Shown here piece after piece: positions 1-64,000 of a stretch of 64,000 bases of DNA. Positions within the stretch are counted from its first letter, which is position 1. The number at the start of each line of letters is the position of its first letter. Under the pieces are notes generated by a model. The model was given only the letters and a program-made list of their open reading frames with translations. It was not told the DNA's origin and searched no databases. Both the position numbers and the translations under genes were made by a program. Location of the stretch: assembly GCA_030531905.1 (NCBI GenBank), contig JAUNMG010000003.1, positions 3,641 through 67,640 on the forward strand. Reading direction: 5' to 3'. This stretch comes from a bacterium (lineage in GTDB: Bacteria; Bacillota_I; Bacilli_A; RF39; UBA660).

Positions 1-99
1 ACTTGTAATATGGCCTGGAGTTAGTTTTGTATTATCTAGAATTATTTGTGAAATTAAACAGATAGTTCCACAAAATAAGAATGAATATAAAAGTAACAT
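1..99 (-). CDS. spoVAE: Stage V sporulation protein AE (SpoVAE/SpoVAEB-like), N-terminal part only; gene runs off the left edge
   Basis: Reverse-strand ATG at 99-97 overlaps the spoVAD stop (TAATG). The translation MLLLYSFLFCGTICLISQIILDNTKLTPGHITS is hydrophobic and SpoVAE-like. Its position after spoVAC-spoVAD fits spoVA operon order. Confidence 0.55.
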   Translation of the reverse strand, partial: MLLLYSFLFCGTICLISQIILDNTKLTPGHITS

Positions 100-1091
100 T
101 AACATACCTCCAAACTAATAGCATGAGCTATACTTAAAATATTTTCACCTTGGAAAAGAGTCGTTGGTGAATACATTGCACCAGTTGGTACCAATAAAAC
201 TCTTTTTATTTCTTTTTCTTTTAACTTTTTATAAATAAATGAATAATTAACTAAACAACTACATACTGGTCCACTACCACCTGCTAAACATTCTTCTTGC
301 ATATCTAAATCATATAACATAACTCCACAATCATTATAATTTTTAGATATATCTATTTTATATTCTTCATTTAAATACTGCATTAATATATTTTTTCCAT
401 ATTTTCCAAGATCTCCAGTTAAGATCAAATCATAATCTTCTGGCTTTCTTCCTAAATCTTTCAAATGCTTATTAATTGTATAAGCTGCTGCTCCTGCCAT
501 TGCTCCTCCCATATTATTGGGATCTTTTTGATTATAATCAATTAATTTTCCTATAGTAGATGATTCAACTCTTACATCTGTTTTTTCACTTGTAAGTAAA
601 ATTGAAGCTCCACCAGTTGATGTAAAAGTTGCACTTCTAGGTTTTGGTGCACCATACTCAGTTGGATTTCTAAATTGTTTTTCACTTACCATATTATGAG
701 ATGATGTAACACATAACGCATTATTAATTCTTTTTGCATCTATCAAGCTACTTGCAACAATTAACTCTTCAGCACTAGTAGCACAAGCATCGTAAACTCC
801 TAAGAATGAATTTCCAATATTATTTGATGCAAATGTAGTTGATGTTATTTGATTAGATAAATCACCTGCTATTACAAGTTCAATATCTTTTGATTTTAAT
901 TTAGCTTTTTTTAGTAACATCTCAATACTTTCCTCAGCTATTTTCTGTTCAGCTAATTCCCAAGAATCAGTTCCAAAATATAAGTCTTTATAACTTTTAT
1001 CAAAATATTCTCCTAATGGTCCATCTTTTTCGTATGGACCAGATATAGTTGCAGTATCTTTTATATATACATTTTTATATTTAAATGTCAT
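99..1091 (-). CDS. spoVAD: Stage V sporulation protein AD (thiolase-fold, dipicolinate uptake complex)
   Basis: 330 aa. The N-terminus ...YIKDTATISGPYEKDGPLG..FDKSY.DLYFG..SWE.AE and the thiolase-like ACATS/GGSGPVCS segments are typical of SpoVAD. Its start overlaps the spoVAC stop by 4 nt. Confidence 0.9.
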   Translation of the reverse strand: MTFKYKNVYIKDTATISGPYEKDGPLGEYFDKSYKDLYFGTDSWELAEQKIAEESIEMLLKKAKLKSKDIELVIAGDLSNQITSTTFASNNIGNSFLGVYDACATSAEELIVASSLIDAKRINNALCVTSSHNMVSEKQFRNPTEYGAPKPRSATFTSTGGASILLTSEKTDVRVESSTIGKLIDYNQKDPNNMGGAMAGAAAYTINKHLKDLGRKPEDYDLILTGDLGKYGKNILMQYLNEEYKIDISKNYNDCGVMLYDLDMQEECLAGGSGPVCSCLVNYSFIYKKLKEKEIKRVLLVPTGAMYSPTTLFQGENILSIAHAISLEVC

Positions 1092-1543
1092 ATTGCTCCT
1101 CCTATCAAATATCTAATAAGTCCAAACACCCAAGCTGATACTACACCATATAAAATTACTGAACCAGCTAATTTAAACATATTAGAACCAAAACCACTAA
1201 CAGGCCCTTCTTTTTTATAATCTAACGTTGCACTTGTCATTGAATGAGCAAATCCCGTTATTGGAATTAAAAGACCACATTTAAATTTAGTAACTAATTT
1301 ATCAAAGAAGCCTAATGCTGTACAAAGTGATGATATAAATATTAATATTACTATCATATAAACAGAAGCATCTGTTCTAGAAATTTTAAAATAACAACAC
1401 AATATTTCAATAATTGCTTCACCTAATAGTCCTACTAATCCTCCAACTATAAAAGCAACAATAGCATTTTTTACTCTTTCTTCTTTTGCTTTATTACTAT
1501 TAACTATTTTTTCATATTTTTTATTTACCAATTTAATCACCAT
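1088..1543 (-). CDS. spoVAC: Stage V sporulation protein AC (membrane subunit)
   Basis: 151 aa with four predicted TM segments. The IVAFIVGGLVGLLGE and GFAHSMTSA motifs, and its position upstream of spoVAD, fit SpoVAC. Confidence 0.85.
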   Translation of the reverse strand: MVIKLVNKKYEKIVNSNKAKEERVKNAIVAFIVGGLVGLLGEAIIEILCCYFKISRTDASVYMIVILIFISSLCTALGFFDKLVTKFKCGLLIPITGFAHSMTSATLDYKKEGPVSGFGSNMFKLAGSVILYGVVSAWVFGLIRYLIGGAI

Positions 1544-1648
1544 TATTAATATGGTTTTATTTTTTTTATTTATACTTAAACGATTTCAAAAAAAAACATT
1601 CAATTTTTTTAATTGAACGTTTTTCATGTTTCTTATTTAATTTTTTAA

Positions 1649-2875
1649 TTAGTCTTCAGTATACCAAGTTTTAGCTATTTCTTCTTTTTTTATTTCAACA
1701 CCATTTTTAAAAGTATGAAGAAATGTTTGATAATATCTATTACCTAATTTAACTGACTCAGTTGTATAAGTTTTACCTTCCATAGCATCATGATTAGACC
1801 AAAAATCAACATGAGCAGTACCATTAACTGCATAAGCAGATATATAAATTGGATACTTATAAGTATTTTTAAATTGAAAGTCTACATTCCAACCACTAGC
1901 ATAACTAGCAACAGTTGCATCTAATCCTCCTGGAACATAAACACTTTTTTTAGCATGTGGATATCTTTTAACAATTTCAAGACCACCTAACAATGCAGTA
2001 TTATAAATAGTAGTAGCAATTTGACATACACCATTTCCCACAAATTCATAATAAAAAACATAACCTTTTTTATTATAGGGACCAGCATACTTATAAAAAG
2101 AAAATACCTCTTGTGAATTAATAATTACTCCATCTATATAAGAAAGTCCTGTTTTTAAATTAGTTGCTCTTGAAATATAAGGATTAAATTCTGTTGAAAA
2201 GGAAGACACCTTAGTATCAATTGATTTATATAATTCATTACTTTCTGCTTTAATCATATCTCCAATAAGCGTAATTTCCTCATCCTTTGAAATATTATCA
2301 GTAATTTCTTTTAGTGATTTTTCTACATCTAAACTAAAACCATCAATACCTTCTATATATTTGATATTTCGCGCATCGTCCTTAGAAAAATAACCATTAA
2401 CTAAATTGGTATCAACACTTTTCTTTATTTTTAATAAAGACTCTCTAATATTTTCTACATTATAAGTATATTCTAATTTAAACTCTTGTTTTTCCTTCTT
2501 ATTTAATCTAAAAAATTTATCAATTGAATTCAAGTTATTATTATATTCTAAAATTTCTTTTTTTACTTTATCTTTATTAGTATTTATTCCAAGTTCACTA
2601 TATGTATAAGAATAATTTTTATTATTTATTTTTAAATTTACTTTCTTAGAAAGTTTTTTACTACTATATATATTTATCTTTTTACCAAGTTTATTAACAT
2701 CTACTTTAGAAATATCTTCATTATCAATAAAAGTATTATAAAATATTTTATTATCATAAACATGAACTTTCTGATAGTTAGTAATTATACAATAGAAAAA
2801 AAGAATTAACCAAATGATTAACACTATAAAGTAAACTATAATCATCTTATTCTTTTTATTCTTTTTTCTACCCAT
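1649..2875 (-). CDS. VanW family protein (N-terminal membrane anchor)
   Basis: 408 aa. The C-terminal block GNGVCQIATTIYNTALLGGLEIVKRYPHAKKSVYVPGGLDATV....DFQFKN matches the VanW domain signature. Confidence 0.8.
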   Translation of the reverse strand: MGRKKNKKNKMIIVYFIVLIIWLILFFYCIITNYQKVHVYDNKIFYNTFIDNEDISKVDVNKLGKKINIYSSKKLSKKVNLKINNKNYSYTYSELGINTNKDKVKKEILEYNNNLNSIDKFFRLNKKEKQEFKLEYTYNVENIRESLLKIKKSVDTNLVNGYFSKDDARNIKYIEGIDGFSLDVEKSLKEITDNISKDEEITLIGDMIKAESNELYKSIDTKVSSFSTEFNPYISRATNLKTGLSYIDGVIINSQEVFSFYKYAGPYNKKGYVFYYEFVGNGVCQIATTIYNTALLGGLEIVKRYPHAKKSVYVPGGLDATVASYASGWNVDFQFKNTYKYPIYISAYAVNGTAHVDFWSNHDAMEGKTYTTESVKLGNRYYQTFLHTFKNGVEIKKEEIAKTWYTED

Positions 2876-2935
2876 ATACTATCACAATCATAATATACTA
2901 CAAAATAGGCTTTTTAACAATACGTTAACTAAACT

Positions 2936-3481
2936 TTATAATCGTGATTTTAATTTTTCAAGGACTTTTGTTTCTTTTCTAGATACTTGTACTTGACTAA
3001 TACCTAATCTCTTAGAAACTTCATTTTGAGTCATGTCATAGTAATATCTAGAGTATATTATTTGTTTTTCTTCATTTGGTAATTTAGATAATTCTTCTTT
3101 TAAATCTAAAATACCTGGACATATTTGTTTTTCTTCTACTTGAATAACATTATATAAACTATCTTCATTATCTTCAAAACAGTAATCTAAGCTATCTGCT
3201 TTAGTTTGTAATTTTTCTATTTCTTCTATTTTTTCCTCGTCAATTTCTAAGATTAGTGATAATTCCAAAGTCGTTGGTTCTCTTAATAATTTTTGTCTTA
3301 ATAAGTCTTTTGACTTTTCAATACTAGACTTTAATCTTAATGTATCTCTACTTATTTTAAAACTATTATTTTCTCGTATATACTTTGCTACTTCACCTAG
3401 GATATATTTATAAGCATATGTTGAAAATTTAACACCAATATTTGGATCAAATTTTAAAGAAGCATTTATTAATCCCATCAT
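2936..3481 (-). CDS. sigF: Sporulation-type sigma-70 family factor (SigF-like); coordinates run from the first ATG, but the frame stays open upstream to 3589
   Basis: Region 2-4 features are present: GLINASLKFDP, YAYKYILGE, and region 4 HTH MTQNEVSKRLGISQVQVSRKE. The in-frame upstream extension NIVDTIIENENLVYSIINKYSSYGDKDDLYQVG encodes region 2.1/2.2 but holds no ATG/GTG/TTG. It lies between a spoIIAA-like gene and the spoVA operon. Confidence 0.7.
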   Translation of the reverse strand: MMGLINASLKFDPNIGVKFSTYAYKYILGEVAKYIRENNSFKISRDTLRLKSSIEKSKDLLRQKLLREPTTLELSLILEIDEEKIEEIEKLQTKADSLDYCFEDNEDSLYNVIQVEEKQICPGILDLKEELSKLPNEEKQIIYSRYYYDMTQNEVSKRLGISQVQVSRKETKVLEKLKSRL

Positions 3482-3581
3482 TCCTACTTGATATAAATCA
3501 TCTTTATCACCATAGGAACTATATTTATTAATAATACTATATACTAAGTTTTCATTTTCTATAATAGTATCTACGATATTA

Positions 3582-3929
3582 TTACATCCTTAAGTATTCG
3601 AATGCCTCTATATCATGACTAACATAAAATAATTGATCCTTAGTAAAACCTACTTTCTTTCTAAATAATTCTGACATACCACACATAACCACCTTTCCGC
3701 AATTCAAAAATATCTCTACCAACTTACTTTGTATCTTAGAAATTATATTATCTTCTACCTTTGAAATATTCGTAAAATCAAAAACAAAATTAGATATACC
3801 TTGATTATATAAAAGATAATTTATTTCTTCACCAAAGGTAGTAAATGTTTTATTAGTTAAAGTTCCTTCCAGTCTAATAAAAAGTATTCCTCTTTCTACT
3901 TCTTTTTCTATTTCTAACATCTGCTTCAC
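3582..3929 (-). CDS. spoIIAA: STAS-domain anti-sigma-factor antagonist (SpoIIAA-like)
   Basis: 115 aa with a STAS-like layout (ILFIRLEGTLT....F.FDF.N...) lying immediately upstream of the sigma gene. Confidence 0.7.
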   Translation of the reverse strand: MKQMLEIEKEVERGILFIRLEGTLTNKTFTTFGEEINYLLYNQGISNFVFDFTNISKVEDNIISKIQSKLVEIFLNCGKVVMCGMSELFRKKVGFTKDQLFYVSHDIEAFEYLRM

Positions 3930-4041
3930 CTCGGTTAGTTAGTATTATAATACTTTTATTTTTTTTGTGTTGTAATTCGACAAAACCTTACAAAACTTTT
4001 AATTTTTTTACTTCTAATTATATTATAGTTATTAAATTAAT

Positions 4042-4779
4042 TTAAAGAGATTTAGAAATAAATATTTCTAAAAATTTATATTTTTTATTATCAAGAATAT
4101 AAAAATAACAAAAGTAAGAAAAGATACCTGCCCCTAAAAAATTAACAAATAAATCTTCCATAGTATCAATTAAACCTATATCTAAATATCCATCTATAAT
4201 AATTATTCTATTATCAGTATAAATTTCTGTTTTAACATTTGATAATATTTCTTTATTATTTATTTTTTCTGATACCATATTTTTAACAATAGTATCTTTT
4301 TGACAATCTTTATAGAAATATTTATCAAGGCTATATTCACCAAACTCCCAGAGTATTCCTATAGTCATTGAAAAACAAAAGGCACAAATAGAAATAAATA
4401 ATGGTGATAATTCTACTTTTTCTTTATTTAAAACATTTATTAAAGATAAGAAGAAAGCTCCCATTAAGAATCCATTTATATTATGAAGTATAGTATCCCA
4501 ATTAGGAAATATTTCATAAAAGTTTTTTACCTCTCCTAAGATTAAAGCTGCAAAAATAAAAAAATAAGCCATTATTTCTAAAGTAGAAGTTAACTTTAGT
4601 TTTAATGTCTTATTTATAAATTTTGGTATTTCAAATAATATAAGCGCTAATATACATATAAAAGCATTATTGAAATGTCCCTTTACCAGTTGTAATATCA
4701 TACAAAATACTACTAATAATTTTAATGAGATATAAACCATTACGTTAAAAGCTCTTTTACTTGTCAAAAGATATAACAC
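4042..4779 (-). CDS. Polytopic membrane protein, family not recognised
   Basis: 245 aa with about 6 hydrophobic segments. No catalytic motif was recognised. Confidence 0.4.
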   Translation of the reverse strand: MLYLLTSKRAFNVMVYISLKLLVVFCMILQLVKGHFNNAFICILALILFEIPKFINKTLKLKLTSTLEIMAYFFIFAALILGEVKNFYEIFPNWDTILHNINGFLMGAFFLSLINVLNKEKVELSPLFISICAFCFSMTIGILWEFGEYSLDKYFYKDCQKDTIVKNMVSEKINNKEILSNVKTEIYTDNRIIIIDGYLDIGLIDTMEDLFVNFLGAGIFSYFCYFYILDNKKYKFLEIFISKSL

Positions 4780-4789
4780 TTCCTATACT

Positions 4790-5707
4790 TTATTTTTCAA
4801 ATAGCTTAATAACATTTTCTTTTGGCAACATCATTTTAGTATGTCTATCTATTCTAAATTTAAATTTCTTAGTAGTTATAGGATATTCTTCTCCATCTAT
4901 ACACCAAGATACTTTTGGTTTTTGCAAGAATTCTATTTCTAAGTTATTAGTTTGATAATAAGTAATTCCCGGTACATCTTTAGCATCCATATTATTTAAT
5001 AAAATAAATATTTTCATCATTTCAGCTTTATTTTTCACTTTACAAAACGCTACTTCAAACATATTATCATCTAATTTTATATCATAATAAACGTCATTAA
5101 GTCCCGCTACTCTACTGGCATTTGTTATAAAGAAAAATGAATAATTTCCTTCATAAGTTTTACCATCGATAGTATATCTTATATCATAACTATTAATTTT
5201 ATTCTTCAATTGTTTCAAACCATACATAATATATGCAATTTTCCCATACTTTTTCTTTAGTTTACGTGGAGTATTATAGGCCATATCTATATAGTCCCCT
5301 AGACATGCAACATATACAAAAGGAGTATCATTAATAAAACAAACATCGATATTTTTTTGAACACCTTGTAGTAATAATTCCAAATTTTTTACATAATTTC
5401 CAGTAAAACCATACATATTACCAACATCATTTGTAGTTCCCATTGGAAGGTTAGCTAAAGTAAGACGTTTTTTTCTTTGTAAGTTACCACTAACAACTTC
5501 ATTTAATGTTCCATCTCCACCAGCACTTATAACAAGATCTACATCATCTAAATTTTTTACTATACTAGTAGCATCTTTTTTTTGGCTAGTATAGATTATT
5601 TCTGCATCATAGTCATATTTTCTTAATATATCATAAAATGGTTGAACACTTTTTTTCTTTTTAATTCTTCCACTAGCAGGATTATAAATTATTACACATT
5701 TTTTCAT
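4790..5707 (-). CDS. Diacylglycerol kinase-family lipid kinase (DagK/YegS-like)
   Basis: 305 aa. It has IIYNPASG at the N-terminus, the GGDGTLNEV motif and a PMGTTNDV segment. Confidence 0.85.
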   Translation of the reverse strand: MKKCVIIYNPASGRIKKKKSVQPFYDILRKYDYDAEIIYTSQKKDATSIVKNLDDVDLVISAGGDGTLNEVVSGNLQRKKRLTLANLPMGTTNDVGNMYGFTGNYVKNLELLLQGVQKNIDVCFINDTPFVYVACLGDYIDMAYNTPRKLKKKYGKIAYIMYGLKQLKNKINSYDIRYTIDGKTYEGNYSFFFITNASRVAGLNDVYYDIKLDDNMFEVAFCKVKNKAEMMKIFILLNNMDAKDVPGITYYQTNNLEIEFLQKPKVSWCIDGEEYPITTKKFKFRIDRHTKMMLPKENVIKLFEK

Positions 5708-5961
5708 CCCATCACCTCGTAATATACGAATATTATATCACAAAAATTAAATAATTACTGAATAATTTAGTTTTCATTATTATAAGCCTAAGTAAAATTC
5801 TTCTAACAAGTTCGTATCAATACTAACTTCTTTCAATTAATTATTATTTAACTTATTATACTTATAAATAAATTAAACCAATTGTTCATGTTCTATATAT
5901 TTTTATTTTATCTCTTAGAACTTATTATATCATACAAAGAAAAAAAAGAATCAAAGATTCC

Positions 5962-7116
5962 TTAATTAATAATACCCAAAATACTATTTTTAACAGTTTC
6001 TATGTATAACTCTATATAATTTAATTTTTTAATACTTGTTTTTGAAACCAAATCAACTTTGGTAATTTCTTTTTTACCATCTTTTACAATTATTTTTCCT
6101 AAAATATCACCTTGTTTTATAGGTAATTTAATTTTATCTACTTCTATATTATATTTATATTTATTTCCTCTACTTGCTTTGTTTTCTAAAACACCAACAT
6201 CATATTTAGGAACTAATTGAATTTTTTCTTTATCTCCCTTATCAAACTCTAATTCTTTTACAACTTTATCTTTTTTCTTTACGACTGTTATTTTTTTAGT
6301 GTTAAATCCATAATCAAGTAAAGCCATCGTCTCACTATTTCTAATTTTACTATTCTCTTCTCCTAAAACAATTGCGATTAATCTCATTCCATCTTTTTTA
6401 GCAGTAGCAGCTAAACAATATTTGGCTGCATCAGTATGACCTGTTTTTAATCCATCTGCACCATCATAAAATCTTACTAATTTATTTGTATTAACAAGCC
6501 AAAATTTATTTTCAGTATCTTGTCTTAAATAATCTTCATATACTGATGAAAAATCAAGTATTTTTTCATGATTAAGTAAGTTTCTAGCGATAATAGCCAT
6601 ATCATAGGCAGTTGATAAATGGCCTTCTTCATCAAGTCCTGTAGAGTTTTTAAAAGTAGTATTTTTAAGTCCTAACTCTTTTACTTTCTTATTCATTAAT
6701 TTAACAAAACTTGCTTCATCTCCTGCGATGTACTCAGCCATAGCAACAGTAGCATCATTAGCACTAGCCATAGAAATTCCCTTAAACAAATCCTTAACAC
6801 TCATCTTTTCTCCTGCTGTTAAATAAATTTGTGAACCTCCCATATCGGCTGCATTCTTACTAACACTTACAATATCATCCCATTTTATTTTACCACTTTC
6901 AATATTTTCCAAAATAATAGTTTGCGCTACCATCTTAGTCATAGAAGCAACAGCTACTTGTTTATCTTTATCTTTTTCGAAAATAATTTCTCCCGTTGAT
7001 TGTTCCATTAAAAGTCCTGAAGTAGCATTTTTTATCAATTCAGTATTTTCTTCTGCTTTAATATTTACTGGTAATAAAAGTAAAGCAAATAAAAGTAAAA
7101 AAAATCTTTTCTTCAT
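5962..7116 (-). CDS. D-alanyl-D-alanine carboxypeptidase (PBP5/DacB/DacF type, S11)
   Basis: 384 aa with a signal peptide and the SMTK (SxxK), SANDA (SxN) and KTGHT (KTG) motifs. Confidence 0.85.
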   Translation of the reverse strand: MKKRFFLLLFALLLLPVNIKAEENTELIKNATSGLLMEQSTGEIIFEKDKDKQVAVASMTKMVAQTIILENIESGKIKWDDIVSVSKNAADMGGSQIYLTAGEKMSVKDLFKGISMASANDATVAMAEYIAGDEASFVKLMNKKVKELGLKNTTFKNSTGLDEEGHLSTAYDMAIIARNLLNHEKILDFSSVYEDYLRQDTENKFWLVNTNKLVRFYDGADGLKTGHTDAAKYCLAATAKKDGMRLIAIVLGEENSKIRNSETMALLDYGFNTKKITVVKKKDKVVKELEFDKGDKEKIQLVPKYDVGVLENKASRGNKYKYNIEVDKIKLPIKQGDILGKIIVKDGKKEITKVDLVSKTSIKKLNYIELYIETVKNSILGIIN

Positions 7117-7202
7117 ATCTTCCTCCTATTTTTTTCTATGATTAAAGAAAGTAAAATATACATAAATTGGAAATTTAATGCTATTATAGTAGTAGGTGAT
7201 TA

Positions 7203-8102
7203 ATGATGAAAAGAAAATTAAAGCTAAAATCTTGGGTAAAATGGCTTTTACTAATACTTTTAATAATCATAACAATAACAGTAGTATCTATTAATAATAA
7301 AAATAATGGTAATAAGAATACTAAAGAAACATTCAAAGTAGATAAAATAAAAAATAAAAATAATGATACCTTAAAAGCAAAGTGTAAAAAAATAAGTTAT
7401 TGTAATTTAAAATATCTTGATAGATATAAATTATATAAAAATAGTAATAAGGATTTAAGTGATGAAGATATTATTACTAGAGTCAATTTAGGACTAGATT
7501 ATAGTTTCTATACACACACAAAAGAAACTCCTTATCTAAATAAAGAATATATTTTAGTTAATAAGTATTTACATTTAAATGAAGATTATGTTCCAGAAAG
7601 TCTAGAAGATATTGACCTAGAATTTGCTAGAAGCGGAATGAAGATGGTTAAGACTGCTAAAGAAAAGTTTTTAGAAATGGTGAAAGCTGCCAAAAATGAC
7701 GGCTACACAATTATAGCAATGTCATCTTATCGTAGCTATAATTATCAAGTTAACTTATATAATAGATATGTTTCATCTGATGGAGTTGAAGCAGCTGATA
7801 CTTATTCTGGAAGACCAGGATATTCTGAACATCAAACAGGTCTAGCTGTTGATGTTTATGATGGAAAGCTTGATTATACTAATTTTGAAAAAAGCGATTC
7901 TTATAATTGGATGCAAGAAAATGCCTATAAATATGGTTTTATTTTAAGATTTCCAAAAGATAAAGATAATATTACTGGATATCAATATGAATCATGGCAT
8001 TATCGCTATGTTGGTAAAAAAATAGCTAAATATATTCATGACAAGAATATTACATTTGAGGAGTATTATGTTAGATTCATTGAACCTAAATTTCAAAAGT
8101 AG
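7203..8102 (+). CDS. VanY/M15B-family D-alanyl-D-alanine carboxypeptidase, membrane anchored
   Basis: 299 aa with an N-terminal TM. The motifs SSYRSY, SEHQTGLAVD and ESWHYRYVG are typical of the VanY zinc peptidase. Confidence 0.8.
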   Translation: MMKRKLKLKSWVKWLLLILLIIITITVVSINNKNNGNKNTKETFKVDKIKNKNNDTLKAKCKKISYCNLKYLDRYKLYKNSNKDLSDEDIITRVNLGLDYSFYTHTKETPYLNKEYILVNKYLHLNEDYVPESLEDIDLEFARSGMKMVKTAKEKFLEMVKAAKNDGYTIIAMSSYRSYNYQVNLYNRYVSSDGVEAADTYSGRPGYSEHQTGLAVDVYDGKLDYTNFEKSDSYNWMQENAYKYGFILRFPKDKDNITGYQYESWHYRYVGKKIAKYIHDKNITFEEYYVRFIEPKFQK

Positions 8103-9024
8103 TATCATCAATAACTTTAAAATTAGTTTTATATTTTAGATACCTAATCAGTCTAAACATTGCCTCATCCTTCTTTTTAGCCTCAATCATAATATCAATA
8201 TCATAGTTATAATTTTTAATAATCTTTAAAAATTCTAGAAATGAAGATGCATCAATATAATCATGATGTGATCTCATTTCTTTTTTTGTCTTGTTTTTAG
8301 GAGATGAAAAATGAATCTTAGGATTTATATTTTCCCAACTTGAAAAAATAATATCTAAATATTTTTCTATATTTGAATCTGTATGATTACACATAAAATG
8401 ATGATAATCTAAGACTATTGGTATACCTAGTTTTTCATACAAATAAATACAATCTTCTATTGTGAAAATTTTATCATCATTTTCTATAACAATAGAATTT
8501 CTAATACTTAGTGGTAATTCTTTAAAATTTTTAATAAATCTTTCTAAAGCTTTACTTTTACCAAAGACATTACTACCTACATGTAAAACCATAACTTTCT
8601 CTTTTATTCCTAAAGCATCTAAGATATTATAATGATATTTTAAAATTTCAATTGAATTGTTTACAGTTTCTTTATTAGTACTATTTAAAACACAAAATTG
8701 ATCGGGGTGAAAATCAAGACGAAGATTGTTTTTCTTTATAATATTTCCTATTTCTTTAAACTTATCTTTATATTTTTCTAAGTAATCAAATTTAACATCT
8801 TCTTTTGTAGCAAGAGGAATTAGTTTTGACGACATCCTATAAAAATGAATATTATTTTTAATATTATAATTTATTACCTCTTCTAAATTATTTAAATTAC
8901 TTGATATAACTCTATCTAATTTTTCTAAATCTTTTGTTTTTAAATACTCACTATAAGTATAAGTAGAAGATGTTGTTATATCTAAAGTTTCTGTAATACA
9001 TGCATATCCAAATCTTATTTTCAT
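8086..9024 (-). CDS. uvsE: UV damage endonuclease UvdE
   Basis: 312 aa. MKIRFGYACI..., ...FYRMSSKLIPLAT and HPDQF.VLNS are typical of UvdE. It converges on the previous gene with a 17-nt overlap. Confidence 0.85.
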   Translation of the reverse strand: MKIRFGYACITETLDITTSSTYTYSEYLKTKDLEKLDRVISSNLNNLEEVINYNIKNNIHFYRMSSKLIPLATKEDVKFDYLEKYKDKFKEIGNIIKKNNLRLDFHPDQFCVLNSTNKETVNNSIEILKYHYNILDALGIKEKVMVLHVGSNVFGKSKALERFIKNFKELPLSIRNSIVIENDDKIFTIEDCIYLYEKLGIPIVLDYHHFMCNHTDSNIEKYLDIIFSSWENINPKIHFSSPKNKTKKEMRSHHDYIDASSFLEFLKIIKNYNYDIDIMIEAKKKDEAMFRLIRYLKYKTNFKVIDDTTFEI

Positions 9025-9041
9025 AAAAAAATCACCTATTA

Positions 9042-9626
9042 TTAAGATGATTTTTTATCTAATTTATATTCCAAAAACTTATAAAAATAATAAAGTAATG
9101 TGTACTCGGACCAGAAAAAGAATAGTAAGTTACTGACTTGAATAAATGAAAGTAAAGTTTCATTTTTATACAAATTACTAGCAACTGATAAATCTAAGTT
9201 TTCTGTTACAGCAAGGGAAGCCACACACATAAAACATAAATACATAATAGAAAGTACAATAGAATTAACTATTTTTTTTGAAGTCGACATTTTTTTTGAC
9301 ACTATTGTTACAATAATCGCGATAGTAACTAAAATCATTATAAAAAAATACATTATCATAGATGGAAAATAAATATAACTAAGTAAAAATTTTATAAAAC
9401 TATCTATACAATACATTGCATAATTATGATAGCTAACTGCAAGTCCTATCACAAAAGCTAAACATAAAACAATAGATCCTATTTTAACTATCTTATTATC
9501 TTTCTTTATATTTAAGAAAGTAAAAAGAAATAAAATAATACTTAATAATAGTAATTCAATTCCCATAAAAGATGAAAATATGTATTTAAACATAATAGTA
9601 ATTTTATCTATTATAGTCATTTCCAT
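9042..9626 (-). CDS. Polytopic membrane protein, unknown function
   Basis: 194 aa and strongly hydrophobic throughout. It is co-directional with the sortase gene. Confidence 0.4.
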   Translation of the reverse strand: MEMTIIDKITIMFKYIFSSFMGIELLLLSIILFLFTFLNIKKDNKIVKIGSIVLCLAFVIGLAVSYHNYAMYCIDSFIKFLLSYIYFPSMIMYFFIMILVTIAIIVTIVSKKMSTSKKIVNSIVLSIMYLCFMCVASLAVTENLDLSVASNLYKNETLLSFIQVSNLLFFFWSEYTLLYYFYKFLEYKLDKKSS

Positions 9627-9642
9627 TATAAGTACCTCCTTT

Positions 9643-10338
9643 TTAAACCCTTTCTAAAATATAAATTGTTTGTTCTGTATCACTATTTTTTGTACATGTA
9701 ATCAAAGTAAGAGTAGTTTTATCTAAATTTCTGTTAATTGTAGCAGTTCCATTTTTAGGAATATTATATATATTTACAATTTGATATTTGTATGTTGTTC
9801 CTTGATATGTAACGTAGGCATAATCACCTATTTTTAATAAATACAAATAGGCAAAGTAGGAAATATAAGCATCACCGGAATGAGCCATTAAAATTAAATT
9901 TCCTTTATCAACATCTGGCATAGTAGAGCCACCTACTACTGTTACATTATAATTGATATTATTATATTTAGACTCAGTTCCATAAAAGCCTCTTTTTAAA
10001 CTAATCCTTGGAATTTCAAGAACTCCTAAATATTTACTATAATCAATTTTATACTGTTTTTTTTCTTCTTGGACAGGTGTAGAATCTTGTGGAGATTTTA
10101 CTTCTTCTTTTTTTAATTCCATTGCATCTGGCAAATTATCTATTATTTCTTCTATGTTCTGGTCATCTTCTTGGGAAAGTTGCATATCAGAAAATAGACT
10201 CATTTTTAAATACATAATATGATTATATGATAATAGAAAAACACCTAATATTACAAGTAAAGAGCCAAATAAACATATATGACTCTTTTTCATTTTTTTT
10301 ATATTAAACTTGTTCTTTTTTTGTTTTAACATTTGCAT
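9643..10338 (-). CDS. Sortase family transpeptidase
   Basis: 231 aa with an N-terminal TM, LILMAHSG (His) and TLTLITCT (catalytic Cys, TLxTC). The annotated start overlaps the upstream gene by 35 nt, so the internal MKKSH start at 10293 is an alternative. Confidence 0.8.
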   Translation of the reverse strand: MQMLKQKKNKFNIKKMKKSHICLFGSLLVILGVFLLSYNHIMYLKMSLFSDMQLSQEDDQNIEEIIDNLPDAMELKKEEVKSPQDSTPVQEEKKQYKIDYSKYLGVLEIPRISLKRGFYGTESKYNNINYNVTVVGGSTMPDVDKGNLILMAHSGDAYISYFAYLYLLKIGDYAYVTYQGTTYKYQIVNIYNIPKNGTATINRNLDKTTLTLITCTKNSDTEQTIYILERV

Positions 10339-11437
10339 ATATTATTCCAATTCCAGTTATTAGAATTAAGAATCCTACAAAATAAATTGAATTTGCAATA
10401 GAACTAGCAGTATCTGGAACAACTGTTAATGAGACAGATGCCGCTATTTGTTTTGTTTCAGGTCCTACTAATACAGAAGGTTGATGTTTAGCAGTAAGAT
10501 CTACATATCTATATGCAGAATTGTATGTTATATTTGCAGAAGCATTAATAGTAAATTTAGGTCCACTTTTTGCTGCTTCTTCACTTACTACTACATATAT
10601 TTTTGTACCAGCAGCTATGTTATTTAAGTTATCTGTTATGTCATTTCCTGCTTCAGTATATACTCTAACACCTTGAGGTGCTCCACTAATTGACAATGAG
10701 AAATTAGTTATTTTTGCTTCACTATTTGATGTAGCTATACTTATTAAACTACTCTTATAACCACCATCAATTTTAGACCAGCCATCACTAGCAACAACTG
10801 TTAATGTTGCATTTGCAGGATCTTGTACTGACTTAGCTTGATCAATAAGTTTTTGAACATAATCAGTCCATAATTTATCTCCAGATAAAATGTTACCATT
10901 ATGTTTAATAACATCACAAGAACTATCTGTTGATGAATCAGGATCTACTTTTACTGAATATTTCAAATCTTTACTAGTAAACTTTTTAGAACTTGATGTA
11001 CCTTGAAATCCCCAAATTGCTTGTTGTGTAATCCAAGTATTAATCATATCATCAGCAGTCTTTGCACAATAATTTGCCACGTTCATACTATCTGTTGCAG
11101 CAATACCAGAAATCAATGATTTTGTTGGATGAGAATTTAATAGAATATAAGCAATTCCATATTCCATTCTATTTTCTTTTGTCAAAGTATCTTCACCAAG
11201 TTCTTTATTATTTTCATCAGAGCAATATAATTGATACTTACTTGTACTATCAACAGCTCTATATATATAACTTGAATCTGCAGCATCATTAGCTGATTTC
11301 ATAAATACATATCCTGGCTTTCTAACTACCTTATCTGGTAACTCATTTGTAGTTGTAGTTAATGCTCTAGCATCATTTGTTAATCCAAAAATTGATAAAG
11401 CTAATGTCGTTACTAATAATAATTTTTTCTTTTTCAT
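10304..11437 (-). CDS. Sortase-anchored surface protein with a thioester (TQxA) domain
   Basis: 377 aa with a signal peptide. It has a YCSDENN Cys context plus TQQAIWGF (the TQxA[IV]W thioester motif). The C-terminal sorting signal is VPDTAS + hydrophobic helix + KTKKEQV. Confidence 0.7.
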   Translation of the reverse strand: MKKKKLLLVTTLALSIFGLTNDARALTTTTNELPDKVVRKPGYVFMKSANDAADSSYIYRAVDSTSKYQLYCSDENNKELGEDTLTKENRMEYGIAYILLNSHPTKSLISGIAATDSMNVANYCAKTADDMINTWITQQAIWGFQGTSSSKKFTSKDLKYSVKVDPDSSTDSSCDVIKHNGNILSGDKLWTDYVQKLIDQAKSVQDPANATLTVVASDGWSKIDGGYKSSLISIATSNSEAKITNFSLSISGAPQGVRVYTEAGNDITDNLNNIAAGTKIYVVVSEEAAKSGPKFTINASANITYNSAYRYVDLTAKHQPSVLVGPETKQIAASVSLTVVPDTASSIANSIYFVGFLILITGIGIIYANVKTKKEQV

Positions 11438-11524
11438 TTTATCCTCTACCTTTCTTATCTTACTACCAATAGTATAACATAATTTTTTCTTTTTAAAAGA
11501 AATATTTTTAAATTTTACGTAAAT

Positions 11525-12748
11525 TTATTCGATTGTAAAAATATTTTCTATATTTTCTAGATTTATTTCTTTATTCATATAAATGGTACACAAAGTATCA
11601 CCTTTAGAAACTTTATCATTTACAAGTTTACTTAGTTTTATTCCAACACTTGGATCAATTATATCTTCCTTAGTTTGTCTTCCAGCCCCTAAATTAACTG
11701 AAAGTTTTCCAATTTCTAAGGCATCAATTGCTTTTAGTGTTCCTTCTTTTGAAGATTTTATTTCTTTTGTTTTAGAACTTACTTGAAGTTTTTCTATATC
11801 TCCATGTTGTCTTTTGACAAACTCTAAAAATTTTTGATAAGCTTTTTTTGAAGATATTGCTTCTTTTACCATTTTTTCTGCTGCTTCTAAACTAATATTT
11901 AATCCCATACTTACCATATTAGAAGAAAGTTCTATACATAAATCTGTTAAAGCTCCAACTTCATTGCCTTTTAAAATATCAATAGCTTCTAACACTTCAA
12001 GTGAATTTCCAATACTTCTACCTAAAGGGTTAGACATATCAGTTATCAAACATCTAACCTCTCTACCATAAAAATCTCCTATTTTTTTCATTAATTCAGC
12101 CAGTTTTTTGGCATCTTTCAAAGTCTTTAATAAAGCTCCTTTACCCACTTTAATATCAATTAAAATTTTATCAGCTCCACTAGCTATTTTTTTACTCATT
12201 ATACTTGTAGCAATTAACGGAATAGATTCAACCGTTGCGGTAACATCACGTAAAGCATATATTTTTTTATCAAGAGGAGTTAAGTTAGCTGTTTGAGAAG
12301 CCACTACAATTCCAATTTCCTTAGCTTGTTTTTTCATTTCTTCTTCACTTAAATTAGTAGTAAAGCCTGGAATAGATTCTAATTTATCAATGGTTCCACC
12401 TGTAAAACCTAAACCTCTTCCACTCATCTTAACAACTGGTACATTTAAAGATGCTACTATCGGGGCAATTACCATTGTTGTTTTATCACCAACTCCACCA
12501 GTTGAATGTTTATCAACTTTAATACCTTTTATATCAGATAAATCTAAAGTATCTCCACTCTTAATAAAAATATCAGTTAAATCAAAGATTTCCTTATCAG
12601 TCATTCCTTTAATACAAATAGCCATTAATAAAGCAGACATTTGATAATCACTTATTTTCCCTTTTAAATAACCATTAAAGAAAAACTCTAATTCTTCCTT
12701 TGATAAAATCATTCCTAATCTTTTTTTATTAATAATATCAACAATCAC
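11525..12748 (-). CDS. pdp: Pyrimidine-nucleoside (thymidine) phosphorylase
   Basis: 407 aa. The motifs DYQMSALLMAI..KGM, DKHSTGGVGDKT and SGRGLGFTGGTIDKLESIPG are present. Confidence 0.9.
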   Translation of the reverse strand: MIVDIINKKRLGMILSKEELEFFFNGYLKGKISDYQMSALLMAICIKGMTDKEIFDLTDIFIKSGDTLDLSDIKGIKVDKHSTGGVGDKTTMVIAPIVASLNVPVVKMSGRGLGFTGGTIDKLESIPGFTTNLSEEEMKKQAKEIGIVVASQTANLTPLDKKIYALRDVTATVESIPLIATSIMSKKIASGADKILIDIKVGKGALLKTLKDAKKLAELMKKIGDFYGREVRCLITDMSNPLGRSIGNSLEVLEAIDILKGNEVGALTDLCIELSSNMVSMGLNISLEAAEKMVKEAISSKKAYQKFLEFVKRQHGDIEKLQVSSKTKEIKSSKEGTLKAIDALEIGKLSVNLGAGRQTKEDIIDPSVGIKLSKLVNDKVSKGDTLCTIYMNKEINLENIENIFTIE

Positions 12749-13155
12749 TATAAAATCTCCTTTCTAAAAACATTAGTTTTTCTTATTTCAAAACCTTTTT
12801 TACTATATAAGTATCTAGCAGCCTCTCTTTTACTATTTGATGTTAATTCAATATATGAAATATTATTTTTCTTACAATATTCAAAAACATAATCAAGCAT
12901 CTTAGAACAAATTCCCATATTGCGATAAGACTCTAATACACAAACATAATTAAGATAAATATATTTAATATCTTCAACACTATTATATAATTCATTAATT
13001 ACTAAATAACCAACAACCTTCGAATTATCTTTTGCAACTACTTCCTTATTAATACCCATATTCTTTTTCTTTTCTAAATTATAAACTTCCTTTAACAAAA
13101 TATTAAGTGATTCTAAGTCACTTTCTTCATAATCTTTTATTACAATATTATCCAT
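12748..13155 (-). CDS. GNAT family N-acetyltransferase
   Basis: 135 aa. YRNMGICSKMLDYV is an acetyl-CoA binding (R/Q-x-x-G-x-G/A-like) segment. Confidence 0.7.
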   Translation of the reverse strand: MDNIVIKDYEESDLESLNILLKEVYNLEKKKNMGINKEVVAKDNSKVVGYLVINELYNSVEDIKYIYLNYVCVLESYRNMGICSKMLDYVFEYCKKNNISYIELTSNSKREAARYLYSKKGFEIRKTNVFRKEIL

Positions 13156-13215
13156 ATCATCACTATCCTATTCTAAAAATATTATAACAAAAAAAACTAT
13201 TTAAAAAAATAGTTT

Positions 13216-13569
13216 TTATCTCATTTTCATATCAATTAATTCTACAAATCTTTTAGGATTTTCAATTACCCTTTTGTAAAGATTAGTATGCTTTCTTATT
13301 TCTTTTATGAATTCTAACTCTTCACTTGCTACTGACATGCCATACTTTTCATTGGTATCAGCAACAACATATTCATCGCTACCTAAGAAATAATTTATAT
13401 CTACTTTAAAAACATCAGCGAGAGCAAGTAACGTTTCTAAAGTTGGAATTCTAGTTTCTTTTTCATAACAACAAATACTAACTTTTGTTACATTAATTAA
13501 CTTACCAAGTTCTTCTTGAGTCATTCCATTTTCTTTTCGTAAAGATTTTATTCTTCTACCTAAAAGCAT
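13216..13569 (-). CDS. XRE-family HTH transcriptional regulator
   Basis: 117 aa. It has an N-terminal HTH_3 pattern: IKSLRKENGMTQEELGKLINVTKVSICCYEKETRIPTLETLLALADVF. Confidence 0.75.
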   Translation of the reverse strand: MLLGRRIKSLRKENGMTQEELGKLINVTKVSICCYEKETRIPTLETLLALADVFKVDINYFLGSDEYVVADTNEKYGMSVASEELEFIKEIRKHTNLYKRVIENPKRFVELIDMKMR

Positions 13570-13655
13570 TACTTCACCTCTAATCTTTACTAATAGTATT
13601 GATAATTTTAATTATAAATATTACAAAAGATTTTGTGGTAAAAGTTAACTAATAA

Positions 13656-14006
13656 TTAATTTTGTGGTATTTCTGATTCTGTAGAGTTATTCTTAGATGT
13701 TAAAAATGTAACTTTTTCTGCTACTACTTCTAAGATATTTTTCTTAACTCCAGCTTCTTCAACAGCTCGTGATTGAACTCTACCCTTAATTCCTACAATA
13801 TCACCTTTGTGACAGTATTCAGAAGTATTAATAGCAACATTATCCCATAAAATACAATCTACAAAGTCAGTATCATAAATTCCATCCATATTCTTAAAAC
13901 TTCTTGGAATAGCTAAGCCTAAATTTGCAATTTTTTTACCACTATCTGTCTTGTTGATTTTAACATCTCTAGTAAGTCTTCCTACTAATACAATTTGATT
14001 AAGCAT
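13656..14006 (-). CDS. Single-stranded DNA-binding protein, SsbB-like (no acidic C-terminal tail)
   Basis: OB-fold N-terminus MLNQIVLVGRLTRDV. The start was moved to the ATG at 14006, which is preceded by GAAAGGAGGAAG. The C-terminus ...ESEIPQN lacks the D-D-[IL]-P-F tail. Confidence 0.8.
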   Translation of the reverse strand: MLNQIVLVGRLTRDVKINKTDSGKKIANLGLAIPRSFKNMDGIYDTDFVDCILWDNVAINTSEYCHKGDIVGIKGRVQSRAVEEAGVKKNILEVVAEKVTFLTSKNNSTESEIPQN

Positions 14007-14172
14007 AATCTTCCTCCTTTCATGGATGGTATAATAACAAAAACTAAATTTAATAACAAATGCCACTTTTTAATAATTACACCCAGAAAAATGGGCAAAA
14101 AAAATAAATTCATTATAGCGAATTTATTCTTTTAATACGATAACTTTAAATCAAAAATTAAGTTTCATACTT

Positions 14173-15498
14173 TTATAAATTTCTTTTAATTAACTGATTT
14201 AATTCAACAGCATATTCCATAGGCAATTCTTCTCTAAATCTATCTAAAAATCCTAATACAATTAATTCTGTTGCTTCTTCCTCACTTAATCCTCTACTCA
14301 TTAAATAAAATAAAGTATCTTCATTTATTTTAGAAACAGTTGCTTCATGTTCAATATTACTTGAAACATTACTACAAGTATTTACTGGAATAGTATCACT
14401 TTTAGAAATATCATCAAGAATTAAGGTATCACATTTAACCATGGCTTCACTTGATAAAGCTCTCTTTTTAATATCAACTTTACCTCTATAAGTTGCATTA
14501 CCACCATTTTGTGCAATACTTTTAGAAATAATATTACTTTTTGTATTTTTTCCAAGATGAATCATTCTTGCTCCTGTATCTTGAATTTGTCCACTTTTTG
14601 CAACACCAATTGTAATACATACACCTGATGAATTGTCTCCTTTTAGAACACAACAAGGATATTTCATAGTTATCTTAGAACCAATATTTCCATCGATCCA
14701 TTCCATTACACCATTATCTGAAACCAAGGCTCTTTTAGTTACTAAATTATAAACATTAGTAGCCCAGTTTTGGATAGTTGAATAACGACATTTACTATTT
14801 TTTCCAACATAGATTTCAACAACAGCAGCATGAAGTGATGACTCACTGTAAGTTGGAGCTGTACATCCTTCAACATAATGAAGAGATGAATTATCATCAA
14901 CTATAATCAATGTTCTTTCAAATTGTCCCATGTTCTTACTGTTAATTCTAAAGTAACTTTGAAGCGGTCTATCAAGATTAGTATTTGGTGGAACATAAAT
15001 AAAACTACCACCACTAAAAACTGCTGAATTTAAAGCTGCAAACTTATTTTCATTCATGTTAACAATTTTTCCAAAATACTTTTCAACAATATCCTTATGT
15101 TCCCTCATTGCTTGTTCAATAGACGTAAAAATAACATGCTTTTTTTCTAACTCTTCCAACATATTGTGGTATATTACTTCACTTTCATATTGAACGCCCA
15201 TACCACCTAAATGTTTTTCACTTTCTAAAACACCCAAGCCATCTAACTCATCAACAACAGGCTTTAAAACATTGTTCCAATCACTTTCAATTTTTTTATC
15301 AGCTTCATTACTTTTATAGTAAATTATATCATCATACTTTAAATCTATTGTAGGTCCAAACTTTGGATTAGATTGATTTTTAAAAGATTCATAAGCCTTT
15401 AGTCTAAAACTCTTAATCCAATCTTCTTCTTTTTTGATTTCAGAAATTTTTTCTACATTTTCTTTTGAGATACCTACTATTTCCATATCTATCACCAA
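14173..15498 (-). CDS. sufB: Fe-S cluster assembly protein SufB
   Basis: 441 aa. It has the typical SufB beta-helix region (YVEGCTAP, IQNW..NVYNLVTKRA) and C-terminus FYLMSRGLSEEEA. The start is uncertain (TTG at 15498 or ATG at 15486). Confidence 0.9.
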   Translation of the reverse strand: MVIDMEIVGISKENVEKISEIKKEEDWIKSFRLKAYESFKNQSNPKFGPTIDLKYDDIIYYKSNEADKKIESDWNNVLKPVVDELDGLGVLESEKHLGGMGVQYESEVIYHNMLEELEKKHVIFTSIEQAMREHKDIVEKYFGKIVNMNENKFAALNSAVFSGGSFIYVPPNTNLDRPLQSYFRINSKNMGQFERTLIIVDDNSSLHYVEGCTAPTYSESSLHAAVVEIYVGKNSKCRYSTIQNWATNVYNLVTKRALVSDNGVMEWIDGNIGSKITMKYPCCVLKGDNSSGVCITIGVAKSGQIQDTGARMIHLGKNTKSNIISKSIAQNGGNATYRGKVDIKKRALSSEAMVKCDTLILDDISKSDTIPVNTCSNVSSNIEHEATVSKINEDTLFYLMSRGLSEEEATELIVLGFLDRFREELPMEYAVELNQLIKRNL

Positions 15499-15507
15499 TT
15501 TCTATTT

Positions 15508-15933
15508 TTATTTTTCATATTCTTTTATTATATTTATAACAGCCCTACTAGGAAGAAGGGCACAAGTCTTACGATTAGGTTGAAGATATATCTCATCATA
15601 AACAAGTAATTCTCCAAGTACATCTTTATCATATTCTTCTTCATTGATCATATTTTGATAATTAGTAATTATGTTAATTGCATCACTTACTTTTTTACCA
15701 ATTAGACTCTTAATTATAATACTAGTAGCAGAAGTACATATTGCACATGCTTCTCCATCAAAAACAATATCTTTTACAACATCATCTTCTATTTTCATCA
15801 TCATATCAATATTATCAATACATGAATCGTTATTAGTATTTTTCTTAATATATGAATTATCATCTACTAGTCCTCGATTAACTGGATTTTGATAATTATC
15901 TAATATTATTTCTCTTCTTATTTCTTTATCCAT
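15508..15933 (-). CDS. sufU: SufU/IscU-like Fe-S scaffold or sulfur acceptor
   Basis: 141 aa. It has N-terminal ILDNYQNP.NRG, conserved Cys residues (NDSCIDN, GEACAICTS, KTCALL) and a position between sufS and sufB. Confidence 0.8.
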   Translation of the reverse strand: MDKEIRREIILDNYQNPVNRGLVDDNSYIKKNTNNDSCIDNIDMMMKIEDDVVKDIVFDGEACAICTSATSIIIKSLIGKKVSDAINIITNYQNMINEEEYDKDVLGELLVYDEIYLQPNRKTCALLPSRAVINIIKEYEK

Positions 15934-17130
15934 TTATATCACCACTTTAAAAATATCTTCACTTCTTTTTAATGCTTCTATCAAAACATCAACTTCTTCT
16001 TTTGTATTATATAAATACAAACTAACACGACAAGTGTTTTTAATATTTAATTCATCTTTCAATACTTTAGCACAATGATTACCAGCTCTTATTGCGATAT
16101 TATAAGTATTCAAATAAATTGAAGTATCTTGTGGAAAAACACCTTTAACATTAAATGATACTATTCCACTTTTACTGTTTTTATTATATAAAACTACATT
16201 AGGAATTTTCTCTAAGTTTTCTATTAAGTATTTTTTTAAGCCATATTCATGTTCATGAATTTTATCGACCCCTATACTTTCAATAAACTTGATTGCCTCT
16301 CCAAGTCCAATTACCTCAGCAATTGGTGGTGTTCCAGCTTCAAATTTGATAGGAGTTTCTTTTAAAATGTAAGTTCCGTCAACTTCAAAACTTTGATTCA
16401 TACCTCCACCATATTTTAAAGGCCTCATTTCATCTAGTAATTCTTTTTTACCATATAAAATACCAACCCCTGTAGGTCCTGTCATCTTATGCGCAGAAAA
16501 AGCAAGAAATGAAACATTAGAATCTTGAACATCAATTTTGATATGAGACGCACTTTGAGCAGCATCAACAACAAAATAAATTCCTTTTTCTTTGCAAATT
16601 CTACCTATTTTACTAATATCCCTAATGTCCCCAATTACATTAGAAACATGAGCAACTGAAACAACCTTTGTCTTTGGAGTAATTGCTTTTAGTAAATTTT
16701 CAATAGTTAATTCATGATTTTCATCTAATTCAATATATTTAACTTTACCATGATGCTCTTCTTCAAGAACTTGCCAAGGTAAAATATTAGATGCATGTTC
16801 TGCTTTTGTAATTAAAATTTCATCATCACTATTTAATTTATATCTGAAAAAACCAAAAGCAACCATATTTAATGATTCAGTTGTACCACTAGTATAAATA
16901 ATTTCATCACTACTAGAAGCATTAATAAAGTTTTTTACAATATTTCTAACTTCATCGTATTCACGATTAGTAACAGTCGCATTATTATAGTCTCCCCTAT
17001 GAATATTAGAAGTATATTCTGTATAATAAGAAACCATCTTATCAACAACACACTTAGGTTTTAAAGTAGTTGCCCCATTATCAAAATAAATTAGATTATT
17101 TTTAAGTATTGGAAAGTCATCCCTATTCAC
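15934..17130 (-). CDS. sufS: Cysteine desulfurase SufS (class V aminotransferase)
   Basis: 398 aa. The motifs are YFDNGATTLKP, the SAHKM PLP-lysine segment and RAGNHCA (catalytic Cys loop). Confidence 0.9.
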   Translation of the reverse strand: MNRDDFPILKNNLIYFDNGATTLKPKCVVDKMVSYYTEYTSNIHRGDYNNATVTNREYDEVRNIVKNFINASSSDEIIYTSGTTESLNMVAFGFFRYKLNSDDEILITKAEHASNILPWQVLEEEHHGKVKYIELDENHELTIENLLKAITPKTKVVSVAHVSNVIGDIRDISKIGRICKEKGIYFVVDAAQSASHIKIDVQDSNVSFLAFSAHKMTGPTGVGILYGKKELLDEMRPLKYGGGMNQSFEVDGTYILKETPIKFEAGTPPIAEVIGLGEAIKFIESIGVDKIHEHEYGLKKYLIENLEKIPNVVLYNKNSKSGIVSFNVKGVFPQDTSIYLNTYNIAIRAGNHCAKVLKDELNIKNTCRVSLYLYNTKEEVDVLIEALKRSEDIFKVVI

Positions 17131-17132
17131 AA

Positions 17133-17786
17133 TTAATCACCTTCATTTATATTTTTAATCTCTTTTTCTAAAGACTCTATATCCTCATTGCTAGAAGAAC
17201 CATTAATTAAAAAACTCTTAATAAGTAAATCATAACTTATAGTTCTAGATAGCCCTCTACTCATTAAATAGAATAAAATTTCATCTTTAAATTTACCAAT
17301 ATAAGCAGAATGAGATGATGAAACATTATAATTATCTATTAATAAGTTAGGTAGAATTGTACTATCACCATCAACTAAATTTAAGATTTGATTTTCCTGA
17401 TTACAAATACAATTATCGCTATTTTTAAACACTTTTCCTGTAACATTAAAATCAAGTTTTTTATCAAAAACATTAATACCATGATTATAAATGTTACTAG
17501 AAGTATTTGAGACATTATGATTTACTAAAATATTATACTTATGATTTTCATAGTTTATTGTACTATAATGATATTCTACTTTAGCATTATTTCCATTTAA
17601 ATTAATAGTAATATCATTATTAATGTTTATTCCATATTGATAAACTTTTAAAGTGGCATTATCTTCTACATTATAAATAACTTCTTGGTCCTTCTTATCA
17701 AATAAGTGTAGTTCTTTTTCTTCATATTTAAAAGTAGTTATTTCTTTCTTAATATCTATATCTATTTTATTCATACTAATCTTCAC
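17133..17786 (-). CDS. sufD: Fe-S cluster assembly protein SufD (short form)
   Basis: 217 aa with beta-helix repeats. The C-terminal motif FYLMSRGLSR is shared with SufB, and the gene sits between sufC and sufS. Confidence 0.7.
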   Translation of the reverse strand: MKISMNKIDIDIKKEITTFKYEEKELHLFDKKDQEVIYNVEDNATLKVYQYGININNDITINLNGNNAKVEYHYSTINYENHKYNILVNHNVSNTSSNIYNHGINVFDKKLDFNVTGKVFKNSDNCICNQENQILNLVDGDSTILPNLLIDNYNVSSSHSAYIGKFKDEILFYLMSRGLSRTISYDLLIKSFLINGSSSNEDIESLEKEIKNINEGD

Positions 17787-18531
17787 TACTCACTTCATTT
17801 GTACTATGATAGCCACTTCTTTCAGTTTCGATTGCTAAATCCATGCCACCTGTTTTTTCAATTTTTCCATTATTCATAACATGAACATAATCTGGTTTAA
17901 TATATTCTAAAATTCTTGGATAGTGAGTAATTATTAAAACTGAAACATCTTTATTTTCTTCTTTATATTTATTAATATTTTTACAAACTATTCTTAAACT
18001 ATCAACATCAAGTCCTGAATCTATTTCATCTAAGATAATAAATTTAGGTTTAAGTATTTTCATTTGAAGAATTTCATTTTTCTTCTTTTCTCCTCCAGAA
18101 AAACCTTTATTTAAATGACGATGAATCATATTACTATCAAACTCTAAGTCTTCTAGAGCCTCATCAATGCCTTTAATAAATTCAAAATAATTAATATTTT
18201 TACCAGTTAGCTCCTTTTTAGCAGTTTTTAAAAACTCACTGTTAGTAACACCTTCAATAACTGTAGGATCTTGCATCGCTAAGAAGATTCCTTTTTTAGC
18301 TCGTTCATTTACTTCTAAATCTTTTATAGATTCTCCATTAAATAAAATATCTCCACTTGTTAATTCATATTTGTAGTTGCCCATTATTACTTTAGATAAT
18401 GTAGACTTACCAGTACCATTAGGTCCCATAATCGCATGAACTTCACCATCATTAATATTTAATGATAAACCTTTAATTATTTCTTTATCTAAATCTTTTA
18501 CTTTTACATTAATATTTTTTATCTCTAACAT
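17776..18531 (-). CDS. sufC: Fe-S cluster assembly ATPase SufC
   Basis: 251 aa. It has Walker A GPNGTGKST, ABC signature FSGGEKKK and Walker B ILDEIDSGLD. Confidence 0.9.
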   Translation of the reverse strand: MLEIKNINVKVKDLDKEIIKGLSLNINDGEVHAIMGPNGTGKSTLSKVIMGNYKYELTSGDILFNGESIKDLEVNERAKKGIFLAMQDPTVIEGVTNSEFLKTAKKELTGKNINYFEFIKGIDEALEDLEFDSNMIHRHLNKGFSGGEKKKNEILQMKILKPKFIILDEIDSGLDVDSLRIVCKNINKYKEENKDVSVLIITHYPRILEYIKPDYVHVMNNGKIEKTGGMDLAIETERSGYHSTNEVSSED

Positions 18532-18582
18532 ATTATCACCATTTCTATTTTATCTTTCTTTTTATAAAAATTTTGTATTATT

Positions 18583-19401
18583 TTAATACTCATCTAAAAA
18601 ACTATGTTTTTCTTCACCTTTTCTATATCCTAGAACACATTCTATATTGACATTATCTAAACTATTAAAGATATTGTAATCGATTCTGTCATTTTTCTTT
18701 TTTAATTCTTTAATTAGTTCTTTTACTTCTTTTCTTTTACTAGTAGTATCATCATTTTTTGCCACATTCTCAGTAAAGCGACAAGCACAGTTTAAGAAAG
18801 TTAGCTTATTGTAGTTTTTCCAAGAAATTATATCATCTTCTCTAACTAGATATAATGGTCTAATTAAATCTATTCCTTCAAAATTTTCACTGTGTAATTT
18901 TGGCATCATCGTTTTTATTTCTGCTCCATAAAGCATAGAAAGCATTGTAGTTTCAATAACATCATTAAAGTGATGTCCTAAAGCTATTTTGTTGCAACCT
19001 AACTCTTGAGCTTTTTTATATAAACATCCACGTCTCATCCTAGCACATAAGTAACAAGGACTTCTATCAACTGTATCAACTATTTCAAAAATATCACTTT
19101 CAAACATATCTATATCTAAGTTAAGAGTTTTAGCATTTTCTAAAATTAGATTTTTGTTAACTTCACTGTATCCTGGATTCATAACCTCAAAATAAAGTTC
19201 AAAATTAAATTTACCATGTCTTTTTAATTCTTCTAAACATTTAGCAAGTAGAAATGAATCTTTTCCTCCACTGATACAAACCATAATCTTATCATTTTCT
19301 TCAATTAATTTATAATCTTGAACAGCTTTTACAAATTTAGCCCAGATATCTTTACGATATTTTTTGATAATACTTCTTTCAATTTCTCTATATCTTTCCA
19401 T
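18583..19401 (-). CDS. PP-loop ATPase, TtcA-like tRNA thiolation enzyme
   Basis: 272 aa. It has the SGGKDS PP-loop and Cys clusters CYLCARMRRG and NCACRF, which fit a TtcA-type Fe-S site. Confidence 0.7.
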   Translation of the reverse strand: MERYREIERSIIKKYRKDIWAKFVKAVQDYKLIEENDKIMVCISGGKDSFLLAKCLEELKRHGKFNFELYFEVMNPGYSEVNKNLILENAKTLNLDIDMFESDIFEIVDTVDRSPCYLCARMRRGCLYKKAQELGCNKIALGHHFNDVIETTMLSMLYGAEIKTMMPKLHSENFEGIDLIRPLYLVREDDIISWKNYNKLTFLNCACRFTENVAKNDDTTSKRKEVKELIKELKKKNDRIDYNIFNSLDNVNIECVLGYRKGEEKHSFLDEY

Positions 19402-19411
19402 ACTGCTTCAC

Positions 19412-19729
19412 CTAATATAATTTTTTAAACAAAGCCATTACCTCATCAATAACTTTTTCATCATCATTTTTTATTTTTTCAACAACACATGTGGATAAAT
19501 GTGTTTTAAGTAAACAATTACCAAAACTTTGAAGTGATTTAGAAACAGCAGATACTTGAATTAAGACATCATCACAATTACGATCAAGTTCAAGCATTTG
19601 TCTTATCCCTTTAATTTGCCCTTCAATTACATTAAGACGTTTTATTAAATCTTTAGTTTCTTTTTCAGTTCTATGTTTTGAACGAATACACATCTTACAA
19701 TTCTTACATTCTTCTTTCACTGCAATCAC
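19412..19729 (-). CDS. csoR: CsoR/RcnR-family metal-sensing repressor (C-H-C, Cu-type signature) with a Cys-rich N-terminal extension
   Basis: 105 aa. RLNVIEGQIKGI is followed by NCDDVLIQVSAV...THLSTC (Cys ... His-x3-Cys). The N-terminus carries an extra CKNCKMC. Confidence 0.75.
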   Translation of the reverse strand: MIAVKEECKNCKMCIRSKHRTEKETKDLIKRLNVIEGQIKGIRQMLELDRNCDDVLIQVSAVSKSLQSFGNCLLKTHLSTCVVEKIKNDDEKVIDEVMALFKKLY

Positions 19730-19741
19730 CAGGTTTATTAT

Positions 19742-19758
19742 ACACCCCTAGGGGGTGT
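19742..19758. promoter_or_regulatory. GC-rich pseudo-palindrome, candidate CsoR-type operator
   Basis: ACACCCCTAGGGGGTGT sits 13 nt upstream of the csoR-like start, inside otherwise AT-rich DNA. Known CsoR operators are G/C-tract pseudo-palindromes of this style. Confidence 0.55.
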
Positions 19759-19817
19759 CTGTAAATATATTTTTTCAAAAGAAAAAGATAGAATCTAAGA
19801 CTCTACCATTATTTTTA

Positions 19818-21605
19818 TTAAGCGCTCTTTTTTGTATATTGATATCCATCATCTTCGCCAAGATATCCAAACTCTATATTACTGTCTGAATCATTATTAT
19901 CATTTTCTTTTTCTGGCGTAAATATTGTATTAGCTTCAGCTACAGCATTTCCTAAAGCTGTTATTCCTGCAACTTGTTCTTTTAATGTTGTATTTTGTGT
20001 TTTTAAATGATCAATAATCTCTTCTTGCCTAGAATTAGTTGACTTCAAATGATTATTTTCTCTAGTTAAATCTGTATTATCGCTACGGTATTTACTCATT
20101 GCTTTTCTTAAGGAAATTATTTCTTTTGTTTTCTCACTATTATCTTCTTTTAAGATCTCATTAGTTGAATTAAGAGTTTCTATTTCCCCTTCTTGTCTAT
20201 CAATTATTTGCCTTTGTTTTCTATTTTCTTCTAATAATTTTTTTATTGTATTAGTAGCATTTATAATAACTGGATTACTAATTTCTTCCTCAAAATTATC
20301 TTCATAAGAATCTTGATTTGAATTTTCTTCTTGTTGTTCATTTAAATTTTCATCTACATGATTTGAATTATAATCTTCTCCACCATCTAAGTAGCTATCA
20401 TCGGAAACATCAGTTTCTTGATTTAATTCAGTTGAATTATTTGATGTTTCATCATCTGAAATATCATTTAAAGAAGAATTTTCTGTTTGTTCAGAACCAC
20501 CATCTTCTTCAAATACATCTGAATTATTATAATCAACTTCATTTTTTACTTCCTCAGTAGTATTAATATCATCACCTATATTTAATTTAACTTCTTCTGA
20601 TAGCTCATTAGTTGGTTCTGATAATTCATTATTTTCAGATATTTCTTGTTGACTATCTATATTTGAAGTATCATTATTACTAACATTAACATCTTCTGAA
20701 GAAATATTTGATTCTTGATTACTCATTTCGTTATCTGTATCTAGTTCTGGTTTTTGAATAGATGGTATCTCAATATCTGGAATTGCTATATTTTCTGATT
20801 TTTTTTCTATTTTCTGTTCATCTTTCTTCGCTGTTTCTTCTAAATTTTGTTGATTTTCCTGAGACTGTTCCTGATTATCCATATTTATATCTGGTAATAA
20901 AGGTGCTTGGTTATTAAAGCTTTCATTTTGAATAGTATTTTCTACAGAAGACTCTTGTTGCTCAATTTGTTCATTATTACTTTCTTGACTATCAACTTGA
21001 TTTGTTTCTTCTTGAGCTTGATTTGCTGCATTTGCATAAGGATCATATTTAGAAATAGGACTACCAACAACATTTTGACTCATATAATAAGCCCCATTAC
21101 TTAATCCTATAAAACTAAAATAGTTATTTGCTAAATTAACTCCACTTGCTGTGAATAAAGCAGCCTCTGAAAATTGATTATCAAAAACATAACTACTATT
21201 TGAACCCATTACACTCTTCATTTGACTCTTTATAGTATCAGAAGTTTGAATAAGTTCAGCTGCTGATAATGGATCAGTTTGCTTACTAGCAGCATCCACT
21301 ACAGATTGAGTAGTAGGTTTTGCTTTTTCTACCAATAACAAATCATCAGATAAAGCCTTAATATTTTTATTTTCAAAAGGAATTAAAACATTTCCATCCT
21401 TATCAATAAGACCTAATGATGTATATGGAGCATGGCCTATTCCTTCCTTTAATATAGGTGTAGAAATAATATTTCCATTTTTTAAAGTTCCATTTTCTAT
21501 AAAGAAATATGTTTTACCATCATCAGTTTTTAAATATGTTACTTCAGTATCAGGAAATCCAGGATCCTGAACTTTACCTTTCAATATCTCCATCTCATAC
21601 ACCAC
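19818..21605 (-). CDS. Large protein: globular N-domain, long acidic N/E/D/S/Q-rich low-complexity centre, C-terminal coiled coil
   Basis: 595 aa. Residues about 200-440 are compositionally biased. Residues about 450-545 read as heptad-like (LKEDNSEKTKEIISLRKAMSKYR...LKTQNTTLKEQV). No family was recognised. Confidence 0.5.
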   Translation of the reverse strand: MVYEMEILKGKVQDPGFPDTEVTYLKTDDGKTYFFIENGTLKNGNIISTPILKEGIGHAPYTSLGLIDKDGNVLIPFENKNIKALSDDLLLVEKAKPTTQSVVDAASKQTDPLSAAELIQTSDTIKSQMKSVMGSNSSYVFDNQFSEAALFTASGVNLANNYFSFIGLSNGAYYMSQNVVGSPISKYDPYANAANQAQEETNQVDSQESNNEQIEQQESSVENTIQNESFNNQAPLLPDINMDNQEQSQENQQNLEETAKKDEQKIEKKSENIAIPDIEIPSIQKPELDTDNEMSNQESNISSEDVNVSNNDTSNIDSQQEISENNELSEPTNELSEEVKLNIGDDINTTEEVKNEVDYNNSDVFEEDGGSEQTENSSLNDISDDETSNNSTELNQETDVSDDSYLDGGEDYNSNHVDENLNEQQEENSNQDSYEDNFEEEISNPVIINATNTIKKLLEENRKQRQIIDRQEGEIETLNSTNEILKEDNSEKTKEIISLRKAMSKYRSDNTDLTRENNHLKSTNSRQEEIIDHLKTQNTTLKEQVAGITALGNAVAEANTIFTPEKENDNNDSDSNIEFGYLGEDDGYQYTKKSA

Positions 21606-21717
21606 CTTATTATATAAAGTATCATATCACATTTTTAATAACTTAACAATCACATTATTAAAATTTTTTCTAGTTATTGCTATATTGCTTTTTAGAACTC
21701 TTTTCGTTAAAATATAA

Positions 21718-22473
21718 TTGGTGGTAGTTATGAATTACAAAAATAAATTAGTACTAGAGATGGGAATCTTTTTTATTATAGTCTTTGGTCTTTTTACTTA
21801 TATAGTTTTAAACGAAAAAAAACACGTTATCTTACTTCCTAAGGTTGAAGAAAAACTTAATAAATACATAGATAACAATTACAGTAAAGAAAAAATTAAT
21901 TTAAATATAGGTAAAGCCAAATATGATATAAATGATAAAACTTACAAAATAAAATTAACTAACTCTAAAAACAAAAATCTTTATTTTTATGTTAGTTATA
22001 AGAATAAGAAAATAACGTCTACTTATGAAAAAGATTATAAAGAAGGAAAAACTCTTTATGAAAATTTTAATAATACTTATCAAAAACAGGTAAAATATAA
22101 AAATAGTAAGATTGTTTTTCAAAAAAAACTTAATAGTTATCCAAATACTGTTTATGAAAAAATAATTAACAATGAAGTAAAAAATCTACCTATATATAAC
22201 ACTACTACAGAGTTAACTGTTAAAGATCATAAGGAAGAAACACTTGTTAAATCTATTAATAAATTTTACTTAAAAATTAAAAAACTTTGTTATAATCCTA
22301 AAGAATATAATTTTACTATTGTTGATCAAAATGATCTTACTTTTATGGTAAAAGTGTCTAATTTAGATAATAATCTAATAGAAAATAACTTAAATGAAAT
22401 AATACGTGCTATAATAGGTAATGACAAAAATATTATGAAGAAATATTCTATTAAATATGAATATTTAGCTTAG
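21718..22473 (+). CDS. Membrane-anchored hypothetical protein
   Basis: 251 aa with a single N-terminal TM and a Lys/Asn-rich ectodomain. The likely true start is the ATG at 21730 (MNYKNK). Confidence 0.45.
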   Translation: MVVVMNYKNKLVLEMGIFFIIVFGLFTYIVLNEKKHVILLPKVEEKLNKYIDNNYSKEKINLNIGKAKYDINDKTYKIKLTNSKNKNLYFYVSYKNKKITSTYEKDYKEGKTLYENFNNTYQKQVKYKNSKIVFQKKLNSYPNTVYEKIINNEVKNLPIYNTTTELTVKDHKEETLVKSINKFYLKIKKLCYNPKEYNFTIVDQNDLTFMVKVSNLDNNLIENNLNEIIRAIIGNDKNIMKKYSIKYEYLA

Positions 22474-22482
22474 GAGGAGAAA

Positions 22483-22878
22483 ATGAAAGATTGTCTTTTT
22501 TGTAAAATTATAAATAATGAAATACCATCTTCTACTGTTTATGAAGATGATTTAATTAAAGTATTTTTAGATATTAACCCAACTACTAATGGACATATGT
22601 TAATAATACCTAAAAAACATCATGTAAATGTTATGGATATTGATGAAGATGTTGTTAGTCATGCCCTTAAAGTAATTAGAGAAAAACTATATCCAATGCT
22701 TAAAGAAAATCTAGGTTGTGATGGTTTAACTATTGTTCAAAATAATGAGTATGGTCAAGAAGTAAAACACTATCACATTCATCTTATTCCAAGATATCAA
22801 GATGATTTAGTTAGCGATAGTTACAATAAAGAAATGCTTATTCCTGTTGAAGAAGTATTTGCTAGGCTTTCAAAATAG
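22483..22878 (+). CDS. HIT family (histidine triad) nucleotide hydrolase
   Basis: 131 aa. It has CLFCKII, INPTTNGHMLIIPKKH and the HYHIHLIP histidine triad. Confidence 0.9.
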   Translation: MKDCLFCKIINNEIPSSTVYEDDLIKVFLDINPTTNGHMLIIPKKHHVNVMDIDEDVVSHALKVIREKLYPMLKENLGCDGLTIVQNNEYGQEVKHYHIHLIPRYQDDLVSDSYNKEMLIPVEEVFARLSK

Positions 22879-23401
22879 TAATTACTAAATCTATAAAAAA
22901 ACAAACTAGTACCAAGTAAGTAATATAACTTGGTATTTTTTTTATTAATTTATCTAAAATTGGTTTCAATAAATATATGACTATTAATGACATAACACCC
23001 CAACAAAGACTTATTTCTAAAGAAATATAGTTACCATAATTAAATTTTAAATCACTATAATCCCAGAAAACTTTCCCTGTAATTACTTCAATTAAGTTTC
23101 CACCAATAAATTCAAGGGTTGTGAGAATTAATACTGCCAGTAAAAAAACTAAAATTATCTTTACCCATCTAGATATCTTTATTCTATTAAACACAAATCT
23201 CATAATAGCAATAATTAAACAACAACCCAAACCATAAATAGGTATCCATGGTCCATATAAAAAACCATTATTTAACTTTGGAAAAAACAGATATTTTAGA
23301 GTCGTTTCCATAATAAAACCTAAGACAGAGTATACTAAAAATACATTTAAATAATACATAATTTTTTCTTTCATAATATCACCAGTATTAATATGCCCCA
23401 A
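22862..23401 (-). CDS. Polytopic membrane protein (resembles the DUF1113 / 'ABC-transporter type IV' family)
   Basis: 179 aa with 4-5 TM segments and the segments VYSVLGFIMETT and YGPWIPIYG. The family call is from memory only. Confidence 0.45.
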   Translation of the reverse strand: MGHINTGDIMKEKIMYYLNVFLVYSVLGFIMETTLKYLFFPKLNNGFLYGPWIPIYGLGCCLIIAIMRFVFNRIKISRWVKIILVFLLAVLILTTLEFIGGNLIEVITGKVFWDYSDLKFNYGNYISLEISLCWGVMSLIVIYLLKPILDKLIKKIPSYITYLVLVCFFIDLVITILKA

Positions 23402-23430
23402 AAAAAGAGAATTAATTAATTCTCCTTAAG

Positions 23431-23538
23431 TTAGCAAGCAATACTGCTTCCTAAAATTATAGCAAGTAAGATATATAAAACAATTATAATTATATATCCT
23501 CCTCTATTACCATGACATGTATTTTCTTGGCAAGCCAT
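23431..23538 (-). CDS. Tiny membrane peptide, YjcZ-like (35 aa); not in the ORF track
   Basis: MACQENTCHGNRGGYIIIIVLYILLAIILGSSIAC is preceded by GGAGGTG 6 nt upstream. A Gly-rich head plus one hydrophobic helix resembles YjcZ-family sporulation peptides. Confidence 0.5.
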   Translation of the reverse strand: MACQENTCHGNRGGYIIIIVLYILLAIILGSSIAC

Positions 23539-23551
23539 TTAAAACACCTCC

Positions 23552-23632
23552 TTAAATATAAGCTCCTAAAATAATAATTAAAAGAATAAATAATACTAAT
23601 ATAATTGCAGATGATGAAACATAGTTACCCAT
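23552..23632 (-). CDS. Tiny membrane peptide, YjcZ-like (26 aa); not in the ORF track
   Basis: MGNYVSSSAIILVLFILLIIILGAYI is preceded by AAAGGAGGAA. It lies in tandem with the 35-aa peptide, 13 nt apart. Confidence 0.5.
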   Translation of the reverse strand: MGNYVSSSAIILVLFILLIIILGAYI

Positions 23633-23788
23633 ATATAAATTTCCTCCTTTTTTTTATGGTATTCACATTATTTTATGGCAAAAGTATCATTTGTGTGATT
23701 ATATCTATCTAATTTATTAAAAATATTTCGATTTCATTGCAGAATAAAGTTTTTTTTGTTATTATAAATAATTGATAGGAGGAAAATC

Positions 23789-24805
23789 ATGAATAAGAAA
23801 AAAATTGGAGTTACTGCTTTAGCACTACTTACTCTTACAACTATTACAACAGGTTGTGGAAAAACAGCTAAACTAAAAACTGATGATGAAACAGTAGTAG
23901 CTTTAAAGAATAGTAAAATAACAGCAAATGCACTATATAAGGAATTAAAGAAAAATTCTGTAGAAAAATTAATTGATATGATAGATCATAAGTTATTTGA
24001 TAAAAAGTATCCTAGTGATGATACTGAAAAGAAATCAATTGATGATCAAATTAGTCAAATAAAATCATACTATGGTGATAATGAATCTAATTATTTAGCA
24101 GCTATTAAATCATATTTTGGAGTAGAAAGTGAAGATGAATTGAAAAATAAACTTTCACTAGAATACAAAAGAGGTTTAGCTGTAAATGACTATTTAGAAG
24201 ATAATATTAAAGATGATGAAATTAATAAATACTATGAAGAAAACGTTTATGGAGACATAAAGGCTAGCCATATCTTAATTTCAGTTAAAACTAAAGATGG
24301 AATGAGCGATGAAGAAAAAGAGAAAGCTAAGAAAAATGCTTATAAGAAAGCCCAAGATATCATCAAAAAACTAGATGCAGGAGAAAAATTCGAAGATCTT
24401 GCTAAAAAATATTCCGATGATAGTACAAATGCTAAAAATGGTGGTAATTTAGGATATTTTAATAAAGATGATATGGATTCTAATTTCTGGAATGCAGCTT
24501 TAAAACTTGAAAAAAATAAATATAGTAGTGAACCTGTAGAATCATCTTATGGATATCATATTATTTTAAAAACTGGTGAAAAGAAAAAAGAATCACTAAA
24601 GAGTATGAAAAAAGAAATTAAAGAAAAACTTGCTAAAGAAAAATTAAATAATGACAATACCCTTTATTATGAATCTTTAATTGAAATCAGAAAAGAAAAT
24701 AAAATTTCATTTGGTGATAGTCAGTTAGAAAAAGCTTATAATGATTATATGGATAATTTAATTAAACAAGCTAAAGAAAATTCTAATTCTAGTAGTAATA
24801 AATAG
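23789..24805 (+). CDS. prsA: Foldase lipoprotein PrsA (parvulin-type peptidyl-prolyl isomerase)
   Basis: 338 aa. It has a lipobox LTTITTGC and a parvulin core (KASHILI ... GGNLGYF ... SSYGYHIILK). Confidence 0.85.
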   Translation: MNKKKIGVTALALLTLTTITTGCGKTAKLKTDDETVVALKNSKITANALYKELKKNSVEKLIDMIDHKLFDKKYPSDDTEKKSIDDQISQIKSYYGDNESNYLAAIKSYFGVESEDELKNKLSLEYKRGLAVNDYLEDNIKDDEINKYYEENVYGDIKASHILISVKTKDGMSDEEKEKAKKNAYKKAQDIIKKLDAGEKFEDLAKKYSDDSTNAKNGGNLGYFNKDDMDSNFWNAALKLEKNKYSSEPVESSYGYHIILKTGEKKKESLKSMKKEIKEKLAKEKLNNDNTLYYESLIEIRKENKISFGDSQLEKAYNDYMDNLIKQAKENSNSSSNK

Positions 24806-24829
24806 TAAAAAGTAATCCGAAAAGTTGGA

Positions 24830-27409
24830 TTACTTTTTTCTTTTTAAATAATATTTTCTAAGTAAATCAACTGGTATTACCGTAAATGATAGTAGAATTG
24901 TTATTAAGAATTCATTTAATAAAAGGCCATATGATCTGAACAAGCTTCCTCCATAATAAATTATTAAAATTTGAACTACTATTATAAATAAAATTATTAA
25001 GATAAATGGTTTGTTTTGCCTCAATGATGAAAATAAATTTAATCTTTCTGTTCTAGCATTAAAACTATTAAATATTCCTATAAATATAAATAGAGTAAAA
25101 AATGCAGTCATGAAGCATTTATAACTTCCATCCATTCTATAGAAAGTTCTAATAAAAGGATTTTTTAAGAAAAAAATACAAAGTAATGCTGAATAAATAC
25201 CTGTGAATAATATTTCACCATACATATAAGAATTCATTATATTTTCATCTTTTTTCTTAGGTTTTTCCTTCATATATTCTTGTAATGGTACTTCATATGA
25301 GAAAGCTATACCTGCTAAAGTATCCATAATCATATTTATCCACAACATTTGAATAACTGTAACTGGTGTTTTTACTCCAATAAATGGTCCTATTATAGAT
25401 AAGCTTATAGCGCATAAGTTAATAGTAAGTTGAAAAATTATGAATTTTCTAATACTTTTAAAAATTGTTCTTCCATAAAGAATTGCTTTTGATATTGATA
25501 AGAAATTATCGTCTAAAATAACAATATCACTAGCCTCTTTGGCTACTTCTGTTCCACTTCCCATTGAGAAACCTACATCAGCTTTTTTCAATGCTGGAGC
25601 ATCGTTTACACCGTCTCCAGTCATTCCAACAACAAGTCCTAATTCTTCAGAAAGTCTAACTAACCTACTTTTATCCTGAGGAAGACTTCTTGCTACAACC
25701 TTCAACTTAGGAATTATTTTTTTTACCTTCTCATCACTCATTGTATTTAACTCATCACTAGTTATAACTAAGTCAGAATTAGATGTTATGATTCCAACTT
25801 CTTTAGCAATAGAATACGCTGTATCCTTATGATCTCCTGTAATCATTACTGTTTGAATACCAGCAAAAGTTACCGATTTAACACCTTCAATTGCTTCTTT
25901 TCTAATATCATCTTTTATATATAAGATACTAGTAAAAACTAAACTATCTTTGTTAATATAACTATTCTTCTTATAAGCTAAAAGAATTACCCTAATTCCT
26001 TGTTTTGTTTTTTCATCTATTTTCTTTTTAATTAATACTTTATCTCTAAAAGGAATTTCCATTCCAGTCTCTGATAAATAATAATCGCATTTTTCTAATA
26101 ACTTTTCAGGAGCACCTTTAACATAAGTAGTTTTATCATTGTCAGAAATAGATACTTCTGAATATTTTTCTTTACTGTCAAACGGTTTTACTTTTTCTTT
26201 TTTATAAATCATCCTAGAATCCGTTTTTATAAAATTTAGTAAAGCCCTATCTGTAATATTTCCTCCAACTGCTTTATTTGCCTCATCATAGTAACTAGCA
26301 TTATTATATAAGCAATTATTTTTTAGATGTTCATGTAGTTTTTTATTTTTCAAAATCTCTTGTTCTGTTCTATATTCACATAAATTACCTGTAAGAATAC
26401 CAACTACTTCTAATTTTCCATAAGTTAATGTACCTGTTTTATCTGTAAACAATATATTGAGACTACCTGCTGTTTCTATTCCCACCATTTTTCTTACTAA
26501 AACATTATTTTTTAACATTCGTCTCATATTAGATGATAATACCAAAGTAATCATCATTGGTAATCCTTCAGGTACTGCCACAACAATAATTGTAACACTC
26601 AAAGTTAAAGCATACAAAATATTGGCAAATAATACTGGAAAATTAGTAATTGTATTTATTATTTGATGTAATTGAAAATTATTTTTAATAACTATTTCAG
26701 AAAAAAGATAAGAAAAACTTACTAGAATTGCCCCAATATAACCTATTTTACTAATTACTTGGGCTAATTTTTGTAATCGAAGTTTCATTGGACTATCTGG
26801 ACTCTTTTCTTGCAATTCTTTTGCCATATGTCCATAGAAAGTGTCATCTCCTACCTTTTTTACTAACATAAAGGCCTCTTTTGAGTAAACAACTGTTCCT
26901 CTAAATACATTTTTATCATGATTTTTAGACTTTAAAACCTCTCTTGTTTCGCCATTAATACTTGATTCATCTACAAAAATCTCACCAGAAATAATTTCAC
27001 CATCTGCGGGTATTTTATCACCAGTTTGGAGAATAACTACGTCACCTACTACAACATCATCTATTAAAATTTCCTCAATATGGGAATTTCTTTTTACTCT
27101 GCATTTAATCCTTGAAGATTCTTCTTGTAATTTTTCAAACGCTGCCTCACTACCATATTCAGATATAGTAGAAATAAAAGATGCTACAAATATAGCAATT
27201 ACAATTCCTATTGTTTCAAACCAATCAAAATCATGAAATAAAAATAATGTTTTAACAGCAAGCGCGATAAGTAAAATTTTAATAATAGGATCTCCAAGAG
27301 ACTCTAAAAGTAATTTAAAGAAACTATTTTTCTCTTTCGAACTTATTTGATTAGTACCATATTTTTTTCTGTTTTCTATTACTTCTTTTGAACTAAGACC
27401 ATTAATCAT
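24830..27409 (-). CDS. Calcium-translocating P-type ATPase (P2A/P2B type)
   Basis: 859 aa. The motifs are N-terminal LSSKEV..R...YG.N, TGET-like NGETREV, DKTGTLT, MITGDHKDTA and TGDGVNDAPALKKADVG, with about 10 TM segments. Confidence 0.9.
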   Translation of the reverse strand: MINGLSSKEVIENRKKYGTNQISSKEKNSFFKLLLESLGDPIIKILLIALAVKTLFLFHDFDWFETIGIVIAIFVASFISTISEYGSEAAFEKLQEESSRIKCRVKRNSHIEEILIDDVVVGDVVILQTGDKIPADGEIISGEIFVDESSINGETREVLKSKNHDKNVFRGTVVYSKEAFMLVKKVGDDTFYGHMAKELQEKSPDSPMKLRLQKLAQVISKIGYIGAILVSFSYLFSEIVIKNNFQLHQIINTITNFPVLFANILYALTLSVTIIVVAVPEGLPMMITLVLSSNMRRMLKNNVLVRKMVGIETAGSLNILFTDKTGTLTYGKLEVVGILTGNLCEYRTEQEILKNKKLHEHLKNNCLYNNASYYDEANKAVGGNITDRALLNFIKTDSRMIYKKEKVKPFDSKEKYSEVSISDNDKTTYVKGAPEKLLEKCDYYLSETGMEIPFRDKVLIKKKIDEKTKQGIRVILLAYKKNSYINKDSLVFTSILYIKDDIRKEAIEGVKSVTFAGIQTVMITGDHKDTAYSIAKEVGIITSNSDLVITSDELNTMSDEKVKKIIPKLKVVARSLPQDKSRLVRLSEELGLVVGMTGDGVNDAPALKKADVGFSMGSGTEVAKEASDIVILDDNFLSISKAILYGRTIFKSIRKFIIFQLTINLCAISLSIIGPFIGVKTPVTVIQMLWINMIMDTLAGIAFSYEVPLQEYMKEKPKKKDENIMNSYMYGEILFTGIYSALLCIFFLKNPFIRTFYRMDGSYKCFMTAFFTLFIFIGIFNSFNARTERLNLFSSLRQNKPFILIILFIIVVQILIIYYGGSLFRSYGLLLNEFLITILLSFTVIPVDLLRKYYLKRKK

Positions 27410-27483
27410 AATTTTCCTCCTAGGAAAAACTATGAATTTTATTTTTATTTATGAATAACTTTCATTTCTTCGACAAAAGTGGA

Positions 27484-27508
27484 TAAAAAAAAGACTATTT
27501 CTAGTCTT
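27484..27508 (-). terminator. Rho-independent terminator after hsp20
   Basis: The reverse strand reads AAGACTA-GAAA-TAGTCTT followed by TTTTTTTT. The stem overlaps the hsp20 stop codon. Confidence 0.6.
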
Positions 27509-27899
27509 CTATCATTATAACTTTTTTGGTTTCTTTCTTTTCTTCTTCTTTAGGAACTGAAATTTTTAGGATACCATCTTTAAATTTAGCTTTAATATCT
27601 TCATCTTTGATATTGCCAACATAAAATTGTCTTTCACATTTTGAATAACAATGTCTTTCACGACGAACGTATTTTTTACCATCTTTTTCTTCACTATCAG
27701 ATTTCTTTTCTGCAGATATTTTTAAATATCCATCATCAAGTTCCATATTGATATCTTCCTTTTTAAAACCTGGGACATCCATTTCGATAACATAATTATT
27801 ATCTTCTTCATAAATATCACATTTCATCATTTTATCTAATTTTTTTGGAGATTCAAAGTCATCAAAGAAATTATCAAAAAATACTCTACTAGGTAGCAC
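27501..27899 (-). CDS. Hsp20/alpha-crystallin small heat-shock protein
   Basis: The alpha-crystallin domain reads DIYEEDNNYVIEMDVPGFKKEDINMELDDGYLKISA...GILKISVPK. The start was moved to the GTG at 27899 (RBS AAAGGAAGTGA), because the longer ORF would run through its own operator/promoter. Confidence 0.85.
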   Translation of the reverse strand: MLPSRVFFDNFFDDFESPKKLDKMMKCDIYEEDNNYVIEMDVPGFKKEDINMELDDGYLKISAEKKSDSEEKDGKKYVRRERHCYSKCERQFYVGNIKDEDIKAKFKDGILKISVPKEEEKKETKKVIMIED

Positions 27900-27939
27900 T
27901 ATTATCACTTCCTTTCTATAGACAATATTAGCACTATTT

Positions 27940-27966
27940 TTAGCACTTGTCAAGTGAGTTTGCTAA
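27940..27966. promoter_or_regulatory. CIRCE-like inverted repeat (HrcA operator) upstream of hsp20
   Basis: TTAGCACTT-GTCAAGTGA-GTTTGCTAA against the CIRCE consensus TTAGCACTC-N9-GAGTGCTAA. A TTGACA hexamer lies in the spacer on the gene strand. Confidence 0.6.
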
Positions 27967-28104
27967 AAAATAAAATATACTACATTTATATTATCTTTAA
28001 TATGTAATAACTTTATTCATATAATTGTGAAATTTTCTTGAATTTTATTTGTTTTTATAGAAATATGTACTAAATTATGATATTCTTAACATGGAGGTAA
28101 GAGT

Positions 28105-28749
28105 ATGAAAAATAAATTGGTATTTTTAGTAGTTGGTATTTTTGGACTTACTTTATTTGTAACACCTAATATAGTTAGTGCTAAAACAGAAACTACTGAT
28201 TTAAAAGAAACTGTAAAAGAAGAAATTGAATTATTTAAAAGTGCTGATGGATATGAAGACTATGTTAAGCAATTAGAAGAAGCTGATTTATCTAACTATG
28301 AAGAAAGTAAAGATAAAGTAAATATTTATTTCTTCAGAGGTAGTACTTGTAGTCATTGTTTTGAGGCAACTGTTTTCTTTGCTAATATTGCTCAAGAATA
28401 TGGACAATACTTCAATTTAAAGGCTTATGAAGTATGGAGTAATAATGATAATGCTGCACTTATGGAAAAAGTTGGTAATAAACTTGGTGATGATGTAAGT
28501 GGTGTTCCATATATAGTTATAGGTAAAAAATCATGGACTGGATATGCTAGTTCATATGATGATGCTATCAAGTCTGAAATAAAGAGTCAATATGATAAAA
28601 AAGTAAGTGACAGAGACGACGTTGTTAAAAATCTAAACGTAAAAGATTCCACTTCTTCATCTAGCGATGTAGTTGCACTACTAATAATTGTTCTAGCAGT
28701 TGCTGGAATTACTACTGGAATTGTTTATACTAGAAAAAATGCATCATAA
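28105..28749 (+). CDS. Secreted, C-terminally membrane-anchored thioredoxin-fold protein (CxxC)
   Basis: 214 aa with a signal peptide. It has YFFRGSTCSHCFEA (CxxC), GVPYIVIG (cis-Pro region) and a C-terminal TM LLIIVLAVAGITTGIVY. Confidence 0.6.
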   Translation: MKNKLVFLVVGIFGLTLFVTPNIVSAKTETTDLKETVKEEIELFKSADGYEDYVKQLEEADLSNYEESKDKVNIYFFRGSTCSHCFEATVFFANIAQEYGQYFNLKAYEVWSNNDNAALMEKVGNKLGDDVSGVPYIVIGKKSWTGYASSYDDAIKSEIKSQYDKKVSDRDDVVKNLNVKDSTSSSSDVVALLIIVLAVAGITTGIVYTRKNAS

Positions 28750-28750
28750 A

Positions 28751-28776
28751 AAGCAAAGTAAAATTTGCTTTTTTTA
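28751..28776 (+). terminator. Rho-independent terminator
   Basis: AGCAAA-gtaaaa-TTTGCT followed by TTTTTT, immediately after the stop codon. Confidence 0.65.
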
Positions 28777-28937
28777 TTTTATTATTAGTTGTTAAATAGT
28801 AGCGACGAAATTATTACCAACAACTATTTTATCCAGTAATGTTAAATAATATTTCATGCTAAAAAACTAAAAGTTTATAATATTATATACAATCATTTTG
28901 ATAACTAAAAAAACTCGTGCAATATTACAAAAGTTTC

Positions 28938-29690
28938 CTAATCATTCTTTTCATACGTCTTTATAGTTTGAATAATTTGAAATAATCCATCGCTATAGTT
29001 CTTACTAAGATCAATATATTTCTTTGTTTGAAGAATTTTGGGTATTTCGCATTCTTCAAGCTTAACTGGTATTATTTTAATTTTGCCTGAATTTATTTCA
29101 TCCCACAACATTGTTTCCCATTCCTTTGTTACCCAGTTTGATTTCACTGAGTTATTTGATAAGAATAGTAATACAAATTCACATTCTTCTAATCCCTTAT
29201 TTATTTTTGATGTAATAGATTCTCCTGGTAATATATCGAAAGCATCTAACCATGTACTAATACCTTTTTCTTGTAAATCTAATGCTACAGATATGACTAT
29301 TGATTTATCAACAGATGAATGAGAAAGAAAAACCTTCTTATTTTTTAGTTGATTGGACTCTAGATAATGTTCAAATCTATTATATATTTCATAATCAATC
29401 AAATTTTTCTCCTCAATTAATTTTAATCTTTCAGAATCTGAAACACCTTTCCATAATTTAAGGGTAATTTCAGATTGCCTCCTTTTTAAATCTTCAGTGT
29501 TAAAATCATCAGTTATGTATTTATGTTCAATATAATAATATTTTGAGTTATCAAACATTTCTCCAAAATATATTACTGATTTTTCTATACCATCAAAATC
29601 AGTATCCTCATCATCATAATAACCAAATCTTCCCTTAAATTTTCCTCCAGTTATTTTTACCAATCCATAATTTCCTATATAACTTTTCAT
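28938..29690 (-). CDS. TIR-domain protein with an unrecognised about 125-aa N-terminal domain
   Basis: 250 aa. The C-terminal half reads KKVFLSHSSVDKSIV..LDLQEKGISTWLDAFDILPGESI...ECEFVLLFLSNNSVKSNWVTKEWE. That gives an FLSHS start, a conserved W-x3-E glutamate context and a strong RBS (AGAGGTG). Confidence 0.8.
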   Translation of the reverse strand: MKSYIGNYGLVKITGGKFKGRFGYYDDEDTDFDGIEKSVIYFGEMFDNSKYYYIEHKYITDDFNTEDLKRRQSEITLKLWKGVSDSERLKLIEEKNLIDYEIYNRFEHYLESNQLKNKKVFLSHSSVDKSIVISVALDLQEKGISTWLDAFDILPGESITSKINKGLEECEFVLLFLSNNSVKSNWVTKEWETMLWDEINSGKIKIIPVKLEECEIPKILQTKKYIDLSKNYSDGLFQIIQTIKTYEKND

Positions 29691-29951
29691 TATTACACCT
29701 CTTATTACAATTTTATTTATATGATTATTTACCTTTTATAAGTAGAGATAATATATTTTAAAAATATTTGTCTCTTTTTACGACTTTATTATATATAATA
29801 ATAATTTTATTTTCAAATCATTCCTATATAAAAGGTAATATTTTTCAAGAAACAGGAAAAATAAATATTATAATACATAATAAAAAATCAAGTTCATAAT
29901 GAATCTTACATCATTTGTCCTTGATTTTATATCTACTCATAAATTCTATTC

Positions 29952-30722
29952 CTATCTTATTATTAGTTGTTGTCCAATAGTTAAATATGTTGATAATAGA
30001 TTATTATCACTAATAATTTTATCTACAGTAGTATTGTTTTTTTGTGCAATAGACCATAGAGTATCACCCTTTTGTACTGTGTAGACAATTTGGTTTGTAG
30101 GTGGTATTTTTAATTGTTGTCCAATTTGAAGAGTTAGTGATGACAAATTATTATAATTAACTAAATCATTAACTGAAACACCAAGTTTTCTAGCAATAGA
30201 CCATAAGGAATCTCCCTTTACAACTACATAGGTGTCAGAAGTAACATCATCTTGAGATGGTATTCTTAACTTTTGACCTATTGTAATCAAATTACTGCTT
30301 AGATTATTAAGTTGTTTTAACTCATTAACAGATATACCAAATTTATTTGCAATTGACCATAAGGAATCTCCCCTTACAACTGTATAATAGTCACCAGTAA
30401 CTGTAGAAGTACCTGGAGCTGTATATGGGGTATTTGTATAGTCAGCAATTGCTTTTACAACACCTTCAGCATATTTATCTAAATCTGATTGAAGTTTTCT
30501 AAGATCTCTTTGGTTATCAATAAAACCATATTCAATTAAAACAGATTCCCTTGGAGAAGTTTCTCTTATTATATAATAATAATCCTTGTTAGGATTTTCT
30601 GGTAATCTTCTTTGATATACTTTTCTTTTAATTTGACCAGCATCACCAATATTATTTAAAATCATATTAGCAAATGTAGGATCATTACGTAAGGCGTAAA
30701 CCACTTCAGCACCTTCGCCACC
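29952..30722 (-). pseudogene. Amidase fragment 3 of 3: C-terminal half of the Amidase_3 domain plus three LysM repeats
   Basis: The frame opens just after a TAA and reads (NSS)GGEGAEVVYALRNDP...LIEYGFIDN (end of the MurNAc-LAA domain). Three copies of Y.VV.GDSLWSIA.K.G.SV..L...N.L.S..L..GQ.L.IP follow. There is no start codon of its own apart from an internal GTG. Confidence 0.85.
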
Positions 30723-30784
30723 TGATGAGTTTAGTTAGCATTATTGATTATTTTTCACAATATTTATACTTAGAAATAATTGCC

Positions 30785-31456
30785 TTAATCTACCTCTTCT
30801 AATATCCCTTCAATTAAATATTCATATAAAACATCACTTATTGTTTGAGAATACAATCCATCTTCAATATTTTGTCTTTCTGTAGCAACCTGACCAGTTC
30901 CATTCCAATATGCATATGATATTCTTGAAATTGAGTTTTTATCAAATGAGGAAATATCACAATTCCACATTCTTGTAACAATTTCCATATTACACTTTGC
31001 TACTTTAATGCACTTATCTAAATCTGTATTTGTAATTTTTAATTTGAATTTTTTCACTTTCGACAAATCAAACATTTTGGGATATAATCTGCTGGCCTTT
31101 TCACATGATTCATAGTCTCCAAAAGCATATAAACAAGAGAATCTAGATGGATACTCTTGTTTTCTATAAAATTCTAATATATATTCAACTTGATAACTAT
31201 TAATTACATTCATCAAATGTGACGTTGGTGAAAGAAAAGTTGTTGAATTAGGAATAAAAGGTGCATATGTAATATTTCCCATAATAAAATCATTTATATC
31301 TATATTTGATATTTCCAAATTCTTAAAACCACCAGAAATTAATGAATTATTTAATTTATAGTTATGATAATTTATTTTACTATATATACTATTACCAAGG
31401 CCTATAAATACATAAAAAACTTTAGGACAGTTCTCATCCATATTTATTAATTTCAT
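30785..31456 (-). CDS. Hypothetical protein, 223 aa (element A cargo)
   Basis: Strong RBS AAAGGAGGA. The only motif noticed is EYPSRFSCLYAFGDYESCEKA, an R...Y...E pattern loosely reminiscent of RES/ART-type toxins. This is unverified. Confidence 0.5.
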   Translation of the reverse strand: MKLINMDENCPKVFYVFIGLGNSIYSKINYHNYKLNNSLISGGFKNLEISNIDINDFIMGNITYAPFIPNSTTFLSPTSHLMNVINSYQVEYILEFYRKQEYPSRFSCLYAFGDYESCEKASRLYPKMFDLSKVKKFKLKITNTDLDKCIKVAKCNMEIVTRMWNCDISSFDKNSISRISYAYWNGTGQVATERQNIEDGLYSQTISDVLYEYLIEGILEEVD

Positions 31457-31489
31457 AAAAATATCCTCCTTTTATAAATTTACTATTTT

Positions 31490-31891
31490 TTAATTTTCTT
31501 CTAGTATATTTACAAATTTATTGTATAAATTATTGTTGTCATTATTTATCAAATCATCTTCTAACATTTTTTTACCCTTTCTTTTTAAGATACGCATTAC
31601 ACCAACTCTTATTAGAGCATGTCTGAGATTTTTTAAATATTGATTATAATTTGAAGTTACACTATTATTTTGATTTCTTTGAAATCCTCTTAAATTATTC
31701 TCTAGATTATCAAGAAATAACAATTCACTCTCATATCTTTTTCTCATGATTTCAACTATATTAAAATCAACAGGCATAATTCCATTAATCATGTTATCAA
31801 TTGTTTTCAAATCTGTAATATATTGAGAATCTTCCATACTATCTTTTACTTCATCTAATTTTTTTATTATTTTTTCAATAATATCAACCAT
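31490..31891 (-). CDS. Hypothetical helical protein, 133 aa (element A cargo)
   Basis: RBS AAGAAAGGAGAAAG. It lies 33 nt upstream of the 223-aa gene and is predicted helical. No family was recognised. Confidence 0.5.
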   Translation of the reverse strand: MVDIIEKIIKKLDEVKDSMEDSQYITDLKTIDNMINGIMPVDFNIVEIMRKRYESELLFLDNLENNLRGFQRNQNNSVTSNYNQYLKNLRHALIRVGVMRILKRKGKKMLEDDLINNDNNNLYNKFVNILEEN

Positions 31892-31971
31892 TTCACTTTC
31901 TCCTTTCTTAAATTTATTAATTACTATTATAAAACATAAAATCCGTAAAAAAACATAAATATATCAGAAAG

Positions 31972-32007
31972 CAAAAAATAAGCCCTAACTAGATAACTAG
32001 TTAGAGC
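31972..32007 (-). terminator. Rho-independent terminator after the element A recombinase gene
   Basis: The reverse strand reads GCTCTAACTAG-TTAT-CTAGTTAGGGC followed by TTATTTTTTG. It separates the recombinase from the downstream 133/223-aa pair. Confidence 0.65.
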
Positions 32008-32012
32008 ATATA

Positions 32013-33683
32013 TTAATCTTTACTATACTGATTTTTGCCTTTTCTACCATAAGTATTTCTTGCTAAATTTCTATTTTCATATTTAAAAGTTACCTCTGGT
32101 ACAATATCATATTTAAAACATATAGTAATATTTCTATCTTTATCTATAACTATTTTATCTACTAATGTATCAATTAATTCTTTTTTTGGTTTATTTAAAT
32201 CTAATAGTTTTTTTATTTTTTTAGTATAATCAGGCAAAATATTTGCTTTGTTTTTCATTTTATATTTTTTAACATTTTGATTTTCTATCTCTTCATTAAT
32301 TTGTTTTAATTTTTGTTCAAATTCACTTGCTAATTCTTTATATGTATCTGCTGATATTACTCCATCACACCTATCATTGTATAAAATTTTTAATCTACCT
32401 GTAATCTTTTCTTTTTCTATTTGAAATTCTTTAACCATTTTATCAATGTTAGTAGTTTCATTGTGAATACTTTTTACTACTTCATCATTTAATTCTTTTA
32501 TATTAAGTTCTTTTATTAATTTAGATATACACTTGTTAATTTGTTCTAATACTTGTTCTTCTAAATAATTATATGGGTAAAAATGAGAATAGCATCTACC
32601 TCTTACTGGATCTCTAGAATATCTATTGCAATTAACAGACCAATAATCTTGTTTTTTACGATAAAGAACGGTAAGTCTATTTTTACATTCTTTACAAAAC
32701 AACTTACCTTCTAATAATCTTTTTTCTCTATTCGTTTTAACCTCATAATTTCTAGTATTCCTTTTTCTTAAAGTATTAACATATTCAAATGTATCTTTAT
32801 CAACTAATGGTTCATGAGTGTTTTCTACTATAATCCATAACTTTTCATCTAATGTTATCTTCTTTTTAGATTTATAACTGACTTTAGTTTGAGTGTGCTG
32901 TACTAAATCACCAGTATATACTCTATTAGTTAATATCTTTTTTACTGTGGAGATATTCCAATTATCTCTATCAATTAATCTTGATGAATAATTAGTCTTT
33001 TTATATCCACTAGGTGTAATTACATTTGCTTTATTTAGTCTATTTGCTATTTCAGTAGGTCCAATACCATCAGCTCTCCATTTAAATATTTTTTTGACTA
33101 TTGGAGCAGTATCTGGATTTGGTATTAAATGCCCCTTATCTAATGGATCTCTCATATAACCAAAACATGGTAAACTTCCAACAAATTTTCCATTTTTTCT
33201 TTTTTCATTTAATACATTTCTAATTTTTATTGAATTTTGTTTGCTATAATAATCATTACAAGCAATTATAAATGTTGATGAATCATTGCTAGCTTGATTT
33301 TTAAAACTATCATATGATTCTAATATAGATATAAATCTTATATTATTTTCTGGAAAAAATGTTTCAATATAATAACCAGTCATAACATGATCTCTACCTA
33401 ATCTTGATAAGTCTTTTACTATTACACAATTTATCTTTTTACTGTTTATATCTTCTAACATACTTTGAAATCCAGGTCTTTCAAAATCGGTTCCTGAATA
33501 TCCATCATCAACATATTCTTTAACTAAATTAAAATTATTATTTTTAACATAACCTCTTAATAACTCTTTTTGATTAATTACACTTTCACTATCAGATTCA
33601 TATTTTTTATCTTTATCTTCTTGGGATAATCTTATATAGATTCCAACATTGAAATCGTTTGCCATTAAGTAAGTATTATACAT
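32013..33683 (-). CDS. Large serine recombinase (SpoIVCA/CisA-like)
   Basis: 556 aa. It has an N-terminal resolvase domain (VGIYIRLSQED catalytic Ser, VIVKDLSRLGRD), a recombinase domain, a Cys-rich zinc-ribbon region (CKEC...C..C) and a C-terminal coiled coil. Confidence 0.9.
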   Translation of the reverse strand: MYNTYLMANDFNVGIYIRLSQEDKDKKYESDSESVINQKELLRGYVKNNNFNLVKEYVDDGYSGTDFERPGFQSMLEDINSKKINCVIVKDLSRLGRDHVMTGYYIETFFPENNIRFISILESYDSFKNQASNDSSTFIIACNDYYSKQNSIKIRNVLNEKRKNGKFVGSLPCFGYMRDPLDKGHLIPNPDTAPIVKKIFKWRADGIGPTEIANRLNKANVITPSGYKKTNYSSRLIDRDNWNISTVKKILTNRVYTGDLVQHTQTKVSYKSKKKITLDEKLWIIVENTHEPLVDKDTFEYVNTLRKRNTRNYEVKTNREKRLLEGKLFCKECKNRLTVLYRKKQDYWSVNCNRYSRDPVRGRCYSHFYPYNYLEEQVLEQINKCISKLIKELNIKELNDEVVKSIHNETTNIDKMVKEFQIEKEKITGRLKILYNDRCDGVISADTYKELASEFEQKLKQINEEIENQNVKKYKMKNKANILPDYTKKIKKLLDLNKPKKELIDTLVDKIVIDKDRNITICFKYDIVPEVTFKYENRNLARNTYGRKGKNQYSKD

Positions 33684-34272
33684 TTATTTCTCCCTTTATC
33701 TTACTTAATTTGGTATTAAGACGTGTCCATAATAACAGCAAGATTAAGAAAGGACAAATCATTTTGTTTGTACTTCCTCTTCTTTTGATATTTGTTCGAT
33801 TAAATATTTTAAAATAAGATCTTTAAATGAAATGTTATTCAAATAGGTTTCTTCCATAATCAAACCACCTATTTAAATTTATGTTTTTACTAGTATTATT
33901 AATATAATTATTAAAATTATTTATTATTAGATCAAATGTCGTTTGAGTATAAAAGGGCTAACCGTTTAGAATTTTTTTTAGCATGTCGGATGTAAACTTT
34001 TCTTTGATATCTATGTTTATTAGTAAATGTAACTTAAATGTTCTTAAGCAATTACCACCTTTCAAGATAAGATGATAATACATAAGAATCACCTCCATAA
34101 AACAGAAAAAAGACATAAGTCCTCTTTACATATTGTTTCTATAATATAATACGCCTAAATCAAATTCCGTAAGATTTGAAGCTACATATTTCAAATCATA
34201 ATATCTCATCTTCTATAGTTGAATAATATAAATTATCCGTTTCAAATTTTAATTTTTCTATTGTCTTATTTA

Positions 34273-36141
34273 TTATTTATTCAATCTTTCTCTAAAATAA
34301 TTTTGAAGATCCTTATTAGTACAATAAATATAGCACCCTTTCATCCCTCTTGTCATTAAAGTTCTATAAGTATTCTTTATTATTTCATCGGAAATTCCAT
34401 ATTGTTCTTCTTTTGGATATAAGTCCAAGCCTCTTAGTGATGAATCAGTTTTTGCTCTTTTTGTATGATCCGTAATAATATGATCATCTTCATATCTCAT
34501 ATCATCTCCTATTATTACACCAACATAATCGAATTCTAACCCTTGTGTAGTATGGATGCAACCAGCTTGTTTTACCGTATTTTCACCTAAAGCAAATAAT
34601 TCTCCACCATCTAGATTCCAACTCATTTCAAAATTATATTCAGGAATAACTATATCATTATAATCAGGATCTGTTCTATTTATTTTAGGCCAATCCCAAC
34701 AATATCCAGCTACTATTCTAGATTTATTATTAATTTTATTTTTTTCTTCTATTGCATTTCTTAATTCATTAGGATCATCAAAAATTTTAAATTCATAATC
34801 AAAACCATCTATGTCAAAATTAGCAGTTTCTCTTATTTCTAGAACATTATCTAACCATGCAATATAACCGTCAGATCCATTGCATCTAAATTGACAATCT
34901 AACTCATATGTATATATGCCTGCATTCAATTGTTTAGCAAAATATTTAATTGTTTCTTCTCTACCAATATCTTTTAATGTTACTCTCTGATTTTCATCTA
35001 AAAAGAATATAGAAAATCTTGAAGAGTTAATTATTTCCTTCACCTGATTTTCACCGTGTCCAAAAAAATCAGATTTTTCTGTTAATCTATGTGCCTCATC
35101 AACAATTAAACAATCTATAGCATTGCTCTTTTCATCAACGAATTTACCCGATGATTGAAATAAATGGCCTATATATTTTTTAGTGAAATCCCCTCTGAGT
35201 TTATTTGAATATACACTTCTTGGAGTTGCACTTTTGGTAACGTAAAAACATGTCATATCTCTTTTATTTAACTCAACTAGTAAATTAACTGCTAAAACTG
35301 ATTTTCCTGTTCCAGGTCCACCTTTTACAATAAAAACATTCTTAGAATTTGTTGATAAAGTATCAATAGCATACATTAACGCATATTCATATACAATTTT
35401 TTGCGAATCTATCATATAAAACTCTTTATTTCCTTTTAACATACTACCCAAATTATCCTGTAGCATTTTTGAAGGCCTAATTTTACCATTTTCTACTTCA
35501 TATAATACTTTTTTATCATCGCCTATTTCAATATATTTCTTAATAAACTTTCTTAATTTTAAAACATCTCTTGCTGAAAAAATTGGAGCTTCCTTAACAT
35601 ATTCTTGATAATTACTTCTTAACAATGGATCGTTATCAGAAAAATAATAATTATGAAGAAAGGCACAAGGTCTTATATTAATTTTTTTATCTTCTACATT
35701 TGAATTATAATCTCTAATTAAATTTGCATATGTCATTGCCTGATAAGAAGGATGATTAACATCCCTTTTTTTGCTACCTGTATAGGTATTAACCTTATAA
35801 ATGCCATCTACTTTACCAACTTCTTCACATTCATCCCATTGTTTCAATTCAACAATAACAACTTCATGAGAATCCTTTTTACTGTATCCAGACATCATAA
35901 AATCAATTCTGTTTCCCGTTGGAGGAATATTATACTCTATAGCTATCCCAACATTATTCGGTATCTCATCATCATCTAAAACACCCCTCATATATTGCAT
36001 AGAATTTTTCCATGAATTATACTCCTGAATTGGTGGTTTTCTGTGAATTAATTCTATATATTTTTCTCTAATTTTATCAGCTATAATACCCAAATTTACT
36101 TCTTCAATAAAACTGGACTTTATTCCTTGATACACTAACAT
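34273..36141 (-). CDS. DUF2075-type (Schlafen-like) ATPase/helicase with an N-terminal PD-(D/E)xK nuclease-like domain
   Basis: 622 aa. The N-domain has RIDFMMSGY....VVIVELKQW (D...ExK). It also has Walker A GGPGTGKSV, Walker B LIVDEAHRL and a late helicase motif IHTTQGLEFDYVGVIIGDD. Confidence 0.75.
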   Translation of the reverse strand: MLVYQGIKSSFIEEVNLGIIADKIREKYIELIHRKPPIQEYNSWKNSMQYMRGVLDDDEIPNNVGIAIEYNIPPTGNRIDFMMSGYSKKDSHEVVIVELKQWDECEEVGKVDGIYKVNTYTGSKKRDVNHPSYQAMTYANLIRDYNSNVEDKKINIRPCAFLHNYYFSDNDPLLRSNYQEYVKEAPIFSARDVLKLRKFIKKYIEIGDDKKVLYEVENGKIRPSKMLQDNLGSMLKGNKEFYMIDSQKIVYEYALMYAIDTLSTNSKNVFIVKGGPGTGKSVLAVNLLVELNKRDMTCFYVTKSATPRSVYSNKLRGDFTKKYIGHLFQSSGKFVDEKSNAIDCLIVDEAHRLTEKSDFFGHGENQVKEIINSSRFSIFFLDENQRVTLKDIGREETIKYFAKQLNAGIYTYELDCQFRCNGSDGYIAWLDNVLEIRETANFDIDGFDYEFKIFDDPNELRNAIEEKNKINNKSRIVAGYCWDWPKINRTDPDYNDIVIPEYNFEMSWNLDGGELFALGENTVKQAGCIHTTQGLEFDYVGVIIGDDMRYEDDHIITDHTKRAKTDSSLRGLDLYPKEEQYGISDEIIKNTYRTLMTRGMKGCYIYCTNKDLQNYFRERLNK

Positions 36142-36163
36142 TTACTTCAACTCCCTAATAAAA

Positions 36164-36478
36164 CTATAACTTATTATATTTATTACTTACACCCTTTGCT
36201 TTTTCCACAGGATACTTTTGTGCTGATATCTCCATTTTTTCTAATATAATCTGCTTTGGATCCACACCTATTTGTGAACATAATAAAATACAATAATTCA
36301 TAACATCAGCTATTTCATATTTTAGTTCATCTTTGTCATAATTATTATTCCATTGAAAACATTCTAACAGTTCTCCGGCTTCTATAGAAATTGATTTAGC
36401 TAAATTTTCTGGCGTATTAAATTGTAGCCAATCTCGTTCTTCAGCAAATTCTCTGATTTTTTTAGTTAATTCTTCCAT
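36164..36478 (-). CDS. MazG-like all-alpha nucleoside triphosphate pyrophosphohydrolase
   Basis: 104 aa. The motifs are FAEERDW.QF.TP.NLA.SI.IEAGELLE.FQW and ...ELKYEIADV. It lies 22 nt upstream of the DUF2075 gene. Confidence 0.75.
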   Translation of the reverse strand: MEELTKKIREFAEERDWLQFNTPENLAKSISIEAGELLECFQWNNNYDKDELKYEIADVMNYCILLCSQIGVDPKQIILEKMEISAQKYPVEKAKGVSNKYNKL

Positions 36479-36598
36479 AAAACACCTCTTTTATCTCAAT
36501 TATATCACGAAAATTGGTAAAATTTGGATTTGAACTAAAAAATTATAAAAAAAGAAATTGAATCCTCTCATTACACAATAAAAAAAGAAATAGTTTAA

Positions 36599-37444
36599 TT
36601 ACTTTTTATCAAACAATTCTTCAACAATTAAATCTCTTGAATGTAAATTATTATTTTTACCTAATAATAGATTTTCATAAAATTTAACTAAATAACTACT
36701 ATCTTCTTTTATGTTTAAATAGTTATTAAAATAATTACTTCTTACTAAAGCATTTCTAAAATAAACTGATTTATCTTTAAACAGACTATTATCTACATTG
36801 TAACCTAAACTAATTAAATATTTTTCAATAAATAAAGCTGTAGTTCTAGTATTTCCTTCTCTAAAAGGATGTACTTGCCATATACTAGAAGAAAATTTAG
36901 TTATGTTATTAATAACCTCTACTATATTCATTTCTTCATAGTTTTTTTCTAATTCTTTCGATATATCATATTCTAATGATGCCGTTAAAGTAGTGCAATC
37001 TCCATACGCTACAGAATCATTATTAAGTATTTTTTCATGTTTAGAAAAATCTATTTTTCTAAATTCCCCAGCAAATTCATAGACATCCTGAAATAAAAAT
37101 TTATGAACATATTTCAAATAATCAACTGATAAATTAAAATTATCTTTATTTAATAATTCAACTATTCTAGTAGATACAAAATCACATTCTAATTCATTAT
37201 GATTTATTTCATTTTTATTTTCTTTTTCAATGTAATAATCTTTTAATTCTTTTTCTACTTCTTCTATTGTTAAATTACCTTCTACTTCTTCTTCCAATAA
37301 TTTTCCTAAGTATTTAGAAGGTTTTAAATTATCTACTTTTTGTAATCCAATAGCCATATCCCATTGTAATTGTTTTACATAATTTCTAGATTTATATTGT
37401 TCTTCATATTCATTAACACTTGAATCTAATTCTCTTTCGCTCAT
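36599..37444 (-). CDS. Fic/DOC family protein with a divergent active-site motif
   Basis: 281 aa. The Fic motif reads HPFREGNTRTTA against the consensus HPFx[DE]GNGRxxR: the second Gly is Thr and the last Arg is Ala. Confidence 0.75.
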   Translation of the reverse strand: MSERELDSSVNEYEEQYKSRNYVKQLQWDMAIGLQKVDNLKPSKYLGKLLEEEVEGNLTIEEVEKELKDYYIEKENKNEINHNELECDFVSTRIVELLNKDNFNLSVDYLKYVHKFLFQDVYEFAGEFRKIDFSKHEKILNNDSVAYGDCTTLTASLEYDISKELEKNYEEMNIVEVINNITKFSSSIWQVHPFREGNTRTTALFIEKYLISLGYNVDNSLFKDKSVYFRNALVRSNYFNNYLNIKEDSSYLVKFYENLLLGKNNNLHSRDLIVEELFDKK

Positions 37445-37669
37445 AATTTAGTCCTCCTAACTATGTATAATTGTATCATAAAACACCTAATAATAAAACT
37501 TTTACACCAATCGCATTTTTAATAATTTAAAAAAATTTCTTTGGTGATATCTTTTAATTATATTCTCATCATTTAAAATTTATAATTTCATCATTTTATT
37601 ATTTAATATAATTGTAAATTTTTGATAACTCAATTGTTAATATGTTATTTAAGAAGTGTGATCACTTAA

Positions 37670-37897
37670 TTATTTAACATCATCTATACTAAATTTGTTT
37701 TTTACTTTATAAAATTTGCACAAATAAATATAACATTTTTTAATTGCTTTCTCTACTATTTTTACATCTTCAATAAATTCATTATATCTATAATTTTCAT
37801 TTTCAGATAATAGATGAACATTATTATGTCTCTGAACAAATATATTATCCAGTTTTTTATAATAATTGCCTTTCATTTTATTATAAACATTTTCCAA
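37670..37897 (-). CDS. Hypothetical small protein, 75 aa
   Basis: An ORF only, with no motif. It is the first gene inside the right end of element A. Confidence 0.3.
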   Translation of the reverse strand: MENVYNKMKGNYYKKLDNIFVQRHNNVHLLSENENYRYNEFIEDVKIVEKAIKKCYIYLCKFYKVKNKFSIDDVK

Positions 37898-38108
37898 ATC
37901 AATGCTTGAATCTACTTTCTTGAAGTTTTCACAAGAAAATTTACTATTTTTTTAGTTAAAAAGAAAAAAGCAACATTTATTTTCTAAATAAATACTGTCT
38001 TAATGATGTTTACTATATTCCTAGATTAAACTATACTGTCTAATTTAATCGTTTAAATATAACCGTTTTAATACTCAATCAAATTATATAATGGTAACTG
38101 AACTCGTC

Positions 38109-38339
38109 ACCTCCCGCATTTATGTGATTAGACACAAGTATAACATCTTCATCTCTACCATATAATTGATCTACTTTAGCAATTCGTTCATTTTTAGGTA
38201 AAGAAACATCCTCTGTCCTCGTCATCTTTGCAGGTATACCAAGCTGATTTAACCTATTAAATATATACTCAGCTGCTTGTAGGGTAAAATCTTTCTCCAA
38301 AATATTTCCATTAACTGCTCCACTATCAACGCCACCGTG
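38109..38339 (-). pseudogene. Amidase fragment 2 of 3: N-terminal half of the Amidase_3 domain
   Basis: The frame opens just after a TGA and reads HGGVDSGAVNGNILEKDFTLQAAEYIFNRL...DVILVSNHINAGG. It then runs into element A sequence (DEFSYHYII, stop at 38079). It has no start codon of its own. Confidence 0.85.
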
Positions 38340-38395
38340 TCAGGTATCGGTTTTCCCCAAAAACTACATATTTTATAAAATTTATAGGTTATATA

Positions 38396-40000
38396 CTATA
38401 AATCAAGATTCCATTCAATCCTAATTTCTCTAGTATTCGTTTCTTTATTCAGCTTTCCAACATATATTCTCTCAATAAATTCATCTATAATTGTTTTATT
38501 AAGTTCTTTTATATTCTTGTATTTTTTTAGTATGCTTTCTATATCTACTGAATTTTCTTTTCTTATTTCTACATTATCTAACTCTTGTAATATTTCATTT
38601 AATCTCATTTGATAATTTTCTACTTCTTTAGAATAATCTTCTCTCAACATTTTAAAATCTTCATCAGTAAGAATTCCTTTTATTTTATCCTCATATAGAT
38701 TTTTGAAATATAGTTTTTTTTCATTCAGTTTCTTTTCAATATTTGCTTTTTCTTTATTAAGGTTAGTAATTTTAGTTTCTTGTTGATTATCTTTATTAAT
38801 CTCTCGTGTAATTTCTTCTTTTAATTTTGTTTTATTACACTTATCTAATAAATCGTTAATTGCGTTTAATACAAATTCCTGTATTATATCTAGTCTAATT
38901 GATCTATTATTATCGCAAGTGTGATATTTTTTATTGCCCTTACATTGTAAGTATTCCCTTTTTTCAATAACCCCACCTGCACATTTAATATTGCATTGAT
39001 TTCTCATAAAAACTCTACCACATTCCTCGCAATAAACCTTCTGGCTTAACATATGAATTTTACCATTTTTCATTGGCTTTTCATGTTTGCCTAATCTTCT
39101 TTGTACTGCATTCCAAGTTTCCATATCAATAATTGCCTCATGTGTATTTTCAGTTCTACACCAATCTTTTTTAGGAACTTGTCTTGATTTATGATTTTTA
39201 TAACTAATATTTGTTCTTTTTCCTTGCACTAAATTACCAATGTATACTTCATTACGAAGCATTTTAGCAATTGTATCAGGTGTCCAAATACCAGTTGTTT
39301 CATAATTAAAGTTGCAACACACAAAATTGCTACCAATAGATTTTTTATAAAGTGAGGGTGGTAAAATACCTCTTTCATTTAAAGATTCACAAATCTTATA
39401 ATAACCAAGTCCACTATTATATTTATCAAAGATTTCTTTTACAACATAAGCAACATTTTCATCAACAATAAGTTTGTGTTTATCATTAGGATCTTTTAAA
39501 TAACCATAAGATGCAAAACTTCCCATCCACATTCCATCTTCTCTTTTATTCTTTAAAGACCTTTTGATATTATCTGACAAATCTTCTAAATACCATTCAT
39601 TAACAAGTCCATTTATTTGTCTTTGCTTTTTATTTGATTGAATGTTAGTGTCTGCATTGTCTACAATACTTACAAATCTAACTCCCCATTCAACAAACTT
39701 ATTATGAAGATATTTTTCTATTACTTCCATATCCCTTGAAAATCTGCTTTGTGTTTTACATAAAACAGTATTTATACGACCACTTTCACAATCTTTAATC
39801 ATTCTTTCAAAATCTGGTCTATAAGTTCCTGCTCCTGAAAAGTCATCATCTGAATAAATATCTATAACTTCCCAACCTTGTTCAATAGCATATTTTAATA
39901 GCATACTTTTTTGATTAGCGATTGACTCACTATCATCATTTTTGTTTTTCTTGAATCTATCCTCATCAGATAGTCTACAATATACACCTACCTTTTCCAT
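38396..40000 (-). CDS. Large serine recombinase
   Basis: 534 aa. It has VGVYCRLSDED (catalytic Ser), SRFSRD, a recombinase domain, a Cys-rich zinc ribbon (CEECG...C) and a C-terminal coiled coil. It is clearly a paralog of the element A enzyme but divergent. Confidence 0.9.
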   Translation of the reverse strand: MEKVGVYCRLSDEDRFKKNKNDDSESIANQKSMLLKYAIEQGWEVIDIYSDDDFSGAGTYRPDFERMIKDCESGRINTVLCKTQSRFSRDMEVIEKYLHNKFVEWGVRFVSIVDNADTNIQSNKKQRQINGLVNEWYLEDLSDNIKRSLKNKREDGMWMGSFASYGYLKDPNDKHKLIVDENVAYVVKEIFDKYNSGLGYYKICESLNERGILPPSLYKKSIGSNFVCCNFNYETTGIWTPDTIAKMLRNEVYIGNLVQGKRTNISYKNHKSRQVPKKDWCRTENTHEAIIDMETWNAVQRRLGKHEKPMKNGKIHMLSQKVYCEECGRVFMRNQCNIKCAGGVIEKREYLQCKGNKKYHTCDNNRSIRLDIIQEFVLNAINDLLDKCNKTKLKEEITREINKDNQQETKITNLNKEKANIEKKLNEKKLYFKNLYEDKIKGILTDEDFKMLREDYSKEVENYQMRLNEILQELDNVEIRKENSVDIESILKKYKNIKELNKTIIDEFIERIYVGKLNKETNTREIRIEWNLDL

Positions 40001-40283
40001 TTGCTACACCTCAACTTTCGTGAGTTATAACAAACTGATTTATCAAGGTAATTATACTTCATTTTAAGAATTATTTAAAGCCACGCTTGTATTATTCTCT
40101 AAATTTAGTATTACTTTTAACAATTTCTTTGTAATTATATCTTCTAATTCCTCATCTGTTTTTATCAAATTATTCTTATATTTAAAACTTACATTATATA
40201 CTACCTCCAATTTACTTCCCCCTTTTTTCATATTCTATAAATAATTCCCTCCTGTTCTATTGTTCATTCAAACACATCCTTTC

Positions 40284-40802
40284 TTAATTAAATTCACTTA
40301 ATAACTCCTCCATTTCTTTCATTTCTTCTGGTGTACATTCTTTACTTTCACATCGTTTTCCATTCCATAACATTACACCATCTGAATCGTAACTAATTGT
40401 TGGTTCACAATTTTTAAAATTAGTATTATTTATATTATTATTTTTCTTTTTATAATCTTTTCTTTTCTGTTGGTAATTTTCTTCTACCATAACAGGTAAA
40501 TTTTTTTCTGATACTTTGGAATTTTCTTCCATCACAATTTTAGGATTCATATAAATATGCCTATCTTTTTTTACATATTCAATATATATAAATCCTAATT
40601 TTTTTAACTTTGATAAAGAATTTGAGATTGTTTTAGTACCTACATTTAACTCTTTAGAGAAATAATCATTACTTGCGTAACAATATTCCTTATTATTAGA
40701 TAGTGAGTTAATCACACCCATCACCAACTTGTCTGTTGAAGAACAAGATGGATCATTTAATACTATTCTTGGAACAGCTGTAAAATACCTTATGAATGCC
40801 AT
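40284..40802 (-). CDS. Winged-helix DNA-binding protein (replication-initiator/DnaD-N-like)
   Basis: 172 aa. AVPRIVLNDPSCSSTDKLVMGVINSL..., YASNDYFSKELNVGTKTISNSLSKLKKLGFI is a pattern common in ICE/plasmid replication or maintenance proteins. Confidence 0.5.
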   Translation of the reverse strand: MAFIRYFTAVPRIVLNDPSCSSTDKLVMGVINSLSNNKEYCYASNDYFSKELNVGTKTISNSLSKLKKLGFIYIEYVKKDRHIYMNPKIVMEENSKVSEKNLPVMVEENYQQKRKDYKKKNNNINNTNFKNCEPTISYDSDGVMLWNGKRCESKECTPEEMKEMEELLSEFN

Positions 40803-40916
40803 AGTATTCCTTTCTGTTAATATATAGTTTTTGGGTAATTAACCTATTTGGGTTAAAATTATAGGTACTAACATAAGCCTCCCATATCTTACTGTACCTT
40901 AATTCACAAGTGTTAT

Positions 40917-41210
40917 TTAACAATCTTGTAAATGTATTTGATACATTCCAGAATCATATTCTTTAAATACCAGATACTTAAACTTTTCTAACTTTTCAAG
41001 ATTTCTTTTTAATCCTTGATTAGTTATTTTTACAACCTGTTGTATTTCTCCAATATTTAAATCTGTAATGATTCTTTCAAATCCTTTTGTAAATATATAT
41101 TCATATATAATTTTACATTCAGGTTTGATTCTTTTATCTTTAAGAATCTTTTCAGGTATTTCTAATTTCTTTATTTTCATTAGTTCCCTCCTTTCTTTTA
41201 AAATTAACAC
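40917..41210 (-). CDS. Small winged-helix DNA-binding protein
   Basis: 97 aa. It has a similar KIIYEYI......ITDLNIGEIQQVVKITNQGLKRNLEKLEKFKYL wHTH pattern and diverges from the XRE gene. Confidence 0.45.
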   Translation of the reverse strand: MLILKERRELMKIKKLEIPEKILKDKRIKPECKIIYEYIFTKGFERIITDLNIGEIQQVVKITNQGLKRNLEKLEKFKYLVFKEYDSGMYQIHLQDC

Positions 41211-41353
41211 TTCACTTTATATTGTTAATTTTCGTTAACACCTATAATATACATCGTAATTACTATGCTGTCAACACTTTTATTAACATTTTTATTATTT
41301 TTGTTGATTTTTGTTAACACATATGCTATTATTAGTGTGTGAGGTGTATTATT

Positions 41354-41857
41354 ATGCAAGAAAAAAAGATTGGCGAAGTAATTGCCAATGCTAGAGAAAA
41401 TGCAGGTCTTTCTCAAAGACAGCTTGCAAAGGTTGCTAAAATAAGTAATGCTGAATTATCAAAAATTGAATCTGGTGAACGTGAAATACCAAATCCTAAA
41501 ACATTAAGAAAGATAAGCAAATACATAAATGTTAATTATAATGAAATGATGAACATGATTGGTTTAGGAATGGAAGTAAGCACTTTAAATCCATTTATTA
41601 AAGATTACTATGATAAAATGAATCTAGATCAACTTAATGAAGCAGAAATGAATGTTTTTGGTAGTATAACTAATTCAAAACAATTAGTAGAATCGTGTAA
41701 GAAAAATTTAGAGAAAGATAACATATCAGAACAAGAAAAAGATTTATTACTACATACTATTGAAGATACTGAATATCAAATCAATACTTCAACTGCAATT
41801 ATTGAATTAATTCAAACATTAAAGATAAAGGAGAGAAATAAAAATGCAAAAAAATAA
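41354..41857 (+). CDS. XRE-family HTH regulator (repressor-like) with a helical C-terminal extension
   Basis: The HTH_3 region reads IGEVIANARENAGLSQRQLAKVAKISNAELSKIESGEREIPNPKTLRKISKYI. The start is set at the ATG preceded by GAGGTG. Confidence 0.75.
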   Translation: MQEKKIGEVIANARENAGLSQRQLAKVAKISNAELSKIESGEREIPNPKTLRKISKYINVNYNEMMNMIGLGMEVSTLNPFIKDYYDKMNLDQLNEAEMNVFGSITNSKQLVESCKKNLEKDNISEQEKDLLLHTIEDTEYQINTSTAIIELIQTLKIKERNKNAKK

Positions 41858-42287
41858 AAATTTAATTAGGAATATTGCTATTGTATTATTAAATGTTTTA
41901 TTAGTAGTTAGTTTAGTATTAGCGTTAGTTTTAAAAAATAATTTTGGGTATAATTTATATTGGGTTGCAACACCATTTTTAATGGTATTAGTTTTATCAG
42001 TAATTCAAAAATGGAGTGTTAGAGGATTAAATGCTGATACTCAAGAATCAAAAACAATACAAAGAGCATTTGATGATACTACTACATTATCAACTGTATT
42101 TTTTGGATTAATATATTTAATAATACAATTTATTGATTGGCAAAAAGAAAAAATAATAAATAATCCTTATGTAATAATTGGTTTCTTTATAGTAATGGTA
42201 GTTTATGAATTATTTACTTATTTAGCAATATATAACGCTAAAAAAGAAACTGCAAAATTATTAGAAAAAATATATAATAAAAAATAA
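41844..42287 (+). CDS. Membrane protein, 147 aa, 4 TM
   Basis: A hydrophobic ORF overlapping the XRE gene end by 14 nt. Confidence 0.45.
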   Translation: MQKNKNLIRNIAIVLLNVLLVVSLVLALVLKNNFGYNLYWVATPFLMVLVLSVIQKWSVRGLNADTQESKTIQRAFDDTTTLSTVFFGLIYLIIQFIDWQKEKIINNPYVIIGFFIVMVVYELFTYLAIYNAKKETAKLLEKIYNKK

Positions 42288-42320
42288 AAGTCCTTTGCAA
42301 GTAATTGCATTGGACTTTTT
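42288..42320 (+). terminator. Rho-independent terminator
   Basis: AAAGTCC-TT-TGCAA-gtaa-TTGCA-TT-GGACTTT followed by TTT. Confidence 0.65.
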
Positions 42321-42505
42321 ATAACGACTCAGGGCTTCTAAAGATTCCTGAGTTCCAATCAATAAATATTTATCATAAATAATTGCTTGTGTCAATTATT
42401 TAGATAAATTTATTAAAAAATGCGTGGCACGTTTTGTCAGCTTTGCTGATGAAAGTGGCGATAGCATTTTTTCTTTTTTATGAAAACGAAAGTTGAATAA
42501 AAAAG

Positions 42506-42544
42506 AGTAATACCTTTGCTTACGAAGTTTGCATTGGTATTACT
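42506..42544. other. Hairpin H1 with the 11-nt loop TTACGAAGTTT
   Basis: AGTAATACC-TT-TGC-[TTACGAAGTTT]-GCA-TT-GGTATTACT. Confidence 0.6.
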
Positions 42545-42577
42545 TAAAAGGGGTTTCAAAAGGGTATTCTCCCTTTG

Positions 42578-42635
42578 CACACTGATATTGGCGAGCCAAT
42601 ATCGTAGTGTGTTACTAACTTGTCTAAAAGTTAGT
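42578..42635 (+). other. Candidate MobV-type oriT (hairpin plus GTGTG/TT nick-like motif)
   Basis: CACACT-GATATTGGC-GA-GCCAATATC-GT-AGTGTG is followed by TTACTAACTT-gtctaa-AAGTTAGT. The TAGTGTGTTA core resembles the nick region I recall for pMV158-family (MobM) oriT, 5'-GTGTG/TT-3'. Confidence 0.45.
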
Positions 42636-42641
42636 CAATAA

Positions 42642-42680
42642 CGAGAATCCATTAGTTACGAAGTTTCTTTTGGATTCTCG
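42642..42680. other. Hairpin H2 with the same 11-nt loop TTACGAAGTTT
   Basis: CGAGAATCCA-TT-AG-[TTACGAAGTTT]-CT-TT-TGGATTCTCG. The stem sequence is unrelated to H1 but the loop is identical. Confidence 0.6.
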
Positions 42681-42686
42681 CAAATT

Positions 42687-43025
42687 TTAATCTATAAGTT
42701 CTATTTTTGTTGTACCAATTTGTGCTGGATAACTTTCATTTATTAAACCTTCATAAGTTATTTTTACTTTTGAATCTATTTTGCAAGAGTTAAAGCCATC
42801 AACATATTCAATTCTAAACTTATCACTGGATTTATATTCTTCTTCTGTATTATCTGGTTTAACAATCATAGAATTTTGTTCACACTCAACAATTATTCCT
42901 TTAAATGTATGAACATCATCTTTTGAATTTAATTTGTCTTTCCCATCTGATTTATTACATCCAGTTAATCCTAATACCATAACCCCACAAAGTAAAATAG
43001 TTAATATTGTCTTTTTCATAATCAA
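42687..43025 (-). CDS. Small lipoprotein (DUF3221/YobA-like)
   Basis: 112 aa with a lipobox LGLTGC. It is a short beta-rich mature domain. Confidence 0.55.
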   Translation of the reverse strand: MIMKKTILTILLCGVMVLGLTGCNKSDGKDKLNSKDDVHTFKGIIVECEQNSMIVKPDNTEEEYKSSDKFRIEYVDGFNSCKIDSKVKITYEGLINESYPAQIGTTKIELID

Positions 43026-43057
43026 TCCTCCATTTCAACAAATTTACTATTTAAAGA

Positions 43058-43717
43058 TTAAATTAATTTTATATAATTATTATATACTTTCATAAATTCA
43101 GAATGAGTATCAATAACTATCTCATATGTATTTGATCCTATTTGAATAATTAGTCCATCTTTTGCTTCTTGTATTGAAGTAATTTTCTCGTGTGGTTTAT
43201 CAAAGCTTACATTTTGTGAAGAATAAATTAATCTTTTTGTTGTTAAATATAATGTACCAAAATATTTAGTCCTTTGAGTTTCTCTAATAGCTCTACTTCC
43301 ACTTGCACCTGTTCTATATGAAATTCCTTTTGCTATTCTAATACTTACACCATTATTTCTACCTGTATAACCAGTTGTAATAGTCTTATCTTTAAATGTA
43401 TATCCTTTATCCATATAACAACAAAATTCATTTTCTTCAAGATTTAAGTTTGGTGTGTTAATACAAGGCATATCCCCATTATTAATTTGCTTAATAACAT
43501 CATAACTCATTAAAGATCCAGCTCCATTTATATGGAACAAATCTCTCGTTACAGCTATAACATCCTTAAACCATCCTATCATAAAAATTCCACCAGTAAA
43601 TAAATATAATATACCCATACCAATTTCACCATTCATAAATTTATGGATACCAAAAGGGCCTCCAAATAAAACTATAAAGAAATCTCTTATTTTTTTCATA
43701 TTATCTACAAACCTCAC
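43058..43717 (-). CDS. TM2-domain membrane protein with a C-terminal soluble (PH/GRAM-like?) domain
   Basis: 219 aa. GGPFGIHKFMNGEIGMGILYLFTGGIFMIGWFKD is a TM2 signature. The C-terminal about 130 aa are beta-rich. Confidence 0.6.
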   Translation of the reverse strand: MRFVDNMKKIRDFFIVLFGGPFGIHKFMNGEIGMGILYLFTGGIFMIGWFKDVIAVTRDLFHINGAGSLMSYDVIKQINNGDMPCINTPNLNLEENEFCCYMDKGYTFKDKTITTGYTGRNNGVSIRIAKGISYRTGASGSRAIRETQRTKYFGTLYLTTKRLIYSSQNVSFDKPHEKITSIQEAKDGLIIQIGSNTYEIVIDTHSEFMKVYNNYIKLI

Positions 43718-43913
43718 TATCTATTTTTAATTCACTTTTAACAAGATGCATTGGAATTAATATATCTCGCTTGCTTTCTGGAATATAATAATTTTTCTCT
43801 TTAGCAATTTCAAGTAAATGTTTCATTACCCTTTCCGCGTTTCTTCTTCCGCACCCTAATATCGATTGCAATTCTTTTATATTTATATATACTTTTTCCA
43901 TCAAAACCTCCAA
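43701..43913 (-). CDS. Small HTH protein, excisionase/AlpA-like candidate
   Basis: 70 aa. INIKELQSILGCGRRNAERVMK is an HTH-like segment. Its size and position are typical of element-encoded Xis-type proteins. Confidence 0.45.
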   Translation of the reverse strand: MEVLMEKVYINIKELQSILGCGRRNAERVMKHLLEIAKEKNYYIPESKRDILIPMHLVKSELKIDSEVCR

Positions 43914-43935
43914 TTTATTAAATCAATCCTTATAA

Positions 43936-44073
43936 TTATTTTTCACTTGAATTGTATAAAAGGTTTATAGAATCTTGAATTCTCTTTATAATTTCTTTTT
44001 TCTTTTCTTCTGATGGTGGATTCATTACAACAACTTTAAGTTCTTTCTTTTGTTTTTTCTTTTTCTTCTCCAT
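43936..44073 (-). CDS. Small Lys-rich protein, 45 aa; not in the ORF track
   Basis: MEKKKKKQKKELKVVVMNPPSEEKKKEIIKRIQDSINLLYNSSEK, with RBS AAAGGAG. It sits between two co-directional genes. Confidence 0.3.
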   Translation of the reverse strand: MEKKKKKQKKELKVVVMNPPSEEKKKEIIKRIQDSINLLYNSSEK

Positions 44074-44086
44074 AAAATAAACTCCT

Positions 44087-44404
44087 TTACTTATTTTTTA
44101 ACAATTCAAGCAAATCATCTTTAAGTAATATAAAATTATTATTTATTTCATCTAATCTTTTTTCTATTCCATCTATCAAACATTGATCCAATTTACCATT
44201 TTTATATGCAATAAGCCTATCTGGAATTATATAATAACTCCATTTGTTAACTCTTTTTATAGCATAGCCAATAGGTATTTTTTGTTCCCTTAAGCCTATA
44301 GCAACAGCCATTGGCGGAATTCCTAAATATTCTCCTGCTACTTTTGTAGTAATATTTTTAATGTTTCTCATATTATCATCTGTATACTTATTCATAAATC
44401 TCAC
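44087..44404 (-). CDS. Hypothetical protein, 105 aa (possible HTH)
   Basis: ITTKVAGEYLGIPPMAVAIGLREQKIP resembles an HTH. It is the last gene of the 46917-44087 co-directional block. Confidence 0.4.
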   Translation of the reverse strand: MRFMNKYTDDNMRNIKNITTKVAGEYLGIPPMAVAIGLREQKIPIGYAIKRVNKWSYYIIPDRLIAYKNGKLDQCLIDGIEKRLDEINNNFILLKDDLLELLKNK

Positions 44405-44411
44405 ATACTTT

Positions 44412-45542
44412 TTAATTTAAATATTTTAATAAATCATCTTCGCCAATAATTTGTATTGATTTACCTTTTTCATTTAACTCCATAGCTTTTTGGACTTTTC
44501 CACCATAGTTACCAAATTTCCAAGCTTCACTTCCTGAACCTCCAACTATTAAATAATTTAATTTAGAATTAACACCTTTACTAATTATTCCGCCTTTATT
44601 AACGATTTTATTTTCAACTTCTTCTTTTGATCCACTATTAAATGTACCTGTTAAACAAAAATTCATATTTTCAAAAATAATATCACTATCATTTTTATTT
44701 TCCTCTAAAGGATTAATAAATTCATTAAAAATTGATATTAATTCTATATATTCTTCATCACTAACTTTTCCATCAAGAAGAACGCTTTTTACTATATTAT
44801 TTATTTTATCAAAAGGATAATTACCAATTAACTGTGTATTATCATTTAACCAACTATTGAGAGAATATATTTCTTCTAATTCTATTTTTTGATCCTCCAT
44901 TATAGTTTCAATTATACTTTTCAATACTTGTAATGATTTAGTATCATCACTATAAACAACTTTCATACCAGTAGAACGATTTTTATTTTCAATGTAATTA
45001 TATTCTTCTACATCATTTTCATCTATATCATAATTATCTTTTATATAATTAAAAATATCTAAACAAGCCATTGTATCAAATAAAGCATTGTGATGTTCTT
45101 CAAGTTTTATTCCTAAATAATCACAAACATAATCTAATTTATAATGACTTATATCTAAATATTTTTGTGATAATTTTTGAGTACATATTATTTTTAGTGT
45201 TGGAAGTATAATATTATATTTTTGCAATGTTTTAGTAATAACACTCAAATCATATTTAATACCATGACCCACAATAATACTATTTGTTAATATTTCTTCA
45301 TTATCTTTCCAGAATTTATCAAATGTCAGAGAATCCTTAACCATATTAGGTGTAATTTTATTTACCCTCATATTTATTTCATCAAATCTATCTTCTGGAT
45401 TTATCAATACATTTTCCTTTTTTACAACTTCATTATTTTTTACCTGAATAAAAGCTATAGAACAAATAGAATCTGCTTTTGTATTTGGATTTTCTATATC
45501 TAATACTATAAAATCTTTGATATTTAATTTAGTTTCTACCAT
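44412..45542 (-). CDS. DEDDh (DnaQ-like) 3'-5' exonuclease fused to a helical middle domain and a C-terminal BRCT domain
   Basis: 376 aa. It has ExoI FIVLDIENPN, ExoII IVGHGIKYDLSV and ExoIII HHNALFDTMA. The C-terminus FCLTGTF....EVENKIVNKGGIISKGVNSKLNYLIVGG...KVQKAMELNEKG..IQIIGEDDL is BRCT-like, as in NAD-ligase. Confidence 0.75.
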   Translation of the reverse strand: MVETKLNIKDFIVLDIENPNTKADSICSIAFIQVKNNEVVKKENVLINPEDRFDEINMRVNKITPNMVKDSLTFDKFWKDNEEILTNSIIVGHGIKYDLSVITKTLQKYNIILPTLKIICTQKLSQKYLDISHYKLDYVCDYLGIKLEEHHNALFDTMACLDIFNYIKDNYDIDENDVEEYNYIENKNRSTGMKVVYSDDTKSLQVLKSIIETIMEDQKIELEEIYSLNSWLNDNTQLIGNYPFDKINNIVKSVLLDGKVSDEEYIELISIFNEFINPLEENKNDSDIIFENMNFCLTGTFNSGSKEEVENKIVNKGGIISKGVNSKLNYLIVGGSGSEAWKFGNYGGKVQKAMELNEKGKSIQIIGEDDLLKYLN

Positions 45543-45556
45543 AATTTACCTCTTTT

Positions 45557-45817
45557 CTAAATAAATGTATATCTTTTATCTTTTTTCATCTTTTCAATTT
45601 CTTCTTGTGTATAAAACCAACTAGATGTATCAATACCTCTTTGTTCGCAACTTCTAGCTATATCATTGATTGTATCGTATAATTTAATCAATGATTTCCT
45701 TTTTTGTGCTACAGTCATTTGTGGTACATGAACAATAACTGTAGAATTACCAAATTTATATGTTATTTCTCTTTCTTCTTGAATAATATCTTCATCTTTT
45801 AACTCTTTTGAAAACAT
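45557..45817 (-). CDS. Hypothetical protein, 86 aa
   Basis: An ORF lying 14 nt upstream of the exonuclease gene. No motif was recognised. Confidence 0.4.
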   Translation of the reverse strand: MFSKELKDEDIIQEEREITYKFGNSTVIVHVPQMTVAQKRKSLIKLYDTINDIARSCEQRGIDTSSWFYTQEEIEKMKKDKRYTFI

Positions 45818-45858
45818 AAAATCATTCCTTTAACTATATTAATTATAACATTTTTTTG

Positions 45859-46917
45859 TTATTTTTTATTACTCAACTGACGATTTATTAAAATATAAAG
45901 TTCTTTAGTATCAATAGGATCTAATCCTATCTTTATAGCATCATCATTATCTTCACAAAATTCAAATCTTATATCTAAAAATTGTATTTTTTCTTGATTC
46001 CAAAAATTAAATCTTAAAGTAGGATCAATAAAACTATATTCTGTATCGTATCTTTTACTTATATCATTTTTACTCATTCTTTTTAATAAATCTTTTAATT
46101 CTTTTTCTTTAAATGTTATTATCTTATCTGCTCTAAAATAATGATTTTTTATTCCAAATCTTATAATATATTCTTTTTTTATTTTTTTAAACTCTAAAAT
46201 ATTGAATAATATTTTTGTTCCACTATCTATTGTAATATAGTTGTCCTTACTATTGATTTCAAAATCATATAATCCTTTTTCATAATAATCAGATATAATC
46301 CATTCAATTTGATTTATGTAAAAGTCATATTTTAACTCTTCTATCTCATTGTGAGGAATACAAGATTGATAAATATTATCTTTACGATTATTTATAATAG
46401 GTATTAAAACTTTCTCTATTTCAATAATATCTTCATCATTGTCAAAATTATAAGATTTTATTTTATTTAATAACTTATTTATAGGAGAATTATTACCTAC
46501 ATAATTTGAATAGTAAACAATATTATCATAAAAATAATAAAGAAACATTTTTCTAAAACCATCAAAAAATTTTGTATAGTTTTGATTTTTATGAAAATCA
46601 TCTAAACAATACAATATCTTTGAATATTTATTAGTTAATGATAATTCTATTAACATATCTTGTTCTATGTGATCAATATGATAATGATCTCTAACATAAC
46701 CTATATACTTGTCTAAATTACCTAAAAACTTTTCTTCGTGTGTAATTACATCTTTTCCATAAGCGAGATTACTTGTTAATTTAATAGTACCCTCTGTTAT
46801 TTTATCTAACATACTAGGTAAATAATCTCCATATAAAAATTTATAAATCTCTCCACCACAAGAATAATATTTATTCAAACATAATTCCTTCATTATTTCA
46901 ATTTTTTCTTTTTTCAT
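45859..46917 (-). CDS. Hypothetical protein, 352 aa
   Basis: The first gene of the block, divergent from the tandem-HTH regulator. No motif was recognised, and it is Tyr/Asn/Asp-rich. Confidence 0.45.
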   Translation of the reverse strand: MKKEKIEIMKELCLNKYYSCGGEIYKFLYGDYLPSMLDKITEGTIKLTSNLAYGKDVITHEEKFLGNLDKYIGYVRDHYHIDHIEQDMLIELSLTNKYSKILYCLDDFHKNQNYTKFFDGFRKMFLYYFYDNIVYYSNYVGNNSPINKLLNKIKSYNFDNDEDIIEIEKVLIPIINNRKDNIYQSCIPHNEIEELKYDFYINQIEWIISDYYEKGLYDFEINSKDNYITIDSGTKILFNILEFKKIKKEYIIRFGIKNHYFRADKIITFKEKELKDLLKRMSKNDISKRYDTEYSFIDPTLRFNFWNQEKIQFLDIRFEFCEDNDDAIKIGLDPIDTKELYILINRQLSNKK

Positions 46918-47042
46918 TATTTTCCCTCACTTTTAAAAGAATTTTGTACTACCTATATAATTATATCACATTTTTGGTATATTACCCGCTATTTTCGTAT
47001 CAAAGCCATATTAAATGGGAAAATTAATATGGTGAGAGAAAT

Positions 47043-47471
47043 ATGATAGATAATAATTTAAAATATTGTAGAGAAGAACTTGAAATGACACAAACTGAAT
47101 TAGGTAATATATTTGGTGTAAGCGATTCAACTGTTCGTGGTTGGGAAAATGCTTATGATACTATACCATTAAGAAAGTTAGTTAAATTTTGTAATCAATT
47201 TAATTATTCTATTGATTATGTTTTAAATTTAACAAGAGAAAATAAACATTATTCTAAAATAGAAAAATTAGATAAAGTTGTTATTGGTAAGAAATTAAAA
47301 TCTTTAAGAGAAAAGTTAGGATTAACGCAACAAAAAATCGCTGATGAATGTTCTATTTCTAGAGCTACATATTGTCATTATGAAATAGGCATGAATCTAA
47401 TAACTACTTTAACTTTATATACAATATGTAAAAATCATAAAATCTCAATTGATGAATTTTTAAGAAAATAA
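47043..47471 (+). CDS. Regulator with two tandem XRE-type HTH domains
   Basis: 142 aa. It has two HTH_3 units: LEMTQTELGNIFGVSDSTVRGWENAYDTIPLRKLVKF and LGLTQQKIADECSISRATYCHYEIGMNLITTLTLYTI. Confidence 0.75.
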   Translation: MIDNNLKYCREELEMTQTELGNIFGVSDSTVRGWENAYDTIPLRKLVKFCNQFNYSIDYVLNLTRENKHYSKIEKLDKVVIGKKLKSLREKLGLTQQKIADECSISRATYCHYEIGMNLITTLTLYTICKNHKISIDEFLRK

Positions 47472-47551
47472 AAAAAGTGAGGTATGCTAAATAAATAACA
47501 TATCTCACTTTTATTTTGTAATATTTAAAGAATAACAATAATCAAAAACAT

Positions 47552-48832
47552 TTATAAACTCATTTCGTAATCATCTTTATCTCTATCATCTTTGTTATAA
47601 CTTCTTCTAGATTTTAGATAACTAGGAACATTAGCATAATCAAATAATTCATCTTCTTTTTCAGTTCGTGTAGCAATATCAAATACATCATCTGAATTAA
47701 AGTCTTTATTATCATAGTATAACTTAACTTGTTCTACAACTTCTTCTTGTGTTTCTTTATTACCTATCTTTAATAGATTTCTAAAGAATTCTTTAACCTT
47801 ATCTAATATATAATTAAGAATTGATTTAAGACTATTATTTTCTTCTACAAGTTCTTGATTTCTACTTTTTAATTTACTAATTTCCTTTTCCATACTTTTA
47901 TTTTCTTTTTCTAATGTTTGATGGCTTTTAGTAAATGTCTGAACTTCATTAAATAATTCATTTATTTTAGGTTGAAATTGTATTGCTTTTCTAGTTTCAT
48001 CAATAACTTTATTCATTGATTCAAAAGTTTCTTTTTTAACTTTAACATAATCTTTATCAATAAATGAATTTTTAGTTGTTTTCATTTTTTCTTCAAAATC
48101 ATTCATAGCATTATCAAGATTCTTGTTTATAACTTCTACTTTATTTTCATAATATCTAGTAGTTTTTTTAAAATCTTTAACTTTTTGATGCTTGGCATCA
48201 CTCTTAATTCCTCTTTCTAATCTAAAACCATTAGCATTTAATCTTTCACAATATTTGTCTTGTAATACTGATAAATGTAATTTATCTTTAATAAATTGCT
48301 TTTTAGATATGGTATATCTTTCTGTATTTGTTCTTTTATCTAATTTTTTAACAAGTGGTATAACTACACAATGAATATGTGGTGTATCTTCATCCATATG
48401 AACAGTAGCGTGTAATACTTGTTCTTTTTTATAACCTAAATCCTGATAAACAAAATCCATACAAGTATCAGCCCATCTTTTAATTTCTTCTTTACTCATA
48501 TCTTTAAAAAAATTAGGTGTAGCAGTAAATAATAGTTCATCAGCAACAACATTTCTTGATAGATTAACCATTTGATTAAATGTTTTTTGTCTTTCCTTTC
48601 TCTCTTTTTTCATTTTTTCTTCGTGTTCTTTTCTATAATCTAAAGTTTTGTTATAAAAACCCTTAACATATTTTTCTGTTAAGGGTATTAACTCAATATT
48701 TTCACTACTTAATTCTCTCCTAATATTAGGATTTGATCTATAAGAACTTTTTTCTCTTTTATTATGTGATCCAAGTTGTGCTAGGTCATTTAAGGTATAT
48801 ATTGGCTCACTTCTAAAAATTGCATAATTCAT
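47552..48832 (-). CDS. MobV-family relaxase (Mob/Pre plasmid recombination enzyme)
   Basis: 426 aa. It has N-terminal MNYAIFRSEPIYTLNDL..LGSHNKRE, a histidine motif ATVHMDEDTPHIHCVVIPL and a long C-terminal coiled coil. Confidence 0.85.
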   Translation of the reverse strand: MNYAIFRSEPIYTLNDLAQLGSHNKREKSSYRSNPNIRRELSSENIELIPLTEKYVKGFYNKTLDYRKEHEEKMKKERKERQKTFNQMVNLSRNVVADELLFTATPNFFKDMSKEEIKRWADTCMDFVYQDLGYKKEQVLHATVHMDEDTPHIHCVVIPLVKKLDKRTNTERYTISKKQFIKDKLHLSVLQDKYCERLNANGFRLERGIKSDAKHQKVKDFKKTTRYYENKVEVINKNLDNAMNDFEEKMKTTKNSFIDKDYVKVKKETFESMNKVIDETRKAIQFQPKINELFNEVQTFTKSHQTLEKENKSMEKEISKLKSRNQELVEENNSLKSILNYILDKVKEFFRNLLKIGNKETQEEVVEQVKLYYDNKDFNSDDVFDIATRTEKEDELFDYANVPSYLKSRRSYNKDDRDKDDYEMSL

Positions 48833-48932
48833 ATATCATTCTCCTTTCAATTTTTATGCAAATTAAAAGATACTTTTCACAAAGTACCTTGATAAATCCA
48901 ATTTGTTATTCCTCATTATTGGGGAATAAATA

Positions 48933-48983
48933 ACCTCCATGACCAGCATCTACAATAACTCTCACGTTATCATTTCTAAACAT
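48933..48983 (-). pseudogene. Amidase fragment 1 of 3: start codon and first 17 codons
   Basis: GGTGATTAAA-ATG, then MFRNDNVRVIVDAGHGG (the Amidase_3 ..IDxGHGG opening, with no signal peptide). The frame then runs into element B sequence (YLFPNNEE, stop at 48906). Confidence 0.8.
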
Positions 48984-49006
48984 TTTAATCACCTATACTA
49001 ATATAT

Positions 49007-49030
49007 GAAAAAAGAACATTTCTGTTCTTT
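49007..49030 (-). terminator. Rho-independent terminator after mtnN
   Basis: The reverse strand reads AAAGAACA-GAAA-TGTTCTTT-TTTC. Confidence 0.55.
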
Positions 49031-49039
49031 TTAATTACT

Positions 49040-49744
49040 TTATTTTAATTCTTCATCTAATTTTTTTACTACACCATACAACACTTTAGCAATTTTTTCA
49101 CTACTATCTTTCAAAAAAGTCTCATAATCAACTACATTATTATCATTAGGAGCATCAGATATACTTCTAAGTACTATAAAAGGAATATGTGACAAATAAC
49201 AAACCTGGGCAATTGAAGCTCCTTCCATTTCCACACACAAGGCATTAAACTTATTATTTATCTTCTTTGCCATATTATATTCTGTACAAAATATATCACC
49301 TGACGCTATGACACCACTACTAATTTTTATATTTTCTTTATCTAAAACTCTTTTCGTAACATCCATCAAATACTCATCACATTTTATATATGTTCCAACA
49401 TTAGGAATATACCCCTTCTCATGATTAAAAGCTGTTATATCAAAGTCATGCTGTACTAATTCACATCCAATAACAATATCACCAATTTTTAAACTATTAC
49501 TTACTCCACCAGCAACACCAACATTAAATATATAGTCAACACCAATATTATCTATTAATATCTGACAGCTTCTAGCAGCATTTACCTTACCAACACCACT
49601 TTCTAACATTATACATTTAACATTTCCTATCATTGCCTCATAAAACGTTAAATCAAAGATAGAATATTCTTTATCTATTTTCACATCTTTTAATAATTCA
49701 TCTAATTCCTCTTTCATTGCAAAAATTATTCCAACACGCTTCAT
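49040..49744 (-). CDS. mtnN: 5'-methylthioadenosine/S-adenosylhomocysteine nucleosidase
   Basis: 234 aa. The motifs are IGIIFAMKEE, GVGKVNAA, VEMEGASIAQVC and VLRSISD. Confidence 0.9.
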   Translation of the reverse strand: MKRVGIIFAMKEELDELLKDVKIDKEYSIFDLTFYEAMIGNVKCIMLESGVGKVNAARSCQILIDNIGVDYIFNVGVAGGVSNSLKIGDIVIGCELVQHDFDITAFNHEKGYIPNVGTYIKCDEYLMDVTKRVLDKENIKISSGVIASGDIFCTEYNMAKKINNKFNALCVEMEGASIAQVCYLSHIPFIVLRSISDAPNDNNVVDYETFLKDSSEKIAKVLYGVVKKLDEELK

Positions 49745-49899
49745 AAACTACCTCCATCAAAACTAATACCAATATTTTAATATATCCCCAAGTAGCTGTC
49801 AAATTATGGTAATTTAAATCATTTTTCACTAAGGTTATTGCACCAAAAATAATTATATGATAATATTAAATTACAAATAATAATAGAAGGAGAGAAATA

Positions 49900-50460
49900 A
49901 TGAGAAACGAAACTAAAAGAAATGGTATAATCATTGGAGCATTATTAGTAACAATCGCTTTAATGACAATTGGTTATGCAGCATTAGCTACACAACTAAC
50001 AATTAACGGTACTGCTAGTACAGGAGACGCAAGTTGGGACATTTCATTCTTATCAATAACTAAGAATACTACATTATCTACTACAGATGCTGTAGAAGTA
50101 GATGAACCAACAGCAAGTGGCACAGCTGCTACATTTAATGTTAAATTACCAGCACCAGGATCAAAAATAGTATATGACTTAGTAGTTCAAAATACTGGTA
50201 CTATTGATGCTACATTTACTGAAACTACTGGTGTTAGTGAATTAAATGCTGCTGCTCCAACTCAAATTACTTACAAAGTTGATCGTTTAGATAGTGAAAA
50301 CGGTTCACCTGTTCAAGGTACTGGTGATTTATTAAATACTACTGGTAAAAACTATTTCAGAGTAACTATTGAATGGCCTGCATCTTCTACTGAAGTTCCT
50401 ACAGAAACAACTACAAAAACAGGTACTATCTACTTAAATTACGAACAAAAAGTAAGCTAA
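49900..50460 (+). CDS. Secreted Thr/Ala-rich beta protein, probable SipW-type signal-peptidase substrate
   Basis: 186 aa. An N-terminal TM is followed by GYAALATQLTINGTAS, a motif shared with the next gene. It is the first gene of an operon ending in a SipW-type peptidase. Confidence 0.55.
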   Translation: MRNETKRNGIIIGALLVTIALMTIGYAALATQLTINGTASTGDASWDISFLSITKNTTLSTTDAVEVDEPTASGTAATFNVKLPAPGSKIVYDLVVQNTGTIDATFTETTGVSELNAAAPTQITYKVDRLDSENGSPVQGTGDLLNTTGKNYFRVTIEWPASSTEVPTETTTKTGTIYLNYEQKVS

Positions 50461-50476
50461 TTAATAGGTGATAATA

Positions 50477-51343
50477 ATGAAAACAAAAAAGAATAAGATA
50501 AGTATTTATATGTTATTAGGTATTGTTTATACAATATTACTGTTAACAATAAGCACTGCTTATTCTTTTTTAAATGAAGATTTATCAATGAACGCTACTG
50601 CAAGTCTTGTAAAACAAGAAAAAAACTATCAAGTAGAAATAACTGAAATATCAAAAAGTAAAACTGGTAACATTAACTACTATGAATATAATGTTATTAT
50701 TACTTATCTTGGTACTGAGACAACAACTGGATGGGAAACATATATTAAAGTTCCCTATACAACCCAAGTTGAAGGATGCTACAACGCTAGTTCTTGTTCA
50801 ATTGAAGGAGAAGTATTAACTGTTACAAATGCAGATTATAATGGTAGTTTATCTCCTAATAATACATCAACATCTTTTAATATAAGGTTAGCAATGGAAG
50901 ATGATGATTATTCTTTAAATATATTAGATGTTAAATTTAAAACAAGTGGTACTACACCAGATCCAACCCCTGATCCTGACCCAGATCCAGGAGATGTCAG
51001 CTACATATATATCACATATGAAATGAAAAATGACTGGGGATCACGTCAATGGCATGTCTTAAATATCAAAAATACATCAGAGACTGAAACTATAACGTCT
51101 TGGACTGTAACATTTAAAGTAACCTCAAAAGATACAATGACAAATGCTAATCTTTGGGGTGGTAACTACACCTATGATGAGGAAAATGGTATTATTACCG
51201 TAACAGGGCCTAGTTGGGCGCCAACCCTTCCACCAGGTGGAACAGCAGAAGTAAATTTACAAGTAGCACCACCTGCACCAGAAGCAGTATCATTTGTAGG
51301 TATTACTTCATCAGGTGATACCATTACTGCAGCAATAAACTAA
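50477..51343 (+). CDS. Secreted two-domain protein with a PDPTPDPDPDPG linker and a CBM2-like C-terminal beta-sandwich
   Basis: An N-terminal TM is followed by AYSFLNEDLSMNATAS. The C-domain W..RQWHVLNIKNTS.....SWTVTFKV......NLWGGNYTYDEENGIITVTGPSWAPTLPPGGTAEVNLQV resembles CBM2-type modules. The start is set at the ATG after AGGTGA. Confidence 0.55.
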   Translation: MKTKKNKISIYMLLGIVYTILLLTISTAYSFLNEDLSMNATASLVKQEKNYQVEITEISKSKTGNINYYEYNVIITYLGTETTTGWETYIKVPYTTQVEGCYNASSCSIEGEVLTVTNADYNGSLSPNNTSTSFNIRLAMEDDDYSLNILDVKFKTSGTTPDPTPDPDPDPGDVSYIYITYEMKNDWGSRQWHVLNIKNTSETETITSWTVTFKVTSKDTMTNANLWGGNYTYDEENGIITVTGPSWAPTLPPGGTAEVNLQVAPPAPEAVSFVGITSSGDTITAAIN

Positions 51344-51375
51344 AGATATATCAAAAAAAGTATAAGGAGGAAAAT

Positions 51376-52560
51376 ATGAGACATTCCAATAAAAAATTAA
51401 TTGTAATCTATATTTTATTAGCAAGCTATATTATATTTTCTTCCTTTTTTGGATATAAATACTTTGCTAATCAAATGATTAACATTATAAACCCACTATT
51501 TTATATAATATTATTTTTCATTTGCTTATTTCTTTCAAACACCACCAATCAACAGCGAATTAAAGCAAAAACAAATAAATATCAAATTGTATTTATTCTA
51601 ACAATAAGTTATTTGATTATTTATGTTTTCCTTGGATTATTTTTGGGATATGTAAAAAGCATATATTCACATTCATTCTTAGGAATCATAAAAAATACCT
51701 GGAGTTATATAGTTCCAATTATATTTATTGAATTAATAAGAAATACTTTAGTAAGAAATGTAAGTAACCACAAAGTCTATTTTATTATCATTTCCCTATT
51801 ATTTACATTGATAGATATTAATCTGTTTAATATAATTGGCCTAACAGATAAAGCTGATATCTTTAAAAATGTTTTTTCAGTAATCTTACCATCAATTGTT
51901 AAAAATTTATCACTAACATATATCACTAAAACATCTGGTTACATAACTAATCTAATTTATCTACTACCTCAGGAAATAACAAATATTATTCTTCCTATAT
52001 TTCCAGACCTAGATTGGTATTTTACAAGTCTTCTTGGAATACTACTTCCAACAATCACATTTATAACGATAAAGTATTTAGATGATAGAATTGAAAATCA
52101 AAAGACAAAATCAAGACTAAAAAAAGAAAAACCTATTCGAACTATAATTCTTATCTTTCCTTTAATAATATTTTCTTTATTTGTAGCAGGATTATTCAAA
52201 TATAAACCTACAGCAATTATGTCAAATAGTATGTATCCCATATATAATAGAGGTGATGTTGTAATTATAGAAAAAGTTAATTCAAAAAATATTAAAAACT
52301 TAAAAAAGTATGATATAATAGAGTATAGATTAAAAAATATTATAGTAGCCCATAGAATAATTTACATCGAAAAACACAATGATGGCAGCAAGTTATATAT
52401 AACTAAGGGTGATAATAATAATGTTGCAGACAAAGAAAAAGTTAAACCAGAACAAATTAATGGTATTGTTAAACTAAGTGTACCAAAAGTTGGATATCCA
52501 AGTGTATGGTTAAATGATTTCTTTAATAAAAAACAAGTTGAAGTTGAAACAGGAAAATAA
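51376..52560 (+). CDS. Fusion of a polytopic membrane domain (about 250 aa) with a SipW/archaeal-type (S26B) signal peptidase I
   Basis: 394 aa. The C-terminal part has SNSMYPIYNRGDVVII (Ser box), VAHRII (His box) and TKGDNNNVAD (GDN box). The N-terminal 250 aa has about 7-8 TM segments, and its family was not recognised. Confidence 0.75.
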   Translation: MRHSNKKLIVIYILLASYIIFSSFFGYKYFANQMINIINPLFYIILFFICLFLSNTTNQQRIKAKTNKYQIVFILTISYLIIYVFLGLFLGYVKSIYSHSFLGIIKNTWSYIVPIIFIELIRNTLVRNVSNHKVYFIIISLLFTLIDINLFNIIGLTDKADIFKNVFSVILPSIVKNLSLTYITKTSGYITNLIYLLPQEITNIILPIFPDLDWYFTSLLGILLPTITFITIKYLDDRIENQKTKSRLKKEKPIRTIILIFPLIIFSLFVAGLFKYKPTAIMSNSMYPIYNRGDVVIIEKVNSKNIKNLKKYDIIEYRLKNIIVAHRIIYIEKHNDGSKLYITKGDNNNVADKEKVKPEQINGIVKLSVPKVGYPSVWLNDFFNKKQVEVETGK

Positions 52561-52586
52561 TCTATAGATAGGAGGTAAAATCTACT

Positions 52587-53619
52587 ATGAGCCAAAGTGT
52601 TAGAAAAAGACCAACTCTGAAATTATGGGTCCGCTTGTTATTAAGTATAACTGTAATGCTAGGTATATTTTTACCTCTATTTGAAATAGGAATAAACTCT
52701 ATAAAAGTCAAAAATACTACAACAAATGAAAGTATATATACTTATAGAACTGACAAAAATTTAAATTATAAAGTACAACTGTATGATAATACTTTTACTG
52801 ATGATACAGAAATGGAAGCTAATAAGATTTATATTTCAGATTTAGTTAAAAACATTAGAACCAACTTTAGTTATACTTATTCTGGAACTAATAAAACAGA
52901 TCTAAAATATACTTATGATATTAAAGCAAAACTTACCGGTGAAAATCAATCTAGTCAAGCAACAGATTCTAACGAAGTAGTATGGGAAAAAGATTATACC
53001 TTGTTAGATAAAATTGAAAAAACTACAAATTCAACAGGGTTTGCAATAAATGAAAATATAGATATAGATTATCCCAAATATAAAGAAGAAGTATTAAACT
53101 TCAGAAAAAAATTCGGTATGTCACTAACTACTAAATTAAGAGTTACAATGACTATTAAAACAGAAGGAAAATATAAAGAAGAAAAAATTTCTAAAACAGA
53201 CAAAATAATAATGGACATTCCTGTTGGTACTCAAGCATTCTCAATAAAAGAAGACTATAAAAAACAAGATGTAAATAGAAAATAAATCATATACAGTTCT
53301 TTGTTTATCAATTAATATATTATCAATAATTTTATTTTTACTTACATTCAAAGCTATATTTAATATAAAACCTAAAGATAGCTACACTAAAAAAATTACG
53401 AAAATATTAAAGAATTATGGTCAGATTGTTATAGAAGTAAAAACTCCAGTAAAAGAAAAAAATTTCAGTACTGTAATTGTTAAAGATTTTGAAGAAATGC
53501 TAGATTTAGAAGAAGAGTTAAGAATCCCTATTATTCTTTATGAAAATGTTTATAATAATGTTGCTATATTCACAATTACTCATGGAAATACAATTTATAA
53601 ATATATATTAAAAGGCTAA
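52587..53619 (+). pseudogene. Membrane protein of the SipW locus, interrupted by a frameshift near 53275-53286
   Basis: The ORF at 52587-53285 (N-terminal TM + ectodomain) stops at TAA. The +1 frame is open from 53275 to 53619. It encodes a second TM (SYTVLCLSINILSIILFLLTF) plus an about 90-aa domain with no start codon of its own. Confidence 0.55.
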
Positions 53620-53635
53620 TAATAAGCCTTTTTTT
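53612..53635 (+). terminator. Rho-independent terminator ending the SipW operon
   Basis: AAGGCT-aataata-AGCCTT followed by TTTTT. It overlaps the stop of the shifted frame. Confidence 0.65.
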
Positions 53636-53790
53636 GTGTAGTAAAAAAGAGTTCGGTTTAATTTAGTCTAAACTTAATAAAACTAAGCTCATCTTTATTT
53701 TATAATAATCTAAATACATTTTCCTACATAAAAAAAGAGTCTATAGCAATGAATTTCCTATTTTTGAAAAATCATTACTATAACTCTTTA

Positions 53791-55164
53791 TTAATCATTA
53801 TTTTTTGTTAATACTACTTTTGTAGTGTGTTCCTTACCATCTCTTATGTATGTAACCTCAATAGTATCTCCTGGCTTATTCTTATATAATTCATATCTTA
53901 AATAAGCAGTATCTTTAACCTTTTCACCATTTAACTTAGTAATAACATCTCCTGGTTTCAAATCAGATTTACTTGCTCCGCTACCTTCAGATATTTCAAC
54001 TACTACTGTACCTTCCTTGATACTTTTATCAATTGTAATATCATTTCTACGTAATAATGTAGAATCAGTAACATTAGCCATACTAATACCTAATAATGGC
54101 CATTCTATTTTCTTGCCCTTTTCAAGTTCATCAATATGTGCCATAGCTATTTCTATAGGAATTGCAAATCCCATACCTTCTATCTCATCTTGAACTAATT
54201 TCATAGAGTTAATACCAATTACTTTACCACTAGCATTAACAAGTGGACCACCACTATTTCCAGGATTGATTGCAGCATCTATTTGTAATACTTTCATTAC
54301 CCAATCGCTACTACTTGAATTAGAAACACTTACAGACACTAATCTATCTTTACCAGATAGAATTCCTGATGTTACTGTTCCACGATATTCATATCCCATA
54401 GGTGTACCTACAGTAAAGATTGTATCTCCAACTTTCATATCCTCACTAGAACCAATAGTTGCAACTTGTGGAACCTTATTTTTAGAAATACTCATTACAG
54501 CTAAATCTAAATATTCATCGCCACCAAGAATTTTAGCTTCTATCTCTTCATCATTAGATAAAACAAGTACAACTTTATCAGCATTTGAAACTACGTGTTG
54601 GTTAGTCATAACATACCCATAATTACTATCTTTTTTATAAATAAATCCAGTTCCTGTTGATTGAACCTCACCATTTTTATATGACTGAACCATTACCACA
54701 GAATCATAAACATTTTCAATAGCAGCAGCTAAGCTTGATTTTTCATAAACAGTATTTTTTTTCGTATTAGTTGTTATTTTATCATTACTACTACTTGATA
54801 CCGTTGTATCTAACTTAGATAATAGAGGTGTCCATTTAAGAATTGAAATAACAATTACTGAGGCTACGACTATAGCAAGCACCACTGTAAAGAAAAGTTT
54901 TAATAAACTAGGATTTTTTTTCTTTACCTCTACTTTTCTACTAGTATCATCTTGTTTAAAACTATCAGTCGAAACTTGTTTTTCTATATTTTCACTTGTT
55001 CTTGCTTTTTCTACTTGTTCTTCTATATCACTAGATTTTTCTTTTAGAGATTCTTTCTTTGTAACCTTCTTTTCCTTATTACTCTTATCTGATAATTCAG
55101 AACTTTCTTTTTCTTCTTTTAACTCTTTATCTTTATCAATATTTTTATTTTCTTTTTCATTCAT
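53791..55164 (-). CDS. htrA: HtrA/DegP-family serine protease with a PDZ domain and a long charged N-terminal tail
   Basis: 457 aa with a TM after a Lys/Glu-rich tail. The catalytic motifs are TNQHVV (His), DLAV (Asp) and GNSGGPLVN (Ser). The C-terminal PDZ reads GDVITKLNGEKV. Confidence 0.9.
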   Translation of the reverse strand: MNEKENKNIDKDKELKEEKESSELSDKSNKEKKVTKKESLKEKSSDIEEQVEKARTSENIEKQVSTDSFKQDDTSRKVEVKKKNPSLLKLFFTVVLAIVVASVIVISILKWTPLLSKLDTTVSSSSNDKITTNTKKNTVYEKSSLAAAIENVYDSVVMVQSYKNGEVQSTGTGFIYKKDSNYGYVMTNQHVVSNADKVVLVLSNDEEIEAKILGGDEYLDLAVMSISKNKVPQVATIGSSEDMKVGDTIFTVGTPMGYEYRGTVTSGILSGKDRLVSVSVSNSSSSDWVMKVLQIDAAINPGNSGGPLVNASGKVIGINSMKLVQDEIEGMGFAIPIEIAMAHIDELEKGKKIEWPLLGISMANVTDSTLLRRNDITIDKSIKEGTVVVEISEGSGASKSDLKPGDVITKLNGEKVKDTAYLRYELYKNKPGDTIEVTYIRDGKEHTTKVVLTKNND

Positions 55165-56119
55165 CTTTATCTACACTCCTTTCAATGTTAGCCAACTCAT
55201 TCCAATTTTTAGGAAATCCCATTCTATTTAACACATCATCTATTTTTATTGTTTTTAAATTGTAATCAAGTGTTCTAATTGCATTTTCAATTTCTATTGT
55301 CATTGACCTATACTTATCTTGATCTAATAATTGCCTCATTATAATTAATAGAGCAAAAACGTCATTCTTACCATAAATATATTCACCATCTTGTTTAGGT
55401 ATATCAAGTAGTTTATGATAAATAGTATCATCAATTAGTTTCTGAGTTTTATTTTCATATAAAATATCTTCATGAGCACATAAATTACGATAATTAGATA
55501 AGAATGGTAAGTAAGTAGCAAATGTATCTACATCTAAATTATAAATATCACTTATAGCTTTTTGATCTTCATCTTTCAAAACTAAAAACAATTCACAGAC
55601 TATTCCAAATGATAAAACTTTTACTAAAATCCATAATGGAATATACCCATAATTAGACGCATAATGTTGAGTAGCAGTATGTTGATTTCCATTAATACGT
55701 ATTTGTCTTTTCATCTTTTTTAATAAATCATTTAGTTGTCGCTGTTTATCTGGTCTTCTTGTAAAGTTTTTATTTCTTAAATAATCACTTTCTCTATAAC
55801 CATATTTTTTTGATAATTGATAAGAAAAAATAGATTTAAAATTATTCTCAATAATAAGCAAATTTTTAAATAAAATATTTCTGAATGTTCTATCAAATAG
55901 AAATAAGCTATATAATTCTTCAAAAGTTGTTCCCTTTTTATAAACTCTATTTGAATTAGATATCATAAATAGATGTCTATAGCCATTTAAAAAGAAATAA
56001 TTTTCTCTTAAAAGTACACCTTTAGCATAATCTTCATTAGTTATTACCATGTGCTTTTGTTTTAAAATTTCCACTTGCTCATCAAGAGTTTTAAAATGTT
56101 TATCTATCATTATTCTCAC
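55157..56119 (-). CDS. Abi_2 family protein (AbiD/AbiF-like abortive-infection family)
   Basis: 320 aa. It has NYFFLNGYRH, YGYIPLWILVKVLSFG and YRNLCAHEDILYE (the R-N-x-x-A-H signature). Its stop overlaps the htrA start (ATGAATGA). Confidence 0.7.
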   Translation of the reverse strand: MRIMIDKHFKTLDEQVEILKQKHMVITNEDYAKGVLLRENYFFLNGYRHLFMISNSNRVYKKGTTFEELYSLFLFDRTFRNILFKNLLIIENNFKSIFSYQLSKKYGYRESDYLRNKNFTRRPDKQRQLNDLLKKMKRQIRINGNQHTATQHYASNYGYIPLWILVKVLSFGIVCELFLVLKDEDQKAISDIYNLDVDTFATYLPFLSNYRNLCAHEDILYENKTQKLIDDTIYHKLLDIPKQDGEYIYGKNDVFALLIIMRQLLDQDKYRSMTIEIENAIRTLDYNLKTIKIDDVLNRMGFPKNWNELANIERSVDKDE

Positions 56120-56212
56120 CTACTATAAATTATACCATACATATCTAATAATAAATATGAAAATTTCATGAATTTTTGTGTTATCATATAATTAATCGAA
56201 AGGAATGATTAG

Positions 56213-57178
56213 ATGCCCGCAACTATCACTCATGCTTATTTTGCTGAAGATTTATTTAATATTTTAGATAAAAATACAAAAAAATTAATAAGTAATAAGA
56301 AAAAAGAACTAATGATGTTTTCTCAAAATACTGATCCCTTAATGTTTTATATATTAACACTAAAAAATGGAAAGAAAATAAGAAAATTACAGTTTGTTGC
56401 ACATACAGAAAAAACTAATTTATTTTTTGAGAATACAATTAAATATATTAAAAAAAATAAATATTATAATAATCCTGATGTTTTAGTATTTTTATATGGA
56501 TTCATTTGTCATTTTGTTTTAGATAGCAGAACTCATCCTTTTATTGTATATAAAACTGGATATTTTATAAAAGAAGATAAAAAAACTTATAAATATAATG
56601 GTCTACATAACAATATGGAAGCCTATTTAGATAACTATATGCTTGAAAAACACCATATTTCTAGAATAGGTTTTAAAAAATTTTGCTTTTCATTAGAACC
56701 ATTTACTGAAGAATCAAATGAAGTTATTTCTTATACATTTAAAAAGACTTACAATGTAGATAATATGGATAAGATTTATTATAGTTCATTAAAACAAATG
56801 AATTTTTTCCTTACAACATTTAGACTTGATCCACATAAATATAAAAGTTATATATATAGATTCATTGATAAATTTACATCAAAAAAAACATTCAAACTAG
56901 AGCCAGTTTCTTATAACATAAGAAATAAAAATATAGATTATCTTAACAATAATCATAAAGAATGGAACTATCCTGTTGATAGAACAATTAAAAGTCATAA
57001 AAATTTTGATGAATTATATCAAGATTCCTTAATAGAAGCAAAAAATTTAATCGAAAAAGTTAATGATTACTTTTTTAAAGATACATCTTTAAATATAAAT
57101 TCACTATTTCATAATAGAAGTTATTTAACAGGAATTGATTGTAATAGTAAAAAGAAACAAATATATTTTGAATTCTAG
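56213..57178 (+). CDS. Zinc-dependent phospholipase C family protein
   Basis: 321 aa. It has N-terminal ITHAYFAEDL and FICHFVLDSRTHPF histidine clusters typical of this family. Confidence 0.65.
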   Translation: MPATITHAYFAEDLFNILDKNTKKLISNKKKELMMFSQNTDPLMFYILTLKNGKKIRKLQFVAHTEKTNLFFENTIKYIKKNKYYNNPDVLVFLYGFICHFVLDSRTHPFIVYKTGYFIKEDKKTYKYNGLHNNMEAYLDNYMLEKHHISRIGFKKFCFSLEPFTEESNEVISYTFKKTYNVDNMDKIYYSSLKQMNFFLTTFRLDPHKYKSYIYRFIDKFTSKKTFKLEPVSYNIRNKNIDYLNNNHKEWNYPVDRTIKSHKNFDELYQDSLIEAKNLIEKVNDYFFKDTSLNINSLFHNRSYLTGIDCNSKKKQIYFEF

Positions 57179-57214
57179 TATAAGATAGATATATTCTTAC
57201 CATAATATCTATAG

Positions 57215-58279
57215 GTGAAGAATATGTTTTATAGATATGAAATAAAAAATAATGGAAAAGAAGATGCTTTATACTTATATTTAACTATGACTTATGAATT
57301 TTCTAAGGACTTAGATAGTGATGATGAAAAATCTACTATTCTAGAAAAAACTAAAGAGTTTATTAATAATAATAGTATTAATTATAATGGATCAAAAGTT
57401 TATTTAGTAGTAGATGGTATTATAATTAAAACATTTGATATAAATAAAGAATATATAGTTAAAGATGTATCTAAAGGCAATAAATATTTAAACGATAATT
57501 TCATTATTAATATTAGATATTCCAAAGATAAGTATGAATCTATGACTTTAAAAAATTATTTATTAGGTATTATCGCTACTAATAAGATAAAAGATTTAGA
57601 ATTAACTACTTTAAAATCTTTATGTGTTTTGTATAGAACTTATGCATATAAAGAGATGAAAAAGAATAACTATATTGATTCTAGCAATCCTTATCAAATA
57701 TACAAACCAATTTCATATTATAAGATGTTTTGGTTAGAAAATTACCAAGATAACTTTAATACCATTGAAAAAGCAATAGATGATACTGATGGTGAATTTG
57801 TAACTTACAATAATGAATATATCTACCCATTTATTCATATCTGTAATAATGGTTACACAAGTAAAAATAAAGACTATGAATATCTTGATAAAGTAAGCAG
57901 TCTTTGGGATTATGCATCACCATACTACTTAGAAATTAAAGATTATAACTATAAGGAATTAGAAAAGATATTCAATGAAAATGAAACAACTATTAAAAAG
58001 ATAAATATTACTAAAATTGGAGAAAGTAATCAAATTGAAGAAATTAAGATTGGGCATAAAACCTATAGTGGAGAACACTTTAGAGCTTTACTAAATCTAA
58101 AATCAAGTGATGTTACCTTAATTATAAATCCAACTTTTTTAAGATGTATCACTAAAGGATGGGGTAATCAATATGGACTAAGTCAGTTTGGTGCCAATGA
58201 GATTGCTAAAAACGGAGGAAATTACCTAAGTATTATTAAATACTACTTTAAAGATGTTTCAATAAAAAAATATAAGTAA
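57215..58279 (+). CDS. SpoIID/LytB-domain protein
   Basis: 354 aa. The C-terminal GWGNQYGLSQFGANEIAKNGGNYLSIIKYYFKDV matches the SpoIID G-x-G-x-G-[LM]-S-Q...YY signature. The start is either the GTG at 57215 or the ATG at 57224. Confidence 0.7.
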   Translation: MKNMFYRYEIKNNGKEDALYLYLTMTYEFSKDLDSDDEKSTILEKTKEFINNNSINYNGSKVYLVVDGIIIKTFDINKEYIVKDVSKGNKYLNDNFIINIRYSKDKYESMTLKNYLLGIIATNKIKDLELTTLKSLCVLYRTYAYKEMKKNNYIDSSNPYQIYKPISYYKMFWLENYQDNFNTIEKAIDDTDGEFVTYNNEYIYPFIHICNNGYTSKNKDYEYLDKVSSLWDYASPYYLEIKDYNYKELEKIFNENETTIKKINITKIGESNQIEEIKIGHKTYSGEHFRALLNLKSSDVTLIINPTFLRCITKGWGNQYGLSQFGANEIAKNGGNYLSIIKYYFKDVSIKKYK

Positions 58280-58305
58280 AAAGGATAACCAGTTATAGTT
58301 ATCCT

Positions 58306-58530
58306 TTATTTATTTTTTTCTATCATATATTTAAGGGCTTCATCCGCATCTTTATTTAGATTAATACTACTATCAATAAATTTTGCATAAGCATCTAGAC
58401 TATTACAAAAATCAACTACATCAGCAAGTTCATCATTATATTTAGTTACTATTTGTCTGATATTATTAGAAGAATTAGAAAGACTATCACTTAACCTTTT
58501 AGCCTCATCATAACTAAGTGAACCTAGCAT
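58306..58530 (-). CDS. Small helical protein, 74 aa, T7SS-associated by position
   Basis: It lies downstream of essC/esaB and is predicted to be a helical hairpin. No WxG motif was seen. Confidence 0.4.
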   Translation of the reverse strand: MLGSLSYDEAKRLSDSLSNSSNNIRQIVTKYNDELADVVDFCNSLDAYAKFIDSSINLNKDADEALKYMIEKNK

Positions 58531-58532
58531 AA

Positions 58533-58712
58533 CTATCCCTTCTTTCTACTTTCTTTATCTAAGAAATCAGCACCCTTAATAACCGCTTTCTTAAACTGGT
58601 TAATTTCTTCTATATGAGTCAAACTATCATTATTAGACCAAGAATTTTTTAACTTTTCTAAAATAGAAAATATATTATTTACTTCTTTTACATAATTTTC
58701 ATATTCATTCAT
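58533..58712 (-). CDS. Small helical protein, 59 aa; not in the ORF track
   Basis: MNEYENYVKEVNNIFSILEKLKNSWSNNDSLTHIEEINQFKKAVIKGADFLDKESRKKG, with RBS AGGAGGTG. It sits between the esaB-like gene and the 74-aa gene. Confidence 0.45.
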   Translation of the reverse strand: MNEYENYVKEVNNIFSILEKLKNSWSNNDSLTHIEEINQFKKAVIKGADFLDKESRKKG

Positions 58713-58722
58713 AACACACCTC

Positions 58723-58989
58723 CTAAATTAGAATTATCCTTGAACCGTTTTTTAAATCAGTATCGATAACCTTACTATTTACATCATAAATTTGACCCGT
58801 TGTTTTACTATAAAAATTACTATCTTCTTTGATTTGAAATCCATCACTTGCTAAATCAAGAATACCTCTTTCAATTAGAGTTTTAATAGTACCTATTCTT
58901 TTACTTATAGGAACAAATACGTCATATTCTTTTTCAATTGACGGAACGTATACTTCTAATAAAATTTTATTATTTTCCATTAAAATCAC
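58723..58989 (-). CDS. esaB: EsaB/YukD-like ubiquitin-fold T7SS protein
   Basis: 88 aa and beta-grasp-like (LLEVYVPSIEKEYDVFVP....IGTIK). It lies immediately after essC with abutting stop and start. Confidence 0.6.
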   Translation of the reverse strand: MILMENNKILLEVYVPSIEKEYDVFVPISKRIGTIKTLIERGILDLASDGFQIKEDSNFYSKTTGQIYDVNSKVIDTDLKNGSRIILI

Positions 58990-61900
58990 CTATTCTTCTA
59001 TAAGTTTTACAAGAACTGCCTTACCATTCTTAACAACATATCCAAAATTTTCTGGAATTTCTTCGCGTAATTCACGAGGAGTTGATGTAAGTTTCAATAC
59101 ATATTGATCACTAATACCATTAGCTAACCAAATACCTTCAGATGTATCTATTGATGACTTATACCATTCATCATAAGCAAAAGACTTAAGTTTATCGGCA
59201 TTTTCAATAATTACAAAATGGTCAACATTAAGTTCTTTATTACCACTTAAAACTGTAGTTAATTTGTTTTTAGCATCATCACTTACCCTACTAAGTAAAT
59301 TAGATATTCCAAAAATAAGATAAGTGGTTTTTGGTAATTTTTCTAAAACGTCATCATTATAATTATTATTTTCGTATGTTTCTTTTTGTTTATTATAATT
59401 AGTAGAAATAACTTCTATTATAGATTCGAAGTTAGAATTAATATAGTTTTCTGAAATATCTCCTGGATTAAATATCTTATTAGCATCAATGACAACAACT
59501 TTTTGATAAGAGACTTTCATAAATAACTTTACAAATGGAGTAAAGAAACTAGATTTTGTAGTTATATCACTTGCAGTTACTAAAGATATAGAGTTAGCAC
59601 TAAAATCAAATGTTGCAATATCTAGATTATCTTTTCTAATACCAATTGGGATGGTTTTTAAATGTCCTATTTTTTCCTCAACATTTTCGATTGATACAAC
59701 CTCAGGTAATATTGGTATTCTAGCAGCTGAAGTATCACAAATTTCTCTAAGACGTCTGCAAATTACTTTTATAAATTCAGACATTCTTTCATTTTGATAA
59801 GCATATGCTGTTTGAAATTCATAAACACCATCTAACTCAATTAAACCTCGACCAAATATTCTTGATGGTTCTTTTCTAGTACGTGATTGTAAGACACCAC
59901 TATAATCAGATGAATCATTTAATTGTAAAATTAGATTTTGTTTAAAGTTTTGTCTTAGACGATACCTGATAGCATTAGTACTATTAGTAGATAGAATAAA
60001 GACAACACCATATTTTTCTCCTTCACGAGTTAACTGTGAAATATAATCCTCATACCTATCATAAGTTTCAGAAAAAGCTTCATAGTTATTAATAACTATT
60101 GCGATTAAAGGTAATTTTTTATTACTATGTTCATTATAGAAATTAAATGAACCATTATAGTCAGCAAAGATGCGTTTTCTCTCATCAATAATATCCATTA
60201 TCATTTTAAATAAATTCTCAATTTTTTCATTATCAGTAGTACCCAAAACTCCACCAACTTGAGGAGCTTTTTCAAACACCTTCAATGTTTCAGCACCAAA
60301 ATCTAAAACATAGAAATTAACTTCTTCTGGATTATAAGTAGTAATAGCCGAATAAATAATACTTGAAAGTAGTAATTCCTTACCACTACCACTAGAACCA
60401 AAAATAATGGTATTACCAGATTCAGATAAATTTAAAGTAAGAATATTTTGTCTTTGATTATCTGGATCATCATATTCACCTATTACTAATTCTACCTGAT
60501 TAGATTTAATTTGATAATTATATTTTTTCTTTAAATCTTCTACATAGATAAAGTTCGGAATCTTATCTAACCATAATTGTGGTATTGAAATATGTTCTTC
60601 TTCTGCTACTTTAACTATATATTTAACAATATTAGGTAATTCTTCTCCTTCAGATTTAACTTGAGGAAGATTATCAGAAGAATCAAATGATTTTATAACT
60701 GTTCCTACACTATCTATAAAATCTACTCCGGTATCAACTTTTTTCTTTCTTTTTTCTGTAGGATAATATTGTGCCCCTGCCCAAGCTGATTGTCCTAAAG
60801 CAAACAATTCATTGTATCCTACTTGTAAATAGAAACGTCCTGGATTTTTTAAAGCTGCTGCATCTGGACATTTAATCATATCCATACTATCTGATCTATC
60901 TTGAACTTTTAGACAAATCTTAAATTTAGAGTTAGACCAAATCTGATCATCAACAACACCCGCTGGTTTTTGAGTTGCAAGAATTAAGTGAACCCCTAAA
61001 CTACGTCCAATACGAGCTGTTGAAATTAACTGATCCATAAAATCAGGTTGTTGAGACTTTAATTCTGCAAACTCATCTGAAATTATAAATAAATGTGAAA
61101 TAGGCTCACTAACTTTGCCCTCACGATATAATCTTTGGTATTTATAAATATCAATTGTACTTTCGTTTAGACTATCACGGGCTTCATTAAACTTTCTTTG
61201 TCTTCTTCTAAGCTCACTTTGAATTGAAGCTAAAGCTCTATTCATTTCAATTGTATCAAGATTTGTAATAGTACCAGCTAAATGTGGAAGCTTCATTCCC
61301 GTTTCTTTATTTTGGAATACCCCTGCTAATCCTCCACCTTTATAATCTATTAATACAAAAGATGCTTCATATGGATTAAAGTTAATAGCCATAGATAAAA
61401 TATATGAAATTATAAGTTCACTTTTACCAGAACCAGTCATACCAGCAACTAATCCATGTGGTCCATAGAACTTTTCATGTAAATCAAGCTTAAATTGATC
61501 TCCATTTTTATCAACACCTATTGGTACTTGCAATGATTTAGTAGGATCACTATTTTTCCAACGATTTAAAATATTCAATTGCTCAATCATACCAACATTA
61601 TACATTTCTAAGAAACTAACAACATTAGGAATATTTTTTTCTTCTTTGGCAATATCAATTGGTATATTAGCAAGTCTTTGGCAGTAAAGATTCATATCTA
61701 AATTATTATCATAATCAGCTACAAATTCTTTTTGTTTATTAGAAACTAGTTCATTTTCAAAGATACCTGATTTTTGATCACCAATACTTATAAATGTTTT
61801 ACATTCATTTGGTAGATTTGTAAGTCTAGGGCTTATAATAGCTAGACTGAAACCACAATTTGTTTCTTGAGCAGCTACATCTTTAATAATTTCTAAATCT

Positions 61901-63603
61901 CTAACCATTTTATAGTCATCAGTAATAATCATGTAATATGGCGAATAGTTATCATAATCTTTGTCATCAGTTCTAATTCCTATTTCATCATCACGTTTAT
62001 TTCTTCTTTGAAATTCTTTTTCTAAATATAATGATAATTCTTTCATATCATCAATATTAGTAGCAAAAAATCTCAAAGATTTATCATTATTCCAACAATG
62101 AGGTAGTACTTTCAAGTATTCCCACTTAGATGCATTTTTTTGATTAGTAAATAAAACAATCTTTAAATCTTCATAACTATGAAAAGCCATCATTTGAAGA
62201 ATTAATCCTTCAATAAATTTTTGTTTTTGACGACCTTCACCAATAATAGCTGTTACATAATTTTTAACAAATGATAAAGAAATTGGCACATCTACAAGTA
62301 ATCTAGATTCAGAAGCTACCTTATAAACTAAATTTCTAAGATTGTCTTCTTCTAACGTAAATTTTTGTTCCGGAAATTTAATGTTACCAACTAATTCTGT
62401 TGAACCTACTCCAAGTCTCAAATCAAGAAAATCATCTTGTTTTATTTCTCTTTCCCATAAATTTCTCTTTTTATTAAAAATAATTGCTTTAACTTCTTCT
62501 AAAGGTAAATAATTATCAATTAGAATTTGTCTTTGAACTTTCATTTGAGCAGTTATTTCCTGATGGCGTTTTTCAACATACTCTGTATATTTATCTTGTC
62601 TTAATTTTTCTTTCTTCTTTGCTTGTTTTTTTTGATATTTAGCAGAAAGTAATGGCCATAAAAGCATTGATAAAAGCATTCCAACAGACATTACAAGTGT
62701 TGGCATCGCACTACTTAACTCCTGAGTACCATTTATTACACCAGATAAAGAAGTATAGCCAAAAGCAACTGAACTCATAGCCATTGTAAGCATTGGTCCA
62801 ACTACATAAATCATTGGCATTTCATTTGGTTTTTCTTTTGCTGGTGGATCTTCAACAACGATATCTACAGGTTCAATTTTTGATTTAAATCGTGGTGATC
62901 TAAAGAAATAATCATTCTCATTATAAAAATCTATTCCTTCATCTTCTACTACATCTGCTGCCGTTTGCTTTTGAACTATAGGATTCATAATTGAAAAAGT
63001 ATTACTATCATATCTGATATTATCACCAATAGAATTTACAACAATAAAGTCTTTCATAACAACTATTTTTAATCCCATAATAAAGACAATATCACCATAT
63101 TCTAAGGTTTTAGTAGTAACTGCAACATTATTAACATAAGTACCATACTTACTATTTAAATCTTGAATCACCCAACTACCATTATTGTATATAAATTTAG
63201 CGTGTTGTTTAGAAACTAGTGTATGATTATAATTTATATGAGCATTAAAATCATTTCCAATTAAGATTTCTCCACTACGAATAATTTGAATTTTATTTTC
63301 TTTCTTCTCTATAGAAGGAGAACAATATAAAATAACAAATTCATTATCTGTATTTATTTTTAAAAAGTATAAACTATTTTCTGTTAAATAAGCAGAATCT
63401 ATTTCTTGATTTCCAGACATTACTTTCGTCTCAAAATCACTCTTTATTTTCCATTTTCCATCTTCTGCTTCAATATTTATAAGATTTCTATTGTTACCAG
63501 AACGATCATCGTCTGTTAACCAATAATTACCAGCAACTTTAGTTGGTAAAGAAAAATTATACATTTTTGATTTTTTAATTAATCTAACAATCACTGGTAC
63601 CAC
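58990..63603 (-). CDS. essC: Type VII secretion ATPase EssC (FtsK/SpoIIIE family, N-terminal FHA domains)
   Basis: 1537 aa. It has two N-terminal FHA-like domains (ILIGND....I......VSKQHAKF), two TM segments and three P-loop domains (GMTGSGKSE, GSSGSGKE, and a degenerate third). Confidence 0.9.
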   Translation of the reverse strand: MVPVIVRLIKKSKMYNFSLPTKVAGNYWLTDDDRSGNNRNLINIEAEDGKWKIKSDFETKVMSGNQEIDSAYLTENSLYFLKINTDNEFVILYCSPSIEKKENKIQIIRSGEILIGNDFNAHINYNHTLVSKQHAKFIYNNGSWVIQDLNSKYGTYVNNVAVTTKTLEYGDIVFIMGLKIVVMKDFIVVNSIGDNIRYDSNTFSIMNPIVQKQTAADVVEDEGIDFYNENDYFFRSPRFKSKIEPVDIVVEDPPAKEKPNEMPMIYVVGPMLTMAMSSVAFGYTSLSGVINGTQELSSAMPTLVMSVGMLLSMLLWPLLSAKYQKKQAKKKEKLRQDKYTEYVEKRHQEITAQMKVQRQILIDNYLPLEEVKAIIFNKKRNLWEREIKQDDFLDLRLGVGSTELVGNIKFPEQKFTLEEDNLRNLVYKVASESRLLVDVPISLSFVKNYVTAIIGEGRQKQKFIEGLILQMMAFHSYEDLKIVLFTNQKNASKWEYLKVLPHCWNNDKSLRFFATNIDDMKELSLYLEKEFQRRNKRDDEIGIRTDDKDYDNYSPYYMIITDDYKMVRDLEIIKDVAAQETNCGFSLAIISPRLTNLPNECKTFISIGDQKSGIFENELVSNKQKEFVADYDNNLDMNLYCQRLANIPIDIAKEEKNIPNVVSFLEMYNVGMIEQLNILNRWKNSDPTKSLQVPIGVDKNGDQFKLDLHEKFYGPHGLVAGMTGSGKSELIISYILSMAINFNPYEASFVLIDYKGGGLAGVFQNKETGMKLPHLAGTITNLDTIEMNRALASIQSELRRRQRKFNEARDSLNESTIDIYKYQRLYREGKVSEPISHLFIISDEFAELKSQQPDFMDQLISTARIGRSLGVHLILATQKPAGVVDDQIWSNSKFKICLKVQDRSDSMDMIKCPDAAALKNPGRFYLQVGYNELFALGQSAWAGAQYYPTEKRKKKVDTGVDFIDSVGTVIKSFDSSDNLPQVKSEGEELPNIVKYIVKVAEEEHISIPQLWLDKIPNFIYVEDLKKKYNYQIKSNQVELVIGEYDDPDNQRQNILTLNLSESGNTIIFGSSGSGKELLLSSIIYSAITTYNPEEVNFYVLDFGAETLKVFEKAPQVGGVLGTTDNEKIENLFKMIMDIIDERKRIFADYNGSFNFYNEHSNKKLPLIAIVINNYEAFSETYDRYEDYISQLTREGEKYGVVFILSTNSTNAIRYRLRQNFKQNLILQLNDSSDYSGVLQSRTRKEPSRIFGRGLIELDGVYEFQTAYAYQNERMSEFIKVICRRLREICDTSAARIPILPEVVSIENVEEKIGHLKTIPIGIRKDNLDIATFDFSANSISLVTASDITTKSSFFTPFVKLFMKVSYQKVVVIDANKIFNPGDISENYINSNFESIIEVISTNYNKQKETYENNNYNDDVLEKLPKTTYLIFGISNLLSRVSDDAKNKLTTVLSGNKELNVDHFVIIENADKLKSFAYDEWYKSSIDTSEGIWLANGISDQYVLKLTSTPRELREEIPENFGYVVKNGKAVLVKLIEE

Positions 63604-63671
63604 CCATTCTATCTTTTTATTCTATTTTATTATATCTTTTTTTCATTTAATTTACAACCAGTAATTACTAA

Positions 63672-64000
63672 TTAATTGAAGTATTTTATAACACCTTCAA
63701 CAAGCGCTTTAGAAAATTTTTCTTGATACCACTTAGTTTTTAATAAATAACGATCATTTTTGTTAGAAAGAAAACCACATTCTACTAAGACACCCACTAC
63801 ATTAGTATTCCTATACATATAAAGATTTGTCGTTTTTAAATCTCTTGTTTTTATATTATTATTGGTTAAGGATTCTTTTAAATTAGTAGCTAAAACTTTA
63901 TTATTTTTGTTGATATTATTATATAGTATTTCTGCTCCTCCATAGTAATAATCTTTATACCAATTTAAATGAATAGATAAATATAAATCACTTTTCTTTT
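63672..64000 (-). CDS. N-acetylmuramoyl-L-alanine amidase (Amidase_3, CwlD-like), C-terminal part; gene runs off the right edge
   Basis: The reverse-strand frame is open from the window edge: ...DLYLSIHLNWYKDYYYGGAEILYNN...NVVGVLVECGFLSNKNDRYLL...ALVEGVIKYFN, with the stop at 63672-63674. It is not in the ORF track because no start lies inside the window. Confidence 0.75.
   Translation of the reverse strand, partial: KKSDLYLSIHLNWYKDYYYGGAEILYNNINKNNKVLATNLKESLTNNNIKTRDLKTTNLYMYRNTNVVGVLVECGFLSNKNDRYLLKTKWYQEKFSKALVEGVIKYFN

Follow-up and report, generated by a model that had tools for sequence, protein, structure and literature searches.

Background

Intervening elements that interrupt mother-cell genes are known to be excised during sporulation (PMC4191935, PMC5595907, PMC6957869, PMC10747680). 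In the skin elements the recombinase adjoins the 3' piece of the interrupted gene, and no other gene is common to these elements across species (bioRxiv 10.1101/2022.02.25.481979). SPbeta, which carries the SprA/SprB system and lies in spsM, is an active mobile element whose excision in the mother cell rebuilds a sporulation gene (PMC4191935, PMC5499854). Not every element of this kind is a prophage, as is seen from gin, which lies in gerE of Bacillus cereus (PMC5595907). Multiple interruptions of a single gene have been described among the heterocyst interruption elements of cyanobacteria (nifD, fdxN, hupL), where more than one element is present in ten genes and as many as four in nifD of Rivularia (PMC4874684).

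The present work concerns a peptidoglycan amidase gene which is divided into three pieces by two recombinase-bearing elements, in a 64,000-nt stretch of bacterial DNA (hereafter the window). A known enzyme and a known class of mobile element are also relevant to this locus. CwlC of Bacillus subtilis is a sigmaK-dependent mother-cell lysis amidase with a C-terminal SPOR wall-binding domain, and mobilizable elements of the Tn4451/Tn4453 type combine the serine recombinase TnpX with the Mob/Pre relaxase TnpZ.

The split amidase gene

The pieces of the gene lie on the minus strand at 48983-48940, 38337-38108 and 30718-29952, and their 44, 230 and 767 nt join into 1041 nt, or 346 codons and a stop codon. 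When the core copies at the junctions are included, exon 1 (48940..48983) runs from the ATG to the CA of the His15 codon (MFRNDNVRVIVDAG + CA), as placed by comparison with an empty site; exon 2 (38108..38339, residues 15-90) lies between that CA (38339-38338) and an AGGTG core (38112-38108); and exon 3 (29952..30723) contains the AGGTG core, the catalytic Glu region, three LysM repeats and the stop codon. An earlier note on this DNA had proposed that the pieces are colinear fragments of one gene for a protein of about 345 aa with an Amidase_3-LysM layout. The three fragment translations were reproduced exactly from the sequence, and the joined product, which has the proposed layout and a length of 346 aa, matches Pfam Amidase_3 from end to end (profile positions 1-173 of 174, E 6e-30; residues 9-183 of the protein) and carries three LysM repeats. 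The alignment to intact Amidase_3-LysM orthologues that the note had suggested bears out colinearity, since the joined protein is 99, 97, 96 and 95% identical to four intact 346-aa orthologues (P0001-P0004) with zero gaps at both junctions, and these orthologues are syntenic with the split gene, having an mtnN-like gene upstream and a 214-aa ORF, HSP20 and a P-type ATPase downstream.

The N-terminus (MFRNDNVRVIVDAGHGG), as read from the sequence, has no hydrophobic stretch, in agreement with the absence of a signal peptide that had been claimed, and the product is predicted to be a cytoplasmic Amidase_3-LysM peptidoglycan hydrolase. Exon 2 would carry the Glu and second His metal ligands, judging from alignment to solved Amidase_3 enzymes. 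The description of the enzyme as CwlC-like fits its N-terminal Amidase_3 domain and its lack of a signal peptide, while orthology to B. subtilis CwlC was rejected: the C-terminus consists of three LysM repeats instead of a SPOR domain, and a search of curated protein families returned no equivalog, with the CwlD model reaching 70 bits against a cut-off of 221 and the CwlC models unmatched. The term is therefore used here for a functional analogy. The host belongs to the uncultured, low-GC Bacilli of the gut and carries sporulation genes; the window had been called rich in such genes, which is accurate for part of it, where spoVAC/AD, a sigF-like gene, a weak spoIIAA-like match, a D-Ala-D-Ala carboxypeptidase gene in the dacF position and a SpoIID-domain gene are found.

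Junctions and attachment sites

The junctions were fixed to the nucleotide by an empty site from the same species (L084/L085), in which all four occupancy states of the two sites are present. Each element has a short identical core at its two junctions. At site 2 the attB is GGT[CA]CGGTGG (longer sequence GCTGGTCACGGTGGCGTT), with copies of the CA at 48941-48940 and 38339-38338, and the crossover falls in the CA of the codon for the catalytic His15, within the GHGG motif of the catalytic domain. At site 1 the attB is GCGGG[AGGTG]GCGAA (longer sequence AATGCGGGAGGTGGCGAAGG), with core copies at 38112-38108 and 30723-30719, and the core lies at G90/G91, in the protein context NAGG/GEGAE, also in the catalytic domain. 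Judged by these junctions, both insertions are clean recombinase products, and attL x attR recombination would rebuild the exact 346-aa frame. The existence of two breaks, each occupied by an independent large-serine-recombinase element, is thus as the earlier note had stated, both recombinase ORFs having the expected domains and the element edges following from the empty site; its edge between exons 1 and 2 had to be moved to the CA inside the His15 codon.

The two elements

Both recombinases contain PF00239 (Resolvase), PF07508 (Recombinase) and PF13408 (Zn_ribbon_recom), the serine motifs YIRLS and YCRLS can be read in the two sequences, and each enzyme is encoded in the orientation of the amidase gene, at the element end that adjoins the downstream piece of that gene. 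An identity as prophages was rejected for both elements, neither of which gave a credible hit to structural or packaging families when compared with PHROGs and Pfam; their recombinases share at most 34% identity with the nearest ones from phages. A lone terminase small-subunit line was returned for the XRE protein of element 2, with no matched stretch.

Element 2 (38340..48939, minus strand) comprises 10,600 bp plus one CA crossover dinucleotide, as delimited by the empty site and by identical copies elsewhere, in hosts whose DNA ceases to be homologous at ...CCTGA[CA]. It encodes on the minus strand a Mob_Pre (MobV-type) relaxase (47552..48832; PF01076, E 3e-29), an HTH_36 protein resembling replication initiators (40284..40802; PF13730 and PHROG replication-initiation families) that is found in 64 of 81 LSR2-clade loci, a 55-aa ORF (40064..40231), and LSR2 (38396..40000; Resolvase, Recombinase, Zn_ribbon_recom and DUF4368 by Pfam), a large serine recombinase with a DUF4368 tail. 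An XRE-family repressor (41339..41857, plus strand; Pfam HTH_3 and PHROG repressor families) is divergent from a row formed by a 97-aa ORF, HTH_36, the 55-aa ORF and LSR2. This switch has divergent sigma70-like promoters at 41274-41246 (minus) and 41304-41332 (plus), and the XRE module is kept in 59-64 of 81 related loci. The 55-aa ORF lies directly upstream of the recombinase in 78 of 81 LSR2-clade loci and ends about 65 nt before its start; a family search with it gave no match, and it is a candidate recombination directionality factor. By gene content element 2 is an integrative mobilizable element, with an integrase and a relaxase and no conjugation apparatus, mating-pair and conjugation genes having been absent from its scanned ORFs.

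Element 1 (30724..38107, minus strand) comprises 7,384 bp plus the 5-bp AGGTG core, or 7,389 bp from core to core, with boundaries likewise taken from the empty site. By its annotation it is a reduced large-serine-recombinase element with defence-like cargo. The recombinase, LSR1 (32013..33683, identified by Pfam), is accompanied on the minus strand by cargo at 34273..37444 that was identified with Pfam and PADLOC and consists of a Schlafen/DUF2075-type helicase (34273-36141; weak PADLOC match to AbiO/Nhi), a MazG-like protein (36164-36478) and a Fic protein (36599-37444; PADLOC PDC-S72 at 3e-79). The HTH_36 module, which is present in half of the relatives of element 1, is absent from element 1 itself, and its gene content includes no obvious excision-factor gene. 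Around a central GG, the arms of the reconstructed attP match as an inverted repeat at 19 of 22 positions, as judged by eye with a shift of one base.

Distribution across species

Among uncultured gut Bacilli, about 60 species-level genomes have site 1 interrupted by a dedicated recombinase clade, and roughly 40 of the best 80 matching species-representative loci are broken at precisely this nucleotide and have a relative of LSR1 immediately upstream. Relatives of LSR1 at 47% identity or more that have a usable flank are at amidase site 1, with the exceptions of L111, which is 53% identical to LSR1 and has no amidase within 5 kb, and the partial L113; none of the relatives at 45% identity or less is at site 1. 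Site 2 is interrupted by the second clade in about 70 species-level genomes, and clade members at 53-91% identity to LSR2 are at this site in about 63 species-level loci. The 64 LSR2-clade loci whose position could be determined include 33 at site 2 only, 22 in doubly interrupted genes and 8 in a cwlD-like gene, where the insertion falls in the same GHGG motif. Both sites are occupied in about 23 species-level genomes (the 22 LSR2-clade loci and L042), so that the double interruption, which the earlier note had regarded as unusual, is unusual in the literature and common in this lineage.

These distributions identify sites 1 and 2 as the attachment sites of two unrelated, dedicated site-specific element families. 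Roughly half or more of the species-representative genomes carry an interrupted amidase, and the occupation of the same two insertion points in well over a hundred uncultured gut species suggests that the splitting of this gene is a widespread and hitherto undescribed system.

The elements themselves turn over quickly. Near-identical copies of element 2 (99.9-100% over 10.6 kb) lie in no fewer than five different hosts, in different amidase genes, which implies that it is currently mobile, and one off-target copy of it was found (L303). A relative of LSR1 at 96% identity is present in a distant host. Host divergence and recombinase divergence are uncorrelated (Spearman -0.04), and the elements thus do not co-diverge with the host. 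The near-identical copies in separate hosts show both elements to be horizontally mobile and not fixed relics.

Promoters, selection and searches for excision products

A putative sigmaK-type promoter precedes the amidase (48999..49025, minus strand), recognized by its motif and by the conservation of upstream regions: AC at 49025-49024 is followed after a 16-nt spacer by CATATATTA at 49007-48999, with an AGGTG ribosome-binding site at 48994-48990. CATAnnnTA is in register in 27 of the 27 listed orthologue upstream regions, several of which are near-duplicates; a C stands 17 nt upstream of it in 21 of these 27, and AC at a spacing of 16-17 nt in 14. The AC-N16-17-CATAnnnTA pattern is taken here to be sigmaK-type, on the assumption that the consensus of B. 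subtilis sigmaK promoters applies, and since the amidase upstream region also contains no usable sigma70 match, mother-cell expression of the amidase is inferred.

The reading frames of the split copies are well preserved, with 22 of 22 tested C-terminal pieces and 24 of 24 middle exons open and a dN/dS equal to that of intact copies, so that selection is not relaxed. Because turnover is fast and co-divergence absent, these intact frames could partly reflect recent insertions.

Both recombinases are behind sigmaA-like promoters (sigma70-like matches at 33757-33729 for LSR1 and 40079-40051 for LSR2), and a scan with one strict sporulation motif, which could miss weaker sites, revealed no sporulation control of recombinase or excision factor: no intergenic CATAnnnTA was present on the coding strand of either element, and the motif preceded the conserved 55-aa ORF in just 2 of 78 related loci. 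Searches for the products of excision did not find the exact rebuilt 346-aa protein in a collection of 15 billion proteins or the attP junction sequences in viral contigs.

Explanations for the interruption

The best explanation, and on balance a probable one, is that the elements are excised in the mother cell during sporulation, by the logic of skin in sigK and of SPbeta in spsM, and that the amidase is thereby rebuilt. The amidase would be transcribed from its mother-cell-type (sigmaK-like) promoter and needed only late in sporulation, in the mother cell; because the mother-cell chromosome is discarded afterwards, the elements could be tolerated in the gene. Their own recombinases, together with an excision factor, would remove them in that cell, the spore would keep the interrupted copy, and the rebuilt enzyme would most likely aid mother-cell lysis or the remodelling of spore peptidoglycan. 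The skin-type analogy had been offered earlier as the leading hypothesis, and it is strengthened by the sigmaK-type promoter, by the equal constraint on split copies and by the cwlD-like insertions of LSR2 relatives, which were counted in favour of sporulation excision.

It is possible, though a good deal less likely, that the amidase is simply a conserved landing pad, that insertion inactivates it, that carriers lack the enzyme, and that excision occurs only in the transfer cycle of the elements, on a signal from the XRE switch or under stress and independently of sporulation. The sigmaA-like recombinase promoters and the ordinary XRE repressor switch that controls the operon of element 2 count against sporulation excision and favour such inactivation, as do the MobV relaxase of element 2 and its recent spread between hosts, the lack of co-divergence between host and recombinase, the off-target copy L303, and the outcome of the strict motif scan, which detected no sporulation promoter within either element. 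In B. subtilis, moreover, sporulation does not depend on any single mother-cell lysis amidase, so that loss of the amidase might be tolerated. Inactivation is difficult to reconcile, however, with the fact that roughly half or more of the species-representative genomes are interrupted and yet their pieces contain zero stop codons and have a dN/dS as low as that of intact genes, with the conserved mother-cell-type promoter of the target, or with the convergence of two unrelated recombinase clades on one putatively late-sporulation gene. The LSR2 clade is also found in cwlD-like genes, and permanent loss of CwlD should block spore germination, so these insertions too speak against plain inactivation.

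A reversible switch that operates outside sporulation, akin to active lysogeny, is an improbable alternative. Excision in a subpopulation, on some other cue, would turn on an autolysin that might serve to release DNA, form biofilm or transfer the element; signal-governed excision is indeed suggested by the XRE-type switch and the relaxase, and an enzyme with no signal peptide would take effect only once the cell lyses. Against this, the conserved CATAnnnTA promoter points to mother-cell expression, nothing indicates another cue, and the cwlD-like insertions of LSR2 relatives are left unexplained. The window apparently comes from a metagenome-type assembly, and an artefact or a chimera of unrelated contigs, for which there is no specific support, can be dismissed as wildly implausible because the same junctions recur to the nucleotide in dozens of independent assemblies and samples, including a contig (L301) that is identical across the boundary of element 2, exon 2 and element 1.

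Comparison with known systems

Like CwlC, the amidase has its Amidase_3 domain within a few residues of the N-terminus, no signal peptide, C-terminal wall-binding repeats and a putative sigmaK-type promoter; it differs in that the wall-binding part is three LysM repeats and not SPOR, in that it falls below the CwlD cut-off, and in that its function is predicted from sequence only. Element 2 resembles the Tn4451/Tn4453 elements, as these are generally described, in pairing a Mob_Pre relaxase with a large serine recombinase whose tail is a DUF4368 domain, in lacking conjugation genes and in using a dinucleotide crossover, and departs from that description in its specificity for one site, the His codon of the GHGG motif in Amidase_3 genes, and in having no resistance gene.

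The interruption of a late mother-cell gene by a large-serine-recombinase element (the timing of the amidase being inferred) recalls skin in sigK, which is served by SpoIVCA in B. subtilis and by CD1231 with the directionality factor CD1234 in Clostridioides difficile; here as there the recombinases adjoin the 3' gene piece, elements from different species have no further gene in common, and precise excision would restore the frame. Unlike in skin, the target is a peptidoglycan amidase instead of a sigma factor, two recombinase clades use two fixed sites, and the elements are small, not prophage-like and still spreading horizontally, with an excision factor and a sporulation-timed excision that are presumed. 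In SPbeta, SprB has a known mother-cell promoter, an equivalent of which was not found in elements 1 and 2 by the strict motif scan, and both SPbeta and gin differ from the present elements, of which element 2 is mobilizable and encodes a relaxase and element 1 is an islet with defence cargo; the hosts, too, differ, being uncultured gut Bacilli.

With the heterocyst elements of cyanobacteria the amidase locus shares the presence of several recombinase-bearing elements in one gene and, if the proposed excision occurs, their removal in a terminally differentiated cell. It differs from them in phylum and in cell type, and in that each of its sites has its own recombinase clade across many species.

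The split amidase gene

Translation reproduces as written the three minus-strand fragments from which the earlier note assembled an amidase gene broken by two recombinase elements, and joining them at the repeated GHGG and GG residues gives the single continuous protein that it proposed, encoded by 44 + 230 + 767 = 1041 nt, 346 amino acids long and, again as proposed, without a signal peptide. The joined product matches positions 1-173 of the 174 in the Pfam Amidase_3 profile (E 6e-30) and carries three LysM domains. A search of 5.8 billion proteins yielded intact proteins of exactly 346 amino acids that are 99, 97, 96 and 95% identical to the joined product and align to it without gaps at either junction; a look-up of the exact rebuilt protein returned no record. 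The intact orthologues also share the neighbours of the window's gene (upstream, an MTA/SAH nucleosidase gene; downstream, a 214-aa ORF followed by HSP20 and a P-type ATPase), and the gapless alignments together with this shared neighbourhood exclude chance or misreading as the source of the three-piece gene. The protein itself is not CwlD: its score of 70 bits falls well below the CwlD cut-off of 221.

When the protein is aligned to Amidase_3 enzymes of solved structure and read against the fold of the family, the predicted functional residues fall in all three pieces: His15 at the border of exons 1 and 2, Glu29 and His86 in exon 2, and the catalytic Glu154 in exon 3. Because these residues are spread in this way, no piece would be expected to be active alone.

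Both junctions are fixed by the empty site of a strain of the same species (loci L084/L085). Element 2 occupies 38340-48939, with its crossover at a CA inside the His15 codon (core at 48941-48940 and 38339-38338): the empty site attB reads GCTGGT[CA]CGGTGGCGTT, the left junction in the window GGT[CA]TGGAGGTTATTT and the right junction CCTGA[CA]CGGTGGCGTT. Element 1 occupies 30724-38107, between copies of the core AGGTG at 38112-38108 and 30723-30719, with attB GCGGG[AGGTG]GCGAAGG, left junction GCGGG[AGGTG]ACGAGTTC and right junction CTCATC[AGGTG]GCGAAGG. The empty-site and circle junctions are GATGCTGGTCACGGTGGCGTTGATAG (attB2) and AACCGATACCTGACATGGAGGTTATTTATTCC (attP2) for element 2, and AATGCGGGAGGTGGCGAAGGTGCT (attB1) and CTAACTAAACTCATCAGGTGACGAGTTCAGTTACC (attP1) for element 1. 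The arms of the reconstructed element 1 attP form a 19/22 inverted repeat centred on a GG (read by eye, with a one-base shift), and the attP of element 2 has a weaker inverted repeat; a search of viral contigs for both attP junctions gave no matches. The gene is thus divided by two site-specific serine-recombinase elements, cleanly inserted at dedicated sites, whose excision would restore it.

Occupancy of the two sites across species

Site 1 was surveyed in a scan with one genome per species, in which the hosts of the 80 best-matching loci are uncultured gut 'Bacilli', some of them labelled Erysipelotrichaceae, Tenericutes, Clostridium sp. CAG:451, Mycoplasma sp. CAG:877 or Candidatus Onthousia. 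At about 40 of these 80 loci the amidase match starts at residue 91, the host sequence picks up at the identical nucleotide (the start of GGTGGCGAAGG), and a relative of the element 1 recombinase LSR1, with 46-96% identity, lies directly upstream of the amidase piece; about 28 carry an uninterrupted amidase. The reverse test, starting from the recombinase, places nearly all LSRs that are at least 47% identical to LSR1 and have enough flank at site 1, and adds about 19 further site-1 species, three of which have the recombinase at the element's other end. The exceptions are L111 (53% identity), with no amidase within 5 kb, and L113, which holds only a partial LSR, while none of the approximately 50 LSRs checked at 45% identity or below is at site 1. 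Apparent extra insertion sites at residues 27 and 51 (loci L054, L063 and L066) proved to be site 1 with a spurious extension of the alignment.

The site-2 survey comprised 80 species-level loci with relatives of the element 2 recombinase LSR2 (53-91% identity), of which 64 could be judged. In 33 of the 64 the recombinase sits at the His codon of the same amidase and the rest of the gene is contiguous, and in 22 the double interruption is exactly that of the window, the middle exon ending in NHINAGG and then giving way to the element end. L042 is a further doubly interrupted locus; neither its exon 1 nor a site-2 recombinase occurs within 4.4 kb upstream. At L017 an exon 1 with its own CATAnnnTA promoter borders a complete site-2 element of 7.8 kb. 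Eight of the 64 (L216, L219, L248, L257, L268, L273, L280 and L288) have elements of the LSR2 clade in a different Amidase_3 gene, again at the GHGG motif, with a piece of that gene directly downstream of the recombinase. The best curated match of the L216, L248 and L288 pieces is the spore cortex amidase CwlD (TIGR02883), at 172-188 bits on a fragment lacking the N-terminus. Some contigs with this Bacilli-type amidase locus (L017/L239, L244, L269, L274, L015, L028 and L033) have been assigned to bins of Acidaminococcus, Methanobrevibacter, Bacteroidaceae, Phocaeicola or Muribaculaceae, and are probably mis-binned.

Gene content and mobility of the elements

Each break has its own large serine recombinase, as claimed, both LSR1 and LSR2 consisting of Resolvase, Recombinase and zinc-ribbon domains, with a DUF4368 tail on LSR2. 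Element 1 carries a Schlafen/DUF2075-type helicase, weakly similar to AbiO/Nhi, together with a MazG-like protein, two unknown ORFs and a Fic protein whose match to the candidate defence family PDC-S72 is at 3e-79. Element 2 carries a Mob_Pre relaxase, two XRE regulators, a lipoprotein, a TM2 protein, a DEDDh exonuclease-BRCT protein (PDC-S48), and a row formed by a 97-aa ORF, an HTH_36 gene whose product resembles replication initiators, a 55-aa ORF and LSR2; a divergent XRE gene lies opposite this row, with two good sigma70-type promoters between. Neither element was found to contain phage structural genes, and this content makes element 2 an integrative mobilizable element and element 1 a reduced recombinase-plus-defence islet. 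A phage origin was rejected because the closest phage recombinases are at most 34% identical and because L170, the one IMG/VR 'viral' contig with a close LSR1 relative (88% identity), is a chromosomal stretch. At 9244-14971 it contains a site-1 element with this LSR, then the 3' piece of the amidase and, immediately after, an unrelated second integrase gene with small phage-like genes.

The 55-aa ORF adjoining LSR2 is kept in 78 of 81 relatives and is a candidate, but only a candidate, for the excision factor. Between the HTH_36 gene and this conserved 47-55-aa ORF, at 40232-40283 and at the equivalent spot in most of the related loci L215-L294, is a recurring tiny ORF of 7-10 codons (e.g. MIGGINL*), whose GGAGG is the RBS of the next gene too. 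In the leader of LSR1-type genes (33684-33760 in the window; also in L039, L053, L058, L061, L064, L070 and L072) the stretch from the sigmaA-like promoter to the RBS includes a conserved box, ATGATTTGC … GTCTTAATACC, which may serve as an operator, encode a leader peptide or act as an RNA element.

The identities of recombinase and amidase are uncorrelated (Spearman -0.04), and co-divergence of recombinase and host as a sign of domestication was rejected on that basis: the amidases of L046 and L048 are 99% identical and their recombinases 48%, while the recombinases of L044 and L076 are 96% identical and their amidases 51%. Element cargo is not conserved. The full 10.6 kb of element 2 recurs at 99.9-100% nucleotide identity in at least five different amidase genes and genomic contexts, the homology between copies stopping exactly at ...CCTGA[CA], and all four occupancy states are present in the window's own species: empty (L001-3, L084-5), element 2 only (L297, L298), site 1 occupied by other elements (L005 and L086, in which site 2 could not be assessed), and both occupied (the window, and L301 with L305 from one sample). 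The identical copies and the range of occupancy states therefore indicate that integration is active and, because transfer requires excision, that excision of element 2 must also work, so that element 2, at least, is active. In contig L303 (1-1700) the right end of element 2, identical over 1,665 nt, abuts non-amidase sequence beside a GHMP-kinase gene (…CCTGACA followed directly by TCCTATATC); the copy may have inserted off target, or else the contig is a chimera.

Expression signals and selection at the amidase

Orthologues of mostly 45-75% identity supplied 27 upstream regions, including a few near-duplicates, and all 27 have the motif CATAnnnTA ahead of the start codon at a constant spacing from the RBS. 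A C stands 17 nt upstream of the motif in 21 of the 27, and an AC with a spacer of 16-17 nt in 14; together these correspond to the sigmaK consensus of B. subtilis. TAA, the preference of the sigmaA -10 element, never fills the three variable positions, and the sole sigma70-like matches overlap the start codon. Sporulation genes in the window include spoVAC/AD, a sigF-like gene, a weak spoIIAA-like gene and a SpoIID-domain gene, with a D-Ala-D-Ala carboxypeptidase gene in the dacF position. Judged by these signals, the amidase looks like a late mother-cell gene. Related uncultured orders have been predicted to include spore formers (PMC10868615).

At 2936-3929 on the minus strand a gap of about 100 nt separates the weak spoIIAA-like ORF (3582-3929) from the sigF-like ORF behind it, which is without a normal start codon and the first ~40 profile residues, and no spoIIAB lies between them. 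Just downstream of the amidase a TIR-domain gene (28938-29690, minus strand; PADLOC PDC-S66 / ThsB-like), present in the window strain and in L086-L088 and absent from L001-L003, L297 and L298, gives the locus another small spot at which defence genes vary. Upstream are an Abi_2 abortive-infection-type gene (55157-56119) and a 1,537-aa FHA + FtsK/SpoIIIE protein (58990-63603), EssC-like and of the type VII secretion kind.

The reading frame is open in 22 of 22 C-terminal pieces examined and in 24 of 24 middle exons of doubly interrupted genes. For residues 91-188, dN/dS in three dS bins is 0.00, 0.16 and 0.105 in interrupted copies versus 0.09, 0.195 and 0.10 in intact ones, and for the middle exon it is 0.36 and 0.21 versus 0.37 and 0.21, with the caveat that dS is saturated in the deeper bins and that the elements turn over quickly. 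These values argue against the split copies being long-term pseudogenes, and are not proof of function while interrupted.

Proposed developmental excision and its alternatives

The explanation that we somewhat favour is developmental: both elements would excise in the mother cell, rebuilding the amidase. Five lines of evidence point this way, namely the sigmaK-type promoter of the amidase, a very high occupancy without decay, the convergence of two unrelated recombinase clades on one late gene, the presence of site-2 elements in cwlD-like genes (germination should fail if these were lost for good), and a skin-like anatomy in which the recombinase lies beside the 3' piece and nothing else is shared. 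Several observations count against it: LSR1 and LSR2 have sigmaA-like promoters; element 2 has an ordinary XRE switch; CATAnnnTA was found in no useful position inside either element or ahead of the conserved 55-aa ORF; the HTH_36 module, kept by half of the relatives of element 1, has been lost from element 1 itself; and neither viral contigs (for attP) nor protein records hold a direct trace of rebuilt or circular DNA.

Plain inactivation of the amidase by ordinary mobile elements, which would agree with the demonstrated mobility of element 2 and which the open frames and dN/dS values of the split copies oppose, is distinctly less probable but still a serious competitor. An excision switch unconnected to sporulation, compatible with the XRE switch and the relaxase of element 2 and at odds with the sigmaK-type promoter of the target, is improbable. 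An assembly artefact, against which the recurrence of the same junctions in dozens of independent assemblies stands, has a negligible chance.

If developmental excision is correct, a wider reading may be ventured, although taken as a whole it is rather unlikely: the two dedicated serine-recombinase families would form a lineage-wide, two-step developmental DNA rearrangement across a large clade of gut Bacilli that are uncultured and form spores, both excising in the mother cell before a cytoplasmic autolysin (and, in some species, the germination amidase CwlD as well) can be made, so that the elements would act as a safety catch or timer on mother-cell lysis, and would gain a safe harbour from which to ferry anti-phage defence genes.

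Comparison with known systems

Both recombinase clades have attachment sites that are nucleotide-conserved inside catalytic-motif codons, and their dozens of natural attB/attP variants provide a ready-made panel for studies of recombinase specificity and for genome engineering. The amidase locus is also a hotspot for defence genes, and reads across the empty-site and circle junctions offer a concrete route to testing sporulation in never-cultured organisms.

Mother-cell excision is established for skin, SPbeta, vfbin, vrin, gin and yin (PMC4191935, PMC5595907, PMC6957869, PMC10747680), and the window's elements would excise as these do. The skin-type analogy drawn in the earlier note holds for the element-borne recombinases, the cores and the restoration of frame, but a search for an excision factor under sporulation control found none; the elements would work like skin or SPbeta, and their membership of that class is incomplete. 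The sporulation genes listed as targets of intervening elements in the searchable literature are sigK, spoVFB, spoVR, spsM, gerE and yabG, with spoVK also a target of SPbeta-like phages, and neither an amidase nor cwlC appears there. A peptidoglycan amidase, and probably cwlD too, now joins this short list, extending the phenomenon to uncultured gut Bacilli with reduced genomes, in which it is far more pervasive than in any described case. Two interruptions in one gene, which the earlier note called unusual, are so by the searchable literature, which holds no spore-former gene routinely split by two elements, but not among the present genomes, given the 22 doubly interrupted LSR2 loci and L042. 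This is the first spore-former example found of two elements routinely splitting one gene, and the nearest parallel for several elements in one gene is nifD of the heterocyst-forming cyanobacteria (PMC4874684).

Follow-up and report, generated by a model that had tools for sequence, protein, structure and literature searches.

Proteins in which an N-terminal nuclease precedes a DUF2075 helicase are known from Nhi (SERP2475 of S. epidermidis; Bari et al. 2022) and from the "Nhi-like" system (Millman et al. 2022), both of which are experimentally anti-phage. In each case a single gene works alone, and Nhi has been shown to target replication intermediates. A 622-aa protein of the same architecture, with a predicted PD-(D/E)xK/HsdR-like nuclease at the N-terminus and a DUF2075 SF1 helicase at the C-terminus, is encoded in the 64,000-nucleotide stretch of DNA analyzed here (the window), and it shares with Nhi and Nhi-like a location in defense islands and on mobile elements. 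Because this architecture is already published, treating the nuclease-helicase fusion as new would overstate its novelty. Judged by sequence, the protein nevertheless falls outside the Nhi family: the PADLOC Nhi profile (PDLC02372) matches residues 263–422 only (160 helicase residues, E = 6.5e-14), and the N-domain belongs to a family distinct from that of Nhi. Furthermore, Nhi acts alone, whereas members of the DUF2075 subfamily of the window have a MazG-like gene upstream in almost all cases.

Other described proteins resemble the 622-aa protein in part. Eukaryotic Dna2 and the Schlafen group-3 protein SLFN11 share its SF1B helicase fold (E = 1e-9 to 1e-10 with Foldseek), and Dna2 also joins a PD-(D/E)xK nuclease to an SF1B helicase, but the identity is just 10–14% and the N-domains are unlike (the nuclease of SLFN proteins is folded differently, and that of Dna2 contains an Fe-S cluster). 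The NUDIX + DUF3427-helicase Type IV pairs, which occur in the same islands, likewise place a small NTP pyrophosphohydrolase beside a helicase-nuclease, although the folds of both proteins differ and the modified-base reader that DUF3427 provides in the Type IV enzyme has no counterpart in the DUF2075 protein.

The locus and its mobile element

As annotated initially, three ORFs lie on the minus strand: the gene of a Fic-domain protein (36599–37444, 281 aa), the MazG-like gene (36164–36478, 104 aa, a predicted all-alpha, DCTPP1-like NTP pyrophosphohydrolase) and the gene of the DUF2075/SLFN group-3 helicase family (34273–36141, the 622-aa nuclease-helicase), with gaps of 120 nt (the Fic-MazG spacer, 36479–36598) and 22 nt. 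The domain calls were also right, and Pfam matches above the gathering threshold were obtained for SLFN-g3_helicase/DUF2075 (PF09848, residues 267–608, E = 6e-100, 335.4 bits, threshold 24), MazG-like (PF12643, E = 1e-18, 67.4 bits, threshold 27) and Fic (PF02661, E = 8e-12, 46.3 bits, threshold 24).

Together these genes account for 43% of element A, which is ~7.4 kb long (about 30719 to about 38107, no strand assigned) and encodes a large serine recombinase with Resolvase, Recombinase and Zn_ribbon_recom domains (32013–33683, minus strand). The element interrupts an Amidase_3+LysM gene at both of its ends, with Amidase_3 profile positions 21–79 on one side and 100–173 on the other, and the placement of the three genes as cargo of an integrating element therefore holds. 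The amidase ORF rejoins in frame across the junction (NHINAGG on one side and GEGAEVVY on the other) with the junction core AGGTG. The att cores were identified by visual inspection of the junctions (attB/attP junctions, GGAGGTGGCG), and a direct-repeat search returned LysM repeats only and no long att repeats. An empty site is visible for another element, element B (locus L081), but not for element A, for which only an intact homologous amidase is found elsewhere (L163). The same element family adjoins amidase fragments in 24 Fic-centered and six DUF2075-centered loci, and a 100% identical copy of element A is present in another sample (L083).

Conserved residues of the nuclease-helicase and the MazG-like protein

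The DUF2075 protein consists of a putative N-terminal PD-(D/E)xK-type nuclease domain (aa 1–255, 35377–36141, minus strand) and an SF1B helicase core (aa 256–622, 34273–35376, minus strand), and the motifs quoted in the initial annotation were located at residues 79 (IDF), 97 (VELKQW), 274 (GGPGTGKS), 347 (VDEAHRL) and 531 (TTQGLEFDYVGV). Among 52 homologues with identities down to 31%, the residues E69, R78, D80, E98, K100, W102, H130, P131, Q134, Y138, G277–K280, D348, E349, and H351 are invariant. They include the nuclease-domain signature E69, D80, E98-x-K100 and Q134xxxY138 (D..ExK..QxxxY), and the helicase core comprises the Walker A motif GTGK (277–280), the DEAH box (348–351), Q385, Q417, R419, Q533, and R598. 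Members of the N-domain family give weak Pfam matches to NERD, DUF2726, and HSDR_N_2, and this domain is present in no fewer than 1599 clusters (50% identity), with an N-terminal position in every one. An AF2 model based on 15 close homologues was unusable (pLDDT 45.7) and an alignment of 52 diverse sequences was used instead (pLDDT 90.7). The order of beta-strands and helices of the N-domain in this model is compatible with a PD-(D/E)xK fold, and the motifs together with the weak profile matches suggest that the domain is a nuclease of this type. A Foldseek search with the whole model retrieved the SF1B helicases DSH9, SLFN11, RecD2, Dna2, Dda, and Upf1, with matches limited to the helicase part. 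Searches against PDB sequences returned no match for the full protein (phmmer) and only spurious armadillo-repeat matches for the N-domain profile. Phage genomes seldom encode this family (4 out of 50,697 records), and a PHROGs search assigned the helicase to no informative phage family.

The MazG-like protein matches its closest PDB chains, the archaeal pyrophosphatase 4qgp (E = 5e-20) and the DCTPP1 (RS21-C6) entries 2a3q, 6sqw, and 7mu5, from end to end (E = 5e-20 to 3e-13). It has in common with them the EExxE...ExxD metal ligands and two tryptophans (W17 and W43); E33, E36, E55, and D58 are each conserved in 95% or more of 76 homologues. Unlike these enzymes it is a bare 104-aa core, and its gene lies on mobile elements in one operon with that of a nuclease-helicase. 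DCTPP1 prefers dCTP and 5-modified dCTP (PMC7162842).

Linkage of the MazG-like and DUF2075 genes and the status of Fic

A MazG-like gene lies beside the DUF2075 gene on the same strand in 76 out of 80 DUF2075-centered loci, which is far above chance. The pair is present in the Bacillota, Bacteroidota, Pseudomonadota, Verrucomicrobiota, Chloroflexota, and Coriobacteriia, as well as in the archaeon Methanosphaera and on a Halalkalicoccus plasmid, and its carriers are integrative or mobilizable elements and plasmids. The two proteins co-diverge (distance-matrix r = 0.80, Mantel p ≤ 0.001), and any flanking family other than MazG-like is restricted to 14 loci at most. The two genes need not be tightly coupled, since other genes intervene between MazG and DUF2075 in ~40% of the loci, and six loci (L046, L073, L076, L079, L100, and L108) carry the DUF2075 gene without MazG. 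Among the relatives of the MazG-like protein in viral contigs, 72 out of 80 have no neighboring DUF2075 gene.

The genes found between MazG and DUF2075 in related loci are a Type IV mREase (PADLOC E = 1.7e-226), HNH, HEPN_AbiU2, Hypoth_Ymh, AIPR, DUF4145/PD-T7-4, and PDC-S64, and the neighbors of related loci include NUDIX + DUF3427 helicase, AAA_21 + RloB, Mrr, Cas9, C5 methyltransferases, type I RM, ABC-3C, Mokosh-like, Hhe, and HEPN/Abi genes. The earlier suggestion of a setting that points to defense is thus supported by restriction-modification systems, Type IV REases, HEPN/Abi, Cas9, and ABC-3C around or inside related loci, which provide a clean case of defense genes nested within another defense operon. 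The statement that no named system could be recognized also stands, as PADLOC gives the pair no system name, and literature searches (DUF2075 + MazG, PDC-S72, MazG-like + defense) found no description of the pair.

The Fic protein matches the PADLOC single-gene candidate PDC-S72 (E = 3.2e-79), and the C-terminal third of that profile is absent because the match covers only positions 6–274 out of 377. Its motif HPFREGNTRTTA (residues 192–203) is non-canonical and conserved in 15 homologues, in all of which T replaces G/K and A replaces the last R of HxFx(D/E)GN(G/K)RxxR. SoFic and PDC-S72 are, like this gene, stand-alone Fic-domain genes in defense settings, although the match to SoFic is weak (E = 5e-5), and no experimental validation of PDC-S72 was found in the literature searched. 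By regular-expression search, neither Fic nor the 75-aa ORF upstream of it contains an (S/T)xxxE(G/N) inhibitory motif, and a toxin-antitoxin pairing of the two was rejected on this ground.

The initial annotation combined Fic, MazG-like, and DUF2075 into one candidate module. Where the three occur together (14 out of 80 DUF2075-centered and 13 out of 63 Fic-centered loci), they are spaced by 3–17 nt in the 14 DUF2075-centered loci, with a DUF2075 divergence of 60–71% and a Fic identity of 53–85%, as a three-component immune system might be. However, 66 of the 80 pair loci lack Fic, and 50 of the 63 Fic loci (all with a Fic of 77% identity or more) have different cargo 3' of Fic instead of the pair (HipA-like, methyltransferase, or HsdR genes). 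In addition, a Type IV REase gene (522 aa) separates Fic from MazG in the sibling contigs L081, L082, L084, and L085, whose DUF2075 protein is identical to that of the window, and Fic itself matches a single-gene family. A three-component system is therefore highly unlikely: the conserved unit is the MazG-DUF2075 pair, and Fic is a facultative, independent neighbor.

Possible functions of the pair

The reading preferred here, with a probability of roughly 55%, is that the serine-recombinase element carries two independent pieces of defense-type cargo, an Nhi-type MazG-DUF2075 module and a stand-alone Fic gene. Fic would be a gene of the PDC-S72 type, situated close to attL in this element family and followed by a variable cargo slot that the pair occupies in element A; through this slot the element family exchanges defense modules among gut bacteria. 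It is plausible that the pair represents a new two-gene variant of Nhi-type immunity.

The DUF2075 protein could also be a self-sufficient Nhi-like single-gene defense, with the MazG-like protein as a co-transcribed passenger or mild fitness modifier. MazG may be dispensable for immunity because neither Nhi nor Nhi-like depends on a second gene, and both the loci that lack MazG and the frequent insertions between the two genes fit such a role. The 95% adjacency across phyla and domains with conserved order and strand, the co-divergence of the proteins and the strictly conserved catalytic residues of MazG argue against it, and this explanation is regarded as a serious but doubtful one. A housekeeping or repair module without immunity, in which nucleotide-pool sanitation is coupled to a repair helicase-nuclease, would agree with the house-cleaning role of DCTPP1-type enzymes, with the action of Dna2 and RecD2-like helicases in repair and with the housekeeping flanks of some non-Firmicute loci (e.g., TIM, S1, and AlaDH), but it is very improbable in view of the patchy distribution, the location on integrative elements and plasmids, the differing cargo arrangements around an identical DUF2075 protein and the defense genes that flank and interrupt the pair. 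Least probable, and indeed a slim chance, is a module that benefits the mobile element and not the phage resistance of the host, for instance through exclusion of rival elements or plasmids or through stabilization of the element; the pair is always on or near mobile elements and nuclease-helicases such as DdmDE target plasmids, but the Nhi precedents are anti-phage, and by sequence a role of this kind is inseparable from an anti-phage one.

If the two-gene variant of Nhi-type immunity is real, the SF1B motor of the DUF2075 protein would, by analogy with Nhi, translocate on or unwind invader DNA, probably replication intermediates, which the RecB/HsdR-like PD-(D/E)xK domain would cleave. The MazG-like partner, predicted to be an active DCTPP1-like dNTP pyrophosphatase, would probably hydrolyze dCTP or 5-modified (non-canonical) pyrimidine dNTPs, which could starve phages that make modified DNA or bar modified nucleotides released by DNA degradation from entering the host chromosome. 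Such a system would amount to a broad defense module of bacteria and archaea, with 1599 or more clusters (50% identity) and no name in PADLOC v2, and would tie the nucleotide-pool sanitation of a human DCTPP1 homologue to an Nhi-type nuclease-helicase. A more specific and rather speculative proposal assigns self-protection or specificity in this widespread unnamed system to the MazG-like enzyme, which would destroy modified or non-canonical pyrimidine dNTPs. Phages with modified DNA would then lose their protection, or salvaged modified nucleotides would be kept out of host DNA, and the nuclease-helicase could attack invader DNA safely, with a metabolic enzyme in place of the methyltransferase of a restriction-modification system. 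The NUDIX + DUF3427-helicase pairs of the same islands would share this logic, and the operon would be a landing pad for the insertion of other defense genes.

An Rfam search of 28–50 kb of the window found no RNA families, and a promoter and terminator scan gave no signal beyond chance, the spacer promoter included, in this AT-rich DNA (25% GC). Reading of the sequence places an extended -10-like TGaTATAAT (36509–36501) and an RBS (AAGAGG) in the 120-nt spacer, from which the pair is probably transcribed by a promoter of its own.

Two insertions in one amidase gene

An N-acetylmuramoyl-L-alanine amidase gene (Amidase_3 and three LysM domains, no signal peptide) is present as three pieces on the minus strand of the window (29952-48983). 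The first piece starts at 48983 (MFRNDNVRVIVDAGHGG), the second extends from ~38333 (GVDSGAVNGNILEKDF...NHINAGG), and the third, containing the three LysM domains, from ~30718 to the end at 29952 (GEGAEVVYALRND...). The 7.4-kb stretch between the second and third pieces (~38107 to ~30719) is element A, which encodes, in minus-strand order, a 75-aa ORF, Fic, the MazG-like protein, the DUF2075 protein, a large serine recombinase (32013-33683) and two unknown ORFs. The Fic, MazG-like and DUF2075 genes occupy 43% of the element. The split amidase gene and the layout of element A with its serine recombinase therefore identify these three genes as cargo of a small integrating element, as proposed in the initial annotation.

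The second insertion, element B (~38334-48932), is a 10.6-kb mobilisable integrative element encoding a Mob_Pre relaxase (47552-48832), a DEDDh exonuclease-BRCT protein (44412-45542; PADLOC PDC-S48, E = 6e-24), two XRE-type HTH regulators, a TM2-domain protein and a serine recombinase (38396-40000) that shares 31% identity with the recombinase of element A. The sibling contig L081 lacks element B, and the flanks are 99% identical. Two different serine-recombinase elements have inserted into a single amidase gene, and the core GGAGGTGGCG, which codes for Gly-Gly-Gly, is common to both insertion sites (CATGGAGGTGGCGTTGAT and GCGGGAGGTGGCGAAGGT). Excision might restore the gene, in the manner of "skin"-type elements in sporulation. 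A 250-aa TIR-domain protein (28938-29690, minus strand; Pfam TIR_2, E = 2e-30; PADLOC PDC-S66, E = 5e-20, and ThsB-like matches) is encoded directly downstream of the amidase gene, outside element A.

The MazG-like and DUF2075 gene pair

The three co-directional ORFs read from the sequence were recovered with exact coordinates, all on the minus strand: Fic (36599-37444, 281 aa; Pfam Fic, E = 8e-12), MazG-like (36164-36478, 104 aa; Pfam MazG-like, E = 1e-18) and DUF2075 (34273-36141, 622 aa; Pfam SLFN-g3_helicase/DUF2075, E = 6e-100, residues 267-608), separated by gaps of 120 nt (Fic/MazG-like) and 22 nt (MazG-like/DUF2075). Pfam agrees with all three original domain calls, and the motifs quoted for the 622-aa protein are present in its sequence.

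The best PDB matches of an AF2 model of the DUF2075 protein, built from a diverse alignment (pLDDT 90.7), are the SF1B helicases DSH9, SLFN11, RecD2, Dna2, Dda and Upf1 (E = 1e-10 to 1e-7). Residues 1-255 define a separate domain family of 1599 clusters at 50% identity, in which the domain is always N-terminal and whose members give weak matches to NERD, DUF2726 and HSDR_N_2; proteins that carry this domain are mostly ~620-650 or ~790 aa long. The invariant D..ExK..QxxxY of the domain is a RecB/HsdR-type nuclease signature. Among 52 homologues with identities down to 31%, residues E69, R78, D80, E98, K100, W102, H130, P131, Q134 and Y138 are invariant, as are the Walker A motif (GTGK, 277-280) and residues D348, E349 and H351 of the DEAH box. 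The domain organisation is the same as that of Nhi and the "Nhi-like" protein, for both of which protection against phage has been demonstrated. By sequence the protein falls outside the Nhi family, and the PADLOC Nhi model covers only part of the helicase. A subgroup of ~790 aa, mostly from Pseudomonadota, carries an uncharacterised C-terminal extension of ~170 aa (L066, L075, L076, L080, P0124 and P0127-P0129). Tandem DUF2075 paralogues, for example GIY-YIG-DUF2075 beside PD-(D/E)xK-DUF2075, occur in four compared loci (L045, L054, L183 and the Hymenobacter plasmid L179).

The MazG-like protein aligns end to end with the pyrophosphatase 4qgp (E = 5e-20) and with DCTPP1/RS21-C6 (E = 2e-16), and shares their metal ligands (E33, E36, E55 and D58).

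A scan with the DUF2075 alignment, using one genome per species, identified 80 loci within the Bacillota, Bacteroidota (Pedobacter, Flavobacterium), Pseudomonadota, Verrucomicrobiota, Chloroflexota, Coriobacteriia and Methanosphaera. In 76 of these loci the DUF2075 gene has a MazG-like neighbour on its own strand (75 upstream, one downstream), and no other flanking family is common to more than 14. The pairwise distances of the two proteins are correlated over 70 loci (r = 0.80, Mantel p <= 0.001). Annotated plasmids from Priestia and from the archaeon Halalkalicoccus also encode the pair, as "nucleotide pyrophosphohydrolase" and "DUF2075 domain-containing protein". The two genes are a conserved unit. 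Their dependence is one-sided: MazG-like relatives on viral contigs mostly lack a DUF2075 neighbour (72/80). On five viral contigs (L185, L186, L217-L219), other DUF2075 subfamilies without this N-domain adjoin MazG-like genes.

Fic as a facultative neighbour

The initial annotation treated Fic and the pair as a triad, which the comparison does not uphold: 14 of the 80 DUF2075-centred loci contain Fic together with the pair, and a Fic-centred metagenome scan (matches at least 77% identical) found a DUF2075 gene in only 13 of 63 loci with enough downstream sequence. In the remaining loci Fic is followed by a gene for a HipA-like kinase or a methyltransferase, by HsdR or by some other gene. Because an amidase N-fragment is located directly upstream of Fic in 24 loci, Fic lies near the attL end of the element family, with a variable cargo slot behind it. 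The identical 622-aa protein is encoded on five contigs. One of them matches the window at 100% identity; on the other four, exactly the position of the 120-nt spacer is taken by a 522-aa Type IV restriction gene of the Mrr type (PADLOC mREase_IV, E = 5e-59), which separates Fic from MazG, and on one of these four a 1126-aa STAND-like gene additionally precedes Fic. The spacer of the window contains an extended -10-like TGaTATAAT and an RBS; a generic promoter scan was not above chance. Fic is a facultative neighbour of the pair.

Taken by itself, Fic is a match to PDC-S72, a single-gene PADLOC candidate (E = 3e-79). Two positions of its motif HPFREGNTRTTA differ from the AMPylation consensus, and homologues keep both differences; a search of Fic for the inhibitory (S/T)xxxE(G/N) motif found none. 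Judged from reading the sequence, many relatives appear to encode an AbiEi-like antitoxin/regulator candidate immediately upstream of Fic (L014, L016, L017, L019, L043, L044, L053 and 13 Fic-centred loci), which hints at an AbiEi-Fic pair. In the window, this position is occupied only by a 75-aa ORF (37670-37897) that is unrelated.

Interpretation and genomic context of the pair

In our reading, the stretch contains two cargo items that are independent of each other, a two-gene Nhi-type module and a stand-alone Fic gene. The nuclease-helicase would be the effector on invader DNA and the DCTPP1-like enzyme would act on dCTP or non-canonical pyrimidine dNTPs; we infer these roles, the role of Fic and the need for MazG. 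The main rival explanation is that the DUF2075 protein might act by itself, as Nhi does. On the two-gene reading, the pair would be a variant of the known Nhi-type immunity in which a pyrophosphatase is a conserved partner. PADLOC v2 has no model matching the MazG-like protein and matches the helicase only in part. A literature search found no publication with both DUF2075 and MazG, and little mention of DUF2075 itself.

The pair is carried by integrative or mobilisable elements and plasmids, and relatives were found in only 4 of 50,697 phage records. Its neighbours include NUDIX with a DUF3427 helicase, AAA_21 with RloB, Mrr, Cas9, C5 methyltransferases, type I RM, ABC-three-component, Mokosh-like and Hhe genes, with housekeeping neighbours at some non-Firmicute loci. 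The gap between MazG and DUF2075 exceeds 300 nt in ~33 loci and contains genes for a PLD-helicase-DUF3427 Type IV enzyme (E = 1.7e-226), HNH, HEPN_AbiU2, Hypoth_Ymh, AIPR, DUF4145/PD-T7-4, PDC-S64 or a GIY-YIG-DUF2075 paralogue. Within loci L001-L059 this short gap is a hot spot for insertions: in at least 26 loci, one or two additional genes that share the direction of the pair lie there, from ~20 unrelated families of which most are defence-type. A small NUDIX (NUDIX_4) gene beside a DUF3427 helicase Type IV restriction gene recurs in the MazG-DUF2075 islands (L003, L007, L008, L026, L059, L086-L098) and is a second case of an NTP pyrophosphohydrolase encoded beside a helicase-nuclease.
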